From Candidatus Oxydemutatoraceae bacterium (lineage in GTDB: Bacteria; Pseudomonadota; Gammaproteobacteria; Poriferisulfidales; Oxydemutatoraceae): 64,000 bases of DNA. Where the stretch lies: positions 128,001 through 192,000 of the forward strand of contig CBDCOZ010000001.1 in NCBI GenBank assembly GCA_965220085.1, written 5' to 3'. Position 1 is the first letter of the stretch. Each line of letters starts with the position of its first letter. Positions 1 to 64,000 of the stretch are shown here, in pieces. The notes beneath the pieces were generated by a model. That model did no database searches. It saw only the letters and a list, made by a program, of their open reading frames with translations, and had not been told where the DNA came from. A program made the translations under genes and the position numbers.

Positions 1-585
1 GGCGGCAGAAATGACATCAAAGGGAGGCACCCAGTGCACATTTCCCAACCGACCGACGGGAAAGTCGGTAGGGGTGATTGAAGGCGGCTGATTACCGCTA
101 GTGCGGAGAATGCCCCCGGCTCTTGTAACCAATACGCCACGGTCAGGCAAAGCGACCACTTCCACGACCCAATTACTTCTGGTGACGGCGTTGCCATTCG
201 CATCCTTGAAGGCAAAGTCGTTTAACTCAAAGAGGTAGGTATCGTCCCCAATCTCGACATCAACGCTGGTATCCTGGGCGGCGGGGATGCCGCTGGTCTG
301 GGCCGAGGCGCAGGTTGCGCCCAATGCCAGAGACAGCGCTAACAGGCAACGCATGGCGGTTCCGGATGCAACCCCGTCGATTGCTACCGCTACTCGTGCG
401 GGCGCAAAGAGCGCCACAAACTGCCGCCACAGCGAAAGCCGCAGACCGGACACAGCCGGGCAACGCAACCGCACTGCGGCGAATGGCGGGTTGCGATGTG
501 CGGGTGATGAAAACCGGGTGGAAACGCCCGCAATCCCCTTATTTAAAAGACTGCGCGGGCGCGTATCAAAAATTTGTCGTTTCAT
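1..585 (-). CDS. Secreted Ig/cadherin-like protein, 5th member of the tandem array (3' end outside window)
   Basis: My translation from ATG 585 (RBS AGGAG): MKRQIFDTRPRSLLNKG...LALSLALGATCASAQTSGIPAAQDTSVDV...; open to the window edge and paralogous to 2694..3782. Confidence 0.85.
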   Translation of the reverse strand, partial: MKRQIFDTRPRSLLNKGIAGVSTRFSSPAHRNPPFAAVRLRCPAVSGLRLSLWRQFVALFAPARVAVAIDGVASGTAMRCLLALSLALGATCASAQTSGIPAAQDTSVDVEIGDDTYLFELNDFAFKDANGNAVTRSNWVVEVVALPDRGVLVTRAGGILRTSGNQPPSITPTDFPVGRLGNVHWVPPFDVISAA

Positions 586-628
586 GGCATTACTCCTATG
601 GTGGTTTGCATATACAGTGTGTTTCCCA

Positions 629-1627
629 TTACCGCAACGGGCCCTCCAGGAAGAGGCGTAGCCGCAAGCGCAGGTTGGCGGCACATTCCGTCGCACCATT
701 CAGATTCGCCCCCTGCGGAGACATGCCCGCTCCGCAATCGAAAACATACCGCACCGAATCCTCCTTTTCCGGAAAGGCGAGCTCTGCTGCGCCGAATACA
801 TCCGCGCACTGCGGCGAACCCGAACCGAAAACGCACCATTCAAATTCCGTCTCGCCCGAAATCAGCGGGATGTTGCACCTGAAGAAGGCGGTGGCGGTGG
901 AAATAGTCCACCCCTGATCCGCACATGTGCGAATCCCCTCCCGCTCGGCGGGGGTTAAGCCGGTCGGAAAGGCCGTGCAGTTCGGCCATGTGCCGACGTG
1001 CGAGTTCAAATCGCAGGAGCATTCGGTTGCGCCCTTCAGGTTTTGGTCCGGCGGATAGCCGCCGGGGATACTTCCGCCCTGGTCGCAATTTGCCACAAAG
1101 CGGTCCCCGCCCTCGGGTTTAACGGTGGGATGGTCCGCCGCTTTCGGAAAAACCGGCGGACTGCCGTATATATCCGTGCATAATGGCAGATTCCCTCGAA
1201 CAAAACAGAATTGGGCTCCCCTGTTGACTTCCGTCATGTCGCCGTAAAGAAAGGATGGAATTTCGCATCCTAACTCTCCGGTGAAAAAGGAAATTAAGCC
1301 GCTGACGGTGCCGTCCCCCCATCCCGCATTCCTGCAAGCATTCACAATAGCGAAGTCCGCATCGGCAAAACAACCGGTGTTAAATTCGGAACCCGGCGCT
1401 GTGGAAGAGATTCGCGTTTGCCCTTGGGGGCATGGGGTTTGCGCTGACGCGCCGTCCGCGGCGAATGCGAATGCGAGCATCATCGCCGCGCAAATTTTAA
1501 GAGGGTCAATTGACGCGAAGATTAATTCAGACATCCTGCGTGAAGACGCAACCAGCGACCGGAGGCTACGCCGAGTCATCGTCGCCCGGCAATGCGGGAG
1601 GGGAGTATCAAAAACTTGTCGTTTCAT
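629..1627 (-). CDS. Secreted Cys-rich protein with two internal repeats and C-terminal LRLRLRLFLEGPLR tag
   Basis: 332-aa ORF; MKRQVFDT leader, signal-like AAMMLAFAFAADGASAQ; repeated C..GW...C.IP...C...P.C.D..G...FP...R.V..C...NL.GATEC unit. Confidence 0.8.
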   Translation of the reverse strand: MKRQVFDTPLPHCRATMTRRSLRSLVASSRRMSELIFASIDPLKICAAMMLAFAFAADGASAQTPCPQGQTRISSTAPGSEFNTGCFADADFAIVNACRNAGWGDGTVSGLISFFTGELGCEIPSFLYGDMTEVNRGAQFCFVRGNLPLCTDIYGSPPVFPKAADHPTVKPEGGDRFVANCDQGGSIPGGYPPDQNLKGATECSCDLNSHVGTWPNCTAFPTGLTPAEREGIRTCADQGWTISTATAFFRCNIPLISGETEFEWCVFGSGSPQCADVFGAAELAFPEKEDSVRYVFDCGAGMSPQGANLNGATECAANLRLRLRLFLEGPLR

Positions 1628-1669
1628 AGTTCTACTCCCGATGTGGTTTGTATATAAAATGTGTTTCCA

Positions 1670-2650
1670 TTACCGCAACGGGCCTTCCAGGAAAAGCCGC
1701 AAGCGCAAGCGCAGACTTGAGCCGGATGTGCCGACCACAGGAAGGCCGAGGGTGCATCGCTCCTCGTCGTTCGGCGTGGAGTGCTGGTCCTTGAAGGAGG
1801 CGCATACGCGAATGTATTTGCCGGCATGGGCGGCAAGGGGCCTAAAGTTAGCATCGGTGGCATCCTCTATATCGCCGTAGACACCGACTATAGAGGTGCC
1901 GCTGGAGGGCGCAGCGGCCTGTTGCCACTGCCAGGCAAGGGTACTTGTATCAATGCCATTTTGATCCGCCACGCCGTATATGGAAGCCGTCAGCGGCGTA
2001 TTGAGGCGATATGAAATGGCCGTGCCGCCCGCCACCGTGGGCGTGCCGACGGCTTCCTGTTGTATGGGTGACCCCACCACCAGGTTGATGGTGATGATGC
2101 CGCGCGAACTGTCAATGGTGGTTGCATCAAGGGAGAAGCCCGTATAGGCGAAACTGGTGTAGTTGGGAGTGACAGAGATGGCGTCATCGGGGAGCACCCA
2201 AACGAGATTTCGTGAATCCCCGTCGGCAAAGTCGCCGGATACCAGCAAATTCAAGTCATTATCAATGCGGATAATGCTTCCGCTCCTCTTAATCAATATG
2301 CCGCGGTCAGGCAAAGTGGCCACTTCTATGGCAAAACCACCGATTGCAAGGCTGGCGCCACTCGCATCGGTGAAGGCAAAGTCGGTGGTCTTGAAGGTGT
2401 AGGCGGAGCCTCCAATCGGAACATCAACGCTGATATTCTTGGCTACGGGGACGCCGCCGGTCTGTGCCCAGGCGCAGGTTGCGCCCAATGCCCAGACACA
2501 GCAACAACAGACCGCGCACAGCCGGGTGCGCGACCGTGCTACGGCGGATGGCGGGTTGCGATGTGCGGGTGATAAAAAACGGGCGGAAATGCCGGCAATC
2601 CCCTTGTTTACAAGACTGCGCGGGCGCGTATCAAAAATTTGTCTGTTCAT
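1670..2650 (-). CDS. Secreted Ig/cadherin-like adhesin-type protein with LRLRLRLFLEGPLR tag
   Basis: 326 aa; MNRQIFDT leader, ALGATCAWAQ cleavage-like site; DFAFTD/TLPDRG and LTAS..D.NG..WQWQ..IRVCASF motifs typical of Ig-like adhesin repeats. Confidence 0.8.
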   Translation of the reverse strand: MNRQIFDTRPRSLVNKGIAGISARFLSPAHRNPPSAVARSRTRLCAVCCCCVWALGATCAWAQTGGVPVAKNISVDVPIGGSAYTFKTTDFAFTDASGASLAIGGFAIEVATLPDRGILIKRSGSIIRIDNDLNLLVSGDFADGDSRNLVWVLPDDAISVTPNYTSFAYTGFSLDATTIDSSRGIITINLVVGSPIQQEAVGTPTVAGGTAISYRLNTPLTASIYGVADQNGIDTSTLAWQWQQAAAPSSGTSIVGVYGDIEDATDANFRPLAAHAGKYIRVCASFKDQHSTPNDEERCTLGLPVVGTSGSSLRLRLRLFLEGPLR

Positions 2651-2693
2651 AGCATTACTCCTATGGTGGTTTGCATATACAGTGTGTTTCCCA

Positions 2694-3782
2694 TTACCGC
2701 AACGGGCCTTCCAGGAAGAGACGCAAGCGCAAGCGCAGACTTGAGCCGGACGACGTACCTTCCACAGGAGCGCCTATGCTGCATCGCTCCTCGTCTGCCG
2801 CCGCGGGGTGCTGGTCCTTGAAGGAGGCGCAGACGCGAATGTATTTGCCGACATGGGCGGCGCGCGGCGTGAAGCCGGAGGTGAGGCCGCCCGTTGTCGC
2901 GGCGCCCGCATCGCTGTAGGCATCATCACTGACTGCAGAGGTGCCGCTGGAGGGGATATCGGCCTGTTGCCACTGCCAGGCAAGGGTGCTTGTATCAATG
3001 CCATTTCGATCCTCCACGCCATAGATGGAAGCTGTCAGCGGCGCATTGGTGGCATATGAAGTGCCCATGCCGCCCGTCACCGTGGGCGCCCCCCCGGCGA
3101 CCTGTTGCGTGGTTTCTCCCAGAACCAGATTGATGGTGACAGTGCCATGCGAACTGATGGCGGTGGTATCACTCAGAGAGTAGCCGCGATAAGTGAAACT
3201 GGCAAAGCCGGGGGTGATGGAAATGGCCTCGGGGGGAGGTATCCAGAACAGATTTTGCGAAGAGTTGGCGCCAAAGTCGCTGGGGATGACTGAGCTCGTA
3301 TCCTCATTGCCGCGGAGAATGGTTCCGTTCCTCCTGACCAATCTGCCACGGTCAGGCACAGTGATTATTTCCACAACAAACTTGCTTCTGGTGGCGGCGT
3401 TGCCATCCGCATCCTCGAAGGCAAAGTCGTTTAGCTGAAAGAGATAGCGATCGCTCGCAACCCCGACATCAATGCTGGTATCCTGGGCGGCGGGGATGCC
3501 GCTTGTCTGGGCCGAGGCGCAGGTCGCGCCCAATGCCAGGGACAGCGCTAACAGGCAACGCGCGGCGGCTCCGGCCATAGCCCGGCGGGCGGTGTTTGCC
3601 GGGCGCACTGCAACAGACCGCAACGACAGCATCAACCCGCGCATCGCCGGGGGGCGAGACCGCTTTGCGGACTGCGGATATGCGGGTGATAAAAAACGGG
3701 TGAGAAGGCGATACGGCGAAACGCCGACAATCCCCTTATTGAGAAGACTGCGCGGGCGCGTATCAAAAGTTTGTCGTTTCAT
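2694..3782 (-). CDS. Secreted Ig/cadherin-like protein with LRLRLRLFLEGPLR tag
   Basis: Start placed at ATG 3782 (MKRQTFDT, RBS AGGAG) by analogy with paralogs; the ORF-track extension to 4064 overlaps the upstream gene. Confidence 0.85.
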   Translation of the reverse strand: MKRQTFDTRPRSLLNKGIVGVSPYRLLTRFLSPAYPQSAKRSRPPAMRGLMLSLRSVAVRPANTARRAMAGAAARCLLALSLALGATCASAQTSGIPAAQDTSIDVGVASDRYLFQLNDFAFEDADGNAATRSKFVVEIITVPDRGRLVRRNGTILRGNEDTSSVIPSDFGANSSQNLFWIPPPEAISITPGFASFTYRGYSLSDTTAISSHGTVTINLVLGETTQQVAGGAPTVTGGMGTSYATNAPLTASIYGVEDRNGIDTSTLAWQWQQADIPSSGTSAVSDDAYSDAGAATTGGLTSGFTPRAAHVGKYIRVCASFKDQHPAAADEERCSIGAPVEGTSSGSSLRLRLRLFLEGPLR

Positions 3783-3825
3783 AGCATTACTCCTATGGCG
3801 GTTTGCATATACAGTGTGTTTCCCA

Positions 3826-4990
3826 TTACCGCAACGGGCCTTCAAGGAAGAGACGCAGGCGCAAGCGCAGACTTGAGCCGGACGACGTACCTTCCACAGG
3901 AAGGCCGATGCCGCATTGCTCCTCGCCTTTCGGTGTGGAGTGCTGGTCCTTGAAGGAGGCGCATACGCGAAGGTATTTGCCGACATGCTCGGCACGAGGC
4001 GTGAAGCCGGAGGAGAGGCCGCCCGTTGTCGCGGTGCCCTGTATAGGGCTGTAGTCACCCTCACTGACTACAGAGGTGCCGCTGGAGGGGATATCGGCCT
4101 GTTCCCACTGCCAGGCAAGGGTGCTTGTATCAATGCCATTTCGATCAGCCACGCCATAGATGGAGGCTGTCAGCGGCGTATTGACGGCATATGAAGTGCC
4201 CGTGCCGCCCGTCACCGTGGGCGCACCAGTGGGGCTTAGTTGCGAGGATGCTCCCACCAGATTGATGGTGATGGTGCCATGCAAACTGTCGGTGTCGACA
4301 TCATTGAAACTGTAGCCGCGATAAGTAAAACTGGTATAGGCGGGGGTGACAGAAATGGCATCAAAGGGAGGAACCCAGAGTGGATTTGCTAAATTTTGGT
4401 CCCCAAAGTCGCCAGGGAGGAATACACTCCCCGTATGATTGCTGCGGATAACGGTAGCGTTTCTTTTAACCAATATGCCATGGGCAGGCAAAGTGACCAC
4501 TTCCACGACGAAACTATTTCTGTTGGCGGTGTTGCCATTCGCATCCTTGAAGGCAAAGTCGTTGAGCCGAAACTCGTAGGCGCTACTCCCAATCCGGACA
4601 TCAATGCTGGTATCCTGGGCGGCGGGGATGCCGCCTGTCTGGGCCCAGACGCAGGTTGCGCCTAATGCCAGAGACAGGGCCAGCAGGCAACGCGCGGCGG
4701 CTCCGGTCATAGCCCGGCGGGCGGTGTTTGCCGGGCGCACTGCAACAGACCACAGCGACAGCATCAACCCACGCACCGCCGGGGGGCGAGACCGCTTTGC
4801 GGACTGCGGATATGCGGGTGATAAAAACCGGGTGAGAAGGCGATACGGCGAAACGCCGACAGGCCCCTTGCTTGTAAGGCTAGGGGGGGGGGGGGGGTAG
4901 TATTAACATTCTCTGCTTCGCACTATATGCTTGCAAATACAACCGCTTCCGCCTGCTTGAGGGGGCGGTATTAGAAGCTTGTCGGTTCAT
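3826..4990 (-). CDS. Lead gene of the array; Ig-like secreted protein with tag, frameshifted at a poly-C15 tract (putative phase-OFF)
   Basis: GAGGAG RBS and ATG 4990 (MNRQASNT...) read to a stop just after C15; the frame of ORF 3826..4776 resumes as PSLTSKGPVGVSPYRLL, matching paralog RSLLNKGIVGVSPYRLL. Confidence 0.7.
4883..4897. repeat. G15 homopolymer (C15 on coding strand)
   Basis: Seen directly. Confidence 0.9.
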
Positions 4991-5056
4991 GCTATTACTC
5001 CTCATGGTTTACCTCCGGTAAATGCAATCATTATATACGCAAACAGTATTTAGAGG

Positions 5057-5118
5057 CACAAACAACTTTGTTGTTTGTGGCTTCTTGATGAGAGCACAAA
5101 CATATTTAATTGTTTGTG
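5057..5118. promoter_or_regulatory. Two CACAAACA-N7/8-TGTTTGTG palindromes, putative operator
   Basis: Palindromes at 5057-5079 and 5095-5118; near-identical reverse-complement copies at 32131-32288. Confidence 0.55.
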
Positions 5119-5180
5119 GTTCCTCAAATTGTTTGCGTTCCATAAACTGTTTCATGTCGGTACTCCTAGCACCGTATGCC

Positions 5181-5273
5181 GTAGTCTGCTACAAAGCGCA
5201 AGTCACTTGCAAGTCAAACCGCCTGAAATTCTATTAAAAGCCGCACTATACCATAAAGCAAGATATTTGCAAG
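5181..5273 (-). promoter_or_regulatory. Two sigma70-like promoter motifs (TTGCAA-N16/18-TATAGT/CAGACT) upstream of the array
   Basis: Reverse complement of 5181-5213 matches the repeats at 62846-63007. Confidence 0.5.
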
Positions 5274-5356
5274 CGCCTGTGGGATGCCGTGAAATATGGA
5301 GCATATGGGGGCAAGTATTGTGCGGTGGCATGGGATAAAACCGCCTGAGACCGGCT

Positions 5357-5749
5357 TTATTCGGCATTGCGTTTTCCAAAGCCGGCGCTGACCCATAGCA
5401 GGGAGAGCCAGCCGCCCATCAGTGCGATGCCGCCCAGCGGGGTGATGGCGGTTACCGCCGCTATTCCGGTTGAGACAGAAACATAGATGCTGAATGAAAA
5501 CAGGATCGCGCCGGCGCAAAATATCGCGCCCGCTACGGAGAGCCTTTTCACCACCGCAGCGGGCATGTCGGTAAAACGCATCAGCGCCAGTCCGATGACC
5601 AGCGCCGCGTGGACGATGCCGTAGCGGGTGGCCACCTCCAAGCTGCCCGCTTGCTTGGCGGACAGTTCCAGAAAATGGCTGCCGAGCGCGTCATAGATGT
5701 ATGATGCCAAGACATATTGGACACTTGGGCAAATATTGTGCGGTGTCAT
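5357..5749 (-). CDS. DUF423/YgdD (TMEM256-like) membrane protein, N-terminus probably replaced
   Basis: ALGSH, RYGIVHA, GAILFSFSIY, ITPLGG motifs; first residues derive from a repeat at 5702-5799. Confidence 0.7.
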   Translation of the reverse strand: MTPHNICPSVQYVLASYIYDALGSHFLELSAKQAGSLEVATRYGIVHAALVIGLALMRFTDMPAAVVKRLSVAGAIFCAGAILFSFSIYVSVSTGIAAVTAITPLGGIALMGGWLSLLWVSAGFGKRNAE

Positions 5750-6015
5750 GGCGCTTGAGGCTTCGGCCGTAGTGTGGTCGTTGGGTGTTAAACCATAGCA
5801 GATAGTCTATCCGCTAATCGTTGAATGTCCGCATATTCGGTCTGCAACAAGCCCGCTTCAAATGCCACAGACTCTCTCTGAGAAGGCGGTGAAAGCGTTC
5901 GTAGTAAGAATAGCCCGCCTATAAAGTTTGAGAATTTGGGAGACTTTGATACTTATCGGAAAAGTCTTGAGTGTCTTCACAAGCGCCCAGAAAATAGCAT
6001 TCCCAGAGAACAGCA

Positions 6016-6933
6016 CTAATTAAAAATCTCGTTGAAGATCTGAGTTACATCTTTATCAAGGTTGTCGTCGCTATAGTCGGCATGCGGAATGCTTAAATTC
6101 TCCAACACTTTCTTAAAGCGTCTAAAGCCGGGCTCGCTTCTTAATTCTACCCACTCAACTTCCCGACTATCCAGTTGCTTCTTATTTGTATCAGAAAGTT
6201 TATCGGCAATAAAAACTTGGCTATCTCTCGCTATTACAGCATCCGCACTCTCGGGATTGCCTTTCCCCATAAGTTTGACTTCGCATTTATATTCTTTTTT
6301 GCCATGTCGCAAATAGAAATCTGCCTCTCTTACAATGGTTTCATCGGAGGAACTCTTTTTGGATATGGCGGCGTAATTTTCTTCGGGGACGTGATAAAGT
6401 TTGCACAGGGTCTGCATGAGAGGTTTCTCAACTCTTTTCCCGGCCGTGCTCCACAGACCTCCTCTTAAAGCCGCTCGTTTAACCGCCAGTGAGTTAATCA
6501 CTATCAGGCTTTCGCTTACATTTAAGTCTATTGAAACGCTTTTTAGTTTAATGGTGAGTGTTAAATCAACTTCATTTTCAGTCTCAACCAATTCTTTTAT
6601 TGCGTTGTAAAGGGTTTCATAATGATTATTTGAGGCATCTATAACAATTTCTTTTCTGGTTGAGTTGAACATGTTCCTGATGGTTTTCATATTTAGCCCC
6701 GAATGGATGGCAATTTCTTCTTTGGGGAAGCTTGAATCAAGCAAAAAAGCTTTTTTGCACCAATCAACACCTATTGCTTGGTTGGCAAGTTTGGCGTCCA
6801 CAATTTTTTTGAAAAAGTCTATTGCGCATTGAAGGAATTTCGCATTGATGCGCGCGACAACTTCTATCCTATAGTCATCTCCGTTCAAAAGTCTCTTGAT
6901 AATATTTTGTATTGCTTGTTCTGTTAGTGTCAT
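6016..6933 (-). CDS. Type II restriction endonuclease, CfrBI-like
   Basis: KRAALRGGLWSTAGKRVEKPLM, READF..CEVKLMGKGNPESAD (PD-D/ExK); coupled to MTase; low GC. Confidence 0.8.
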   Translation of the reverse strand: MTLTEQAIQNIIKRLLNGDDYRIEVVARINAKFLQCAIDFFKKIVDAKLANQAIGVDWCKKAFLLDSSFPKEEIAIHSGLNMKTIRNMFNSTRKEIVIDASNNHYETLYNAIKELVETENEVDLTLTIKLKSVSIDLNVSESLIVINSLAVKRAALRGGLWSTAGKRVEKPLMQTLCKLYHVPEENYAAISKKSSSDETIVREADFYLRHGKKEYKCEVKLMGKGNPESADAVIARDSQVFIADKLSDTNKKQLDSREVEWVELRSEPGFRRFKKVLENLSIPHADYSDDNLDKDVTQIFNEIFN

Positions 6934-8312
6934 TTTCCAATCGTTTTCTTAAATTCGGACAAAGATAAAAAACATGTTTCTCGCTTATCAAACAAACTAT
7001 GTTTCTTAAAATGCTTTTTCATATAAGCAAAATATTTTGGTTCTTGTTCGGCTAAGAAGAAATACCTGTTCATGGTTCGGGCTGCTCGGCCAAAGGTTCC
7101 GCTGCCCGCAAAAGGATCAAATACCAGGTCTCCCTTGTAGCTATAGTACTTGATAACCTTTTCACACAGGTCTGCCGGGAATACCGCAGAATGGACTTTA
7201 TTGAATGTCGGGTCTATGTGCCATGCGTTTGTTGACTCAAACTCGCCTTCAACCTTGCTTTCTTGCATCGTTTCTCTGTCGTACTGTCTGATATTCCAAT
7301 CGAGGAGTTTGGATGTCTGCTTGCGATACACCATGAGATATTCTGTAACAGTATTAGGCTTGTATCCGAGCGGTTTTCTGTGCTGCATGAAACCTCCCAC
7401 CCGATTTTTGACACTGGCTTCTGGCTTTATCCACACGATGTCGTCAATGAACTCCCAATCCATCTGAACCAGCAGATGGTGGAGATCAAAAGGAATCGGA
7501 TAACGTTTTGAAGAGTGTTGTCGGCTTATTCTTGGGATTATGATTGGTGAAGTATTTACTATGAGAAAACGCCCTTCTTTGGTCTTGTCAGAAGTCAACT
7601 GAAACACTTCTTTTAGAAAGTCCAAGTATGCTTGGTAGCTTGGATAAATTGAGTAGTCGCGCGCGTTGTAATACGGCGGCGATGTAAATGTCAGATGAAA
7701 GCTATCATCGGGGACGAGTTTAAGAACCTCTCTGACGTCATCATGTACCGCGACATTTTTGAGGAAGTCATAGGATTCCGCATGAGGCTGTCCTGATTCT
7801 TTTTCGCGCGCATTTGAAAAGTACTCCTTGCGAATGACTTTTGTCACCATTTCATTTTCATGTTTGATCAGAGATTTGAGTTTTTTGTCAACGTCTGGTC
7901 GCCCTTTGAATACCAACAAGGCTCTGATGGCTTGGCAGATTATTTTGGGGTCTTTGTCATCAAGAATTTTGAAGAGAATCTGCCGAGTGTTCTCAGAGCG
8001 TTGTCGGCCTATTGACGAAACCGCTTCGCGTCTAATATCTGTCACATTGTCTTGCAAAGCGGTTTTCTCCAAGTATGGAATAAATGCCTGGTTCTTTAAT
8101 TTGCCTATGGTTTTAACCGCGCCAAGGCGAACATGCTTGCTTTTGTGTCCCAAAAGGTCGGGCAACCAACTGCCGTCAAAATCTTCGGGCAAATGGCCTA
8201 AGTTCTCAAGTATATGGACTATTGCGCCGCTCTCATTTTGAGATTTTACCAATTTAGCAATCTCTCCATTGCCCGCTCTTTTAAGTTCGTTTATGTGATG
8301 TTTTGAAATCAT
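6930..8312 (-). CDS. N4-C/N6-A DNA methyltransferase with N-terminal HEAT repeats
   Basis: TSPPY catalytic motif before DPFAGSGT SAM motif (beta class); VRLGAVKTIG / IRREAVSSIG HEAT-like repeats. Confidence 0.88.
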   Translation of the reverse strand: MISKHHINELKRAGNGEIAKLVKSQNESGAIVHILENLGHLPEDFDGSWLPDLLGHKSKHVRLGAVKTIGKLKNQAFIPYLEKTALQDNVTDIRREAVSSIGRQRSENTRQILFKILDDKDPKIICQAIRALLVFKGRPDVDKKLKSLIKHENEMVTKVIRKEYFSNAREKESGQPHAESYDFLKNVAVHDDVREVLKLVPDDSFHLTFTSPPYYNARDYSIYPSYQAYLDFLKEVFQLTSDKTKEGRFLIVNTSPIIIPRISRQHSSKRYPIPFDLHHLLVQMDWEFIDDIVWIKPEASVKNRVGGFMQHRKPLGYKPNTVTEYLMVYRKQTSKLLDWNIRQYDRETMQESKVEGEFESTNAWHIDPTFNKVHSAVFPADLCEKVIKYYSYKGDLVFDPFAGSGTFGRAARTMNRYFFLAEQEPKYFAYMKKHFKKHSLFDKRETCFLSLSEFKKTIGK

Positions 8313-8763
8313 ATTAAAAGCGCCCGATATGCGCGGAGCAAAGTTCTTTTAACTTATGCGCCGATACTTGCAATGTAATTTTGTGATGCAACCATAATTA
8401 CATTAAACCATAAAATTGATTTTAGCAGAGGATGGTTAAAACGAGCGAGCGTATATATCGCGCTTTTTGAACTGTTCATCGGGATTGCGTAATTTTGCCC
8501 ATTGCCATTTTTAGTTATCGGCAGAAATCTATCTTCTGTTTGATGCCATGACATATCGGGCACATGGGGGCAAATGTTGTGTGTGTCATGAGCGCTTGAA
8601 GCTTCGGCCTATAGCGTGCTCCGTTATCCATAGCGATGCGCGGGATGCGCCGCCTTGAAACCTTGCCAAGACGGGGTTTGCGTTGCGGGGTGTTCCGCCG
8701 ATATGCCGATTGGGCTTATAATCCGAACTTCTGTTTCTTTTGCGCACTTGATAAGCTTCGGCA

Positions 8764-9120
8764 ATGGACAAAATTTTCATAAAAAGTCTGGTAGTAGAGA
8801 CCGCCATCGGCGTGTTTGAGTGGGAGAAGCATGTGCCGCAACGTCTGTGTCTTGATTTGGAGATCGGCGCCGATATCGCAGCGGCCGCTGCGAGCGATCA
8901 ATTGCAGGATACGATCGATTACAAAGCGGTGGCCAAACGGGCGCAGGCTTTTATGCAAGGGGAGCGGTTTGATTTGGTCGAGACCCTCGCCCACAGACTG
9001 GCCGATACGTTGGCGGCGGAGTTTGGCATGGCATACATTCGCCTGACGTTGAGCAAACCCGGCGCGGTACGCGGCTCGGATGCGGTGGGCATCGTCATCG
9101 AGCGCGGCAAGCGCGATTGA
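8764..9120 (+). CDS. folB: Dihydroneopterin aldolase
   Basis: MDKIFI..IGVFEWE..Q, TIDY, KPGAV motifs. Confidence 0.95.
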   Translation: MDKIFIKSLVVETAIGVFEWEKHVPQRLCLDLEIGADIAAAAASDQLQDTIDYKAVAKRAQAFMQGERFDLVETLAHRLADTLAAEFGMAYIRLTLSKPGAVRGSDAVGIVIERGKRD

Positions 9121-9123
9121 GAC

Positions 9124-9618
9124 ATGGCCCGAGTGTTTGTCGGCGTCGGGAGCAATATTGACAAAGAGGAGAACATCGTTTCTTGCATCGGCATGTTGCG
9201 CGAGTCTTTTGGCGCGCTAAAGATGTCTTCGGTGTATCTCTCCAAGGCGGTCGGGTTTGAAGGAGATGATTTCTTGAACATGGTCGTGTCTTTCAAAACG
9301 GACATGTTGCCGCAAGAAGTGACGGCGGCGCTGAGCGCAATAGAAAAGCGACACGGCAGGGTCAAAAGCGAAAACAGCTTTGTGTCGCGGCAACTGGACC
9401 TTGACCAACTGCTGTATGACGATTTGGTCTGTGCGCGCGACGGGCTGTGTCTGCCGCACAAAGATGTTACCGAGAGTGTGTTTGTCATCGTGCCTTTGGC
9501 GGAGATTTGCGGCGCGTTGAAGCACCCGGTTTCGGGAGTCAGTTATAGCGAGTTGCGCGACGGCTTCGGCGATGTGTCCGATCAGATTCAGAAGGCGGAC
9601 TTCCGCTGGCGCCGCTAG
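9124..9618 (+). CDS. folK: 2-amino-4-hydroxy-6-hydroxymethyldihydropteridine diphosphokinase
   Basis: GVGSNI, FLNMV, RQLDLD, LPH motifs; follows folB. Confidence 0.93.
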   Translation: MARVFVGVGSNIDKEENIVSCIGMLRESFGALKMSSVYLSKAVGFEGDDFLNMVVSFKTDMLPQEVTAALSAIEKRHGRVKSENSFVSRQLDLDQLLYDDLVCARDGLCLPHKDVTESVFVIVPLAEICGALKHPVSGVSYSELRDGFGDVSDQIQKADFRWRR

Positions 9619-9798
9619 CGCGGCATCGACCGCCCTCAGTTGCCGAGGGTGCGCCCGCCGTCGACTTCGGGAGTCAGTTATAGCGAATTGCGCGACGGCT
9701 TCGGCGATGTGTCCGATCAGATTCAGAAGGCGGACTTCCGCTGGCTGTTAGCGCGGCAAGGAGCGCTCTCAGTTGCCGAGGGTGCGCCCGCCGTCGAC
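9531..9798. repeat. Tandem duplication (135/133 bp x2) of the folK/folM convergent junction
   Basis: TTCGGGAGTCAGTTATAGCG at 9531 and 9666. Confidence 0.92.
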
Positions 9799-10509
9799 TG
9801 TGATCGTTTGTCCGGTGATGTACTGCGCATCTTGTATCAGAAACAGGGCGGTGTTTGCAATGTCCAGCGGGTCGCCGGCGCGTTTTAGGGCGGTGCGCGA
9901 GATGATTGCTTCCCGCTGCCGCGGGTCGTCGTTTTCGGGCCACAGGATCGCTCCCGGCGCGATACCGTTGCAACGCACATCGGGCGCGAGTTCCCGTGCC
10001 AGAGAACGGGTCAGCATGGCCAAACCGGCTTTGCTGGCGCAATAGACCGGATGCCCTTTCAGCGAACGCTCGCCGTGGATGTCCAGCATGTTGATGATGC
10101 ATCCTTTGCGCCGGCGCAGTTCGTCGGCGAGGCGGCGAATCAGGAACAGCGGCGCTTTCAGGTTCACCGAGATGATCTCATCCCACTGCGCTTCGGTTAC
10201 GGTGTCTATCGCGGTCGGGTAGAAGACAGAGGCGTTGTTGATCAGGACATCGATGCGGTCTCGGATGCCGCGCGCTTCGTCGGCGAGGGCCTTGACTTGG
10301 TCGCAGCGGCGCAGGTCGGCTGTGAGCATATGCGCCGAGGCGGGCCGTTGCCGATTGAATGTCTCGATTAATTCTTGCGTCTCCTGTTGCGAGCGGCGGC
10401 AGTGCAGGATGATATGAAAGCCCGCGCAATGCAGTTTTTTGGCAATCTGTGCGCCGATGCGCCGTCCGGCGCCGGTAATCAAAATAACTTTTGCGGTTTT
10501 CTCGTCCAT
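9769..10509 (-). CDS. folM: Pteridine reductase / FolM-like SDR
   Basis: ITGAGRRIG, NNAS, YCASK, VDGG; folate context. Confidence 0.85.
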   Translation of the reverse strand: MDEKTAKVILITGAGRRIGAQIAKKLHCAGFHIILHCRRSQQETQELIETFNRQRPASAHMLTADLRRCDQVKALADEARGIRDRIDVLINNASVFYPTAIDTVTEAQWDEIISVNLKAPLFLIRRLADELRRRKGCIINMLDIHGERSLKGHPVYCASKAGLAMLTRSLARELAPDVRCNGIAPGAILWPENDDPRQREAIISRTALKRAGDPLDIANTALFLIQDAQYITGQTITVDGGRTLGN

Positions 10510-10582
10510 CGTACGGTTTTGTCGTCCCATAGAAAAGTTTCTATTCTATACTGTTAGGGTAATCTCAGAAGCGCATCACCTC

Positions 10583-11362
10583 ATGGATATTCTTCAATCT
10601 GCTTTTTTGGCCTTGGTGCAAGGCATAACCGAATTTTTGCCGATCTCAAGTTCGGCCCATCTCATATTGGCGCCGGAGTTGCTCGGCTGGAGCGGCAGTC
10701 TGACATTTGATGTGGTCGCGCACGGCGGGACGCTGTGCGCGGTTGCGTTGCACTACCGCCGGCCGTTAGCGCTCGCTTTGCGCGCGTCCGATGACATCGC
10801 CTTGGGCGGCATCAGGGGCAAAGACCTGCTGTGGCATATGGTCATCGGGTCGTTGCCGATATTGGCGGCGGGTTTCTTTTTGTACGGCTTCGTCGATCTG
10901 CGCCTGCGCTCGCCGTTGTTGATAGCGGGCACGACGATCTTCTTTGCGCTGCTCTTGTGGCTTGCCGATCGCACGCGCCGCCGTCCCCGCGCGCTCGGCC
11001 CGATGGTGGCCTTGTGGGTGGGCTTGGCTCAGGTTCTCGCGCTGATTCCGGGCGTGTCGCGCGCCGGAATTACGCTGACGGCGGCGCGCTTTCTCGGCGT
11101 GTCCCGCAGCGATGCGGCGAACTTCTCTTTTTTGCTTGCGTTGCCGGTGATCGCGGCGGCAACGGCATATGAAGCATTCGTTTTGTTTGACGGATACGAG
11201 GATGTCGCGCTTGACGCGCTGCTGACCGGCTTTGTCGTTGCGGCGGTATTTGCGCTGATGACGATCCGCCTGTTTCTGCGCTTTGTGGAAACCGTCGGTC
11301 TGTTGCCGTTTGTGATATACCGCGTGATAGTCGGCTGCGTGTTGCTTTTTATATATCTTTGA
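10583..11362 (+). CDS. uppP: Undecaprenyl-diphosphate phosphatase
   Basis: QGITEFLPISSSAH, PGVSRAG motifs. Confidence 0.95.
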   Translation: MDILQSAFLALVQGITEFLPISSSAHLILAPELLGWSGSLTFDVVAHGGTLCAVALHYRRPLALALRASDDIALGGIRGKDLLWHMVIGSLPILAAGFFLYGFVDLRLRSPLLIAGTTIFFALLLWLADRTRRRPRALGPMVALWVGLAQVLALIPGVSRAGITLTAARFLGVSRSDAANFSFLLALPVIAAATAYEAFVLFDGYEDVALDALLTGFVVAAVFALMTIRLFLRFVETVGLLPFVIYRVIVGCVLLFIYL

Positions 11363-12177
11363 GCGCGGCCAGTCGTATCTTGCGCACGCGCTCGCGAATA
11401 TCGCGATGAGGCTTGGCGGTAAGCTCTATATCATGAACATCTTGCGCACGGATACGAGGATGTCGCGCTTGACGCGCTGCTGACCGGCTTTGTCGTTGCG
11501 GCGGTATTTGCGCTGATGACGATCCGCCTGTTTCTGCGCTTTGTGGAAACCGTCGGTCTGTTGCCGTTTGTGGTCTGCCGCGTGATAGTCGGCTGCGTGT
11601 TGCTTTTTATATATCTTTGAGCGCGGCCAGTCGTATCTTGCGCACGCGCTCGCGAATATCGCGATGAGGCTTGGCGGTAAGCTCTATATCATGAACATCT
11701 TGCGCACGGATACGAGGATGTCGCGCTTGACGCGCTGCTGACCGGCTTTGTCGTTGCGGCGGTATTTGCGCTGATGACGATCCGCCTGTTTCTGCGCTTT
11801 GTGGAAACCGTCGGTCTGTTGCCGTTTGTGGTCTGCCGCATGATAGTCGGCTGCGTGTTGCTTTTTATATGCCTTTGAGCGCGGCCAGTCGTATCTTGCG
11901 CACGCGCTCGCGAATATCGCGATGAGGCTTGGCGGTAAGCTCTATATCATGAACATCTTGCGCACGGATACGAGGATGTCGCGCTTGACGCGCTGCTGAC
12001 CGGCTTTGTCGTTGCGGCGGTATTTGCGCTGATGACGATCCGCCTGTTTCTGCGCTTTGTGGAAACCGTCGGTCTGTTGCCGTTTGTGGTCTGCCGCGTG
12101 ATAGTCGGCTGCGTATTGCTTTTTATATGCCTTTGAGCGCGGCCAGTCGTATCTTGCGCACACGCTCGCGAATATCG
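11190..12177. repeat. Tandem array 258 bp x ~3.8 of the uppP/cca convergent junction
   Basis: ACGGATACGAGG at 11190, 11448, 11706, 11964. Confidence 0.95.
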
Positions 12178-13217
12178 TCTTGGTCGTAATCTTTTAATTC
12201 CGTTTTGAAGTCAATTTTCTTTAGTGTAGCAATCGCGCGGCGCAGTCGCTCCGCGCCGACCGGCGTCGTTTGTTCGCACAGCAGGCACGCCGTCAGCAGC
12301 GTGTCAAAAACGGATGTTTTGCGCAAGGCGTCATTCCGCTCGATGACATCCAGCGCCTCCGCTTCCGACATATCGGCCGCTTGCATCAGCCGCCCGCCGT
12401 TGCGAATCGCCAGCGCGGCGAGCCGGTGGTAATCCTGTTTGAGTTTGAGCCTGTGGCACAGCGGCAACAACGAGGCGCCGCTAGCGCGCGCGAGCAGGGC
12501 GAGCGCCGCAAACAATGTCGCGGGGGGGTGATTCGCCGCGCAGTCATCCAGTATGCGCGCACAGGCCGCGGATTTTGTCAGGAACTCCAACTCGGGAAAG
12601 GTCTTCTGCAAAGCGCCCGCTTGGTTGAGCGCGCCGAAGAAAACGGACGGGTTCTCTCCCTCCAACGTTTTCTCCGCCTCCTGCCATACGCGTTCGGCGA
12701 CGAGATGGTCGGCTTCTCCGGCGGCAACCATTTTTTGCATCAGCGCCTGTGTCTGCGCAACGATGACAAAGCCGAGGGCATGAAGTTTTGCGGCAAAGCG
12801 CGCGGCGCGCAGGATTCTGACCGGGTCTTCGGCAAATGCGTCCGACACATGTCGCAACTTGCGATTTTTGAGATCGTCAAGCCCGCCCCACGGGTCGATG
12901 AGTCGTTCGTTGGCATCAAACGCCATGGCATTGACAGTCAGGTCGCGTCTTTTCAGATCTTCGGCAAGGCTGACTTCGGGCGATGCGTCAAACTCAAAAC
13001 CGTGATAGCCCGGCGCGGTTTTGCGTTCGGTCCTGGCGAGGGCATATTCCTCGCCGCTGTCGGGATGGATGAATACCGGGAAATGCCGTCCGACCGGTTT
13101 GAAGCCTTTGGCGACCATGTCGGCGGCCGTCGTTCCGACGACGACCCAGTCTTTTTCGTCGCTGGGCATGCCAAGAAGTGTATCGCGAACCGCGCCGCCG
13201 ACAAGGTAGATTTGCAT
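12123..13217 (-). CDS. cca: tRNA nucleotidyltransferase (CCA-adding enzyme)
   Basis: YLVGGAVRD, EYALARTERK, RRDLTVNA, EDPVRILR. Confidence 0.93.
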   Translation of the reverse strand: MQIYLVGGAVRDTLLGMPSDEKDWVVVGTTAADMVAKGFKPVGRHFPVFIHPDSGEEYALARTERKTAPGYHGFEFDASPEVSLAEDLKRRDLTVNAMAFDANERLIDPWGGLDDLKNRKLRHVSDAFAEDPVRILRAARFAAKLHALGFVIVAQTQALMQKMVAAGEADHLVAERVWQEAEKTLEGENPSVFFGALNQAGALQKTFPELEFLTKSAACARILDDCAANHPPATLFAALALLARASGASLLPLCHRLKLKQDYHRLAALAIRNGGRLMQAADMSEAEALDVIERNDALRKTSVFDTLLTACLLCEQTTPVGAERLRRAIATLKKIDFKTELKDYDQDDIRERVRKIRLAALKGI

Positions 13218-13326
13218 ATTGTTATTCCGATGATATGTTCGTCTATTATAGACTTGTTATCGCGGCGGGTCTGTTCTTTTTTCCGTCTCCGCTCTCCGTT
13301 GAAGCGGATATTGTTATGATATTGCA

Positions 13327-14214
13327 GTGATGACTCCGTCTATAAAGATAATCAGAGCAGGTCTCGGCGGCTTTGCCTTGTCCGTGTTTCTGCTCGCGCC
13401 GGCTGCGGCTTCCGACAAGGTCTTTGCCGAGGATCTGTATCGGCAAGCGCTGGAACGGTTTCGGGCAAACGATTTCAAAAAGGCGCACAGACTGTTGCAG
13501 GCGCTCGATGAAAAATATCCGGATCATCCCGTCGTTCTCAATAATCTCGGCGTGGTGTCGGGCAAACTCGGCAAGTTGCAACTGGCCGAAGATCTGTTTG
13601 AACGCGTGATAGCGCTCAACCGCGCGACAGCGGCGAGTTACCACAACCTGCAAAAGATATACGACCGTCGCGCCGCCGAAACCTATCGCCGGGCCTTGGT
13701 GCTGGATGCGGAGCCGCTGCCCGCGCCCGACTTCAGATTTATCACGCCTGCCGCGCCGCCGGCAGCGGTTGCGGAGGCTTCCGCCGCCGAGCGGGTGCTG
13801 GCCGATGAACGGGTGGCGAAGCCGATGGTTGAGGAGCCGCAACGCGCGGATGGCTTGGTTGCGGAGGAGGAAGAGCAGGAGGTTCTTCGCTTTGTTACGA
13901 GTTGGGCGCGGGCGTGGTCGGCGCGCGATACCGATGCCTATTTTTCGCACTATGCGGATGATTATCGCCCGCGCGCCAGCGTCACGAACGCCAAGTGGAA
14001 AAAGAGCCGGACGAAGCGGCTGCGCGCGCCCGAATTTATTGCGGTCAACGTGTCCGCAGTGCGTGTGACGGAGAACGAGGACGGGCGCGATGTGACCTTC
14101 GTCCAGAGTTATGAGTCAAACCTTTTGCGCAGCGTAGTGACCAAGAGGCTGTTGCTGAAAAGAACCGCCGACGGGTGGAAGATTGCCAGAGAAAGGGTCG
14201 CGGAGAGGCAGTGA
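13327..14214 (+). CDS. Exported TPR protein with C-terminal NTF2-like domain
   Basis: Signal peptide, LNNLGVV TPR, WARAWSARD..AYFSHY, GWKIARE. Confidence 0.75.
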   Translation: MMTPSIKIIRAGLGGFALSVFLLAPAAASDKVFAEDLYRQALERFRANDFKKAHRLLQALDEKYPDHPVVLNNLGVVSGKLGKLQLAEDLFERVIALNRATAASYHNLQKIYDRRAAETYRRALVLDAEPLPAPDFRFITPAAPPAAVAEASAAERVLADERVAKPMVEEPQRADGLVAEEEEQEVLRFVTSWARAWSARDTDAYFSHYADDYRPRASVTNAKWKKSRTKRLRAPEFIAVNVSAVRVTENEDGRDVTFVQSYESNLLRSVVTKRLLLKRTADGWKIARERVAERQ

Positions 14215-14225
14215 GGGGCTTGAGT

Positions 14226-15422
14226 ATGCGTACGCTTAAATCGTGTGTGCTGCTGTGTGTCGGCGGCTTTGCCTGTGGCTTTGCCGGCGGGCTTGCCAGC
14301 GCACAGCCCGCCGCAGACGCGTTGCGCGAACCGCTTGAGACCGAACTCGGCGAAGCGCTGTCGCTGCTCGTGTCGGGGGATTCCGCCGCCGCGGGCGCAG
14401 CGCTGGAGGCGATCATCCGGGAGTATCCCGAGTTTCGTCCGGCGCAGATGATTCAAGGCGACCTCTATGCCGCTCGCAGCGGCGGCAAACCCTTGCTGCC
14501 GTCGGCGGCCGGACAGCGCAAAGTGCGCATCGCCGACATGATGAAAGAGCTCAAAGCGCGTTACGACTATCGTCCCGATTACGCCGACAAGATGCCGGAT
14601 GCCATTTTGCGCTTGTCGTCCGTGCATCCTTACGCGCTGCTGTTTGATGCCGATGATTCGCGCCTTTACTTGTTGCGCAATCACAAGGACGGCCCGCAGT
14701 TGGTCGCGGATTATTATGCGTCGTATGGCAGGAACGGCATGGATAAGCGCGATGAGGGCGACAGCCGCACGCCGACCGGCGTATACCGGGTGGGGCATAT
14801 CTATGCCGATGATGAGTTGCCGGAACTCTACGGCAACGGCGCGTACGCGCTCAATTACCCGAACCGCTGGGACCGGTTGCAAGGGCATGACGGCGGCGGC
14901 ATTTGGTTGCACGGGGTGCCGCGCATAACCCATAGCCGTCCGCCGCAAGCCAGCCGCGGTTGCATCGTCATCAGCAACGATGCGATCGATTGGCTGCGCG
15001 AACTTGGCGGCGCGGAATCGGCGCCGGTGGTGCTCGCCGCGCGGGTCAAGTGGTTGCGCAGAAAAGAATGGCTCAGCCGGCGCAAGGCCTTGATCGGCGC
15101 CCTGCGCGCTTGGCAGCAGGACTGGCAGAGTTTGGATGTTGAGAAATATTTGTCCCATTATTCCGCCGCCTATCGCGATGAGAAGTTTGATTATCAGGCG
15201 ATGCTTGCGAGCGCGCGGCGCAACGCAAAAGCAAAGACTTCGATCAACGTGGAGATTAAGAATCTGGACTTGATGTTGTATTCGGGGCAGCCGAACCCGG
15301 TGTTTGTCGCCAGGTTTGATCAGGATTATAAGAGCAATAATTATTCGGTCGCGTATCGCAAGCAGCAGATGTGGCGCCTGCAAGACGGAGAGTGGAAGAT
15401 AATCTTTGAGGGGCGCGCCTAG
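14226..15422 (+). CDS. L,D-transpeptidase/carboxypeptidase (YkuD) with NTF2-like C-terminus
   Basis: EGDSRTPTGVY, LNYPN, GIWLHG, SRGC. Confidence 0.88.
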   Translation: MRTLKSCVLLCVGGFACGFAGGLASAQPAADALREPLETELGEALSLLVSGDSAAAGAALEAIIREYPEFRPAQMIQGDLYAARSGGKPLLPSAAGQRKVRIADMMKELKARYDYRPDYADKMPDAILRLSSVHPYALLFDADDSRLYLLRNHKDGPQLVADYYASYGRNGMDKRDEGDSRTPTGVYRVGHIYADDELPELYGNGAYALNYPNRWDRLQGHDGGGIWLHGVPRITHSRPPQASRGCIVISNDAIDWLRELGGAESAPVVLAARVKWLRRKEWLSRRKALIGALRAWQQDWQSLDVEKYLSHYSAAYRDEKFDYQAMLASARRNAKAKTSINVEIKNLDLMLYSGQPNPVFVARFDQDYKSNNYSVAYRKQQMWRLQDGEWKIIFEGRA

Positions 15423-15960
15423 CCTCGCAGTCAGGGCGATCGTTGCGGGATGTTGAGGCGCAACCAGCGCGCCAGATCGACCCACATATCGCGCAGGTCT
15501 CGGTCCGCGGGCATGTAGCGCGATGATGCGAGTTCGATCGTCAGCGTCGGTATCCGCAAATCCTCGCCGGCGTAGCGCCCGAGAGCCGGGGAAAGTCGGC
15601 AGGTCTCTGAACGGCAACGGGCCGAGGCGTGACGGCGGTTTGATCGCGGCGGGGCCGTCGTAATCCACGAGGCCGTAAGGCGAGGGGGGCGCCTAGCCTC
15701 GCAGTCAGGGCGATCGTTGCGGGATGTTGAGGCGCAACCAGCGCACCAGATCGACCCACATATCGCGCAGGTCTCGGTCCGCGGGCATGTAGCGCGATGA
15801 TGCGAGTTCGATCGTCAGCGTCGGTATCCGCAAATCCTCGCCGGCGTAGCGCCCGAGAGAGCCGGGGAAAGTCGGCAGGTCTCTGAACGGCAACGGGCCG
15901 AGGCGTGACGGCGGTTTGATCGCGGCGGGGCCGTCGTAATCCACGAGGCCGTAAGGCGAG
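15408..15960. repeat. Tandem duplication (~275 bp x2) of the LDT/mpaA convergent junction
   Basis: GCCTAGCCTCGCAGTCAGGGCG occurs twice, 274 bp apart; first copy lacks 2 nt. Confidence 0.92.
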
Positions 15961-16586
15961 TGCAAACTGACGATGACATCGGGCTTGAACGCATCGATGT
16001 GCTCGGAAAGCCAGCGGCTTTCGCTTTCGCTCAAAGCCTGTTTGCCCGGGTTGCGGCGCGCGTCTCCTCCGGCGCGGCTTTGCCAGTAAGCGTTGGCCGT
16101 GCTGTCCCAGTCTTTGCTGGCCATGTTTCGGTTGAGGTCCACTCGGTTGTCATTGGTTCGTGTCGCGGGCCGCTTGAGCAATCCGTCGATATTGACAGAG
16201 GGGGCGATATGCCAATGGAACAGACCGGAGTGGTGGCGGTCGAGAATTTTCATCCACTTGATCATGACGCTGAACGAAGCGTATTCATCTCCGTGTATGC
16301 CGCCGATCAACAGCACCCTCGCATGGGGCGGCTTGTCGCCCAAGGGCGGATATTCTTTGTAGACCAGCGCGCGCCCTTGGGCGGTGCGCGCGCCGGTATC
16401 CGCCAGATTGAGGTCCAAGCATTCGCGGACGCCGACCGAACTCAGTTTATTGCCCAATAACTCGCATATCTCGGCGACGCCCGAAGTTTGCGGGTTTTGG
16501 GCCAATACCGATGTTGCGGAAAATACCAATAGTGGCAAAAATCGGCAAAGTATTGTAGACTCGGCTTTGGTATATCTTTCAAGCAT
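15705..16586 (-). CDS. mpaA: M14 zinc carboxypeptidase, murein peptide amidase A-like
   Basis: GGIHGDE, VDLNRN, SLH, PGSLG, TIEL. Confidence 0.75.
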   Translation of the reverse strand: MLERYTKAESTILCRFLPLLVFSATSVLAQNPQTSGVAEICELLGNKLSSVGVRECLDLNLADTGARTAQGRALVYKEYPPLGDKPPHARVLLIGGIHGDEYASFSVMIKWMKILDRHHSGLFHWHIAPSVNIDGLLKRPATRTNDNRVDLNRNMASKDWDSTANAYWQSRAGGDARRNPGKQALSESESRWLSEHIDAFKPDVIVSLHSPYGLVDYDGPAAIKPPSRLGPLPFRDLPTFPGSLGRYAGEDLRIPTLTIELASSRYMPADRDLRDMWVDLVRWLRLNIPQRSP

Positions 16587-16635
16587 TGCTAGAATAGCTT
16601 ACCACTCATATTCATCCCATATCGGAGTTTAACAA

Positions 16636-16962
16636 TTGAACGAACATATTATCAAAGGAAGCGAAGATAATTTCCAGAAAGAAGTTATTGAATCGGACCT
16701 CCCGGTGCTGGTAGACTTTTGGGCCGACTGGTGCGGGCCGTGCAAGATGATTGCCCCCATACTGGATAATTTCTCGGAGAAGTACAAAGACCGTCTCAAG
16801 ATCGTGAAGGTCAATGTGGACGAGAATAAGGAACTGCCGGCGAAATACGGTGTGCGAGGCATTCCGACCCTGATTATTTTCAATAATGGCAGCGTCAAGG
16901 ATCAGAGCGTAGGGGCCTTGTCCCCCGCTCAACTTGCGGCATTTATAGACAAATCACTGTAG
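16636..16962 (+). CDS. trxA: Thioredoxin
   Basis: WCGPC; trxA-rho synteny; TTG start. Confidence 0.96.
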   Translation: MNEHIIKGSEDNFQKEVIESDLPVLVDFWADWCGPCKMIAPILDNFSEKYKDRLKIVKVNVDENKELPAKYGVRGIPTLIIFNNGSVKDQSVGALSPAQLAAFIDKSL

Positions 16963-17144
16963 TCGTTTAAGCCCGATTGACACATGAGCGGATATTTGTG
17001 GTAGGATAGTCCCCGTCGCCGGACATTTTGCATAAAAAGCCCGGCGGAATCCCGAAGCCACGTTTCGTAATTCCCTTAGTACCCAATTTTTTTATTACCT
17101 TTATTACCTTGTTGAATCAATTTGACTGAAAGAAGAACAATCTT

Positions 17145-18398
17145 ATGGATCTCGCACAACTGAAAAAACAACCGACCGAAGAGCTGTTAAAAACAGCCGA
17201 GTCTTTGGGCATAGAAAATATTGCCCGCGCCCGTCGCCAAGACATCATCTTTTCCATCCTCAAGGCGAAAGCCCGCAACCGCGAGGACATCATGAGCGAA
17301 GGCGTTCTTGAAATCCTGCAAGACGGGTTCGGGTTTCTGCGTTCGCCCGACGGCTCTTATCTTGCCGGCCCGGACGATGTGTATGTCTCGCCAAGCCAGA
17401 TAAGACGTTTTGATCTGCGCACCGGCGATACCGTTTCCGGCAAGATTCGCCCGCCGAAAGACGGCGAGCGGTATTTTGCCCTGCTCAAGATAAGCACCAT
17501 CAACTTTGAAGCGCCGGAGCAGGCGCGCAACAAGGTGCTGTTTGAGAATCTGACGCCTTTGCATGCCGATGAGCGGTTGCGGATGGAGCGCGGCGACGGC
17601 AGTTCCGAAGACATTACCGCCAGAGTCATAGATATCTGCGCGCCGATCGGCATGGGGCAAAGGGGTTTGATCGTCTCGCCGCCGAAGGCGGGCAAGACCC
17701 TGATGTTGCAAAACATCGCCCAGAGTATCGCGCTGAATTCGGAGTGCTATCTGATCGTGTTGCTGATCGATGAGCGTCCGGAGGAAGTGACCGAGATGCA
17801 ACGTTCTGTCAGGGGGGAAGTGCTCTCCAGCACGTTTGACGAACCCGCTTCTCGCCATGTGCAGGTTGCGAATATGGCGATAGAAAAAGCCAAGCGTCTG
17901 GTCGAGCACAAGAAAAATGTCATCATCTTGTTGGATTCCATCACCCGTTTGGCGCGCGCCTACAATACGGTGGTGCCGTCTTCGGGCAAAGTGCTGACCG
18001 GCGGCGTTGACGCCAATGCCCTGCATCGTCCCAAACGATTCTTTGGCGCCGCGCGCAACATAGAAGAGGGCGGCAGCCTGACGATTATTGCCACGGCGCT
18101 GATCGATACCGGTTCCAAGATGGACGAGGTCATCTACGAGGAATTCAAGGGCACCGGCAATATGGAGATTCACCTCGACCGCCACCTTGCCGAGCGCAGA
18201 ATCTATCCGGCGATCAACCTGAAGCGTTCCGGCACTCGGCGCGAAGAGTTGCTGATGGGCGAGGAGGAGTTGCAGAAGGTGTGGGTGTTGCGCAAGTTTA
18301 TCGACCCGATGGACGCCGCCGAAGCCACCTCGTTTTTGGTGCCGAGGTTGCAGAATACGAAGACCAACGGCGAATTCTTTGATGCGATGAAGAACTGA
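17145..18398 (+). CDS. rho: Transcription termination factor Rho
   Basis: [32 protein letters not shown]. Confidence 0.98.
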
Positions 18399-19168
18399 GC
18401 GTTCTCCCCGCCCGCTCAGTCGCGGGCGCGGCGCAACGCGCGCCACCCGATGTCCTTGCGATAAAAGACTCCGTCCCAGGAGATGCGGCGGCAGGTTTCG
18501 TACGCCCGTTGCCGCGCTTGCGCGATATCCTCGCCGAGCGATGTCACGCACAACACCCGCCCGCCGGCGGTCACCGCCCGGTTTTGTCTGATTCCGATGG
18601 ACGCCGCCGAAGCCGCCGCGTTTTTGGCGCCGAGGTTGCAGAATACGAAGACCAACGGCGAATTCTTTGATGCGATGAAGAACTGAGCGTTCTCCCCGCC
18701 CGCTCAGTCGCGGGCGCGGCGCAACGCGCGCCACCCGATGTCCTTGCGATAAAAGACTCCGTCCCAGGAGATGCGGCGGCAGGTTTCGTACGCCCGTTGC
18801 CGCGCTTGCGCGATATCCTCGCCGAGCGATGTCACGCACAACACCCGCCCGCCGGCGGTCACCGCCCGGTTTTGTCTGATTCCGATGGATGCCGCCGAAG
18901 CCGCCGCGTTTTTGGCGCCGAGGTTGCAGGATACGAAGACCAACGGCGAATTCTTTGATGCGATGAAGAACTGAGCGTTCTCCCCGCCCGCTCAGTCGCG
19001 GGCGCGGCGCAACGCGCGCCACCCGATGTCCTTGCGATAAAAGACTCCGTCCCAGGAGATGCGGCGGCAGGTTTCGTACGCCCGTTGCCGCGCTTGCGCG
19101 ATATCCTCGCCGAGCGATGTCACGCACAACACCCGCCCGCCGGCGGTCACCGCCCGGTTTTGTTTGAT
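18306..19168. repeat. Tandem array 288 bp x3 of the rho/purD convergent junction
   Basis: CCGATGGA at 18306, 18594, 18882. Confidence 0.95.
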
Positions 19169-20281
19169 CTGCGTGCCGGCGTGGAAGACTTTTGTGTGTT
19201 CGTCGGTTGCCTCATCCAAGCCGCTGATGTCCCGGCCTTTGCGATAAGCGCCGGGGTAGCCGTCGGCAGCGAGGACGACACCGAGAGCCGGCTGCGGCGC
19301 CCATTCAATGTCTGCCGCATCCAGCGCGCCTCCTATCGCGCGCAGGCACAACTCAAGCAAATCGGAGCGCATGCGCATTAAAAGCGGTTGGGTTTCGGGG
19401 TCGCCCAGGCGGCAATTAAACTCCAGTACCGAAGGCTCGCCCCGGTCATCTATCATCAGGCCGGCATAGAGAAAACCGACGAAAGGCCGGCCCTCCTTTG
19501 CCATGCCTTCAAGCGCCGGTCGCATGATGCGCTCCATCACCCGCGCGCGCACCGCATCATCGATCACAGGCGCCGGCGAATAAGCGCCCATGCCGCCGGT
19601 GTTCGGCCCGGTATCGCCGTCGTCTCTGGCTTTGTGGTCTTGCGAACTGGCCAAAGCGAGCAGGCGTTTGCCGTCGGCAAGACCGATGAAGCTCGCTTCT
19701 TCGCCTTGCAGGAAGTCCTCAATGACGATCTGTCGCCCGGCTTCGCCGAAACGCTTTTGATTCAGCATCATGTCGACGGCGCTGCGCGCCTCCGCCAGCG
19801 TGCGGGCGATGATGACTCCTTTGCCGGCGGCAATCCCGTCGGCTTTGATCACCGTCGGCAGAGATACTTTTGTCAGGTAGTCGCGCGCCGCCCGATAGTC
19901 GTCAAAGCAACGGTAGTCGGCGCTCGGTATGCCGTAGCGGCGCATGAAACTCTTGCAAAACGATTTTGAAGTTTCCAGTTGCGCGGCGGCTTTCGTCGGC
20001 CCGAATATCGGCAGGCCGGCGCGCTTGAATCTATCGACGATGCCGGCGGCAAGCGGGGCTTCGGGGCCTACGATGGTCAGGCGCGCATCGTTTTGTTCGG
20101 CAAATTCAACCAGCGCATCGGTCGCATCGGCGCCGATATCCACATTGACGACCTTGTCGCCCTCACGGGCGGTGCCGGCGTTGCCCGGCGCGACAAACAC
20201 GGTCTTTGCCCGCGCACTTTGCGCGCATTTCCACGCGAGCGCGTGTTCTCTTCCGCCGCCGCCGATGATGAGAACGTTCAT
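18992..20281 (-). CDS. purD: Phosphoribosylamine-glycine ligase
   Basis: GGGGREHALAW, QDHK, GPNTGGMGAYSP, EFNCRLGDPETQ. Confidence 0.97.
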   Translation of the reverse strand: MNVLIIGGGGREHALAWKCAQSARAKTVFVAPGNAGTAREGDKVVNVDIGADATDALVEFAEQNDARLTIVGPEAPLAAGIVDRFKRAGLPIFGPTKAAAQLETSKSFCKSFMRRYGIPSADYRCFDDYRAARDYLTKVSLPTVIKADGIAAGKGVIIARTLAEARSAVDMMLNQKRFGEAGRQIVIEDFLQGEEASFIGLADGKRLLALASSQDHKARDDGDTGPNTGGMGAYSPAPVIDDAVRARVMERIMRPALEGMAKEGRPFVGFLYAGLMIDDRGEPSVLEFNCRLGDPETQPLLMRMRSDLLELCLRAIGGALDAADIEWAPQPALGVVLAADGYPGAYRKGRDISGLDEATDEHTKVFHAGTQIKQNRAVTAGGRVLCVTSLGEDIAQARQRAYETCRRISWDGVFYRKDIGWRALRRARD

Positions 20282-21804
20282 CAGTGCTTAAAGTGTCTTA
20301 TGCCGGTGAACACCATGGCGATGCCAAGTTCATCCGCCGCCGCGATCACGTCGGCGTCATTTTTTGATCCGCCCGGTTGTATGATGGCGCGGATGCCCGC
20401 CTCGCCCGCCCGCTCTATGCCGTCGCGGAAAGGAAAGAAGGCATCGGATGCCATCACGCAACCGTCGGCCAGCCCCGCTTTGGCGGCTTTGTTGACGGCG
20501 ATTTGCACCGAGTCGGCGCGGCTCGTTTGTCCGGCCCCGATGCCGACGGCGGCTTCGTCACGCGCCAAGACGATTGCGTTTGAGCGGGTGTGCTTCGCTA
20601 TCCGCCACGCAAACAGCAGGTCGCGGATGTCGTTTTCGCGCGGCTTGCGTTTGCTGACAGTGCGCAGTTGCTTTGCATCGATATGCGCGCTGTCGGTTTG
20701 CTGCAACAGCAGGCCGCCGCCGATGGCGCGCATTTCCGCGGTGTGCGCCGATGGCGCTCCGCCGGTCACCGCCCGCACATTCTTCTTCGTTGCCAACACC
20801 TTCAATGCGCGGTCGGAAAATGCCGGCGCGACGATGACCTCGACGAATTGCCGCTCGATGATCGCTTGTGCGACATCATCGGTGACATCCCGGTTCAACG
20901 CGATGATGCCGCCGAATGCCGAGTCCGGGTCGGTGTCAAAAGCGCGCCGGTATGCGGCCGCTGCCGTATCGCCGCAGGCCGCGCCGCACGGGTTGTTGTG
21001 TTTGACGATGACGCAGGCGGCGCGGGCGCCGTCAATTTCTCGCACCGCTTTCATCGCCGCATCGGCGTCCAGATAGTTGTTATACGAGAGCGGCTTGCCT
21101 TGCAACAGGCGCGGCGCGGTGTCGCTGTGGTGGCGGTAGAAGGCTCCCGTCTGGTGCGGGTTTTCGCCATAACGCAAATCGCCTTCCTTTTGATAGCCGC
21201 CGCAAGCGGGCGGGAAGCCGTCGTCGTTGCGCGCAAACCAGTCGCCGATCATCGCATCGTAGCGGGCGGTATGCGCAAACGCTTTGGCCGCCAGTTCGGC
21301 GCGCTTTTCTTGCGCCAACTCCCCGTCCTGCAAAGCGCGGATGAGCATTGCGTAATCCGCCGGATCGACGACAACGATGACACGGGCGTGGTTTTTTGCG
21401 GCGGCTCTGATGAGCGCGACGCCGCCGATATCTATCTGCTCAAGCGCTTCTTCGCGGGTGTGTTGTTTGGCGACGGTACGCGCGAACGGGTAGAGATTCG
21501 CCGCCAGCAGATCGATCGGCTCGATGCCGTGTTCGCGCATGACGCGCTCGTCCTCGTCGCCGCGCGCGAGCAATCCGCCGTGAATTTTCGGGTGCAGGGT
21601 CTTGACTCTGCCGCCCATGATTTCCGGGAAACCGGTGTATTCGGAAACATCGCTGACCGCTATGTCGTTTTGGCGGATGCGTTCCGCGGTGCCGGCGCTG
21701 GATAGGATGGTTGCGCCCGCCCGCTGCAAGGCGCGCGCCAGTTCTTCAATTCCGGTCTTGTCCGATACGCTCAAAAGGGCGCGGCCAATTTTCTGGTTTG
21801 TCAC
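20281..21804 (-). CDS. purH: Bifunctional AICAR transformylase/IMP cyclohydrolase
   Basis: ALLSVSDKTG, GRVKTLHP, LRYGENPHQ, SDAFFPF, RHFKH. Confidence 0.97.
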   Translation of the reverse strand: MTNQKIGRALLSVSDKTGIEELARALQRAGATILSSAGTAERIRQNDIAVSDVSEYTGFPEIMGGRVKTLHPKIHGGLLARGDEDERVMREHGIEPIDLLAANLYPFARTVAKQHTREEALEQIDIGGVALIRAAAKNHARVIVVVDPADYAMLIRALQDGELAQEKRAELAAKAFAHTARYDAMIGDWFARNDDGFPPACGGYQKEGDLRYGENPHQTGAFYRHHSDTAPRLLQGKPLSYNNYLDADAAMKAVREIDGARAACVIVKHNNPCGAACGDTAAAAYRRAFDTDPDSAFGGIIALNRDVTDDVAQAIIERQFVEVIVAPAFSDRALKVLATKKNVRAVTGGAPSAHTAEMRAIGGGLLLQQTDSAHIDAKQLRTVSKRKPRENDIRDLLFAWRIAKHTRSNAIVLARDEAAVGIGAGQTSRADSVQIAVNKAAKAGLADGCVMASDAFFPFRDGIERAGEAGIRAIIQPGGSKNDADVIAAADELGIAMVFTGIRHFKH

Positions 21805-21831
21805 TGCGATGTTTTGTTTTCCGACGGTGAA

Positions 21832-22746
21832 TTATATGTGCTTCGCTTCCGCGGGCGCCAACTCGGCAAAGAGATTGGCAAACTCCCCGAACTCGATGCC
21901 CCGTTCGCTGTCTTTGCGCCAGCCGAAACCGATTTCCCGGTAGGCGCGGTCGGGCATGTCAACGGTGGCGATGTCCGTGTTTTTCAGCAAGCCGCCGGCA
22001 ATCGCAATATCGGTGACAAAGGTGACGCCGAGGTCGTTATCGACCAACTGGATCAGGGTTTGCAGACTGCTGGCGGAGTAGGGACTGATCTTTTTCTGAT
22101 GTTCGGTATTGCACACATGCAAGGCGTGATTGCGCAGGCAGTGGCCGTCTTCAAGCAACAATATGCTGGACGGCGGCAGCGTGCTTTCATCAAAACTCGT
22201 TTCGCGCAACAACTTGCTTTGCTTGCTCAGAGCAATCTTGAAATAATCTTTGAACAGGCTCATCGTTTCCACCCCGCTGAGGTCATACGGCAACGCGATC
22301 AAAATCAAATCGAGTTCGCCGTCGATCAGGTCTTTGTGCAGGCTCGCCGTCATGTTTTCGCGGATGGAAAGGCTCAGCCGCGGCCAACGCGCTTTTATCT
22401 TCGGCAGCATCTTTGGCAACACAAAGGGGGCGATGGTCGGAATCACGCCCAAGCGCAACTTGCCCGTGAACGGCTCTTTGCTGGCCATGACGATTTCTTC
22501 CAGCCGTTGCGTTTCGCCCAGAATCTGTTCCGCTTGCTCGACGACTCGCAACCCGGCGGCGGTGAGAAAAACATTTTTGTTGGTGCGATCGATCAACTTG
22601 AGGTCGAGTTGGTCCTCCAGCTTTTTGATGCCGATGCTAAACGCCGCTTGGGTGAGGCAACACTCTTTTGCCGCCTTGCCAAAGTGCAGGTGCCTGGCAA
22701 GGCTCGTCAAGAATTGCAACTGGCGCAATGTGATATGTGGATTCAT
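21832..22746 (-). CDS. oxyR: LysR-family peroxide sensor OxyR
   Basis: LysR HTH; LLEDGHCLRNHALHVC with two redox Cys. Confidence 0.85.
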   Translation of the reverse strand: MNPHITLRQLQFLTSLARHLHFGKAAKECCLTQAAFSIGIKKLEDQLDLKLIDRTNKNVFLTAAGLRVVEQAEQILGETQRLEEIVMASKEPFTGKLRLGVIPTIAPFVLPKMLPKIKARWPRLSLSIRENMTASLHKDLIDGELDLILIALPYDLSGVETMSLFKDYFKIALSKQSKLLRETSFDESTLPPSSILLLEDGHCLRNHALHVCNTEHQKKISPYSASSLQTLIQLVDNDLGVTFVTDIAIAGGLLKNTDIATVDMPDRAYREIGFGWRKDSERGIEFGEFANLFAELAPAEAKHI

Positions 22747-22900
22747 ATAATAAATATATCATAGAAAGGGCAAAACAATGGGAATTATGTATTTAACTTG
22801 ACAGAGGCAGATTATGTCAGGCAGGAAACTTGACAAAGATACCAGTACGCTATATACCTATATCTTAATTCGTTGTTAAACCACTTTGGGGATTAGGACT

Positions 22901-23821
22901 ATGAGTAAGAGAAAAGCAGAAATATTAAGCCTATATCAGATTATGGAGCAATACCCGACCGATGAAGCGACCATACGATACCTTGAAAGTCTGGCATGGA
23001 GTGATAAGCCGGTATGTTCTAAATGCGGATGTGATAACAAAATTACAGAGCAAAAGAAAGCTGGCGATTATTGGTGCGGTAGCTGTCGTTCATACTTCAA
23101 TGTATTCACCAATACACCGCTAGAGCGGAATAAAGTAGATGCCAGAAAATGGGTTTATGCTTCCTATACCCTGCTCACTTCACGCAAAGGGATAAGCAGT
23201 CTGCAATTAAGCAAAGAGATTGGAGTGCAACAAAGAACAGCGTGGTATATGCTTCACCGCTTGCGGGTTATATGTGGCGGGGATATGCAGGCGCTGCATG
23301 GGCAAGTAGAGACAGATGAAACTTATATCGGCGGCAAGGAGAAAAACCGCCATCCCAACAAGAAAAAGCGGGCGGGTCGCGGTGGTGCTGGCAAGACTGC
23401 TATACTGGGTATGCGAGAGCGTAAAGGCAGAGTAAAGGCCATGCCAGTAGAGAACACTACAAAGGAAACACTACAGACCGCCGTACATAAAAATGTCCGC
23501 AAGGGTTCTACCCTTTTTACTGATGAAAACCCCTCATACAATGGTGTTGCCAATCGCCACTATGCGGTTAATCATTCTGCGAAGGAATATGTAAATGGTA
23601 TGGCGCACACTAACGGCATAGAATCCGTATGGGCTGTACTCAAGAGAGGTTTTAGCGGTGTGTATCACAACTGGAGTAAGAAGCATTGCAGGGCTTATGT
23701 CAATGAGTTTTCCTTCCGTCTTAACGATGGCAATTGTGAGATAGATACCCAAGACAGATTAAACAGTTTGTTTGCCGGTATGCACGGCAAGCAGATTACT
23801 TATAAGGAATTGACAGGATGA
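22901..23821 (+). CDS. IS1595-family DDE transposase
   Basis: Zn ribbon CSKC..CGSC, VETDETYIGG, TDE, HTNGIESVW, EFSFRLN. Confidence 0.95.
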   Translation: MSKRKAEILSLYQIMEQYPTDEATIRYLESLAWSDKPVCSKCGCDNKITEQKKAGDYWCGSCRSYFNVFTNTPLERNKVDARKWVYASYTLLTSRKGISSLQLSKEIGVQQRTAWYMLHRLRVICGGDMQALHGQVETDETYIGGKEKNRHPNKKKRAGRGGAGKTAILGMRERKGRVKAMPVENTTKETLQTAVHKNVRKGSTLFTDENPSYNGVANRHYAVNHSAKEYVNGMAHTNGIESVWAVLKRGFSGVYHNWSKKHCRAYVNEFSFRLNDGNCEIDTQDRLNSLFAGMHGKQITYKELTG

Positions 23822-23972
23822 AAACCACCCACAGCATAACTACAGTTTCGGTGAAGGTAGATAATTCAAAAAGGGTTCCTTTGAAATAGATTTATCGGTG
23901 GTGCTATCCTTCCTTTGAGTATGAAATAGACAATGTAGAGCATGACACATCTAATCAGTCAGATATGCAAAT

Positions 23973-24131
23973 ATGAAACAGAAAGACTTAGACAGAGCGG
24001 CTACGGCACTACTTAAAGCAGGGAAACCGCCGAAGGATAAAGATTGCCCGATACCGACAAAAGCAGACTTAAACCGTAAGTTTGTCATGCGGGTAGACCG
24101 TCAAGGCAAACCCACAATTATTGAGAAATAA
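23973..24131 (+). CDS. Small passenger ORF (52 aa) inside the IS
   Basis: MKQKDLDRAATALLKAGKPP...KPTIIEK; ends just before the right TIR. Confidence 0.4.
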   Translation: MKQKDLDRAATALLKAGKPPKDKDCPIPTKADLNRKFVMRVDRQGKPTIIEK

Positions 24132-24233
24132 TACCTCTGTCAAGTTAAATACATAATTCCCAAAACAATATGCTTGGGGAATTCTGTTATACTATCCCCC
24201 GACTTTTTGAATTTTGATACGGAGGTATTTGTT

Positions 24234-25133
24234 ATGACAGAAGAAAAATCGCAAAGAGTATGGATGAACCGTTGCAAGCCTGTTGGCAATAATCAACTGG
24301 AGGATTGCAAGAGGGAACGCATCATAACCATCGGCTGGCCGGATGTGGACCTGAGCCAAGACGGTTGGGAAAATACCAAGTGGTTGACTCCGCGTGGCAG
24401 AAGCATGCTTTGGAGGTTTTGTGAAATGAGAAAAGGAGACTGGGTCTTGGTGCCTCGCGGGGGAGACTTACACCGTGCCCAAATAGCATGTGATAAACCG
24501 CTCTACTTAAAAGATAAACCCGACTGGGCAGAACACGCGGGCAGTTACTACGAGACCGAAGAATGGAAAGAGGAACCTTGGGAACGGTCAAAAATGCCGG
24601 CAAGCGTACAATCGCGCCTGAAGTACAGGGGCACACACCTGTGGTTGCACGACAACTACTCGGAACTGGAAAAGGCATATGGCAAGTCCCTCTCTGCTCG
24701 GATGGTGGAGGAATTGCGGGAGATCTTTCAGGTGCCGAGAGAATCCACTCTGCATGCGGATTCGCTGGAGAGAATGATAAAGGGATTGTTTGAAAGCATG
24801 CACTTTGAGGGTGTAAGGATACCCGGGAAAAAACAGTCCCAAGCCGGCGATGTGGATGTTGAGGCAATGACACCCTTGGGCATACAGGTATATGCGCAGG
24901 TGAAGTGGCATCAGGGAACATCGGGGGGTGCGGGTATTGACCAGTTGATAAAGCGCAAAGAGGATGATGGAAAGAAACCTGATAACGAAGCCAACGCCAT
25001 CTATCTCTTCATAACCACTGCCAAAGAAATTAACGAAGATGCAAAAAACAAGGCAAACCAGAATGATATTCTGTGCTGGGATGGTGAGAAATTAGCCGCC
25101 ATGCTTATAGAGCACGGCATCCCGAAGGATTAA
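24234..25133 (+). CDS. Mrr-like restriction endonuclease
   Basis: GGAGG RBS; ITIGW / GDWVLVP N-terminal region; C-terminal DVDVEA..YAQVK (Mrr_cat-type) motif. Confidence 0.75.
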   Translation: MTEEKSQRVWMNRCKPVGNNQLEDCKRERIITIGWPDVDLSQDGWENTKWLTPRGRSMLWRFCEMRKGDWVLVPRGGDLHRAQIACDKPLYLKDKPDWAEHAGSYYETEEWKEEPWERSKMPASVQSRLKYRGTHLWLHDNYSELEKAYGKSLSARMVEELREIFQVPRESTLHADSLERMIKGLFESMHFEGVRIPGKKQSQAGDVDVEAMTPLGIQVYAQVKWHQGTSGGAGIDQLIKRKEDDGKKPDNEANAIYLFITTAKEINEDAKNKANQNDILCWDGEKLAAMLIEHGIPKD

Positions 25134-25152
25134 TTCGCTCAATCGCTATCCG

Positions 25153-25183
25153 CCGCCTTGCCCGTCTTTGACGGGCAAGGCGG
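25153..25183. terminator. Perfect 14-bp GC-rich hairpin after the Mrr-like gene
   Basis: CCGCCTTGCCCGTC-TTT-GACGGGCAAGGCGG; no clear U-tract. Confidence 0.55.
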
Positions 25184-25258
25184 TCGCCGCCCGCCCCTTG
25201 TTCCGTCGGCAGAACACGGCTTGTCAAACGAAACGCCTAACCCTCTGTATTTCCGCAT

Positions 25259-27739
25259 ATGGCAATAATCATATATCATGCGGGAAACACCCTATATCAA
25301 ATGTGCCAAATGATTAACATCCGCTTACGCATATGCGGGCTTGCCTGTCTCATCGCGTGCATATCGGCGCCGCAGGCATACGCGCAGGAAGAGGCCGAGC
25401 ATCTGGTGGTTGTCGGTTCGCGCACCGCCGTGCGCGCCGCATACGACACCAATGTGCCGGTCGATGTGATCAGCAGCGAGGACATCGCCCGCACCCATGT
25501 GACGGAGACCGCGAAGCTGATTCAAACGTTGGTGCCGTCATTCAACTTCTCGGTTTCCACCGTCAGCGACGGTACCGATGCGGTGCGCCCGGCGACTCTG
25601 CGCGGTCTGTATCCGGATCAAGTGCTGGTGCTGGTCAATGGCAAACGCCGGCACACCAGCGCCTTGTTGCATGTCAATGGTTCGGTCGGTCGCGGTTCGG
25701 TCGGCGTCGATCTCAATGCGATTCCGCCGTCGGCGATAGAACGGATTGAGGTGTTGCGCGACGGCGCCGCCGCCCAGTACGGCTCGGATGCGGTGGCCGG
25801 CATTATCAACATCGTGCTCAAGGAGCGGGTCGGCGAGACCGAGGCGCAGGCTTACTACGGGGAGACCTATCAGGGCGATGGCGAGCAACGCCGCTATAGT
25901 TTCAACGGCGGATTCGCCCTCGCCGAAACGGGTTTCTTTAACCTGACCGCCGAGCGGCGCGATCGCAACCCGACCAACCGCGCGGGCGAGGACATACGGT
26001 GCCAATACGGAGGAACAGCCCCCGACTGCAATGACCCGGCCAGAGAAGCGCGTTTTGACCGCGTCAGTCATCGGGTCGGCGATGCCGAGTCGGATAACGA
26101 TTATGTGTTTTTTAATTCCGCGCTGCCTTTGCGCAACGGCGTTGAACTCTATGCGTTCGGCGGCATCAGTCAGCGCGAGACCGAGGCGGGCGGGTTCTAC
26201 CGCCGCGCTTCCGACCGGCGCAACCTGCCGTCGGTTTATGCGGACGGTTTTCTGCCGCTGATCACAACCGATGTGGATGACGATTCGCTGGCGCTCGGGG
26301 CCAAGTTTGATCTCGGCGCGTGGCGGGCGGATGTCAGCGCGCATTATGGCGAGAACACTTTTGATTTCCGGGTAAAGGATTCGCTCAATGTGTCTTTGGG
26401 CGCGGCGTCGCCGCGACAAGCCGATTCCGGCGGTTTGAAGTTTGATCAAACGGTATTCAAAGCCGATGCGACCCGTCCCTTGGAAATAGCGGATTTTGCG
26501 TTGGATATCGCGACCGGATACGAGTATCGCCGCGACGGCTATCGCATCCGCGCCGGTGATCCGGCTTCTTACATAGACGGCGGTCAACGCGCGCAGGACG
26601 GCGAGCGCGCCGACCCGGGCATTCAGGTGTTCCCCGGTTTCAGGCCCGAGAACGAGGTCGATGTCAGCCGCCACAATCATTCGCTCTATCTCGATGGAGA
26701 AAGTTGGGTGAGCGATAATCTGTCCCTTGCCGCCGCGGCGCGGTGGGAGAGTTACAGCGATTTTGGAAACGATATGAACGGCAAGCTGAGCATGCGCTAC
26801 GAGATGTCGGATGTGTTCGCACTGCGCGGCGCGGTGTCGTCGGGCTTTCGCGCGCCGTCTCTGGCACAGCAGTACTTCAACAACATCAGCACGCAATTTG
26901 TCCGAGGCGTTCCCAGAGAAGTGCTGACGGCCAATAACGCCAGCGGTTTTGTCCGCGCCATCGGCGGCGAAGCGCTGGAAGAGGAGAACTCGGTCAGCCT
27001 GAGTTTCGGTTTTGTCGCCAACCCGTTGCCCAGGCTGACTGTCACAGCGGACGCATACCGCGCGAAAATCAGGGATCGCATCGTCTTGTCAAGACAGTTT
27101 GTCAAGGACGACATACGCCCGGGCTTTGTGGCGGGCGCTGCCGATGCCTTGATGCGCGAGCACGATGTCGATATTGACGCTGTGCGGTTTCAGTTTTTCA
27201 GCAACGCGATGGATACGGTGACCCGCGGCCTGGATGTGATCGTTGATTATGACTATCCGTTGGACAGCGGCGCGGCGATAGATTTCACCGCGGCCTTGAA
27301 TTTCAACACCACCCGCAGGGACGGCGATATTGAGAATGTCGCCGGTCTGAGAGACGGGACGGCGCCGTTTACCGATATTGAGTCGTACCTCGAAGAGGGC
27401 AGCCCGCGACAGCGCTACAGTTTCACGACCAATTATGCCGACGGCGACAATAACTGGACATGGCGGCTGAATCACTATGGCAGCGTCGTATCCAGAGTGG
27501 ATACGGAGCCGCAACACTATGGCGCGCGCTGGCTGGCGGATGTTGAATATACCCGCAGTTTCGGCAACGAGATAGATTGGACGGTCGGCGCGCTAAACCT
27601 CTTTGATACCAGACCGGAGAGGAATTCGGATGCGAACCGATACGGTTCGGCCGGCGGCAGCTTCGTCTATAGCCGCCGCGTATCGCCGTTCGGCTTCAAC
27701 GGCGGCTTCTACTTCACCAACCTGAAGTACCGTTTCTAA
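25259..27739 (+). CDS. TonB-dependent receptor (start uncertain)
   Basis: LVVVGSR TonB box-like, IERIEVLRDGAAAQYGSDAVAG plug motif, GFRAPSL, terminal YRF. Confidence 0.93.
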   Translation: MAIIIYHAGNTLYQMCQMINIRLRICGLACLIACISAPQAYAQEEAEHLVVVGSRTAVRAAYDTNVPVDVISSEDIARTHVTETAKLIQTLVPSFNFSVSTVSDGTDAVRPATLRGLYPDQVLVLVNGKRRHTSALLHVNGSVGRGSVGVDLNAIPPSAIERIEVLRDGAAAQYGSDAVAGIINIVLKERVGETEAQAYYGETYQGDGEQRRYSFNGGFALAETGFFNLTAERRDRNPTNRAGEDIRCQYGGTAPDCNDPAREARFDRVSHRVGDAESDNDYVFFNSALPLRNGVELYAFGGISQRETEAGGFYRRASDRRNLPSVYADGFLPLITTDVDDDSLALGAKFDLGAWRADVSAHYGENTFDFRVKDSLNVSLGAASPRQADSGGLKFDQTVFKADATRPLEIADFALDIATGYEYRRDGYRIRAGDPASYIDGGQRAQDGERADPGIQVFPGFRPENEVDVSRHNHSLYLDGESWVSDNLSLAAAARWESYSDFGNDMNGKLSMRYEMSDVFALRGAVSSGFRAPSLAQQYFNNISTQFVRGVPREVLTANNASGFVRAIGGEALEEENSVSLSFGFVANPLPRLTVTADAYRAKIRDRIVLSRQFVKDDIRPGFVAGAADALMREHDVDIDAVRFQFFSNAMDTVTRGLDVIVDYDYPLDSGAAIDFTAALNFNTTRRDGDIENVAGLRDGTAPFTDIESYLEEGSPRQRYSFTTNYADGDNNWTWRLNHYGSVVSRVDTEPQHYGARWLADVEYTRSFGNEIDWTVGALNLFDTRPERNSDANRYGSAGGSFVYSRRVSPFGFNGGFYFTNLKYRF

Positions 27740-27816
27740 ATTCGCGCGCCCCGCATCGTATCGGCGGTCACATGTGTGATACCGATAAGTCGCGAAACTG
27801 ATAGAATGACAGGCGC

Positions 27817-30800
27817 GTGCGGGACACTTTCTTCAAAAACCGATACTTGACAGCGGCCATCGCGGTTGCGCTGGGGCTGTTTTTCGTGTTGCAACGCGAA
27901 GAACCGCAGCCGCTGATCCCGGACGACCCCTCTATGCCGCAGGCGTTGCGCGCGGCGATGGTCGAGCGCGATTTCGCCGCCGGCGCGCGCCAGATCAAGA
28001 CGCGCGCAACGGCGGTTGCCGCCGCGGCGGCTGCCGTCGTCGGTCGCAAAGCGCGGCAACGGTTAATTGTCCTTCATGATCCGGATGTCACGCGTATCGA
28101 CGGTGTCATGGAGACGCTCGCAAACTTTCCGGAGGTGACGGTGGAGGATATGCCGTTATTCAATATGTCGATCATAGAGGCGCCGGCGAGTTGGAACCTG
28201 CAATGGCTGAATGCGCTCGTCTCACTCGACGACTCCATTGAAGCGGTCGGCCCCGATATGATCGCCAAAGGTCTGGCGGTGACGCCGAACGATCCCGACT
28301 TCGGACAGCAACGCCACTTGTATCACGCGAGTTCTCCGGGCTCGGATATCAATGCGCGGGAAGCGTGGGCCTATACGACCGGCAACCCCGATGTCATCGT
28401 GGCGGTGATAGATTCGGGCATAGACTATACATACGACGATTTGGCTTCCAACCTGTGGGTCAATCGCGCGGAAGCCGACGGCGTTGCCGGTGTCGATGAC
28501 GATAACAACGGTTGTATCGATGACATACACGGCTGTGATTTTGTCAATGACGACGGCGACCCGTGGGATGACCGCGGGCACGGCACCCCGGTGGCGAGCG
28601 TTATCGGCATGCAAGGGAATAACGGGAGATTGGGCGCCGGCATCAACTGGAATGCCTCGATTATGTCGCTCAAGACGATCGACTACGACAACGACGGGCG
28701 CGTATCCGATAGCGTGCGGGCGTACTACTATGTTCTGAAGATGCGTTTGGCCGGGCACAACATACGGCTTATCAATGCCAGTTACGGAACGATTATCAGC
28801 GGCACAAACAGCTGTGCCCGGGAGGATTTGCCGACCGCCATAAGAGCCGAGCATATCGCGCTTGAGGAGTTGGGGCGCAACGGCGTGATGACCGTCGCCG
28901 CCGCCGGCAACGAAGGCAGGGACATTGACGACCCGAGCGCAAACCGCATCACTACGCCGGCTTGCCTGGACATAGACGGGTTGTTGAGCGTCGCCTCTTT
29001 GTCTTCCCGCGGTCTTCTGGCGGGCAGTTCCAATTACGGCGCCGAGTCGGTGGACTTGGCGGCCCCCGGCACGGGCGTGTTTGCGCTTGCCCCCGGGCGG
29101 AGGAACTTTCGCGGAGACTACGGGCAGGTCTCAAGCTATGTTCCCGCGGAGCGCAAAGCCCAAGCCGCGCGGTTGGAGACCGTCGTTTCAATTCCCGCCG
29201 ATACGACGGCAACGGCGGGCTGGAGCGTCGAAGGCGGCTGGGCGCGGGTGGCGGAAGGGGAAAGAATCTATTGGACCGACAGCCCCGATGGCAACCACCC
29301 CAATCAGGCCGATTTCAGCGTGACCCGCGACCCGATCGATTTGAGCATGTACGGCGAGAATGATTACTTGTTTCTGTCATTTGAACTTGCCACCGACCTG
29401 GAGTATGAGCCAAACCCTTCGTTGCCTCCGATATACTGCGCTTCTTCGTTTTGCGACGCCCTGTTTTTGGAAATCAGCGTCGATGGTCGGGATTGGCGGG
29501 CGCTGGATGCGTGGAGCAATATTAATTTTGCATCCGATGTTTCCATAGGCATTCCCCGCTGGGCGTATCGTGAGAACTTTCAATTCCGCTTCCGCCTGGT
29601 TTCGGATCCCGGCACGAACAAAGATGGCGTCAGGATCTACGATATTGCGCTGACCCGCTCCGATACGGGCAGCGATGTTTCGGTGCGCTTGAGCGGCACC
29701 TCGTTTGCCGCTCCGATGGTCACCGGCGCGGCCGCGTTGCTGTGGTCTTTCAAGCCCGATTTAACGCTCGCCGAAGTGCGTTCGGCGATACTTGACAACG
29801 TGCGGCCTTCCGCTGTCGCGGCGGTGCAAAACGGCACGGCAAGCGGCGGCACGCTCGATGCCGCCGCCGCGTTGCATTCTGTCGCCGAAGACGGCATTGA
29901 CTTGCAAGCGGGAGAAATCGCGCTGGTCGAAGGCGAGGAAGGGATGTTTGCGTTGCGCCTGACCCGCCCTCCGCAAGCGCCCGACAGCGTCGATCCCGGC
30001 GGCACATTGTCGAGTGACGACCCGCCGCCGACCATGCCGGACGCCGTTGCGGAGCAAGTGGCGCTGGCTGTCACCGCCGACCCGGCATCGCGTATTCGGG
30101 TGGATACGCCCGCTATCACGTTTACTCCGCAGAACTGGCACATCCCCCAAGCGGTTCGCTTCACAGCGGTTGACGATAACTTGGCCAATGGCGATGTGAT
30201 GGCGAGGCTGCAAGTTGCGGTGCGCGCGGACGAGTCTGTGCCTTCGTATCGCGAGTTGCCGCCACAGACGGTCGTCGTCAGCGTGGCGGACAATGAGTCA
30301 AAGTTATCGTTAGCCCCCGGCGCTCCGACACAAGTGGCGGAAGGCGCGAGCGCCACCTTCGCATTGTTGCTTGAGCCGGCCTTGAGCGAAGACCTGACCG
30401 TCACGTTGAGCGCGACCGGCAGCGCAATCGCAGGACAGGATTATCGGGCATTGCCCGCTGCTATAACGATAGCCGCCGGTGCGGGGCGCGCGGAACTGAC
30501 CCTGACGACGATTGATGATGCGTCGGCCGAGCGCACAAAAAACGTTTTGATACGGGTTGTGCCGCCGCCGTCGGCATCGGTCGTTCAAGATCCCGTATTG
30601 ATTCCGCTGGACATAGAAGACGATGACGCGCAACGTTTTTCGGTTGCGCTTGACAGAGACCGTATCAAGGAAGGCGAGCGCGCGCTTGTCACTATCGACA
30701 CGTCTATCGGCACGACCGAGGCTGTCGTCCTTTTGACAGACCGTATCGGCGGAGATGCAAGCGCCGAAGACTATCACATACCTGCGCCGGTCACGTTGCC

Positions 30801-31887
30801 GGCGGGTCAAACACAGCAACAGTTCTTTGTGACCGCCCGGACCGATGACCAAGACGAAGCCGACGAAGAGTTAATCATCCGCATAAGGTCCGCGGACGAA
30901 ACCCGGTTGCGAGGGGAGCGCCGATTTGCTCTGACGCTGGAAGATACGACGATTCCCAAGTTATTGCCCCTGTCGCCGGCAGAGGCAGAGGAAGGCGAGA
31001 CGGTGCGCATTGAGTTGCAAGTCGATACGCCGCCGTTGCAAGCCGTATCCGTGTGGGTGGCGGCGACGGGCACCGCCGTGCTCGGCGCGGATTATCCGTA
31101 TTTGCCGCATCAACTGCGTATTCCGGCGGGCGGAACCCGCACTTCGTTTTCGTTGCTGACCACCGAGGATAATCTTTTTGAGCCGGATGAACAGATTCGC
31201 TTGGTGTTTGCGCCGACGACTGCGACCGACGGACACCCGTTGTTGGCGAGCAGTCAAACGATGACGGTGACGATTCGCAATACCGACGGGCGGCCGCAAT
31301 TGGCATTGGACTCGCGGCTTCGTACCGACGCCGATGGCGACGCCGACCCTCAGCACCCCCCGCTCGTGATTCCGCCGAATACTCCGGACTTTGAGATGTA
31401 CGGCGTTGAGCTGGCTCGCTACCTCTCGTCGGTTCTTCCGCCGAGCGCCGCCGCCGAGTTGATCACCGTTGTGGCGACGGAAGAGGCGGGAGTGCGGCAC
31501 GGTTTTCGCGTTCGTATCGATCCCGCATCCGCGTATGCCGAAGCGATCACGATAGAGACATCGGGCACCGCTATTTACGGGCGCGACTACCGGATACATT
31601 TTCAACAGCCCGGCATGGAGTCGGTCGAACTGACCGAAGCGTCGGCGCGGACGAATATCGCGACAGGCACTCGAGTCGTCGCTGTTTTTGTCGAACCGCT
31701 TGCGGATGATACCGACGAAGACTTGTTTGAATTCGTCGAGGTTCGCGTATCGCCCGACGCAGGCGCGAACTTGGAAGGGGATGCGGCATTCGGATTTGTC
31801 ATCGCTTCCACTTCTGCGCTCATCTTTCAAGAGGCGGAGCCCATCAGGCTGCGCTTGCGCCTCTTTCTGGAAGGCCCGCTGCGGTAG
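27817..31887 (+). CDS. Secreted S8 subtilase with Calx-beta-like repeats and LRLRLFLEGPLR tag
   Basis: VAVIDSG, HGTPVA, AAGNE, GTSFAAP catalytic motifs; GSAIAGQDY-type repeats. Confidence 0.92.
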   Translation: MRDTFFKNRYLTAAIAVALGLFFVLQREEPQPLIPDDPSMPQALRAAMVERDFAAGARQIKTRATAVAAAAAAVVGRKARQRLIVLHDPDVTRIDGVMETLANFPEVTVEDMPLFNMSIIEAPASWNLQWLNALVSLDDSIEAVGPDMIAKGLAVTPNDPDFGQQRHLYHASSPGSDINAREAWAYTTGNPDVIVAVIDSGIDYTYDDLASNLWVNRAEADGVAGVDDDNNGCIDDIHGCDFVNDDGDPWDDRGHGTPVASVIGMQGNNGRLGAGINWNASIMSLKTIDYDNDGRVSDSVRAYYYVLKMRLAGHNIRLINASYGTIISGTNSCAREDLPTAIRAEHIALEELGRNGVMTVAAAGNEGRDIDDPSANRITTPACLDIDGLLSVASLSSRGLLAGSSNYGAESVDLAAPGTGVFALAPGRRNFRGDYGQVSSYVPAERKAQAARLETVVSIPADTTATAGWSVEGGWARVAEGERIYWTDSPDGNHPNQADFSVTRDPIDLSMYGENDYLFLSFELATDLEYEPNPSLPPIYCASSFCDALFLEISVDGRDWRALDAWSNINFASDVSIGIPRWAYRENFQFRFRLVSDPGTNKDGVRIYDIALTRSDTGSDVSVRLSGTSFAAPMVTGAAALLWSFKPDLTLAEVRSAILDNVRPSAVAAVQNGTASGGTLDAAAALHSVAEDGIDLQAGEIALVEGEEGMFALRLTRPPQAPDSVDPGGTLSSDDPPPTMPDAVAEQVALAVTADPASRIRVDTPAITFTPQNWHIPQAVRFTAVDDNLANGDVMARLQVAVRADESVPSYRELPPQTVVVSVADNESKLSLAPGAPTQVAEGASATFALLLEPALSEDLTVTLSATGSAIAGQDYRALPAAITIAAGAGRAELTLTTIDDASAERTKNVLIRVVPPPSASVVQDPVLIPLDIEDDDAQRFSVALDRDRIKEGERALVTIDTSIGTTEAVVLLTDRIGGDASAEDYHIPAPVTLPAGQTQQQFFVTARTDDQDEADEELIIRIRSADETRLRGERRFALTLEDTTIPKLLPLSPAEAEEGETVRIELQVDTPPLQAVSVWVAATGTAVLGADYPYLPHQLRIPAGGTRTSFSLLTTEDNLFEPDEQIRLVFAPTTATDGHPLLASSQTMTVTIRNTDGRPQLALDSRLRTDADGDADPQHPPLVIPPNTPDFEMYGVELARYLSSVLPPSAAAELITVVATEEAGVRHGFRVRIDPASAYAEAITIETSGTAIYGRDYRIHFQQPGMESVELTEASARTNIATGTRVVAVFVEPLADDTDEDLFEFVEVRVSPDAGANLEGDAAFGFVIASTSALIFQEAEPIRLRLRLFLEGPLR

Positions 31888-32025
31888 CTTCGGGCGGCTG
31901 GCGGCGGCAAGCAAGCGCCGCCCGCCGGCGATGGCCGCCGGACTTTCTATAAGCGGCATTTTCTCCCGAGTTTCCATGCTGCCGGCGGCGGCTTCGTTTA
32001 TAGCCTTCGGCTTCATCGGCAACTT
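31888..32025 (-). pseudogene. Degenerate copy of the 3' end of the 38495..38806 gene
   Basis: CAAGCAAGCGCC..CGGCGATGGCCGCC..CTTTCTAT aligns with 38493-38635. Confidence 0.65.
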
Positions 32026-32120
32026 CCGCTTGCCCGCCCGAAACTCCGCTTCCCAATCCGAACCCCGATACGCCCCGCATCGTTGCGCACCCCGCCCCAT
32101 TCCATGCCGGGTGCGGCGCT

Positions 32121-32307
32121 TCTAAGAAACCACAAACAATTAAATATTGTTTGTGCTCTTACTGCCGTTTGTGCTCCATTAAAAAATCACAAACAATCTA
32201 AGAAACCACAAACAATTAAATATTGTTTGTGCTCTTACTGCCGTTTGTGCTCCATTAAAAAATCACAAACAATTGAGTATTGTTTGTGCTCTTATTATGT
32301 GCTCCAT
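32121..32307. repeat. AT-rich 76-bp tandem repeat carrying three CACAAACA-N9-TGTTTGTG palindromes
   Basis: Units at 32121 and 32197 plus a partial third; same motif as 5095-5118. Confidence 0.85.
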
Positions 32308-32378
32308 ACCGCCCCGCATCGTATCGGCGGTCACATGTGTGATACCGACAAGTCACGAAACTGATAGAATGACAGGCG

Positions 32379-35300
32379 ATGCGGGATACTTTCTTCAAAA
32401 ACCGGTATTTGATAGCGGCGGTTGCGGTTGCGCTGGGGCTGTTTTTCGTGTTGCAACGCGAAGAACCGCAGCCGCTGATCCCGGACGACCCCTCTATGCC
32501 GCAGGCGTTGCGCGCGGCGATGTCCGAGCGCGATTTCGCTGTCGGCGCGCGCCAAATCAAGACGCACGCGGCAACGGCGGCAGCCGTCGTCGGCCGCAAA
32601 GGGCGGCAGCGGTTGATCGCAATTCACGACCCGGATGTCACGCGTATCGACGGTGTCATGGAGACGCTCGCAAACTTTCCGGAGGTGACGGTGGAGGATA
32701 TGCCGTTATTCAATATGTCGATCATAGAGGTGCCGGCGAGTTGGAACCTGCAATGGCTGAATGTGCTCGTCTCGCTTGACGACTCCATTGAAGCGGTCGG
32801 CCCCGACACAATCAACGAGGCCCGGGCAGTGATGCCGAACGATCCCAACTTCAGCGACCAACGCCACTTGCATAACGAGAGCGCTCCGGATTTGGATATC
32901 AATGCGCGCGAAGCGTGGGCCTATACGACCGGCACCGCCGATGTCATCGTTGCGGTCATGGATTCGGGCATCGACTACACCTACGACGATTGGGCTTCCA
33001 ACCTGTGGGTCAATCGCGCGGAAGCCGACGGCGTTGCCGGTGTCGATGACGATAACAACGGTTGTGTCGATGACATACACGGCTGTGATTTTGTCAATGA
33101 CGACGGCGACCCGTGGGATGACGAGGGGCACGGCACCGCGGTGGCGAGCGTTATCGGCATGCGGGGGAATAACGGGAAATTGGGCGCCGGTATCAACTGG
33201 AATGCCTCGATCATGTCGCTCAAGGTGCTCGGCTATGACAGCCGGGGACGCACATCCGACATTATTCTGGCGTACTACTATGTTCTGAGGATGCGTCTGG
33301 CCGGGCACAACATACGGCTTATCAATGCCAGTTTTAGCGCGGTCATCAGCGGCGCCAGTCAGTGCGACAGGGAGCGGTTATCGGCAACCAGAAGGATGCA
33401 GTATATCGCGATTGAAGAGCTGGGGCGCAACGGTGTGATGACCGTCCAAAGTGCCGGCAATGACAGCAGCAACCTGGATAATCCGAATGAGGGCCGCATC
33501 GTCGTGCCGGCTTGCTTTGATATAGACGGGTTGTTGAGCGTCGCCTCTTTGTCTTCCAACGGTTCTCTGGCGCGCAGTTCCAATTACGGCGCCGAGTCGG
33601 TGGACTTGGCGGCCCCCGGCACGGGCGTGTTTGCGCTTGGTCCCGGCAGGGCTTTTTCCGGAAGCTACACGCAGACCCCAAACTATGCTCCCGCGCAACG
33701 CAAAGCCCCGGACGCCCAGTCGGAGACGGTCGTTTCAATTGCCGCCGATACGACCTCAACGGCGGGCTGGAGCGTCGAAGGCGGCTGGGCGCGGGTGGCG
33801 GAAGGGGAAAGAATCTATTGGACCGACAGCCCCGATGGCAACTACCCCAATCGGGCCGATTTCAGCGTGACCCGCGATCCGATCGATCTGAGCGAGTACG
33901 GCGAGGATGATTACTTGTTTCTGTCATTTGAACTTGCCACCGACCTGGAGTATGAGCCAAACCCTTCCACACCCCCGATACGCTGTGCTTCTACGTTTTG
34001 CGACGCCCTGTTTTTGGAAATCAGCGTCGATGGTCGGGATTGGCGGGCGCTGGATGCGTGGAGCGATGTGAATTTCGCCGACGATGTTTCCATAGGCATC
34101 CCCCGCTGGGCGTATAGCGAGAACTTTCAATTCCGCTTCCGCCTGGTTTCGGATCCCGGCACGAACAAAGATGGCGTCAGGATCTACGATATTGCGCTGA
34201 CCCGCTCCGATACGGGCAGCGATGTTTCGGTGCGCTTGAGCGGCACCTCGTTTGCCGCTCCGATGGTCACCGGCGCGGCTGCTTTGCTGTGGTCTTTCAA
34301 GCCCGATTTAACGCTCGCCGAAGTGCGTTCGGCGATACTTGACAACGTGCGGCCTTCCGCTGTCGCGGCGGTGCAAAACGGCACGGCAAGCGGCGGCACG
34401 CTCGATGCCGCCGCCGCGTTGCATTCTGTCGCCGAAGACGGCATTGACTTGCAAGCGGGAGAAATCGCGCTGGTCGAAGGCGAGGAAGGGATGTTTGCGT
34501 TGCGCCTGACCCGCCCGCCGCAAGCGCCCGACAGCGTCGATCCCGGCGGCACATTGTCGAGTGACGACCCGCCGCCGACCATGCCGGACGCCGTTGCGGA
34601 GCAAGTGGCGCTGGCTGTCACCGCCGACCCGGCATCGCGTATTCGGGTGGATACGCCCGCTATCACGTTTACTCCGCAGAACTGGCACATCCCCCAAGCG
34701 GTTCGCTTCACAGCGGTTGACGATAACTTGGCCAATGGCGATGCGGTGGCGAGGCTGCAAGTTGCGGTGCGCGCGGACGAGTCTGTGCCTTCGTATCGCG
34801 AGTTGCCGCCACAGACGGTCGTCGTCAGCGTGGCGGACAATGAGTCAAAGTTATCGTTAGCCCCCGGCGCTCCGACACAAGTGGCGGAAGGCGCGAGCGT
34901 TGCCTTCGCATTGTTGCTTGAGCCGGCCTTGAGCGAAGACCTGACCGTAACGCTGACGACGACCGGCAGCGCGATCGCGGGACAAGACTATCAGGCGTTG
35001 CCCGCCACGATAACAATCGCCGCCGGCGAAGAGCGCGCGGAGTTGACCCTGACGACGATTGATGATGACGTGGCCGAGCGCACAGAAAGGGTTTTGATAC
35101 GGGTCCTGCCGCCGTCGACGTCGACATCGGTCGTTCAAGATCCCGTATTGATTCCGCTGGACATAGAAGACGATGACGTGCAACGTTTTTCGGTTGCGCT
35201 TGACAGAGACCGTATCAAGGAAGGCGAGCGCGCGCTTGTCACTATCGACACGTCTATCGGCACGACCGAGGATGTCGCCCTTTTGACAGACCGTATCGGC

Positions 35301-38300
35301 GGAGATGCAAGCCCCGAAGATTATCAAATACTACCTGCGCAGGTCACGTTGCCGGCGGGTCGAACACAACAGCAGTTCTTTGTTGCCGCCCGGACCGATG
35401 ACCAAGACGAAGCCGATGAAACTCTGATCATCCGCATAAGGTCCGCGGACGAAACCCGGTTGCGAGGGGAGCGCCAACTTGCTTTGACGCTGGAAGATAC
35501 GACGATTCCCGAGTTGCTGCCCCCGGCGCCGGTGTCGGTCGGCGAAGGCGAGACGGCGCACATTGAGTTGGAAGTCAATACGCCTGTGCTGCAAGAAGTG
35601 TCCGTGTGGGTGGTCGCGACGGGCACCGCCGTGCTCGGCGCGGATTATCCGTATTTGCCGCATCGGTTGCTTATTCCGGCGGGCTCCACCCGCACTTCGT
35701 TTTTGTTGCGACCGACCGCGGATGATATTTTTGAGCCGGATGAACAGATTCGCTTGGGATTCATACCGGCCGACGAACAACTGTTGTCGGGCAGTCAAAC
35801 CCTGACTGTGACGGTTCGCGATACCGGCGCGCGGCCGGAATTGGCATTAAATCCCGGCCGACTTTGGATTAGCGGGGAGGCTCGGTACCCTAGGGCGGTT
35901 ATTCCGCCGAGCGCCGCCGGCGAGTTGGTGACCGTTGTGGCGCGGGAAGAGACGGATGTGCGGTTCGGTTTGTCCGTTCGTATCGATCCCGTATCCGCTT
36001 TTGCCGAAGCGATCACGATAGAGACATCGGGCGCCGCTGTTTACGGGCAAGACTACCTGGCATATTTTTGGCAGTCGGGCCTTCTGACCGGATTGCCCGA
36101 GATGCCCGCGCAGAGGGATATCGCGACCGATACTTCAATCGTCGCTATTTTTATTGAGCCGATTGCGGATGATGTTGACGAATGCTTGTTCAAACACATC
36201 GAGGTGCGCGCATCGCCCGGCGAAGATACAAACTTGACCGGGGAGGCGGCGTTTGAATTTGTTATCGCGTCAACGTCCGCGCCGTCGTTTTCCGTAGCGC
36301 CCGCCGGGTTGCAATCGGTTGAGGAAGGCCAAAGCATCGAGGCCACGCTCCTGTTCTGCAATCCGTTGCTGCGTGACGAAATCTTCTATTTGAGCATCGA
36401 CGATACCGCCGTCTCGCCCGGCGCTGCGGCGGCGGACCCCGGCGATTACATATTCCCGCCGTTGTTTGCGGCGCCAAGGGGGGCGACCCAAACCGTCGTG
36501 CGCATCTTAATCCGCGCCGATGGCATTGCGGAACCCGCCGAGGAGTTGCGCCTGGTTTTTAATCCGGCTGATCCCGGCGGCGGTTTGACCGGGCGGGCGC
36601 AACTCAGTCTGGTGATAGAAGATAGGTCGAGGTTATCGTTGGCCGCCGACGCTCCGACACAAGTGGCGGAAGGCGCGAGCGCCACCTTCGCCTTGTTGCT
36701 GGAGCCGCCCTTGAGCGAAGACCTGACCCTGATGCTGACGACGACCGGCAGCGCGATCGCGGGACAGGACTATCGGGCGTTGCCCGCCACGATAACGATA
36801 GCCGCCGGCAAGGAGCGCGCGCAGTTGACCCTGACGACGATCGATGATGCGGCGGTCGAGCGCACAGAAAGTGTTTTGATACGGGTCCTGCCGCCGTCGA
36901 CGTCGACATCGGTCGTTCAAGATCCCGTATTGATTCCGCTGGATATAGAAGACAATGACGCGCAACGTTTTTCGGCTGCGCTTGACAGAGACCGTATCAA
37001 GGAAGGCGAGCGCGCGCGGGTCACTATCGACACGCCTGTCGGCACGACCGGGGATGTCGCCTTTTTGATAGACCGCATCGGCGGAGATGCAAGCCCCGAA
37101 GATTATCAAATACCTGCGACGGTCACGTTGCCGGCGGGTCAAACGGAACAGCAGTTCTTTGTTACCGCCTTGACAGATGACAAAGACGAAGCCGATGAAG
37201 AGTTGATTATCCGCATAAGGTCCGAGGATGAAGCTCGGTTGCAAGGGGAGTACGAATTTACTCTGACGTTGGAAGATACGACGATTCCCGAGTTGTTGCC
37301 TCTGTCGCCGAGGTCGGTTGAGGAAGGCACGACGGCGACCATTGAGTTGGCGGTCGATACGCCGGTGTTACAAGCCGTATCCGTCGCGGTGACAGCGACA
37401 GGCACCGCCGTATTTGGCACGGATTATTCGTATTCGACGCAACAGTTGGTGATTGCGGCGGGTTCCACCCGCACTTCGTTTTTGCTAGAAGCGCTCAAGG
37501 ATGATATTTTTGAGTTGGAGGAGCGGATTATCCTGACGTTTGCGCCGACCGATGAACAACTGCTGTCGGGCAGTCAAACGATGACTGTGACGATTCGCAA
37601 CACCGATGAACGGCCGAAATTGGCATTAGTTCCCCAGCTTGTTGTTGACGGGGACCCTCGGCACCCTTCGGCGGTTCTTCCGCCGAGTACTGCCGGCGAG
37701 TTGGTTACCGTTGTGGCGAGGGAAGATGCGGGCGCACGGTCCGGTTTTTCCGTGAGCATCGATCCCGCATCCGCTTTTGCCGAAGCGATCACGATAGAGA
37801 CCTCTGCCACCGCTGTTTACGGGCAAGACTACCGGATACATTTTCGCCAGTCCGGTGCGGAATCGGTCGCGCTGCCCGCAGCGCCGGCGCGGGCGGATAT
37901 CGCGACAGGCACTCGAGCCGCTGCTATTTTTGTCGAACCGCTTGCCGATGACGTTGACGAATGCAAATTCAAATTCATCGAGGTTCGCGCATCGCCCGGC
38001 GAAGGGACAAACTTGACCGGGGAGGCGGCGTTCGGGTTTGTCATCGCTTCTGCGTCCGCGCCGTCGTTTTCCGTAGCGCCCGCCGGAGCGCGATCGGTTG
38101 CGGAAGGCCAGAGCATAGAGGTCACGCTCCTTTTCTGCAATCCGTTGCTGCGTGATGAGGTTATCAATCTGCGCGTTGACGAGACCGCCGTCTCAACCGG
38201 CACGGCGGCGGCGGGCCCCGACGATTACGCACTCTTGCCGCAGTCTTTGACGGTGCCGCAACCTTTGACGGCGCCAAAGGGGGCGACCCAAACCGTCGTG

Positions 38301-38492
38301 CGCCTCTTAATCCTTGCCGATGATACGGACGAACCTGCCGAGGAGTTGCGCCTGCTTTTTGAGCCGGCAGACCCCGGCGGCGGTTTGACCGGGCGGGCGC
38401 GAATCAGTTTCGTGATAGAAGACGTGATGTCTCGAGATTCGGAACCTGTCAAACTGCGCTTGCGTCTCTTTTTGGAAGGCCCGTTGCGGTAG
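32379..38492 (+). CDS. Secreted S8 subtilase paralog (2037 aa) with duplicated Calx-beta module and LRLRLFLEGPLR tag
   Basis: VAVMDSG, HGTAVA, SAGND, GTSFAAP; ~590-aa module repeated (from ~34848 and ~36630). Confidence 0.92.
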   Translation: MRDTFFKNRYLIAAVAVALGLFFVLQREEPQPLIPDDPSMPQALRAAMSERDFAVGARQIKTHAATAAAVVGRKGRQRLIAIHDPDVTRIDGVMETLANFPEVTVEDMPLFNMSIIEVPASWNLQWLNVLVSLDDSIEAVGPDTINEARAVMPNDPNFSDQRHLHNESAPDLDINAREAWAYTTGTADVIVAVMDSGIDYTYDDWASNLWVNRAEADGVAGVDDDNNGCVDDIHGCDFVNDDGDPWDDEGHGTAVASVIGMRGNNGKLGAGINWNASIMSLKVLGYDSRGRTSDIILAYYYVLRMRLAGHNIRLINASFSAVISGASQCDRERLSATRRMQYIAIEELGRNGVMTVQSAGNDSSNLDNPNEGRIVVPACFDIDGLLSVASLSSNGSLARSSNYGAESVDLAAPGTGVFALGPGRAFSGSYTQTPNYAPAQRKAPDAQSETVVSIAADTTSTAGWSVEGGWARVAEGERIYWTDSPDGNYPNRADFSVTRDPIDLSEYGEDDYLFLSFELATDLEYEPNPSTPPIRCASTFCDALFLEISVDGRDWRALDAWSDVNFADDVSIGIPRWAYSENFQFRFRLVSDPGTNKDGVRIYDIALTRSDTGSDVSVRLSGTSFAAPMVTGAAALLWSFKPDLTLAEVRSAILDNVRPSAVAAVQNGTASGGTLDAAAALHSVAEDGIDLQAGEIALVEGEEGMFALRLTRPPQAPDSVDPGGTLSSDDPPPTMPDAVAEQVALAVTADPASRIRVDTPAITFTPQNWHIPQAVRFTAVDDNLANGDAVARLQVAVRADESVPSYRELPPQTVVVSVADNESKLSLAPGAPTQVAEGASVAFALLLEPALSEDLTVTLTTTGSAIAGQDYQALPATITIAAGEERAELTLTTIDDDVAERTERVLIRVLPPSTSTSVVQDPVLIPLDIEDDDVQRFSVALDRDRIKEGERALVTIDTSIGTTEDVALLTDRIGGDASPEDYQILPAQVTLPAGRTQQQFFVAARTDDQDEADETLIIRIRSADETRLRGERQLALTLEDTTIPELLPPAPVSVGEGETAHIELEVNTPVLQEVSVWVVATGTAVLGADYPYLPHRLLIPAGSTRTSFLLRPTADDIFEPDEQIRLGFIPADEQLLSGSQTLTVTVRDTGARPELALNPGRLWISGEARYPRAVIPPSAAGELVTVVAREETDVRFGLSVRIDPVSAFAEAITIETSGAAVYGQDYLAYFWQSGLLTGLPEMPAQRDIATDTSIVAIFIEPIADDVDECLFKHIEVRASPGEDTNLTGEAAFEFVIASTSAPSFSVAPAGLQSVEEGQSIEATLLFCNPLLRDEIFYLSIDDTAVSPGAAAADPGDYIFPPLFAAPRGATQTVVRILIRADGIAEPAEELRLVFNPADPGGGLTGRAQLSLVIEDRSRLSLAADAPTQVAEGASATFALLLEPPLSEDLTLMLTTTGSAIAGQDYRALPATITIAAGKERAQLTLTTIDDAAVERTESVLIRVLPPSTSTSVVQDPVLIPLDIEDNDAQRFSAALDRDRIKEGERARVTIDTPVGTTGDVAFLIDRIGGDASPEDYQIPATVTLPAGQTEQQFFVTALTDDKDEADEELIIRIRSEDEARLQGEYEFTLTLEDTTIPELLPLSPRSVEEGTTATIELAVDTPVLQAVSVAVTATGTAVFGTDYSYSTQQLVIAAGSTRTSFLLEALKDDIFELEERIILTFAPTDEQLLSGSQTMTVTIRNTDERPKLALVPQLVVDGDPRHPSAVLPPSTAGELVTVVAREDAGARSGFSVSIDPASAFAEAITIETSATAVYGQDYRIHFRQSGAESVALPAAPARADIATGTRAAAIFVEPLADDVDECKFKFIEVRASPGEGTNLTGEAAFGFVIASASAPSFSVAPAGARSVAEGQSIEVTLLFCNPLLRDEVINLRVDETAVSTGTAAAGPDDYALLPQSLTVPQPLTAPKGATQTVVRLLILADDTDEPAEELRLLFEPADPGGGLTGRARISFVIEDVMSRDSEPVKLRLRLFLEGPLR

Positions 38493-38494
38493 CG

Positions 38495-38806
38495 TCAGGC
38501 CGCTGTCAGCAGAAAGTCAAGCAAGCGCCACACGACGGCGATGGCCGCCAGGCTTTCTATCAGCGCCACGATCTTTTTCTGCCGAGTGTCCGTGTTGCCG
38601 GTGGCGCAGCACATGACGATATCCATCAGCAACAGTACGAAGACGATTGGCGCGATGACGGGCACGATGATGGTCGTAATCAAGTCGTCCCAGGCGTCCC
38701 ATGCGGGGGTCTGCCCGGCTTGCGGCATCAGCAACACCGATGCCGCCGCCGCCATCAGCAGCAGCGTCCTGAATATATTGCCTGAGTTGAGTGTTTTGCG
38801 CTTCAC
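38495..38806 (-). CDS. Small hypothetical membrane protein
   Basis: 103 aa with three hydrophobic segments. Confidence 0.6.
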   Translation of the reverse strand: MKRKTLNSGNIFRTLLLMAAAASVLLMPQAGQTPAWDAWDDLITTIIVPVIAPIVFVLLLMDIVMCCATGNTDTRQKKIVALIESLAAIAVVWRLLDFLLTAA

Positions 38807-38888
38807 GGTGTTCGTTCTGTCGGTCGGTCATTGTAGCGCAGCTCGGATTCCGACCGTTCTTTGTGGCGGGCGGGCTGGCAAAAATGTT

Positions 38889-39083
38889 GGGAATTATATG
38901 CCTGTGTATGCAATCAGACCATTAAACAGGAGTATTTCAATGACAAAGAGAAAGGCAAAGACAATCGGATTATTTGAACTGTATAAGATGTTTGAAACAG
39001 AGCACAAAGCAGTGAAATGGCCGGAGTCAATTTTAGGATTGCGGACTGATAGGCTGTTTTGCATACACAGGCATATAATTCCC
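38889..39083 (+). mobile_element. 195-bp IS1595-derived MITE, copy 1
   Basis: TIR GGGAATTATATGCCTGTGTATGCAA; internal MTKRKAKTIGLFELYKMF resembles the N-terminus of transposase 22901. Confidence 0.92.
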
Positions 39084-39210
39084 AAAGAGAGGTGTTTCCA
39101 ACGCCTCTCGCCGCTACTACTGGCAAGGAGCAAGACGATGATTCAGCGGCGGGCTATGTGGCTAGGCTCTTCATCAGGGGTTCACACTGCCGGACAGAAC
39201 AAGCCTTGAG

Positions 39211-39612
39211 TCAGGACTTTGGCCTTTTAAAAATTTTCCCAATCTTGTCCTTGAGTGCCTGATAAAATATGAATAGCACCATGGAACCGGAAAGGAATGT
39301 GCCTAACCCCTTGCCATGGTATGCCAGAAAAACCCCTCCAACCGCAAGAACAAGCAGTATGACAAATGTAAACCGATTCGTTTGTTTCCTGTCATAATGT
39401 CTTTGGGCTTGCTCTTTTGCCATGCACTCCAACATCTGTCTCTGCGCCTCGGGAGAATAGCTATTAAATATTTTAGGCGGGAGGATTGGGGCTTCCCATA
39501 CTTGTTGCACAAAATGAGATGCTTGTTTGCTTTTGATCGGATCAGTGGGGTCATCAGAGGAGGGCTCGACCGGGGTATCAGAATCTTTAGAGTTCTCAAT
39601 TTTAGGCGGCAT
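39211..39612 (-). CDS. DUF2335-like membrane protein
   Basis: APILPP..FNSY.PEA....MAKEQAQRH followed by two TM segments. Confidence 0.55.
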   Translation of the reverse strand: MPPKIENSKDSDTPVEPSSDDPTDPIKSKQASHFVQQVWEAPILPPKIFNSYSPEAQRQMLECMAKEQAQRHYDRKQTNRFTFVILLVLAVGGVFLAYHGKGLGTFLSGSMVLFIFYQALKDKIGKIFKRPKS

Positions 39613-39684
39613 TGCGGTTAGGTTCCGTGCTAAACAAGGCGCTCAGAAGCGCTATATCAACTTTCTTTCTGTCGCTTGAAAGAT

Positions 39685-39969
39685 TCATGCTATCTGTGCG
39701 AAAACCTTTGGCGCCGAACCAATCACCGCTCGGCTCATCAGAAAAAAGTCGGCAAAAGCCAAAGGGCTCAAAAAACCATTGTCGTCTTCCTGCTTTCTCA
39801 TCTTGTTGAATTCGACTGCGACAGCTTTCGCAAGCTCTTCGTCCCGCAAAATGTATTCAATGCTCTCTTCATAAGAGCGCATGGCATCTGCCATAATCTC
39901 CTCTTGCTGAGAGACCGGTTCCGACTCTATCAGAAATGGAAAACCTTGTTGTTTCAGAGGGTTTGTCAT
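39685..39969 (-). CDS. Hypothetical protein
   Basis: MTNPLKQQGFP... part of ORF 39685..40302; the longer ORF is read-through from MITE copy 2. Confidence 0.4.
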   Translation of the reverse strand: MTNPLKQQGFPFLIESEPVSQQEEIMADAMRSYEESIEYILRDEELAKAVAVEFNKMRKQEDDNGFLSPLAFADFFLMSRAVIGSAPKVFAQIA

Positions 39970-40116
39970 AAGCGCTATCTTGCTAACAATTATTGATGAA
40001 CTAATTCGGCAAACAGGAATCATACAAAATAATGCCGGAAAAACAAAATTACGGCGGGTGCCGTTTTGCAATTTAACCCCAAATCCCCTTAATAACCTTT
40101 GCCTATAAAACAAAAA

Positions 40117-40311
40117 GGGAATTATATGCCTGTGTATGCAAAACAGCCTATCAGTCCGCAATCCTAAAATTGACTCCGGCCATTTCACTGCTTTGTGCTC
40201 TGTTTCAGACATCTTATACAGTTCAAATAATCCGATTGTCTTTGCCTTTCTCTTTGTCATTGAAATACCTCTGTTTAATGGTCTAATTGCATACACAGGC
40301 ATATAATTCCC
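40117..40311 (-). mobile_element. 195-bp MITE, copy 2 (inverted)
   Basis: Reverse complement of copy 1 with few SNPs; no TSD of its own. Confidence 0.92.
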
Positions 40312-40389
40312 GGTTAGTCGGTGTGGTTAGTAATAACTGCTATACTAGGCATGAGAAAAACAAGGCGAAGTGAAAGCAACGCCCGTTTC

Positions 40390-40530
40390 CGAATTATCCC
40401 AAACTAAAAAGGTGGCGGTGATTATTATGAAAACTATCAACTGCTCTGCGGGCATTGCAACCGCGCAAAAGGAAACCGCTCTATGGAGTATTTGCGAACA
40501 AGGATAACATGCCGTAAAAGTGTCATTAAG
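40390..40530 (+). pseudogene. HNH endonuclease remnant
   Basis: RIIPN*KGGGDYYENYQLLCGHCNRAKG with in-frame stop and no start. Confidence 0.65.
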
Positions 40531-40612
40531 TTTTGGGCGGTAATTGAGAACAGAAAGCCGACAGAGAAAGAGCTTAAAACAGCATACAGGATTACCAAAA
40601 TGCTAAAACCTT

Positions 40613-41146
40613 GTGAGTACGATGCGGTTTGAGATTGTCGGAGCCTACCTTTATGAGGGGGCGAGGACAGAAACAGCAGAACGGCAGAATCTTTTCATAA
40701 GAAGTGCGATTAACCGCTATTACTACGCGGCATTTCATGTGAAAATAGAAATGTATAAGTGTCTGCACAAAGATCATGGTATAAACCTCATGGGGAAAGG
40801 CGGAAAAGCAAAGCATCATGGCATTAGAAGAGAGCATAAAAAGAATATATTAAGGAAAATCTCCTCAGAAGATCAATCTACGATGATGAAAGGGCACTTA
40901 GATGCTTTTAGTACTCTCCTTCAGGAAGCTTATGGATATAGGAGGGTAGCAGATTATGAGCCCGATACAGATGTCACTTTAGACACCACAAGAACCAATA
41001 AAATAATGTTTAAATCGGCGACACAAAACGAGTGCATGGAGATAGACTTTGAAGAGGTTCGTGAATGGCCGGAGGAAGCCCGCCAGCGCAGTCAGGAAAT
41101 CATTCGGATAGTAGAGAATCAATTGCCCCGTGATCCGGCTAGTTAA
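40613..41146 (+). CDS. HEPN-domain protein, putative retron effector
   Basis: RSAINRYYYAAFH and YRRVADY motifs. Confidence 0.75.
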   Translation: MSTMRFEIVGAYLYEGARTETAERQNLFIRSAINRYYYAAFHVKIEMYKCLHKDHGINLMGKGGKAKHHGIRREHKKNILRKISSEDQSTMMKGHLDAFSTLLQEAYGYRRVADYEPDTDVTLDTTRTNKIMFKSATQNECMEIDFEEVREWPEEARQRSQEIIRIVENQLPRDPAS

Positions 41147-41738
41147 TACGATGCATAAATCATCTATCAATACAGGAGACCGACAAGATTTAGAAAGAAC
41201 TGTAACCACTTTCCTCCGAAGGCGTTGGGGAAATGAAGTTTCAGGTGTTTTTATGACCATCCATGAAGAGGACGAGACTATTGATGTCCTTATAGATCTC
41301 TCTGAGGCTTCTCTTATTGACCAAGATGGAATAAAAGCCGACTATTTAAAACTGCTACGGGAGATGAAATTACGCTCAGGAAAAATCAGTTGGATTGCTC
41401 GCAGTGGCTTGGTTGACAAAACGTGGCTCTTAACACTTTTGAAAATCATAGGGTCTGCGAGTCTGCAAGATATCATTAAAGCCGTCAAGGAAAACTTTCC
41501 CTATATAGAAGAGAGCCAAGTGAAAAAGAAAATAGAGTCTTTGCGAAGAAGCGGAGAAATAATATGGCAACCTCCTCACACTGACACAAATAATTTGGCC
41601 ACCTATGCGCTTACTAAAAAAGGGTTGGATATAGCCCGCTCCTTTATTGGAACACAAAGCCCGGACGTAAGAAGGGCTCTATATTTGAGTGCACAGTGTA
41701 AAAAGTGTGTTAGTATTGCTAATAGGAGTGGCGAATGA
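41130..41738 (+). CDS. Winged-helix protein, retron-associated
   Basis: SLQDII...IESLRRSGEI...YALTKKG wHTH pattern; SPDVRRALYL tail; overlaps HEPN gene. Confidence 0.65.
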   Translation: MIRLVNTMHKSSINTGDRQDLERTVTTFLRRRWGNEVSGVFMTIHEEDETIDVLIDLSEASLIDQDGIKADYLKLLREMKLRSGKISWIARSGLVDKTWLLTLLKIIGSASLQDIIKAVKENFPYIEESQVKKKIESLRRSGEIIWQPPHTDTNNLATYALTKKGLDIARSFIGTQSPDVRRALYLSAQCKKCVSIANRSGE

Positions 41739-41860
41739 ATTGCAGGGTATGCCATCATACTCGCCGCGCAAGGCTAGGCAAAGAAGGGCGCTCCACATTG
41801 GGTCGCTTTTCCTTCAGAAAGCGCGACCAAATGTGTCGCTTGTTAAACAATAGTCAAACA
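41708..41860 (+). ncRNA. Putative retron msr-msd ncRNA
   Basis: Imperfect a1/a2-like IR (41708-41726 / 41839-41860), stem GGCGA..TCGCC (41730-41765), long hairpin 41794-41835, directly upstream of the RT. Confidence 0.65.
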
Positions 41861-41865
41861 TAGCC

Positions 41866-42891
41866 GTGATAGCCCCGCCACTCCTTGTTTCCTATATAGA
41901 CACGAAACATTATCTTCAGGCGCTAGGCGAAGAGTTCTCCTGCGACGACAAAGATAAGATACGCGCGCTGGCTGAGAGGAACTTGCCTCCTGTTGTTTCG
42001 TATTCTTGCTTGGGTTTGCTTTTTGGTTTGGATGCTCGATTTGTTCGCTCCCTAAGTAATGAGAAAAAGTATTACCGCATTTTTAAGGTTAAGAAAAGCA
42101 ATAAGCAAAGGCGGATTCATGCCCCGAAGGTTGCATTAAAGGTAATACAAAAGTGGTTTGGTTATCATTTGGCGCGCGCTCTCAAAGAGGACTCAACATT
42201 CCCTGATGACCACATTTTTGGTTTTGTTCCTGAAAAGTCACATATTCTGGCTGCGCAAAAACATTGCGCAGCCAGACCCGACTGGGTTTGCTCCGCAGAT
42301 ATTGAAAACTTCTTTGGAACAACAAACGGAGACACCATAAAGAGGCCGCTCATGGGGTTAGGATACTCCGAACATGCTTGCGACATCATTCTTGCGCTGT
42401 GCTGTTACAAAGATTATTTGCCCCAAGGCGCTCCATCCAGTCCTGTTTTGTCTAATCTGGCAATGAAAGAAACGGATGCAAAATTATGTTCTTTAGCCGA
42501 ACAAAAGAAGGTGTTATTTACACGGTATGCGGACGATATTGTCTTCTCAGGCTCAGGGGATTTGGATTCCGACCAGTTCCGACAATCTGTGAATGAAATA
42601 TTTCATGATACCTGCTGGAAACTCTCTCAAAGAAAAACTTACTTTATGCAACGCGCGCAAGGTGCGGGTCTGAAAGTTCACGGCTTGCTGATACATAACG
42701 ATAATGTAAGGCTCCCTAAATCTTACCGAAACAAAATCCGAGCTTATAAGCATATGCTGGGCCAGGAGAGGCCGAACACAGAAATAAAGAAAGAAAGCGT
42801 GAAGCGGCTAACAGGGCATGTCAAGTATGCGCAACATGTAGAAAATCAGCACATGGAAAATCTCGGAGAGGATTCGGATGAGCCTGTTTGA
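41866..42891 (+). CDS. Retron-type reverse transcriptase
   Basis: APKVALKVIQ, AAQKH (region X-like), DIENFF, LPQGAPSSP, YADD, LKVHGL (VTG-like region Y). Confidence 0.9.
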   Translation: MIAPPLLVSYIDTKHYLQALGEEFSCDDKDKIRALAERNLPPVVSYSCLGLLFGLDARFVRSLSNEKKYYRIFKVKKSNKQRRIHAPKVALKVIQKWFGYHLARALKEDSTFPDDHIFGFVPEKSHILAAQKHCAARPDWVCSADIENFFGTTNGDTIKRPLMGLGYSEHACDIILALCCYKDYLPQGAPSSPVLSNLAMKETDAKLCSLAEQKKVLFTRYADDIVFSGSGDLDSDQFRQSVNEIFHDTCWKLSQRKTYFMQRAQGAGLKVHGLLIHNDNVRLPKSYRNKIRAYKHMLGQERPNTEIKKESVKRLTGHVKYAQHVENQHMENLGEDSDEPV

Positions 42892-42921
42892 GGCGTTGGT
42901 CGAAGGCCTGCATTTCCAATT

Positions 42922-43212
42922 CTAATAATAGGGTCTGGCTTTAACTATGTCCTTTAACTCATCAATCTCAAGCCAAGGTTCTTTGCGATGGATCATTCGG
43001 TGACAACTAGCGCAAACGAGGATTAAATCCTCTGGGCAGGTCTCGCGCGCGCCGTCGCTGAGTGGTCGGGTATGGTGACACTCAATATAGCCATCGCCGC
43101 GTTCGCCATAATTTTTACGATAATTGAAGTCGCACACCTCACAAAAAATATCCTTATATTCTTCTAAGAACAATGCTTTTTTGTGTTGAACGAGTCCGTT
43201 ATTGATAGTCAT
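42922..43212 (-). pseudogene. McrA-like HNH nuclease C-terminal part, probably 5'-truncated by MITE copy 3
   Basis: CEVCDFNY..YGERG.GYIECHH..PLS...LVCASCHRMIH; ORF begins 6 bp from the MITE. Confidence 0.7.
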
Positions 43213-43218
43213 CGTTTT

Positions 43219-43413
43219 GGGAATTATATGCCTGTGTATGCAATCAGACCATTAAACAGAGGCATTTCAATGACAAAGAGAAAGGCAAAGACAATCGGAT
43301 TATTTGAACTGTATAAGATGTTTGAAACAGAGCACAAAGCAGTGAAATGGCCGGAGTCAATTTTAGGATTGCGGACTGACAGGCTGTTTTGCATACGCAG
43401 GCATATAATTCCC
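43219..43413 (+). mobile_element. 195-bp MITE, copy 3
   Basis: Near-identical to copy 1. Confidence 0.92.
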
Positions 43414-43496
43414 AAAATGTTGGGTTTCTGCGAAAAGTTGTTATGATTGACGGCTATTCGTACTCCGATATAAGCAGTATTTATCAGGATTTGGTG

Positions 43497-44174
43497 ATGA
43501 AAGATTTAATTTGCCCGTCTATATTGTCCGCTGATTTGGCGCGCCTTGGCGAACAGGTCAATGCGGCGCTGGATGCCGGCGCGGACATGATTCACTTTGA
43601 CGTGATGGACAATCACTATGTGCCGAATCTGACATTCGGCCCGATGGTCTGCAAAGCGGTGCGCGATTACGGGGTTGCCGCGCCCTTGGATGTGCATCTG
43701 ATGGCGACGCCGGTCGATCGGCTGATCGAGGCGTATGCCGATGCCGGAGCGGATTGGATCACCTTTCATCCGGATGCGACCGATGATGTCGCGCGCAGTT
43801 TGCGACTGGCAAAAGACAAAGGCTGCAAAGCGGGCTTGGTGCTAAACCCGCAGGCGTCGCTTGAGAGCGCGGCGCAGGCCGTGGGCGAGATCGATATGCT
43901 ATTGCTGATGTCGGTGAATCCGGGATTCGGCGGTCAGCAGTTTATGCCGTCGGCGCTGGATAAGTTGCGCGAGGCGCGGCGCCTGATCGACCGCAGCGGG
44001 CGCGAGATTCGCTTGGAGATCGACGGCGGAATCAAAGTGTCCAATATCGCCGCGGCGAAGGCCGCGGGCGCGGATACCTTTGTCGCGGGGTCGGCGATCT
44101 TCGGCGCCGACGACTATCGCGAGACGATCGGGGCGATGCGCCGCGCCATCGCAGCGGCCGCGTCATCGCGCTGA
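43497..44174 (+). CDS. rpe: Ribulose-phosphate 3-epimerase
   Basis: [35 protein letters not shown]. Confidence 0.97.
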
Positions 44175-44180
44175 CGGCGG

Positions 44181-45653
44181 ATGAATTTGACGCGAGAACA
44201 ATATCAACGACTGGTTGATCAGGGTTACACGCACATCCCGTTATTTATCGAGGTTGAGACCGACAGCTCGCCCGCCGATATTTATCTGAAACTGGCGGCG
44301 GGCAAGATGAGCTACTTGTTGCAATCGGCGGGAGCCGATACCGAGCAGGGGCGATACTCTTTTATTGGGCTTGAGTGTCGCAAGCACATTCGCATCAGCG
44401 ACAAGCGCATCACCCTGCATCGCAACGGCGAGGAGCAAACCCGCGCGGCGGATGATCCCTTGGCCTGGATAGAGGAATACATCAAGACTTTTCGCGTGCC
44501 TCCCATCGAAGGCTTGCCGCGGTTTAGCGGCGGGTTTGTGGGTTATTTCGGTTATGAGACGATACGGCTGATTGAGCCGAAACTCGCCGGCCGCGCGCTG
44601 CCCGACATGCTCGGCACGCCGGATATTTTTCTTTTTGTATCGGAGCGGCTTGCCGTATTTGACAGCGCGCGCAATGCGCTTTTTTTGATCGCGCATGCGG
44701 ATGCATCGCGCGCCGACGCGTATGACGCCGCGCGCGAAGAGCTTGCGCGGATGCGCTCCGAGTTGCGCAAAGACGTTCCGCTGTTGCCGGCGGCGGAAAG
44801 CGCGCCGGATGAGAAAGACTTTGTGTCCGGTTTCGGCAAGGCGGAATATATGCGAGCGGCGGAGACGTGCCGGCAATACATCACCGACGGCGAAGCGATG
44901 CAGATCGTGTTGTCGCAGCGAATGCAAGCGCCGTTTCGGTGCGCGCCGTTTCATCTCTATCGGGCGTTGTTGCGCTTAAACCCCTCGCCGTATATGTACT
45001 ATTTTGATTTTGGCGATTTCCGCGTGGTCGGTTCTTCTCCCGAGATACTCGCGCGGCTGCGGGGCGATGAGCTGACGCTCAGGCCCATCGCCGGCACCCG
45101 TCGCCGCGGGGCGACGGCGGCGGAAGACTTGGCGCTTGAGAAGGAACTGCTGGGGGATAAAAAGGAATTGGCCGAGCATCTGATGTTGATCGATCTCGGG
45201 CGCAATGATCTCGGGCGCATCGCGCGGATCGGCAGCGTCTGCGTCACCGAAAAGATGGCGATCGAGCGCTACTCCCACGTGATGCATATCGTTTCCAATG
45301 TGACCGGCAGGAAACGCGACGATGTCGGTTTGCCGGAGGTGTTGCGCGCGACTTTCCCGGCGGGCACCGTATCGGGCGCGCCCAAAGTGCGGGCGATGGA
45401 GATCATCGCGATGTTGGAGCCGGTGAAGCGCAATATCTACTCGGGGGCGGTCGGTTATATCGGCTGGGACGGCGCCATCGATACCGCCATCGCCATTCGC
45501 ACCGCCGTCATCAAAGACGAGACGCTGTTTGTGCAGACCGGCGCCGGCCTGGTGTATGATTCAAACCCGGCGCACGAATGGATGGAGACGATGAACAAGG
45601 CGCGGGTTCTGTTCAAGGCCGCCGAGATGGCGGGCGCGGTATCGCGGGTATAA
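44181..45653 (+). CDS. trpE: Anthranilate synthase component I
   Basis: [33 protein letters not shown]. Confidence 0.96.
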
Positions 45654-45678
45654 TGCTTGTTCTTTTGCGGTTGTCGGT

Positions 45679-46257
45679 ATGATTTTGATGATAGATAACT
45701 ACGATTCGTTCACCTATAATCTGGTGCAGTATTTCGGCGAGTTGGGCGCGCGGGTGAAGGTGTTTCGCAACGACCGCATCGATGTCGCGCAGATCGCGTC
45801 TCTGGCGCCCGAACGAATCGTGATATCACCCGGTCCCGGAACTCCCGATACGGCCGGGGTGACGCTTGACACCATCCGCGCTTTTGCGCACAAGGCGCCG
45901 ATACTGGGCGTGTGTCTTGGCATGCAGGCGATCGGCCAAGTGTTTGGCGGCAAGATCACGCATGCGGCGACAATCAAGCACGGCAAAACCTCGTTGATAC
46001 ACCACACGAGCGCCGGCGTTTTCAGCGGCTTTGAAAGCCCTTTCACCGCCACCCGCTATCACTCTTTGGCGATTGACAGAGCGTCTTTTCCCGCCGACTT
46101 GGAAGAAACCGCCTGGACCGAAGAGGACGCGGCAAGAGAGATTATGGGGATTCGCCACCGCGCCTATCCGGTCGCCGGTGTTCAATTTCATCCCGAATCC
46201 ATCCTGACCCGCAACGGTCATGCGTTGCTGAAGAATTTTCTCGACGATGCAATTTAG
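45679..46257 (+). CDS. trpG: Anthranilate synthase component II
   Basis: [27 protein letters not shown]. Confidence 0.94.
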
Positions 46258-47272
46258 CGATTTAATCAGAACGCTCAGCGCGAAGAAGCCGCTTGGCGCA
46301 GAGCGGGTGCGCGCCGCGATGCGGGCGATCATTGCCGGCGACAGCGATCCGGTGCAGGTCGGCGCGTTTCTCGCCGTGTTGCATATGTACGGAGAAGACA
46401 GCGCCACCCTGCAGGCGGCGGCCGAAGTGTTGCTGGAGGCGGCGGTGCCGCTTGATGCGCCCGCAGAGAATCTAATCGATACCTGCGGCACCGGCGGCGA
46501 TGGCGTCGCCAGTTTCAATATTTCCAGCGCCGCGGCGATCGTTGCCGCCGCCGCCGGCGCGGTCGTGGCAAAACATGGCAATCGGGCGGTTTCAAGCAGT
46601 TGCGGCAGCGCCGATGTGCTCGAGGCGGCGGGGGTGGCGGTCGCGCTCGATGCGGCGGGCGTTGCGCACACGCTGGAGCGGGTCGGCATCGGTTTTCTGT
46701 TTGCTCCGAACTTTCATCCGGCGCTGGCGCAAGTGGCGCCGGTGCGCAAGGCGCTCGGCGTGCGCACCATATTTAATCTGCTGGGCCCGCTGGTGAATCC
46801 CGCGCGCCCGCCGCGCAGAATCATCGGCGTGTTTGACAAGAGCCTGTTGCGGACGATGGCCGCTGTGGCGGTCGCGCTCGGAGCGCGCCATGTGCTGGTC
46901 GCGCACTCCGAGGACGGCATGGACGAGATCAGCGCGTCGGCGCCGACCTCGGTGTATGAGATTGACGCCGCCAGCGGCGCGCAAAGGGAATTCTCCGTCA
47001 CGCCCGAGGAGTTTGGCATCCAAGCGACGCCGCTGGATGCCTTGCGTGTCGACGGCGTCGAGCAGAGCCTGGCGATGTTGCATTCGGTTTTTTCCGGCGC
47101 GCCCGGCGCGGCAAGCGATGCGACGGCATTGAACGCCGGCGCGGCGTTGTATGTCGCCGGGCTGGCGGATAGCATCGGGCAAGGGGTGGCGCTGGCGCAA
47201 GAGACGATACGCGACGGCCGCGCGTCGGACAAGCTGAATCAGTGGGTCGCTGTGAGCGGCGAATATGTTTGA
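46247..47272 (+). CDS. trpD: Anthranilate phosphoribosyltransferase
   Basis: [21 protein letters not shown]. Confidence 0.96.
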
Positions 47273-47281
47273 GGCGCGGAT

Positions 47282-48079
47282 GTGATACTGGATACGATAC
47301 TGCGCCACAAGCGCAATGAGATCAAGCGGGCAAAAAAGAAATACGGCATTTCGGCGCTCAAAGATTTTGCCGACGCGCAGGGCGCGGTGCGCGGCTTTGG
47401 CAACAGTTTGCGACAGCGGATAGCGGGCGGTCATGCGGCGGTCATCGCCGAGATCAAACGCGCATCGCCGAGCAAGGGGGTGTTGCGGGAGGACTTTGAC
47501 CCGGTTCAAATTGCCGCCGGCTTCATGCGCGCCGGCGCGTGTTGTCTCTCCGTTTTGACCGATGTCCGTTTCTTCAAAGGGTCGGGGGCGATTCTGGACT
47601 TGGCGCGGCGCCACTGTATGTTGCCCGCCCTGCGCAAGGATTTCATCGTGGATACCTATCAGGTTTATGAAAGCCGCGCCCTCGGAGCGGATTGCATATT
47701 GCTGATCGCCGCCGCCTTGCCCGATGACGGTTTGTTGCAAGAGTTGTCCGCCGTCGCGCAGCGCTTGGGCATGGATGCGCTCTTTGAAGCGCACGATGAA
47801 GCCGAACTCGACCGTATTCTGGCGCTCGGCGACGCCGCCGCATTGATCGGAATCAACAACCGCAATTTGCGCACCTTTGAAGTCTCCCTTGAAACGAGCA
47901 TCGCTCTGGCCGCAAGAGTGCCCGAGGACAAACTGGTCGTCAGCGAGAGCGGGATTCAAACACCGGCCGATATTGAGACCCTGCGACGGAATAACATCCG
48001 CGCGTATCTGATCGGAGAGACCCTGATGCGGGCCGCCGACCCGGCGACGGCTCTGCGCGAATTGATCGCTGCGCAATAG
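47282..48079 (+). CDS. trpC: Indole-3-glycerol phosphate synthase
   Basis: IAEIKRASPSKG, LRKDF, GINNRNL, SESGI. Confidence 0.96.
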   Translation: MILDTILRHKRNEIKRAKKKYGISALKDFADAQGAVRGFGNSLRQRIAGGHAAVIAEIKRASPSKGVLREDFDPVQIAAGFMRAGACCLSVLTDVRFFKGSGAILDLARRHCMLPALRKDFIVDTYQVYESRALGADCILLIAAALPDDGLLQELSAVAQRLGMDALFEAHDEAELDRILALGDAAALIGINNRNLRTFEVSLETSIALAARVPEDKLVVSESGIQTPADIETLRRNNIRAYLIGETLMRAADPATALRELIAAQ

Positions 48080-48712
48080 GCTATCCGCTTGGTGTTGCCC
48101 GCGCTCTGGCCGCAAGAGCGCCCGAGGACAAACTGGTCGTCAGCGAGAGCGGGATTCAAACACCGGCCGATATTGAGACCCTGCGACGGAATAACATCCG
48201 CGCGTATCTGATCGGAGAGACCCTGATGCGGGCCGCCGACCCGGCGACGGCTCTGCGCGAATTGATCGCTGCGCAATAGGCTATCCGCTTGGTGTTGCCC
48301 GCGCTCTGGCCGCAAGAGCGCCCGAGGACAAACTGGTCGTCAGCGAGAGCGGGATTCAAACACCGGCCGATATTGAGACCCTGCGACGGAATAACATCCG
48401 CGCGTATCTGATCGGAGAGACCCTGATGCGGGCCGCCGACCCGGCGACGGCTCTGCGCGAATTGATCGCTGCGCAATAGGCTATCCGCTTGGTGTTGCCC
48501 GCGCTCTGGCCGCAAGAGCGCCCGAGGACAAACCGGTCGTCAGCGAGAGCGGGATTCAAACGCCGGCCGATATTGAGACCCTGCGACGGAATAACATCCG
48601 CGCGTATCTGATCGGAGAGACCCTGATGCGGGCCGCCGACCCGGCGACGGCTCTGCGCGAATTGATCGTTGCGCAATAGGCTATCCGCTTGGTGTTGCCC
48701 GCGCTCTGGCCG
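47902..48712. repeat. Tandem array 200 bp x4 of the trpC/hydantoinase convergent junction
   Basis: CGCTCTGGCCG at 47902, 48102, 48302, 48502, 48702. Confidence 0.95.
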
Positions 48713-50600
48713 ACTCGTTGCGTCGCAGGCGCAGATTGCCCATACTGTCCCGTTGCGCCCGCCAGTTTTGCGCCACCCAGGTGGTGCAATTGGCATCGGA
48801 GATCACCGTGTTGGCTTCAAAGCGCTCGTTCGCGCGGGCGCTCGTTTGATACTTCCCGAGCGCTTCTTGGAATGTGATCTCCGGTTCGCTATGGGCTTCC
48901 AGACGCAACGACACCAACTCTGCCGCCGCATCCAGGCGGTGACCGTAACGCTGTTCGTGCATGCGGTGGAATGCGGCTTGGGTTCGCTCCGGGCCCTGCC
49001 ACGGCAAGGTGAGGCAGAACAACTGTCCCAGATAGCGCAGGTCACAACTATATCGCAGCTCAAATTGCGCGATTTGTTGCGCGCGCATAGCGCTTGCGAC
49101 TTGCCTTTCAAGCCGTTGCCGAATGGCGGCGATCGCGGATGCCTCAATGCCGTCGATCGGCGCGCATACGGTATGCGTGCGATACAGTCCCTTGCGCGCC
49201 GTAAGCATACCGAGCGCCGACAAGACGCCCGCATAGGCCGGTATGATCGCCCGCTTGATATTGAGTCCGTCCGCCAGCGCGCAAATATGCAGGCCCGCCG
49301 CCGCGCCGAATCCGCACAGCAAAAACGCATCGCCCGAACAGGCTTTTGCGGCCAGCGTTTTTCTCAGCGCTTGTACCATCTGCTCGTTCGCCAGCTTTAT
49401 CACACCGTCCGCCGCTTCGTCGCGATCGATGCCAAGCGCGGCACAAAGAGGCCGAAACGCCGCCTCCGCCTTTGCCATATCCAAAGTCAGGTTTTGCAGG
49501 ACGGTCGGTATGTGACCGAGAATCAGGTTGGCATCGGTGACGGTCGGCTTTTCGCCGCCGCGTCCGTAACACGCCGGGCCGGGCATGGAGCCGGCGGATT
49601 CGGGGCCAAGGCGCAGCAGGCCGGCTTCATCCGCGAAGGCGATGGAGCCGCCGCCGGCGCCGATCGTTCGGATATCCGCCATCGGTATCGTCACCGGCCA
49701 ACAGCCGATCTGTCGGCAGCCGGTCAGGGCTATGTCGCCGTCGATGATCGCGACATCGGTCGAGGTGCCGCCCATATCAAAGGCGAGCATTTTTTGTTCG
49801 CCTAACATATCCGCGACGTGCTTGGCGCCGATCACACCCCCCGCGGGCCCGGACAAAAGCAAGTTGACCGAGCGCTTGGCGGCTTGCTGTGATGCGATGG
49901 TATGTCCGTTGCTTTGCATCACCCGGATGTTTGCGGCGGGCAATGCGCTGCCGAGTTTTTTCAGGTAGGCGTCTATCAAAGGGATGAGACGCGCATTGAG
50001 CCAGGTGACGATGCCGCGCTCGTACTCGCCGGGCGCCGGATGCAACGCGGAGGAGCGGGAGACAAAAAAATCGTCTTGCAGCGCGCGCTCTATTTCCTCC
50101 TCAAAATGGCTGTCTATAAAGGAAAACAGGAGATTAACGGCGACCGATTGCGCCCCCATTTGCTTGAGGCGCCGGCGGATGGCAACGATCTGCGCGGCAT
50201 CCAATTCTTCCAACACCTCTCCCTGCGGTGTGATGCGTCCGCCGGTTTCAAAACACAGTTCGCGCATAACGGGGATGGTCTTTGCCGCCGGTTTCAGGTT
50301 GTACAATTCGCTCCGTGTTTGTCTGCCGATCGTCAGCGTATCGGCGAAGCCGTAGTTTGTGATGTAAGCGGTCTTCGCTCCGCGTCCTTGCAACACCGCA
50401 TTGGTCGCGATGGTGGTGCCGTGCATCATCGACAGGGGCAGATGCGGCGCGATACCCAACTCGCGCAGTCCGCTAACGATCGCTTGCTCGGGCGCATCCG
50501 GCGTGGACAAGGTCTTATGAGCCCTTACGCCCTCCTCGGTGACCAGCACAAAGTCGGTGAATGTGCCCCCTGTATCGATGCCAATTAGTATGTTATTCAC
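48681..50600 (-). CDS. Hydantoinase A / 5-oxoprolinase subunit
   Basis: GIDTGGTFTD, HGTTIATN, LSGPAGG, DMGGTSTD, IGAGGGS. Confidence 0.9.
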   Translation of the reverse strand: MNNILIGIDTGGTFTDFVLVTEEGVRAHKTLSTPDAPEQAIVSGLRELGIAPHLPLSMMHGTTIATNAVLQGRGAKTAYITNYGFADTLTIGRQTRSELYNLKPAAKTIPVMRELCFETGGRITPQGEVLEELDAAQIVAIRRRLKQMGAQSVAVNLLFSFIDSHFEEEIERALQDDFFVSRSSALHPAPGEYERGIVTWLNARLIPLIDAYLKKLGSALPAANIRVMQSNGHTIASQQAAKRSVNLLLSGPAGGVIGAKHVADMLGEQKMLAFDMGGTSTDVAIIDGDIALTGCRQIGCWPVTIPMADIRTIGAGGGSIAFADEAGLLRLGPESAGSMPGPACYGRGGEKPTVTDANLILGHIPTVLQNLTLDMAKAEAAFRPLCAALGIDRDEAADGVIKLANEQMVQALRKTLAAKACSGDAFLLCGFGAAAGLHICALADGLNIKRAIIPAYAGVLSALGMLTARKGLYRTHTVCAPIDGIEASAIAAIRQRLERQVASAMRAQQIAQFELRYSCDLRYLGQLFCLTLPWQGPERTQAAFHRMHEQRYGHRLDAAAELVSLRLEAHSEPEITFQEALGKYQTSARANERFEANTVISDANCTTWVAQNWRAQRDSMGNLRLRRNESARARATPSG

Positions 50601-50697
50601 AATCTTTCAGTCGGATTTCAAGTGGTTGGAATGACTCATAGTGTAAGGGTTATTCACAAGATATTCCGTATATATACACATAGATATTCACCCCCGA

Positions 50698-50713
50698 CCA
50701 CAATATATAGTAG
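50698..50713. promoter_or_regulatory. NrdR box
   Basis: CCACAATATATAGTAG upstream of nrdA; weaker second site near 50742-50757. Confidence 0.65.
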
Positions 50714-50855
50714 TTATGGTCGCAAAGTAGTGCTATTATAGACACAAGATGCGGTAGACATCGCTTTGACGGGTTATTTTGTTTGAAAGGCCCGTTGAGA
50801 AGGTAAATATAGTCGGGCTTTGCCCTTTAATTTTAGAGAGAGAGAGACACCAATA

Positions 50856-53723
50856 ATGGAGATACAAAAACAGCAAACAGATACCAATTTGTCCTCGCCG
50901 GCTGTCGTCGGCGCCGAAGCGTCGGCGGTTGAGATGCCGGTGGCCGTGCCGGGACAGTACCGAGTGATTCGTCGCAACGGCAAGACCACGGCATTTGATT
51001 CGAGCAAGATCGCGGTTGCTGTGACGAAAGCGTTTCTGGCGGTCGAAGGCAACGCCGCCGCCGCGTCAACGCGCATACATAAGATTGTCGAAGAGCTGAC
51101 CGAGCAGGTCGTGACCGCGCTGACGCGCAATCGCTCTTCTTACGGCGAGACCTTTCATATAGAGGATATTCAGGATCAGGTTGAGTTGGCATTGATGCGC
51201 GGCGGGCATCACCGCGTGGCCAGGTCTTATGTGCTGTATCGCGAACAACGCGCGCAGGAACGTCTGAACAAGAAGAAGAGCGAAGAGAGCGCGGCGCAAC
51301 CCGATGCGGAAATCATGGTCGAGTACGCCGACGGCGGCACCCGCCCGCTTGACTTTGAACGCATGCAGCGGATGGTGCGTGACGCGTGTCTTGACACCGA
51401 GCATGTCGCGCCCGATTTAATCCTTGAGCAAGCGCTGCGTAATTTGTACAGCGGCATGAAAGAAGAGGATATCAATAGCGTCGTCGTGATGAGCGCGAGG
51501 AGCCTGACCGAGCAGGACCCGAACTACAGTTTCGTGGCGGCGCGTTTTCTGTTGCAGCGGCTTTGGGGCGAAGCTCTGGCCTTCCTCAATCGGTCGGATG
51601 TGTCGGAGTTGGATGCCGACATGCATTACGCGGCCTATTTCCCGGACTATGTCCGACGGGCCTGCGATTTGGAGCTGCTCGACCCGAGGCTCATGACCGA
51701 ATACGACTTGGAGCGCTTGGCGCAGGCGTTGCGCCCGCAACGCGACCGCCAGTTTAACCATCTGGGGCTGCAGACCTTATACGATCGCTACTTTATCCAC
51801 TCCGATTCCGAGGCGCGGATAGAATTGCCGCAGGCGTTTTTTATGCGGGTTGCGATGGGGCTGGCATTAAACGAGACGAACCAGAACGACCGGGCGATAG
51901 AGTTTTATAATTTGCTCTCTTCCTTTGACTTCATGAGCTCAACGCCGACGCTGTTTAATTCCGGCACCTTGTATCCGCAGTTGTCTTCGTGTTATCTGAC
52001 GACGATAGACGACGATTTGCACGGCATATTTGAGGCGATGCGGGACAATGCCATGTTGTCCAAGTTTGCCGGCGGGCTCGGCAACGATTGGACGCCGGTG
52101 CGGGCGATGGGTTCTTACATCAAAGGCACCAACGGCAGGTCGCAAGGCGTCGTGCCCTTCCTCAAGGTTGCCAATGACACCGCCGTGGCGGTGAATCAGG
52201 GCGGCAAACGCAAAGGCGCCGTGTGCGCCTATCTTGAGACTTGGCATCTTGATATCGAGGAGTTCCTTGAGTTGCGCAAGAACACCGGCGACGACCGTCG
52301 GCGCACGCACGATATGAATACGGCCAATTGGGTGCCGGACCTGTTTATGAAACGGGTCAAAGAAAATGCGCGCTGGACATTGTTTTCCCCGAACGAGACC
52401 GGCGATTTGCACGATTTGTGCGGGCGCGAATTTGAAAAGCGGTATGTCGAATACGAAGCGGCGGCGGAGCGCGGCGAGTTGGAGACATACAAGCGCGTCG
52501 AAGCGGCGCAGTTGTGGCGCAAGATGATTAACATGCTGTATGAGACCGGTCACCCGTGGTTGGCATTCAAAGACCCGTGCAACATCCGCTCGCCGCAGCA
52601 ACATGTCGGCGTGGTGCACTCTTCCAACCTGTGTACCGAGATCACATTGAACACCTCCAAGAGCGAGATCGCGGTGTGTAATCTCGGCTCGGTCAATCTG
52701 GCGCAGCACGTCGATGAGAACGGTTTGAATACGGAGAAACTGGAAGCCACGATCAACACCGCGATGCGGATGCTGGATAACGTAATTGATTGCAATTACT
52801 ACAGTGTCCGCAAGGCGCGCAATTCCAACATGCGCCATCGTCCGGTGGGGCTTGGCATCATGGGTTTTCAGGATGCCTTGTATAAGTTGCGCCTGCCGTA
52901 TTCCGACGAGCGGGCGGTGGAGTTTGCCGACCGTTCTATGGAAGCGGTGAGTTATTTTGCGATTCAGGCTTCGGTTGATCTCGCGCAGGAACGCGGCGCG
53001 TATTCGAGTTTCAAAGGCTCGCTGTGGAGCCGGGGCATCTTGCCGATCGACTCTGTCAAGATGCTGGCCGACAGCCGCGACGGGATGTTGAAAGCGGATA
53101 TGTCTTCGACGATGGACTGGGATGCGTTGCGCGCCCGCGTGAAAAAGGTCGGGATGCGCAATTCCAACACCATGGCGATCGCGCCGACCGCGACGATTTC
53201 AAATATCTGCGGCGTGTCCCAAAGCATAGAGCCGACTTACCAGAACCTGTTTGTCAAATCCAATCTGTCGGGCGAGTTCACGGTGGTGAACACATACTTG
53301 CGCAATGACCTGCGCGCGCTCGGCTTGTGGGACGAAGTGATGGTTCACGATCTCAAATACTACGACGGCAGTGTGCGCCAGACCGACAGAATTCCCGACG
53401 AGCTCAAAGCGTTGTACGCCACCGCTTTTGAGATAGACCCGCGCTGGCTGGTCGAGGCCGCATCGCGGCGGCAGAAATGGATCGACCAATCCCAGTCGCT
53501 CAACTTGTATATGGCGGAGCCGTCGGGCAAAAAGATGTCCAACCTCTACGAGTTGGCGTGGGTGAGAGGTTTGAAAACGACTTACTATCTGCGTTCTATG
53601 GGGGCGACCCATGTGGAGAAGAGCACCCTCAACACGGCCGACTCCAAGTTGAACGCGGTGTCAAACAGCCGGCCGGAAGCGCCCGCGTGTTCGATGGACG
53701 AAGGCTGCGAAGCATGCCAATAA
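50856..53723 (+). CDS. nrdA: Class Ia ribonucleotide reductase alpha subunit
   Basis: ATP cone, TPTLFN, SNLCTEI, APTATIS, KTTYY, C-terminal CEACQ. Confidence 0.97.
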   Translation: MEIQKQQTDTNLSSPAVVGAEASAVEMPVAVPGQYRVIRRNGKTTAFDSSKIAVAVTKAFLAVEGNAAAASTRIHKIVEELTEQVVTALTRNRSSYGETFHIEDIQDQVELALMRGGHHRVARSYVLYREQRAQERLNKKKSEESAAQPDAEIMVEYADGGTRPLDFERMQRMVRDACLDTEHVAPDLILEQALRNLYSGMKEEDINSVVVMSARSLTEQDPNYSFVAARFLLQRLWGEALAFLNRSDVSELDADMHYAAYFPDYVRRACDLELLDPRLMTEYDLERLAQALRPQRDRQFNHLGLQTLYDRYFIHSDSEARIELPQAFFMRVAMGLALNETNQNDRAIEFYNLLSSFDFMSSTPTLFNSGTLYPQLSSCYLTTIDDDLHGIFEAMRDNAMLSKFAGGLGNDWTPVRAMGSYIKGTNGRSQGVVPFLKVANDTAVAVNQGGKRKGAVCAYLETWHLDIEEFLELRKNTGDDRRRTHDMNTANWVPDLFMKRVKENARWTLFSPNETGDLHDLCGREFEKRYVEYEAAAERGELETYKRVEAAQLWRKMINMLYETGHPWLAFKDPCNIRSPQQHVGVVHSSNLCTEITLNTSKSEIAVCNLGSVNLAQHVDENGLNTEKLEATINTAMRMLDNVIDCNYYSVRKARNSNMRHRPVGLGIMGFQDALYKLRLPYSDERAVEFADRSMEAVSYFAIQASVDLAQERGAYSSFKGSLWSRGILPIDSVKMLADSRDGMLKADMSSTMDWDALRARVKKVGMRNSNTMAIAPTATISNICGVSQSIEPTYQNLFVKSNLSGEFTVVNTYLRNDLRALGLWDEVMVHDLKYYDGSVRQTDRIPDELKALYATAFEIDPRWLVEAASRRQKWIDQSQSLNLYMAEPSGKKMSNLYELAWVRGLKTTYYLRSMGATHVEKSTLNTADSKLNAVSNSRPEAPACSMDEGCEACQ

Positions 53724-53746
53724 AACAACTATAGGAGACGATACTT

Positions 53747-54952
53747 ATGCAACAACCAAGTCAATTTAATTGGGATTCCCCCTTGGCCGATAACGACCCG
53801 GTTATCGATGCCCCGGAGCTTGTCCGCAAGCGCAACGGCAATGCGGGCAGCGGGCAACGCGCAGCCGTTGCGCCGCAGAACGGCGCCGGCGACAGCGGAG
53901 TGACCGGCCTTGAAGACCTGCAGATGGGGGCCGCGCGGATTCAAGTCGATGACAAACAGATCATCAATTGCCGCGCCGACTTAAACCAACTGGTGCCGTT
54001 CAAATACGCCTGGGCGTGGGACAAATATCTCGCGGCGTGTAACAACCATTGGATGCCGCAGGAGATCAACATGACCGCCGATGTCGAGTTGTGGAAGCGG
54101 GCGGACGGTTTGACCGAGGCCGAGCGGATGGTGGTCAAACGCAATCTGGGTTTCTTCTCGACCGCCGACTCGTTGGTCGCGAACAATCTGGTGTTGGCGG
54201 TATATCGTCACATCACCAATCCCGAGTGTCGGCAATATCTCTTGCGCCAGGCGTTTGAGGAGGCGGTACACACCCACGCATACCAATATTGCATTCAATC
54301 ATTGGGCTTGGATGAGGGCGAAGTGTTTAACATGTATCGCGAACTGCCGTCGGTGGCGCACAAGTCCGAATGGGCTTTGCCGTATACCAAGAGTCTGAGC
54401 GATCCGACTTTCAAAACCGGCTCGCTGGCGGACAACCGGCGTTTGTTGCGCGACTTGATCGCGTTTTATGTCGTGTTTGAAGGCATCTTCTTTTATGTCG
54501 GCTTTGCGCAGATATTGTCGATGGGACGGCGCAACAAGATGGTCGGCGTCGCCGAACAGTTTCAATATATCCTGCGCGACGAGTCCATGCATATGAACTT
54601 CGGCATAGATGTCATCAATCAAATCAAGTTGGAAAATCCGGATCTGTGGAGCGAAGCGTTCCAATCCGAGATGATAGAACTGATCATGGAAGGGGTCAAG
54701 CACGAGAAACTGTATGCCGAGGACACGATGCCGCAGGGCATTTTGGGCATGAATGCAAACTCGTTCAAGCAATATGTCGAGTTTATTGCCAATCGGCGCT
54801 TTGCGCAGATTGATTTGCCGGAGCAGTTTCCCGGCGTCAAAAACCCGTTCCCGTGGATGTCCGAAATACTGGACTTGAAAAAAGAGAAAAACTTCTTTGA
54901 AACCCGCGTAACCGAGTATCAAACCGGCGGTGCTTTGGATTGGGACGACTGA
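53747..54952 (+). CDS. nrdB: Ribonucleotide reductase beta subunit
   Basis: [31 protein letters not shown]. Confidence 0.96.
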
Positions 54953-55050
54953 GGCGGGCAGCGCGACCTCTTCGTCGCACAGGGCGGCTTCTGTCCGCGA
55001 CGAAGCGACGGAGAGGCTTGTTGCCGTAACGCGCGCCCGAGGCATGTAAT

Positions 55051-55575
55051 ATGATGGACTCTGTTCGGGCTTTTTCTTTTCGCAGCATACACCTGCTCGG
55101 CTTGGCGCTGGCGATAGCGTCTCTGCTCATCGCCGTTTTTTTCATGCAGGGGTATCTGGGTCTGGCCGCATGCCCTCTGTGCATCATCGACCGCTGGCTG
55201 GTCGGCCTTGCCGCCGTCCTGTTTGCTCTCGCGGCGACACACAATCCGTCCCGCATCGGCCAGCGCATCTATGCCGGTTTGAATATGCTCGTCTGCGCCG
55301 CCGGCATGGCGGTCGCCGGTCGCCACATTTGGCTGCAGAGTGTGCCGCCGGAGGACGTTCCCGACTGCACGCCCGGACTGGACTACCTGATGGAGGCGCT
55401 GCCGTTGCAAAAAGTCTTTGCGGTATTGATGAACAGCGCCGGCGAATGCGCCGAAGTCGTCTGGACATTTCTGGGTCTGTCCATTCCCCAGCAGACCTTG
55501 CTGCTTTTTATCGCGCTCTTTCTGGTATCGCTGATCGTCGTCGTCAAAGCATGCGGCGGCGGACATCGCGGATAG
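55051..55575 (+). CDS. dsbB: Disulfide bond formation protein B
   Basis: CPLC, RHIWLQ, second Cys pair, four TM segments. Confidence 0.92.
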   Translation: MMDSVRAFSFRSIHLLGLALAIASLLIAVFFMQGYLGLAACPLCIIDRWLVGLAAVLFALAATHNPSRIGQRIYAGLNMLVCAAGMAVAGRHIWLQSVPPEDVPDCTPGLDYLMEALPLQKVFAVLMNSAGECAEVVWTFLGLSIPQQTLLLFIALFLVSLIVVVKACGGGHRG

Positions 55576-55579
55576 GGCG

Positions 55580-56245
55580 ATGGGTGCGCGTATCGTCTCG
55601 GTCAATGTCGCACAGCCTCGTGTGGTGATGTACAAAGGCCGCGAAGTGACAACGAGCATTCGCAAAAAGCCGATATCCGGCCGCCGTGTCGCCCTCGGCG
55701 AGGACGGACTTTGCGGCGACGCTCAGGCTGACCGCGCGCGCCACGGCGGCGCGCACAAGGCGGCGTATGCTTATGCCAGCGAGCATTATGAATACTGGCG
55801 CAGCCGCCATCGCCTGCGCGCCGAAAGTTACGGCCTGTTCGGCGAAAATCTGACGACAGAAGGCCTGTCGGATAACGATGTTTGCATAGGCGATGACATT
55901 GCCATCGGTGATGCGATCTTGCGCGTGACCCAGCCGCGCATCCCGTGCTACAAATTGAATATCGCGACGAATCGCGAACGGTTTGATAGGGTCTTCGGTC
56001 ACAGCGCCCGGCTCGGCTTTTATATGAAAGTGATGAAAACAGGTTTTGTTCAAAACGGCGACGCGATTGAGATCGCCTCTCGCGACGCGTTGCAAATCAG
56101 TTCGCAGGCTATTGCCGAAATGTGCTTTCTTGACACCGAAAACTATTCGGGGATGACATATGCGATGCGGCACAAGGAATTGCCCCCCGATATCGCCAAA
56201 GTGTTTCAACACCGTCTGGCACGAAGCGGCCGGCTTTTCGGATAA
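55580..56245 (+). CDS. MOSC-domain protein (YiiM-like)
   Basis: DAQADRARHGG, FGENLT, QPRIPCYKL. Confidence 0.88.
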   Translation: MGARIVSVNVAQPRVVMYKGREVTTSIRKKPISGRRVALGEDGLCGDAQADRARHGGAHKAAYAYASEHYEYWRSRHRLRAESYGLFGENLTTEGLSDNDVCIGDDIAIGDAILRVTQPRIPCYKLNIATNRERFDRVFGHSARLGFYMKVMKTGFVQNGDAIEIASRDALQISSQAIAEMCFLDTENYSGMTYAMRHKELPPDIAKVFQHRLARSGRLFG

Positions 56246-56259
56246 ACCGGTCTGACGGC

Positions 56260-57366
56260 ATGACTGATCGCATCGCATTCATCGGCATCGGCAACATCGC
56301 CCAGCGCATCATCGCCGGTTTGATAAAGAGCGGTGTTGAACCGCAGCGCATCGTCGTCGCCGAGCATAACCGGCGGCGGCTGCAAGCGTTTTGTGCCGCT
56401 TACCCGGGCTTGATATTAGCGGCTTCAAATCGCGAGGCGGTCGCCGACGCGGCAACGACCGTCGCCTGTGTCAAACCGAATGACATGCGTTCTGTTTGTG
56501 CGGAGATCGCTCCGGCTCTCAACGGCCTGTTCATGTCGACAGCGGCGGGCGTTCCAATCGCGCGCCTGTCCGAGTGGACGCAAGGCTGTCGGAGCATCGC
56601 GCGCTGCATGCCGAACACACCGGTATCGCTGTTACAAGGCGCGGTCGGTTTGTACGCGGCGGCGGAAGTGTCCGCCGACAGCCGCCGGGATGCGCAGAGC
56701 CTGTTTGCCAGAGTCGCGGCGGTTTTCTGGCTTGACAAAGAGAGCGATATGAATGCCATGACGGCTTTGTGCGGCAGCGGGCCGGGATATTTTCTGGCGC
56801 TGGCCGAACAGCTTGCGGCAATCGCCCGCGATTGCGGTTTTGCGGATACGCAACGGTTCGCAGCGGAGGTGTTGTCTCACGGCGCGCAAGTCATCGCGCG
56901 GTTCGGCGCCGAGGATACCGATGCATTGATCGCACATTGCGCAGAATATCCCGAGCAATGCGGCTTGGCGAACAGCGAGGATGAGCGGATGTTCTATGCG
57001 ATGTGCCTGAGTTGTGTGGCGGCGTTTGTGACCGGACTGAAAAAAGCGGCGGCGCAATCGGGGTTTGCCCCGTCGACCGCGACCGCGATGGTTCATGCGA
57101 CCTTATCCGGCAGCGCGGCGCTGGCGGCAGACGAAGGCGATGCAAAGCGGTTGTATGCGCAGGTCGCCTCCAAAGGCGGCACGACTGCGGAGGGAATCAA
57201 AGTGTTGAAGGAAGCAAATCTAAAACAGTTGCTGGCAGCGGATGCGCGGGGTGGCCGCGCCGCCTTCGGCGCGCAACAGTATCGCGACGCGCAAGCGCTC
57301 GCGCAACGCATGTTTCATGCGGCGCAACAACGCGCCGCCGCGATGGAGGCGGAGGTCTCCGCTTAG
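56260..57366 (+). CDS. proC: Pyrroline-5-carboxylate reductase, elongated
   Basis: FIGIGNIA, VKP, RCMPNTP, GSGPGY, ASKGGTT; proC-yggT synteny. Confidence 0.85.
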   Translation: MTDRIAFIGIGNIAQRIIAGLIKSGVEPQRIVVAEHNRRRLQAFCAAYPGLILAASNREAVADAATTVACVKPNDMRSVCAEIAPALNGLFMSTAAGVPIARLSEWTQGCRSIARCMPNTPVSLLQGAVGLYAAAEVSADSRRDAQSLFARVAAVFWLDKESDMNAMTALCGSGPGYFLALAEQLAAIARDCGFADTQRFAAEVLSHGAQVIARFGAEDTDALIAHCAEYPEQCGLANSEDERMFYAMCLSCVAAFVTGLKKAAAQSGFAPSTATAMVHATLSGSAALAADEGDAKRLYAQVASKGGTTAEGIKVLKEANLKQLLAADARGGRAAFGAQQYRDAQALAQRMFHAAQQRAAAMEAEVSA

Positions 57367-57371
57367 GTCGG

Positions 57372-57956
57372 ATGGGCGTTTCCGTGTCTGACAACCCGCT
57401 GCTGTTTCTGGTTGATAACCTGTTCACGTTTTATATCATCGCGCTGATTCTGCGCGGCATCCTGTCGCTGGCGTCGGCCGATTTTTATAACCCGGTTTCC
57501 CAGTTCGTATTTAAGCTGACCGAACCGCCGCTTTCCATCCTGAGAAAATTTATCCCGGTCGCGGGGCGTTGGGATATGTCGTGTTGGGTTTTTGCGTGGT
57601 TGCTCGGTGTCGCCGAGACATGGCTTATCTCTGTGATTCTGGGGTATGCGTTTTCCCCGCCGCAAGCGGCTTTCGCCGCCGTCGTCACGCTCAGCCTGCT
57701 GGTGATACGGATCTATATCTTTGCCATCTTTGCGCTGGCTATCAGCAGTTGGTTTGTCAGCGGGAGGCAAGCGCTGTCCCACCCGGCAATCTCTTTGCTC
57801 TTCGCTGTGACAGAACCGGCGCTCGCCCCTTTCAGGCGCATCATGCCGAGCCTTGGCGTGATCGACATCAGCCCTCTGGCGGCCATTTTCGCGCTGTACT
57901 TTCTGATGAGCGTGATACGCCACATTGCGGCGTGGGTCGCGGTCGTCGTCTTTTAG
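57372..57956 (+). CDS. yggT: YggT family membrane protein
   Basis: [14 protein letters not shown] and repeated TEP..RR..P...DISP. Confidence 0.88.
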
Positions 57957-57981
57957 CGACTTAGCGACCGGTAACGAACGA

Positions 57982-59025
57982 ATGTTAGCGCTCGGTTTGG
58001 AAACATCGTGCGACGAGACCGGAATCGGTCTGGTCGATTCCGAGCGCGGCGTTGTCGCCGGCGAAATATTCAGCCAAGCGGAACTGCACCGCCCGCACGG
58101 CGGTGTCGTTCCGGAACTCGCTTCGCGCGACCACCTAAAAAAGCTGCTGCCGCTCGTGCGCAAAGCGCTGCGACCGTACGACCTCAAGGCGATAGATGCG
58201 GTGGCGTATGCCAAAGGCCCCGGTTTGATCGGGGCGTTGCTGACCGGGGCGACATTTGCGCACAGTCTGGCGTGGGCGCTTGCCAGACCGGCCATCGGCG
58301 TACATCATATGGAAGCGCATCTGCTGGTGTGCGAGTTAGGCGCTGCGGCTTTCAAGCCGCCGTATCTGGCCTTGCTGGTTTCCGGCGGGCATACCCAATT
58401 GGTTGAGGTGCGGGGCTTGGGGAACTATCGACTGCTCGGCGAGACGCTCGATGATGCCGTCGGCGAGGCCTTTGACAAGGTGGCGCGGATGCTCGGCCTG
58501 ACCTACCCGGGCGGGCCGGCGATCCAACAACTCGCGCAAAACGGCCGCGAAGGCCGGTTTGAATTCTCCCGCCCGATGAGCGATCGCCGCGACTTAAACT
58601 TCAGTTTCAGCGGGCTGAAGACACAGGTCTTGCGGGCGGTCCAACGGCAGGGCGACAGCGAGCAAGAGCGCGCCGATATCGCGCTCGCGTTTGAGACGGC
58701 GGCGGTGGATGCGCTGATGATCAAATGCCGTCAGGCGCTGGCGTTGCGCAAAACAAAGAAACTGGTGATTGCCGGCGGCGTTGCGGCGAATCTTCGTTTG
58801 CGCAAAAGCATTGAAAGCCTGCGCGCGGATGGAACGGAGGTTTTCTGCCCGCCGCAAGATTTGTGCACGGATAACGGCGTTATGATTGCCCACGCCGGCT
58901 TGCTCCGCCTGCAAGCCGGACAAGCTCCCGATCGCTTCGCGCGCGCGCATCCGCGATGGGGCCTCAACGAGCTCGCCGATCTCGGCGCTGTGGCAACCCG
59001 CGCGGCGGGGTCAGAACAGACGTGA
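57982..59025 (+). CDS. tsaD: tRNA threonylcarbamoyltransferase
   Basis: [30 protein letters not shown]. Confidence 0.97.
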
Positions 59026-59598
59026 TTCGGCGCCGTTGCGGATTCTGTCGATATTGCCGCGGTGGCGCACCACGACCCATATCGCGATGACAACGCTTGC
59101 CAATACGATCGCGCCTGCCTGCCCGAGAAAGAACAGGGTGACCGGCGCCGATGCGCAAGCGACGATTCCGCCAAGCGAAGAGAAACGCGATAGCGCCGCG
59201 ACAATCAACCAGATTACAATCCAGCATAATCCCGTCAGCGGCGAGATTGCGAGCAGCGTCCCCAGGCAACTTGCGACCCCTTTGCCGCCTTTGAAGCGAT
59301 GAAAGACCGGATACAGGTGTCCGATGACCGAGGCGACCGCCATAACGGCGAGCGTGGTATCGCCCAAGCCGAGCGCGCCGGCCGCGAATATCGGCAGATA
59401 CGATTTTGCGATGTCACAGAGCAATACGACAGCGGCGAGTTTCTTGCCGCCGACGGTGATCATATTGGTCGCGCCCGGATTGCCCGAGCCGCCCTCGCGC
59501 GGGTCTGTTGTTCCGGCCAGATGGGTGACGATGATCGCAAAGGAAACAGACCCCGCAAAATAGGCGAGAGCGATGGCAATGATGTCTGTGGCGGGCAT
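59011..59598 (-). CDS. plsY: Glycerol-3-phosphate acyltransferase
   Basis: [23 protein letters not shown]. Confidence 0.95.
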
Positions 59599-59807
59599 TT
59601 TTCGGCGGATATGTTATGCGATACGATACGGTGAAAGACAGCGCTTTGTCATTATACTAAACACCGCCGTCTTATCCTGTTGCACGGTTGGGTGGCGACG
59701 ACATGTTGGGATGAGATGAAACCATGCCTCAAAGGATGTTCTATTGCCACGCCGCAGTTACCCGGGCACGGCGACAGCCGCGATGCGGCGCAGGCGGGTA
59801 TTACGTT
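59591..59807. repeat. Left direct repeat (plsY start, intergenic region, bioH 5' fragment)
   Basis: Matches 61146-61365 with a 3-nt indel and few SNPs. Confidence 0.9.
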
Positions 59808-59912
59808 GCCCTATGTCCGATATGCCTTGGCATCATGCGAATATTTCGATTATTTCCGGCAGCGGTGTATAATTCCGCCGATTATTAACTCTTTTAGAAA
59901 TTATAAAGATTC

Positions 59913-60362
59913 ATGACTACTCGCGGGACAGAAGGCTCTTTGGTCGCTCGCCTAACAAGGCAGAGGTTCAGAGCGCAAATCAATTCATAAATGCTATCGG
60001 GCCTGAGTCCAAAGAGGGCAAGCCCGCAAAGGTGTCGCTTGCCCTTGAAGCCGGCAAAGCTAATGTGACACTTGAGCCTGCTGTGGCAACAGCGCTTCTT
60101 GAAGTTTTGCAGCGGTTATGATTTTTATATGACTCCGGTTGATGCGGAGTTAACAACCCAACAAGCCGCCGACCATCTGAATGTGTCCCGCCCCTTTCTT
60201 GTGCGACTCCTTGAGAAGGGGGATATTCCTTTTGCCAAGGCAGGTCGTCACCGCCGTATCCGTGCTCATGACCTCTTCGCCTACAAAAAGAAACGGGATG
60301 CGAGGCGGTCCAGGGCCTTGAGCGCCCTTGCCAAAGCGGATGCCGAAGCCGGCCTTGTATGA
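59913..60362 (+). pseudogene. Excisionase-type HTH antitoxin, N-terminal half frameshifted
   Basis: [27 protein letters not shown] in one frame; upstream PNKAEVQSA...[14 protein letters not shown] in another. Confidence 0.7.
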
Positions 60363-60940
60363 GCCGGCATTCGGGACGGCCCATAGCCGCCCTCGATGCA
60401 TGTGTTCTTGGCGGCGCGCTCCGGCGCAACATATTGCTCAGTCTTGCCGAAGCCGATTTGTTCCGCCCTAAATGGAGCGCCCGCATCTTAGAGGAAACAC
60501 AAAAAGCAATTTCAAAGATGACGAAAAGCAAGACCGACGGTTCTCGGCAACGAGAAAAGATTGAGGATGCGTTTCCGGAAGCATTAGTGACCGAATACGA
60601 AAGCCTTGAGAAGGATTTGAATCTGCCGGATGCCGATGACAGACATGTATTGGCGGCTGCCATAAAGGCATCGGCTTCTGTCATTGTGACAGACAACCTT
60701 GTTCATTTTCCTGTCAAAGCTCTCCGGCCATATGCGCTCAAAGCAATGTCGGCAAATGATTTCATTATTGAAATGGTCGAATTTGATTTGCCCAGAGATC
60801 TTCTTGCGCTAGAACGCATGCGACGGCGCTTTAAAAAGCCCATGATGAGCAAAGCAGATCTTATTCATAAGACTAAGGCGCAAGGGTTGCCCGGAGTTGC
60901 GGCCATCCTGAGCGAGTACCGCCAATCTTTGCAGAGGTAA
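60359..60940 (+). CDS. PIN-domain (VapC-like) protein
   Basis: [35 protein letters not shown]. Confidence 0.88.
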
Positions 60941-61145
60941 TCCGGTCACAACCGAATCCGCTTGTGCCAACCCTTGCGCAGGAGCGCAATATCAACCGGA
61001 TGTTTGCCCGATGCGCGGATAGGGCATAATCTGACGATGGATTGGGAGACAGACAAGCCGATACGAGGGGCCGCACCGCGCCGGCTTGCGGGCGCGCGGC
61101 GAGTCAGCCCTCGTGCCGAGGCGCGCAAGCATGAGGCGAAGCGTA

Positions 61146-61365
61146 GCGGGCATTTTCCGGCGGATATGTTATGCGATACTATGCGGTGAAAGACAGTGCT
61201 TTGTCATTATACTAAACACCGCCGTCTTATCCTGTTGCACGGTTGGATGGCGGCGACGACATGTTGGGATGAGATGAAACCATACCTCAAAGGATGTTCT
61301 ATTGCCACGCCGCAGTTGCCCGGGCACGGCGACAGCCGCGATGCGGCGCAGGCGGGTATTACGTT
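61146..61365. repeat. Right direct repeat flanking the TA islet
   Basis: Matches 59591-59807. Confidence 0.9.
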
Positions 61366-61957
61366 CGCCGATCTCCGGCAGTTGGCGGCGGCGCTCGCCG
61401 CTGCGGCGCCCGATGATTCCATTTGGGTCGGGTGGTCGCTCGGGGGGTTGGTCGCGCAGATGATAGCCGTCTGGCACCCCGAGAAAGTTCGGCATTTGAT
61501 TTGCGTCTGTTCAAGCCCCAGGTTTATTGCCGCAGATGATTGGCGCGATGGAATGCCGCCCGCCCGCTTTGACCGCTTTGCTTGCAAACTGGAGACCGAT
61601 CATCGCGCCTGTGAGCGCGAATTTATTGCGTTGCAGACGATGGGAGACAGCAACGAAGGCGCGCTTAGAAAGCGGTTGCGCGGCTGCCTCGCCCGCCCTT
61701 GTGACGCCGGCGAACTGAAAGCCGGCTTGGATGTGTTGGCGCAAACGGATATGCGCGAAGCCATCGCCGGCTGTCAATGTCCGGTTTCGTTTGTCGCCGG
61801 CGAACACGATCGCCTGACCAGCGCAAAGAGCCTCAAGGCGGCGAGCCGGTTGCCGCCCGACGGGCGCTATCATTGCATCCCGGCAACGGCACACGCGCCG
61901 ATGCTTTCGTCCCCCGCCGAATTTGCCCGCGCCTTGGAGCGGTGTCTGCATGTCTGA
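61196..61957 (+). CDS. bioH: Pimeloyl-ACP methyl ester carboxylesterase
   Basis: LLHGW, LPGHG, GWSLGG, HAPMLS; adjacent to bioC. Confidence 0.85.
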   Translation: MLCHYTKHRRLILLHGWMAATTCWDEMKPYLKGCSIATPQLPGHGDSRDAAQAGITFADLRQLAAALAAAAPDDSIWVGWSLGGLVAQMIAVWHPEKVRHLICVCSSPRFIAADDWRDGMPPARFDRFACKLETDHRACEREFIALQTMGDSNEGALRKRLRGCLARPCDAGELKAGLDVLAQTDMREAIAGCQCPVSFVAGEHDRLTSAKSLKAASRLPPDGRYHCIPATAHAPMLSSPAEFARALERCLHV

Positions 61958-62750
61958 GCCGATTGACAAGGCCGCCGTTCGAAGCTCCTTTGACAAGGTC
62001 GCTTTTGAATACGATGCGCACGCCGGCTTGCAACAGAAAACGGCTTGCGCGCTGCTGGCTTTGTGCGGACGACATGCCGATATGCCGCAGACCGCATTGG
62101 ATATCGGCACCGGCACCGGCTACGGCACGCGCCTTTTGTGCCGCCATTTTCCGCATGTGTATGCGGTCGGACTTGATTTTTCCGAGCGCATGCTACAGCG
62201 CTCAATATTGTACGGGCAATGCCTCTCCCGCAGTCATTATGTCTGCGCCGACGCCAAGGATTTGCCGTTCGCACATGACACTTTTGATCTCATCTGCTCC
62301 AGTTTGTTTGTTCAGTGGTACCCCGAAAAGGAGGAATTGTTCGCGCATTGCAAAGAAATATTGCGCGACAAAGGCTGGTTGTTCTTCTCGACTTTCGGTC
62401 CGCAAACACTGTTTGAGTTGCGCGAAAGTTGGAAAGCGGTTGACACCGACCGGCACACGCTGGACTTTGAAAGCGCGGCGGATATCAGAGCGATGTTAGA
62501 GCGCGCCGGCTTTGCGGTTCGCTCATGCAAACGCAGCACGGAGGTGATACATCATCGCGGCGTCAAAGCGGCGTTGCGCAGCCTGAAAAACATCGGCGCG
62601 CAAAACCATATGGCAAATCGCCAAGCGGGACTGACGCCGCCCGCCAAGATGCAAGCGATGAGCGCCCACTATTTGTATCATTTCGGGGTTCAGGATTTAG
62701 TGCCGATGACATACGAAGCCTTATTGTTTGCCGCCTGCGCGGCAGACTGA
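61950..62750 (+). CDS. bioC: Malonyl-ACP O-methyltransferase
   Basis: YDAHAGLQ, LDIGTGTG, STFGPQTLFEL, LKNIGA. Confidence 0.9.
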   Translation: MSEPIDKAAVRSSFDKVAFEYDAHAGLQQKTACALLALCGRHADMPQTALDIGTGTGYGTRLLCRHFPHVYAVGLDFSERMLQRSILYGQCLSRSHYVCADAKDLPFAHDTFDLICSSLFVQWYPEKEELFAHCKEILRDKGWLFFSTFGPQTLFELRESWKAVDTDRHTLDFESAADIRAMLERAGFAVRSCKRSTEVIHHRGVKAALRSLKNIGAQNHMANRQAGLTPPAKMQAMSAHYLYHFGVQDLVPMTYEALLFAACAAD

Positions 62751-62845
62751 GCGCCGGCTGTTTTCTGAATAATGCGCGTATCCTGCGGCGGAGAAGGGGG
62801 TATTAGGGTGCGCACAAGGGGAGTGAGGCAGGCTACAAAAAGAAG

Positions 62846-63130
62846 CTTGCAAAGGACTGCGCTTTGTGGCAGAGTACGCTAAATGAGGGAAACAATGGAC
62901 AATTTAACTCTTGCAAATGACTTGTACTTTGTGATAGAGTACATTAAATGAGGGAAGCAATGAACAACTCAACTTTTGCAAATGACTCGCGCTTTGTGGC
63001 AGAGTACAGTACTAAGAGTGCTCGCACTCATTAGTACAATTTTATTTGCTAGACAAGCTATGAGGAGTAATACGATGAATCGACAAACTGCCAAAGATAC
63101 TTGCAAAATGGTTCGCACTTATAGTAGAAT
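62846..63130 (+). promoter_or_regulatory. Tandem 64-65 bp promoter-like repeats and a 29-bp palindrome
   Basis: TTGCAA-N17/18-(C/T)AGAGT x3, TTGCAA-N18-TAGAAT; GTACTAAGAGTGC-TC-GCACTCATTAGTAC at 63009-63037. Confidence 0.6.
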
Positions 63131-63164
63131 AAGTGCTGCCATAGACTGCTATAGGAGAAATATT

Positions 63165-64000
63165 ATGAATAAACAGACTTTTAACACTACCCCCCCCCCC
63201 CCCCCCCCCACTGGCGGGCAACGCTAACCCGGCTTAGCCTCTGGTCGCTGGTTCTGCCAGCCCTGTTTGCCATCTGCGCTCAGGCGCAGGCGGCCAAGCC
63301 GGACATCTTCGGTGCATTCGTAGACGTATACACCAACGCCAACGCCGACAGCCCCTACGCCTTCAAGAAGACCGACTTCCCGTTCCACGATGGCGATGGC
63401 GACGAACTGCAAAGCATAACCATCCTCAGCATACCCCAACGCGGCACTTTGCGGGTGGGCGGATCCGCTGTCACTGTGCCCCGGGATGTGGCCGCCGCCG
63501 CCATCGGCGACATTACCTACTACCCGGAGCCGGGCCAGAGTCCGACCGCCAACTACGCCACCTTTCTCTTCACTGTCACGGCTGGCGGAGAAACCTCCCT
63601 ACAGGCTGCAAGCAACACCATCCGGCTGGTGTTGCGGTCACAGTCCGCTGCCACCGGCTCGCCCGCCATCACCGCCCAGAGTCAGACCGCCCAGAGTACC
63701 TGGGATGAGGACATACTGCTGACAGCCGCTATGGACACTGTTGCCGATGCCAACGGCATAAGCGCCGGCACCATTGCTTGGCGGTGGGAACAATCGCCCT
63801 TCCGGAATCGGCTCTACGCCGCCATCAGCGGCGCCACCGCCATCACTTTCACCCCTCGGCAGGCCCAGGTGGGCATGTATATCCGCGCCTGCATCAGCTT
63901 TATGGACATGCATATCCCTCCCAGGCTTGAGACCGTCTGCTCCGCCGGCACCCAAGTGATGAACATCAGCGATGCCCCCGTCGGGGCCGACTCCGTTGTG
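63165..64000 (+). CDS. Ig/cadherin-like secreted family member, frameshifted at C20 (putative phase-OFF), runs off window
   Basis: AGGAG RBS, MNKQTFNTT, then C20; other frame gives ...ALFAICAQAQAA..YAFKKTDFPFHD..IPQRG..DANGI..WRWEQ..FTPRQAQVGMYIRACISF, homologous to the 1-5 kb array. Confidence 0.8.
63190..63209. repeat. C20 homopolymer
   Basis: Seen directly. Confidence 0.9.

Follow-up and report, generated by a model that had tools for sequence, protein, structure and literature searches.

The window, i.e., the whole 64,000-nucleotide stretch of DNA analyzed here, contains six open reading frames (ORFs) that all close in LRLRLFLEGPLR-stop. Four of them lie in tandem on the minus strand, with stop codons at 629-631, 1670-1672, 2694-2696 and 3826-3828, and two larger ones lie on the plus strand, with stop codons at 31885-31887 and 38490-38492. 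The first minus-strand gene (629..1627) codes for a Cys-rich protein of 332 amino acids with an MKRQVFDT leader and no Pfam or NCBIfam match, and its tail-coding segment (629..673; 14 codons and TAA) ends in NLRLRLRLFLEGPLR before the stop. Next to it are genes for proteins of 326 amino acids (1670..2650; tail 1670-1714), 363 amino acids as counted from an MKRQTFDT start (2694..3785; tail 2694-2738), and 316 amino acids with an uncertain start (3826..4776; tail 3826-3870), all on the minus strand; the open frame of the 363-residue protein reaches 4064. As judged from the leader and the intergenic DNA that they have in common, these four tandem genes are paralogues. The family of the 326-residue protein has 69 matches in this genome (G000) and none in 40 relatives. 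Both plus-strand genes encode S8 subtilases: a protein of 1,356 amino acids with Calx-beta and DUF5006 domains (27817..31887; tail 31843-31887), and one of 2,037 amino acids with three Calx-beta domains and DUF5006 (32379..38492; tail 38448-38492). Two more genes of this kind are cut by the window edges; one is another tandem paralogue, of which the N-terminal part is present (1..699, minus strand) and the tail lies just beyond the window at G000:C1:127482-127505, and the other codes for a 900-residue protein, likewise present with its N-terminal part (63449..64000, plus strand), with its tail outside at G000:C1:194128-194151. The first-pass annotation had assigned the six proteins to three unrelated folds; Pfam bore this out for the S8, Calx-beta and DUF5006 architecture, but returned no match for the ‘Ig-like’ and ‘Cys-rich’ window proteins.

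The six shared endings were found where they had first been noticed, and the phenomenon proved far larger genome-wide. Across the 2.49-Mb genome, 186 ORFs of at least 100 amino acids terminate in [LIV]RLRLR[LIV]FLEGPLR-stop, amounting to 158,622 amino acids, or 19.1% of the bases; they belong to a total of 218 tail sites. Since the back-translated pattern FLEGP[LF]R-stop gave 214 genome matches and the reversed-pattern control gave none, the abundance of the tail is far above chance. The proteins that carry it (carriers) are diverse. Their last 80 residues before the tail fell into ten sequence classes (79, 42, 36, 11, 11, 2, 2, 1, 1 and 1 members), and cadherin (27) and PPC (6) proteins are also found among the carriers genome-wide. 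BLAST clustering of whole carriers, which returned components of 182, 2, 1 and 1, was uninformative, because the carriers are mosaics with common modules. A signal-peptide-like segment, which had been claimed for all six window proteins, was detected by a crude regular expression in 136 of 188 carrier frames, compared with 197 of 1,295 other frames of at least 300 amino acids; the remaining 52 carrier frames were missed, although many of them show a signal-like segment by eye. A stricter expression detected 103 of 186 carriers.

Codon usage was analyzed at 187 tail sites preceded by an open frame of at least 100 amino acids. In the last ten codons, positions 1 and 2 were invariant save for the synonymous C/T first position of leucine, whereas the third positions varied, with entropies of 0.2-1.4 bits, and all three stops (TAA, TAG and TGA) were in use. 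Selection acts on the peptide and not on the DNA, as had been proposed from the synonymous variation among the six window genes. Past the tail stop there is a weak CGCGAG consensus, some of the 3' flanks are common to several sites, and the tandem arrays also hold short mini-ORFs that consist of the tail only. These features would suit a view of the tails as non-functional remnants of truncated genes, or as a DNA repeat serving as a recombination or terminator element. Such an origin is nevertheless barely credible, as it is contradicted by the codon pattern over all 187 copies, by the conservation of the tail, with lineage-specific endings, across five genera, and by the fact that the tails close intact ORFs making up 19% of the genome; a pure DNA repeat, in particular, was rejected on the codon pattern. 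Read-through or recoding of the stop codon into a downstream domain was also considered and rejected, the next tandem gene beginning 44 nucleotides past the stop and the genome holding a single copy of the domain in question (see below).

The tail itself consists of 14 residues of alternating leucine and arginine character, has no hydrophobic helix, and ends in arginine in all 186 cases. No Pfam or NCBIfam model matched the C-terminal 59-60 residues in three carriers at E values up to 10. As first described, the tail lacks a transmembrane helix and an aromatic final residue, and it fits none of the known sorting-domain models. In being a short conserved C-terminal tag on many exported proteins, with one partner gene (see below), it resembles the LPXTG/sortase, PEP-CTERM/exosortase and GlyGly-CTERM/rhombosortase systems, but it is unlike these tripartite signals in having neither the hydrophobic helix nor the basic cluster, and its proposed partner is a fold fragment rather than a membrane protease or transpeptidase. 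Like the C-terminal domain (CTD) of type IX secretion (T9SS), it would be a C-terminal β-sandwich element common to diverse secreted or surface proteins; the T9SS CTD, however, is roughly 80 residues long, and the T9SS CTD models matched neither the carriers nor their last 59-60 residues. The β-signal of the BAM machinery is a C-terminal barrel strand that ends in an aromatic residue, usually phenylalanine; the tails, in contrast, end in arginine and have no barrel, the carriers being without barrel domains and PF03797 having no match in the genome. A search for the tail ahead of autotransporter barrels in relatives found no FLEG-like motif in the longest frames of seven sister-family barrel loci, of which only four (L024, L025, L026 and L032) are the barrel proteins themselves, and the idea was dropped. 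The literature was likewise silent: no occurrence of the FLEGPLR string was found, nor any relevant match for the β1 motif strings described next, nor anything relevant on split domains, strand complementation or dockerins.

Comparison with relatives suggested what the tail is. By sequence homology it is the detached first strand (β1) of a C-terminal domain that spans about 250 amino acids. This domain is widespread and unnamed, a family with 14,821 cluster representatives at E values of 1e-3 or better and without any Pfam or NCBIfam model. One relative (G001) has the complete domain fused to 27 giant proteins, where it opens with ..ARAYLQGAY or ..AGVYLEGAY and continues with VVDWVLxELR, HRNH and GDVNRDG. 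Among the best database matches, a strict β1 motif, V[FY]L[EQ]G[AP][YF], immediately precedes the domain core in 77 of 99 fused copies; looser variants are seen in the remaining 22. A likeness noted in the first-pass annotation, to a ‘KVFLEGPY’-like opening strand in large extracellular proteins, is thereby substantiated. When a position matrix was built from 81 fused β1 strands, the tails of this genome scored a median of 24.5 bits; of 8,278 other frame ends, none exceeded 14.3 bits, and their 99.9th percentile lay at -3.1. Three genomes (G015, G002 and G017) have giant genes that stop at RVKLFLEGPFR or RVRVFLEGPLQ, i.e., directly past strand 1, and the next gene codes for a protein of 276 amino acids that has its own signal peptide and begins exactly past the missing strand. 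These pairs are, on their sequences, gene-fission intermediates between the fused and the split state. The strand-less, stand-alone form is also an established type, as β1 is absent from 34 of 38 short domain copies among the top matches; four conserved cysteines are present in the stand-alone forms and absent from the fused ones.

Only one gene for such an acceptor was found in this genome. A six-frame search (hmmsearch --max) returned a single domain copy with an E value of 3.1e-65, the next best being 0.24, and this copy lacks β1. It belongs to a stand-alone protein with a signal peptide, encoded outside the window at G000:C3:469169-470137, the first Ca-loop of which bears an insertion; a word-indexed homologue search for it retrieved two relatives only. 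Tails and acceptors were then compared within the family (f1; 19 genomes), in which 13 genomes have tails with lineage-specific endings. Besides the 217 of the present genome in this comparison, tail matches numbered 42 in G007, 32 in G015, 25 in G016 (ending FLEGALE-stop), 22 in G017, 17 in G002, 16 each in G011 and G018, eight in G003 and four in G012, together with five LEGAYP-stop endings in G009 and three and two LEGAVIP-stop endings in G010 and G006, respectively. A stand-alone acceptor was present in 12 of the 13 tail-bearing genomes. The thirteenth, G018, has 16 tails and no acceptor was found in its assembly, which is 85% complete and in 260 contigs; G013 and G005 gave acceptor-like matches, yet no tails with the patterns used. 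Multi-copy tails were found in none of 22 sister-family genomes and, among 399 genomes of the class, in none outside f1.

An AlphaFold2 (AF2) model of the fused domain of G001 reached a pLDDT of 76.4 and a pTM of 0.80, with β1 modeled confidently. From this model, the unnamed domain is predicted to share the fold of the X-module-dockerin (XDoc) found in cellulosomal scaffoldins, in which an Ig-like X-module packs against a three-helix dockerin fold, a match that rests on the fused copy of the relative and not on the acceptor of the present genome. The closest and clearly separated structural match was the XDoc of Clostridium (Acetivibrio) thermocellum CipA/ScaA (3kcp, 5g5d, 2b59 and 5k39): 3kcp_A aligned over 147 residues with a Z score of 8.3 (rmsd 3.9) and 5g5d_B over 149 of 156 residues with a Z score of 7.9, the next match having a Z score of 4.6, and Foldseek retrieved 5k39_B with an E value of 1.3e-3 and a probability of 1.00. 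The type II XDoc of CipA/ScaA has as its ligands the type II cohesins present on cell-anchoring proteins, and XDoc serves to tether a large protein to a partner held at the cell. Like XDoc, the unnamed domain forms the C-terminus of very large extracellular proteins, and the domains of the relatives bear two Ca-loop-like motifs, e.g., GDVNRDGEVNITD. Sequence identity, however, is only 12-16%, the host is Gram-negative, and the invariant DW...ELR...HRNH motifs are, to our knowledge, not features of XDoc. Pfam Dockerin_1 had a sole match (P0013; E value 0.0022, 18.6 bits, below the cut-off of 22.9), the PF00404 dockerin had no match in this genome, and the best E value for the PF00963 cohesin was 0.056, which is below the cut-off. 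Above all, unlike XDoc, the module is split here, and its first strand is carried by other proteins.

Docking of the tail to the acceptor was predicted in a controlled complex model. The complex of a tail-bearing partner with the acceptor had an ipSAE of 0.81 (0.80, 0.81 and 0.83 in individual runs), compared with 0.00 for the best of three controls; among reference cases, 116 of 157 solved complexes but 2 of 215 mismatched pairs attain the mark of the tool, and these counts apply here only approximately, as we used our own alignments. The runs agreed in at least 77% of contacts and gave 128-130 confident contacts. The pLDDT of the partner was 48-50, which makes its own fold uncertain, and its predicted interface was confined to the tail (residues 45-60). 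In the model the tail contacts the first five residues of the acceptor, matching the topology of the fused domain, and also several distinct stretches elsewhere in the acceptor, with H165 and H168 of the invariant HRNH motif among the residues contacted. It is to be noted that the model may merely rebuild the domain from its fused homologues, and would then document likeness rather than binding in the cell.

An analogous principle is known from donor-strand complementation and exchange in chaperone-usher pili and from strand exchange in type V pili (FimA/Mfa1), where another polypeptide supplies in trans the short amphipathic strand, with alternating hydrophobic residues, that an incomplete β-sandwich is missing; the tail is likewise predicted to complete an acceptor that lacks β1. 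Unlike in pili, the donor strand would be borne at the C-terminus by about 190 unrelated cargo proteins, with one acceptor and no polymer of like subunits; pilin, chaperone and usher families were absent from the Pfam and NCBIfam matches of the carriers, the acceptor and the neighboring genes. Strand 11 of split GFP offers another parallel, as a detached β-strand tag that binds the strand-less remainder by fold completion, but the present tag, unlike engineered ones, would be natural and used genome-wide. Strand complementation was one of two mechanisms offered at the outset, and it is favored here on computational grounds; the other, a dedicated translocon, found no support. An alternative would have the tail act as an autonomous sorting signal for other machinery, e.g., an Omp85/POTRA protein, a PDZ domain like the one in GspC, or an unknown translocon, its likeness to β1 being a relic. 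The alternating hydrophobic and basic pattern and the free C-terminus do suit β-augmentation by POTRA or PDZ domains, and G018 has tails and no detected acceptor. This is a rather improbable account, however, given that tails and stand-alone acceptors occur together in the 12 other tail-bearing genomes, that the endings differ by lineage as expected under co-evolution with the own acceptor, that the acceptors start exactly past the missing strand, that the docking prediction passes its controls, and that no candidate receptor was identified.

The neighborhood of the acceptor gene offers a likely context for its function. In all five genomes compared (G000, G007, G011, G016 and G003), the gene directly 3' of the acceptor codes for a large secreted protein with a terminal transmembrane segment and an Arg-rich tail, a gene order that the sequences themselves establish. 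The choice-of-anchor U model scored 39.5 and 43.1 bits on these neighbors in G016 and G003, both above the cut-off of 32, and 30.3 and 21.9 bits in G000 and G011, below it, with no match in G007. In the present genome, the neighbor ends in an eight-glycine run, a hydrophobic stretch and RRQRRYE; it thus has the features of the GlyGly-CTERM/rhombosortase system, which the tail does not, although no NCBIfam GlyGly-CTERM model matched it. A rhombosortase is next in line in G000, G007 and G011 (96, 144.2 and 127 bits, respectively; TIGR03902 cut-off 84). A cluster of type II secretion system (T2SS) genes (gspD, A, B, E, F, J, K, L and M) ends 3 kb upstream of the acceptor in G000, and gspE adjoins the acceptor locus in G007. 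In Vibrio cholerae, surface placement of VesB is reported to be brought about jointly by GlyGly-CTERM, rhombosortase and T2SS (PMC6219818). The anchored neighbors are recognizably homologous within genera only; that of the present genome had no sequence match in the PDB, its N-terminal part had no relatives in the word-indexed homologue search, and the AF2 model of its N-terminal module (pLDDT 38.9) was unusable.

Taken together, the tail is probably β1 of a split, XDoc-shaped domain and a docking tag by which many proteins complete the fold of one acceptor and come to be displayed at the surface. The carriers and the acceptor would both be exported by Sec, the tail would enter the β-sandwich of the acceptor as its missing strand, and some 190 different cargo proteins would thereby gain one common handle. 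Docking is predicted; the stable or transient nature of the binding, the anchoring partner, the outer-membrane route and the final location are inferred. The most likely next step would be surface display, with the acceptor linking the cargo to the downstream GlyGly-CTERM-like anchored protein, which the adjacent rhombosortase would process; the T2SS encoded just upstream may provide the route across the outer membrane. Outer-membrane crossing by proteins of up to 15,193 amino acids is a point against this docking and display reading. Further points against it are the dockerin and cohesin models that had no match above cut-off in G000, the insertion in the first Ca-loop of the acceptor, the unusable model of the anchored neighbor and the homology of such neighbors within genera only, and the genomes in which tails (G018) or acceptor-like matches (G013 and G005) were found without their counterpart.

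With one acceptor gene and about 190 donors, the acceptor would have to be expressed at very high levels for a stable 1:1 complex to form, and the gene ratio fits better with a receptor or pilot. Docking could accordingly be real but transient, the acceptor being a periplasmic receptor or pilot that engages the tail by β-augmentation, hands the cargo to T2SS or another exporter and is then recycled, the cargo being released or otherwise retained. Besides the ratio, this would accommodate the T2SS genes that adjoin the acceptor in G000 and G007, and the dockerin-like half, which is degenerate in G000, where no cohesin was found. We nonetheless consider it unlikely, because the permanent fusion of the domain to giants in G001 (27 matches) argues for a structural rather than catalytic role, the predicted interface is extensive (128-130 confident contacts), and the conserved partner gene encodes an anchored protein and not a secretion component. 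For docking as a means of display, a fuller scheme can be put forward tentatively, with somewhat less than even confidence: the strand tags (about 190), the XDoc-like adaptor, the GlyGly-CTERM-anchored scaffold, rhombosortase and T2SS may constitute an undescribed sorting class, i.e., a cellulosome-like Gram-negative display system that would, in this family, replace the autotransporters used by the sister family.

If the docking is real, a 14-residue tag would address a fifth of the coding capacity of the genome by completing the fold of another protein, and such sorting, which needs no membrane helix, no motif cleaved by an enzyme and no signal for a secretion channel, would represent a new surface-sorting logic. 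It would also provide the first functional hypothesis for the unnamed domain family, and the tag and acceptor, as a natural pair, might be put to use in coupling proteins. For the organisms themselves, docking would explain how giant adhesins and proteases are displayed in a lineage without autotransporter barrels, and the tail would allow the surface proteins of these uncultured bacteria to be recognized simply from sequence.

All six open reading frames (ORFs) of the window for which the first-pass annotation had reported one identical C-terminal tail (at 629, 1670, 2694, 3826, 27817 and 32379) indeed read LRLRLFLEGPLR followed by a stop. The four minus-strand carriers, i.e., ORFs ending in the tail, constitute a tandem array of paralogues: each stop is followed by a conserved intergenic stretch and, 44 nt on, by the next gene, whose product opens with an MKRQ(I/V/T)FDT leader. 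Their tails thus cannot count as four independent occurrences. Both S8 proteases are encoded on the opposite strand, where an identical tail has different surroundings. The window corresponds to C1:128001-192000 of the source genome, G000, which comprises 2,492,841 bases in 3 contigs. Six-frame search of all of G000 located 218 sites of [FL]LEG[PA]LR-stop, of which 187 end an open frame of at least 100 aa, or 186 an ORF of that length when measured from the first start codon. These 186 carrier ORFs total 158,622 aa, equivalent to 19.1% of the G000 bases, and the largest reach 15,193, 14,212, 13,236, 9,776 and 6,024 aa. The tail consensus spans 14 residues ([LIV]-R-L-R-L-R-[LIV]-F-L-E-G-P-L-R), the final seven being invariant in 186/186 carrier ORFs, and the back-translated pattern occurs 214 times in G000 versus 0 for its reversed control. 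Over the last ten codons of the 187 sites, positions 1 and 2 are constant except for synonymous C/T in Leu, whereas third positions vary and stops of all three kinds are present; thus, as had been proposed, selection acts on the peptide and not on the DNA.

The flanking DNA has features of its own. In carrier 3' flanks across the genome (e.g., G000:C3 17.5-24.3 kb, minus strand), the six bases behind the stop are biased to CGCGAG, and a longer downstream element with ..GAGAAGGAGAGTGTTATGAGGCGC..GATGAGACAGGAT.. is common to about 18 carriers; the tail may have been propagated along with flanking DNA. Tandem arrays of 15-45 aa frames, each tail-terminated, lie on C3 near 909 kb, 648.7 kb, 513.8 kb, 522 kb and 1,303.8 kb. 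Elsewhere in the window are a restriction-modification pair (6016-8312, minus), consisting of a CfrBI-like endonuclease (96 bits) and an N4/N6 DNA methylase-HEAT repeat fusion; an IS1595-family transposase (148 bits) adjoining an Mrr-like restriction endonuclease domain protein (22886-25133, plus); and two adjacent minus-strand ORFs (46592-48115 and 48156-48515) with identical first 30 residues, reflecting local duplication, the longer of which has no Pfam match.

Pfam and NCBIfam searches with the C-terminal 59-60 residues of three carriers returned no tail match even at E up to 10, and the tail lacks both a hydrophobic helix and an aromatic end, which agrees with the earlier view that it corresponds to no described sorting signal; a literature search found no occurrence of FLEGPLR. 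The assignment of the six window carriers to three unrelated folds was confirmed only in part, since Pfam S8, Calx-beta and DUF5006 domains were found in the two proteases but the other four proteins had no Pfam match. In whole-protein BLAST clustering nearly all carriers fall together because they are mosaics of common modules, and the 80 residues preceding the tail form ten classes (sizes 79, 42, 36, 11, 11, 2, 2, 1, 1 and 1). Pfam analysis of seven class representatives and one non-carrier, the second GlyGly-CTERM-like ORF of G000, detected 27 cadherin domains in one carrier, six PPC domains in another and a single PPC domain in the non-carrier, with no match in the remaining five carriers. 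The family of carrier 1670-2650 is matched 69 times in G000 and not at all in 40 relatives. As for the N-terminal signal-like segments claimed for the carriers, a crude regular expression recognized them in 136/188 carrier frames versus 197/1,295 control frames; it missed 52/188, many of which show one by eye. Many carriers, in the window (629-4776) and genome-wide, have an unusually long N-terminal leader (MKRQIFDT/NT.., frequently continuing into 7-10 consecutive Pro and an R-rich stretch) ahead of the hydrophobic core and a ..CAQAQAQ cleavage-like site, which resembles an extended signal-peptide region.

The relationship of the tail to a larger domain emerged from relatives within the same family, f1. 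In genus g3 (G015, G002, G017), giant genes terminate in RVKLFLEGPFR-stop, RVRVFLEGPLQ-stop and similar, and consecutive giant genes are separated by a 276-aa gene whose product has a signal peptide of its own. Next to giant tail-bearing genes, G015 (L035:2487-4406) and G002 (L036:5348-6478) encode tetrahydromethanopterin-pathway proteins (an Mpt_N dehydrogenase, a GHMP-kinase-like protein and an ATP-grasp protein), which hints at C1 metabolism in the family. With the 276-aa protein as query, matches were obtained in 15 of the 18 other f1 genomes and in none of 22 sister-family genomes. In G001 there are 27 matches, all of them fused copies that form the C-terminal domain of giant ORFs (up to 17,496 aa) and open with ..ARAYLQGAY.., ..AGVYLEGAY.. 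or ..ARVVLQGAL... Alignment revealed that the stand-alone proteins begin directly behind this opening strand (strand 1): the M..L..(I/V)P..DPYC behind their signal peptide is equivalent to M.TTL..LP..QPY in the fused forms. G000 itself, with one match to the query, has exactly one domain copy by full-sensitivity HMM search in six frames (C3:469157-470134, E 3.1e-65; next best 0.24), and that copy is without strand 1. By these comparisons, the tail is the first strand of a split domain, and the family displays successive stages of its separation: the domain is fused in G001, cut behind strand 1 in G015 and others, where the genes for donor (strand 1) and acceptor (the remainder) are still neighbours, and distributed in G000 over many donors with a single acceptor.

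A profile search for the domain family gave 14,821 matches at E up to 1e-3, 9,077 up to 1e-10 and 1,083 up to 1e-30 among 1.84 billion cluster representatives, and no Pfam or NCBIfam model matches it. Among 151 family proteins compared (149 of the best 150 matches listed, plus P0003 and P0006), a DWVLxELR anchor is present in 134. In these best matches, V[FY]L[EQ]G[AP][YF] occurs at most 110 residues upstream in 77 of 99 domain copies within longer proteins, the other 22 showing looser strand-1 variants, and it is absent from 34 of the 38 short proteins whose N-terminus is directly followed by the domain. A likeness of the tail to a 'KVFLEGPY'-like opening strand, proposed in the first-pass annotation, was substantiated by scoring with a position matrix derived from 81 fused strands: the median for the G000 tails is 24.5 bits, whereas 8,278 other frame ends have -39 as their median and reach at most 14.3 bits. 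Four conserved Cys are found in the stand-alone forms and absent from the fused forms, which fits a strand-less fold held by disulfides outside the cytoplasm. AlphaFold2 prediction of one fused G001 copy (pLDDT 76.4, pTM 0.80) gave a confident strand 1, then a beta-sandwich and a helical end. In exhaustive structural comparison its two top hits were X-module-dockerins (XDoc) of C. thermocellum, 3kcp_A (Z 8.3) and 5g5d_B (Z 7.9, 149/156 residues aligned), the next-ranked structure having Z 4.6; the same chains rank first in Foldseek (E 1.3e-3 and weaker). Two Ca-loop-like motifs are kept in the relatives' domains; the first loop is interrupted in the G000 acceptor.

Docking was modelled with the mature G000 acceptor (alignment of 39 stand-alone homologues) and the last 60 residues of carrier 1670-2650 (alignment of six window tails). 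At 0.81 (runs 0.80, 0.81 and 0.83), the docking score exceeded that of all three controls (best 0.00). Among reference pairs, 116/157 solved complexes and 2/215 mismatched pairs attain the tool's mark, counts that are only rough here because our own alignments were supplied. The runs agreed in at least 77% of contacts, with partner pLDDT of at least 48, and the confident interface on the carrier comprised residues 45-60, i.e., the tail and nothing else. In the models, the tail contacts the acceptor's first five residues, as expected from the fused topology, and reaches several further segments at separate positions; H165 and H168 of the invariant HRNH motif are among the residues contacted. 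The prediction supports binding of the tail to the acceptor, in line with the strand complementation suggested in the first-pass annotation, although it may in part reflect the model's knowledge of fused homologues.

Across the 19 f1 genomes, a relaxed tail pattern with one reversed-control match overall gave 217 matches in G000 (g1; FLEGPLR-stop); 42, 32, 22, 17 and 16 in G007, G015, G017, G002 and G011 (g3); and 25 (FLEGALE-stop), 16, 8 (FLEGALQ-stop), 4 and 0 in G016, G018, G003, G012 and G008 (g4). Looser patterns recovered 5 tails in G009 (g5; LEGAYP-stop), and 3 in G010 and 2 in G006 (g2; LEGAVIP-stop); G004 and G013 (g5), G001 and G014 (g2) and G005 (g6) had 0. A stand-alone acceptor was found in 12 of the 13 tail-bearing genomes, the sole exception being G018, an 85% complete assembly in 260 contigs; G013 and G005 have acceptor-like matches, yet no tails by the patterns used. 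In a class-wide sample of 401 genomes, only G000 and G003, both of f1, had more than one tail match, and 24 further genomes had a single match, which is the control level.

In G000, the acceptor, a 1,369-aa secreted protein starting 11 nt past it and a rhombosortase (96 bits, cut-off 84) lie in a row (C3:469169-475607), preceded by a T2SS cluster (gspD secretin, 133 bits, at its head, with gspA, B, E, F, a pseudopilin, J, K, L and M) and two copies of a rhodanese gene. The neighbour ends in a sub-threshold choice-of-anchor U match, an eight-Gly run, a hydrophobic stretch and RRQRRYE, and is one of only two GlyGly-CTERM-like ORFs found in G000 by regular expression. An acceptor paired with a large secreted protein having a TM segment and an Arg-rich end recurs in G007, G011, G016 and G003, with choice-of-anchor U over cut-off in the last two. 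Rhombosortase comes next in G007 and G011 (144.2 and 127 bits), which also have rhodanese upstream of the acceptor, adjoined by gspE in G007; in G016 the gene following the pair is TusA-like instead. In Vibrio cholerae, arrival of VesB at the cell surface is reported to require GlyGly-CTERM, rhombosortase and T2SS (PMC6219818), and with this precedent the gene row suggests that the acceptor may plausibly be anchored to the surface through its neighbour. The neighbours are recognizably homologous within genera only; that of G000 has no PDB sequence relative, its AlphaFold2 model (pLDDT 38.9) is too low to give a usable fold, and no Pfam cohesin over cut-off and no Pfam dockerin were found in G000.

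Overall, the tail best fits a fold-completion docking tag, the docking part being a prediction, while sequence comparison provides the strand-1 homology, the stages of fission, the one acceptor gene and its recurring neighbours. If binding is stable, the acceptor would be an adaptor for display; the main difficulty for such a stoichiometric adaptor is that one acceptor gene faces about 190 donors. If binding is transient, the acceptor would instead be a pilot for export. The anchored neighbour may be the receptor. The window encodes a TonB-dependent receptor, and the cell is therefore diderm; the megadalton carriers of the fold-completion tag would have to cross the outer membrane. The sister family f2 has many autotransporters (32 matches in G022, 9 in G019 and 8 in G024, all small genomes of 1.6-2.0 Mb; giants in G024 reach 12,365 aa). 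No tail-like motif was found in the longest frames of seven sister-family barrel loci, four of these frames being the barrel proteins themselves. The same barrel search gave no match in G000, and this difference from f2 suggests that the two families may display surface proteins by different means.
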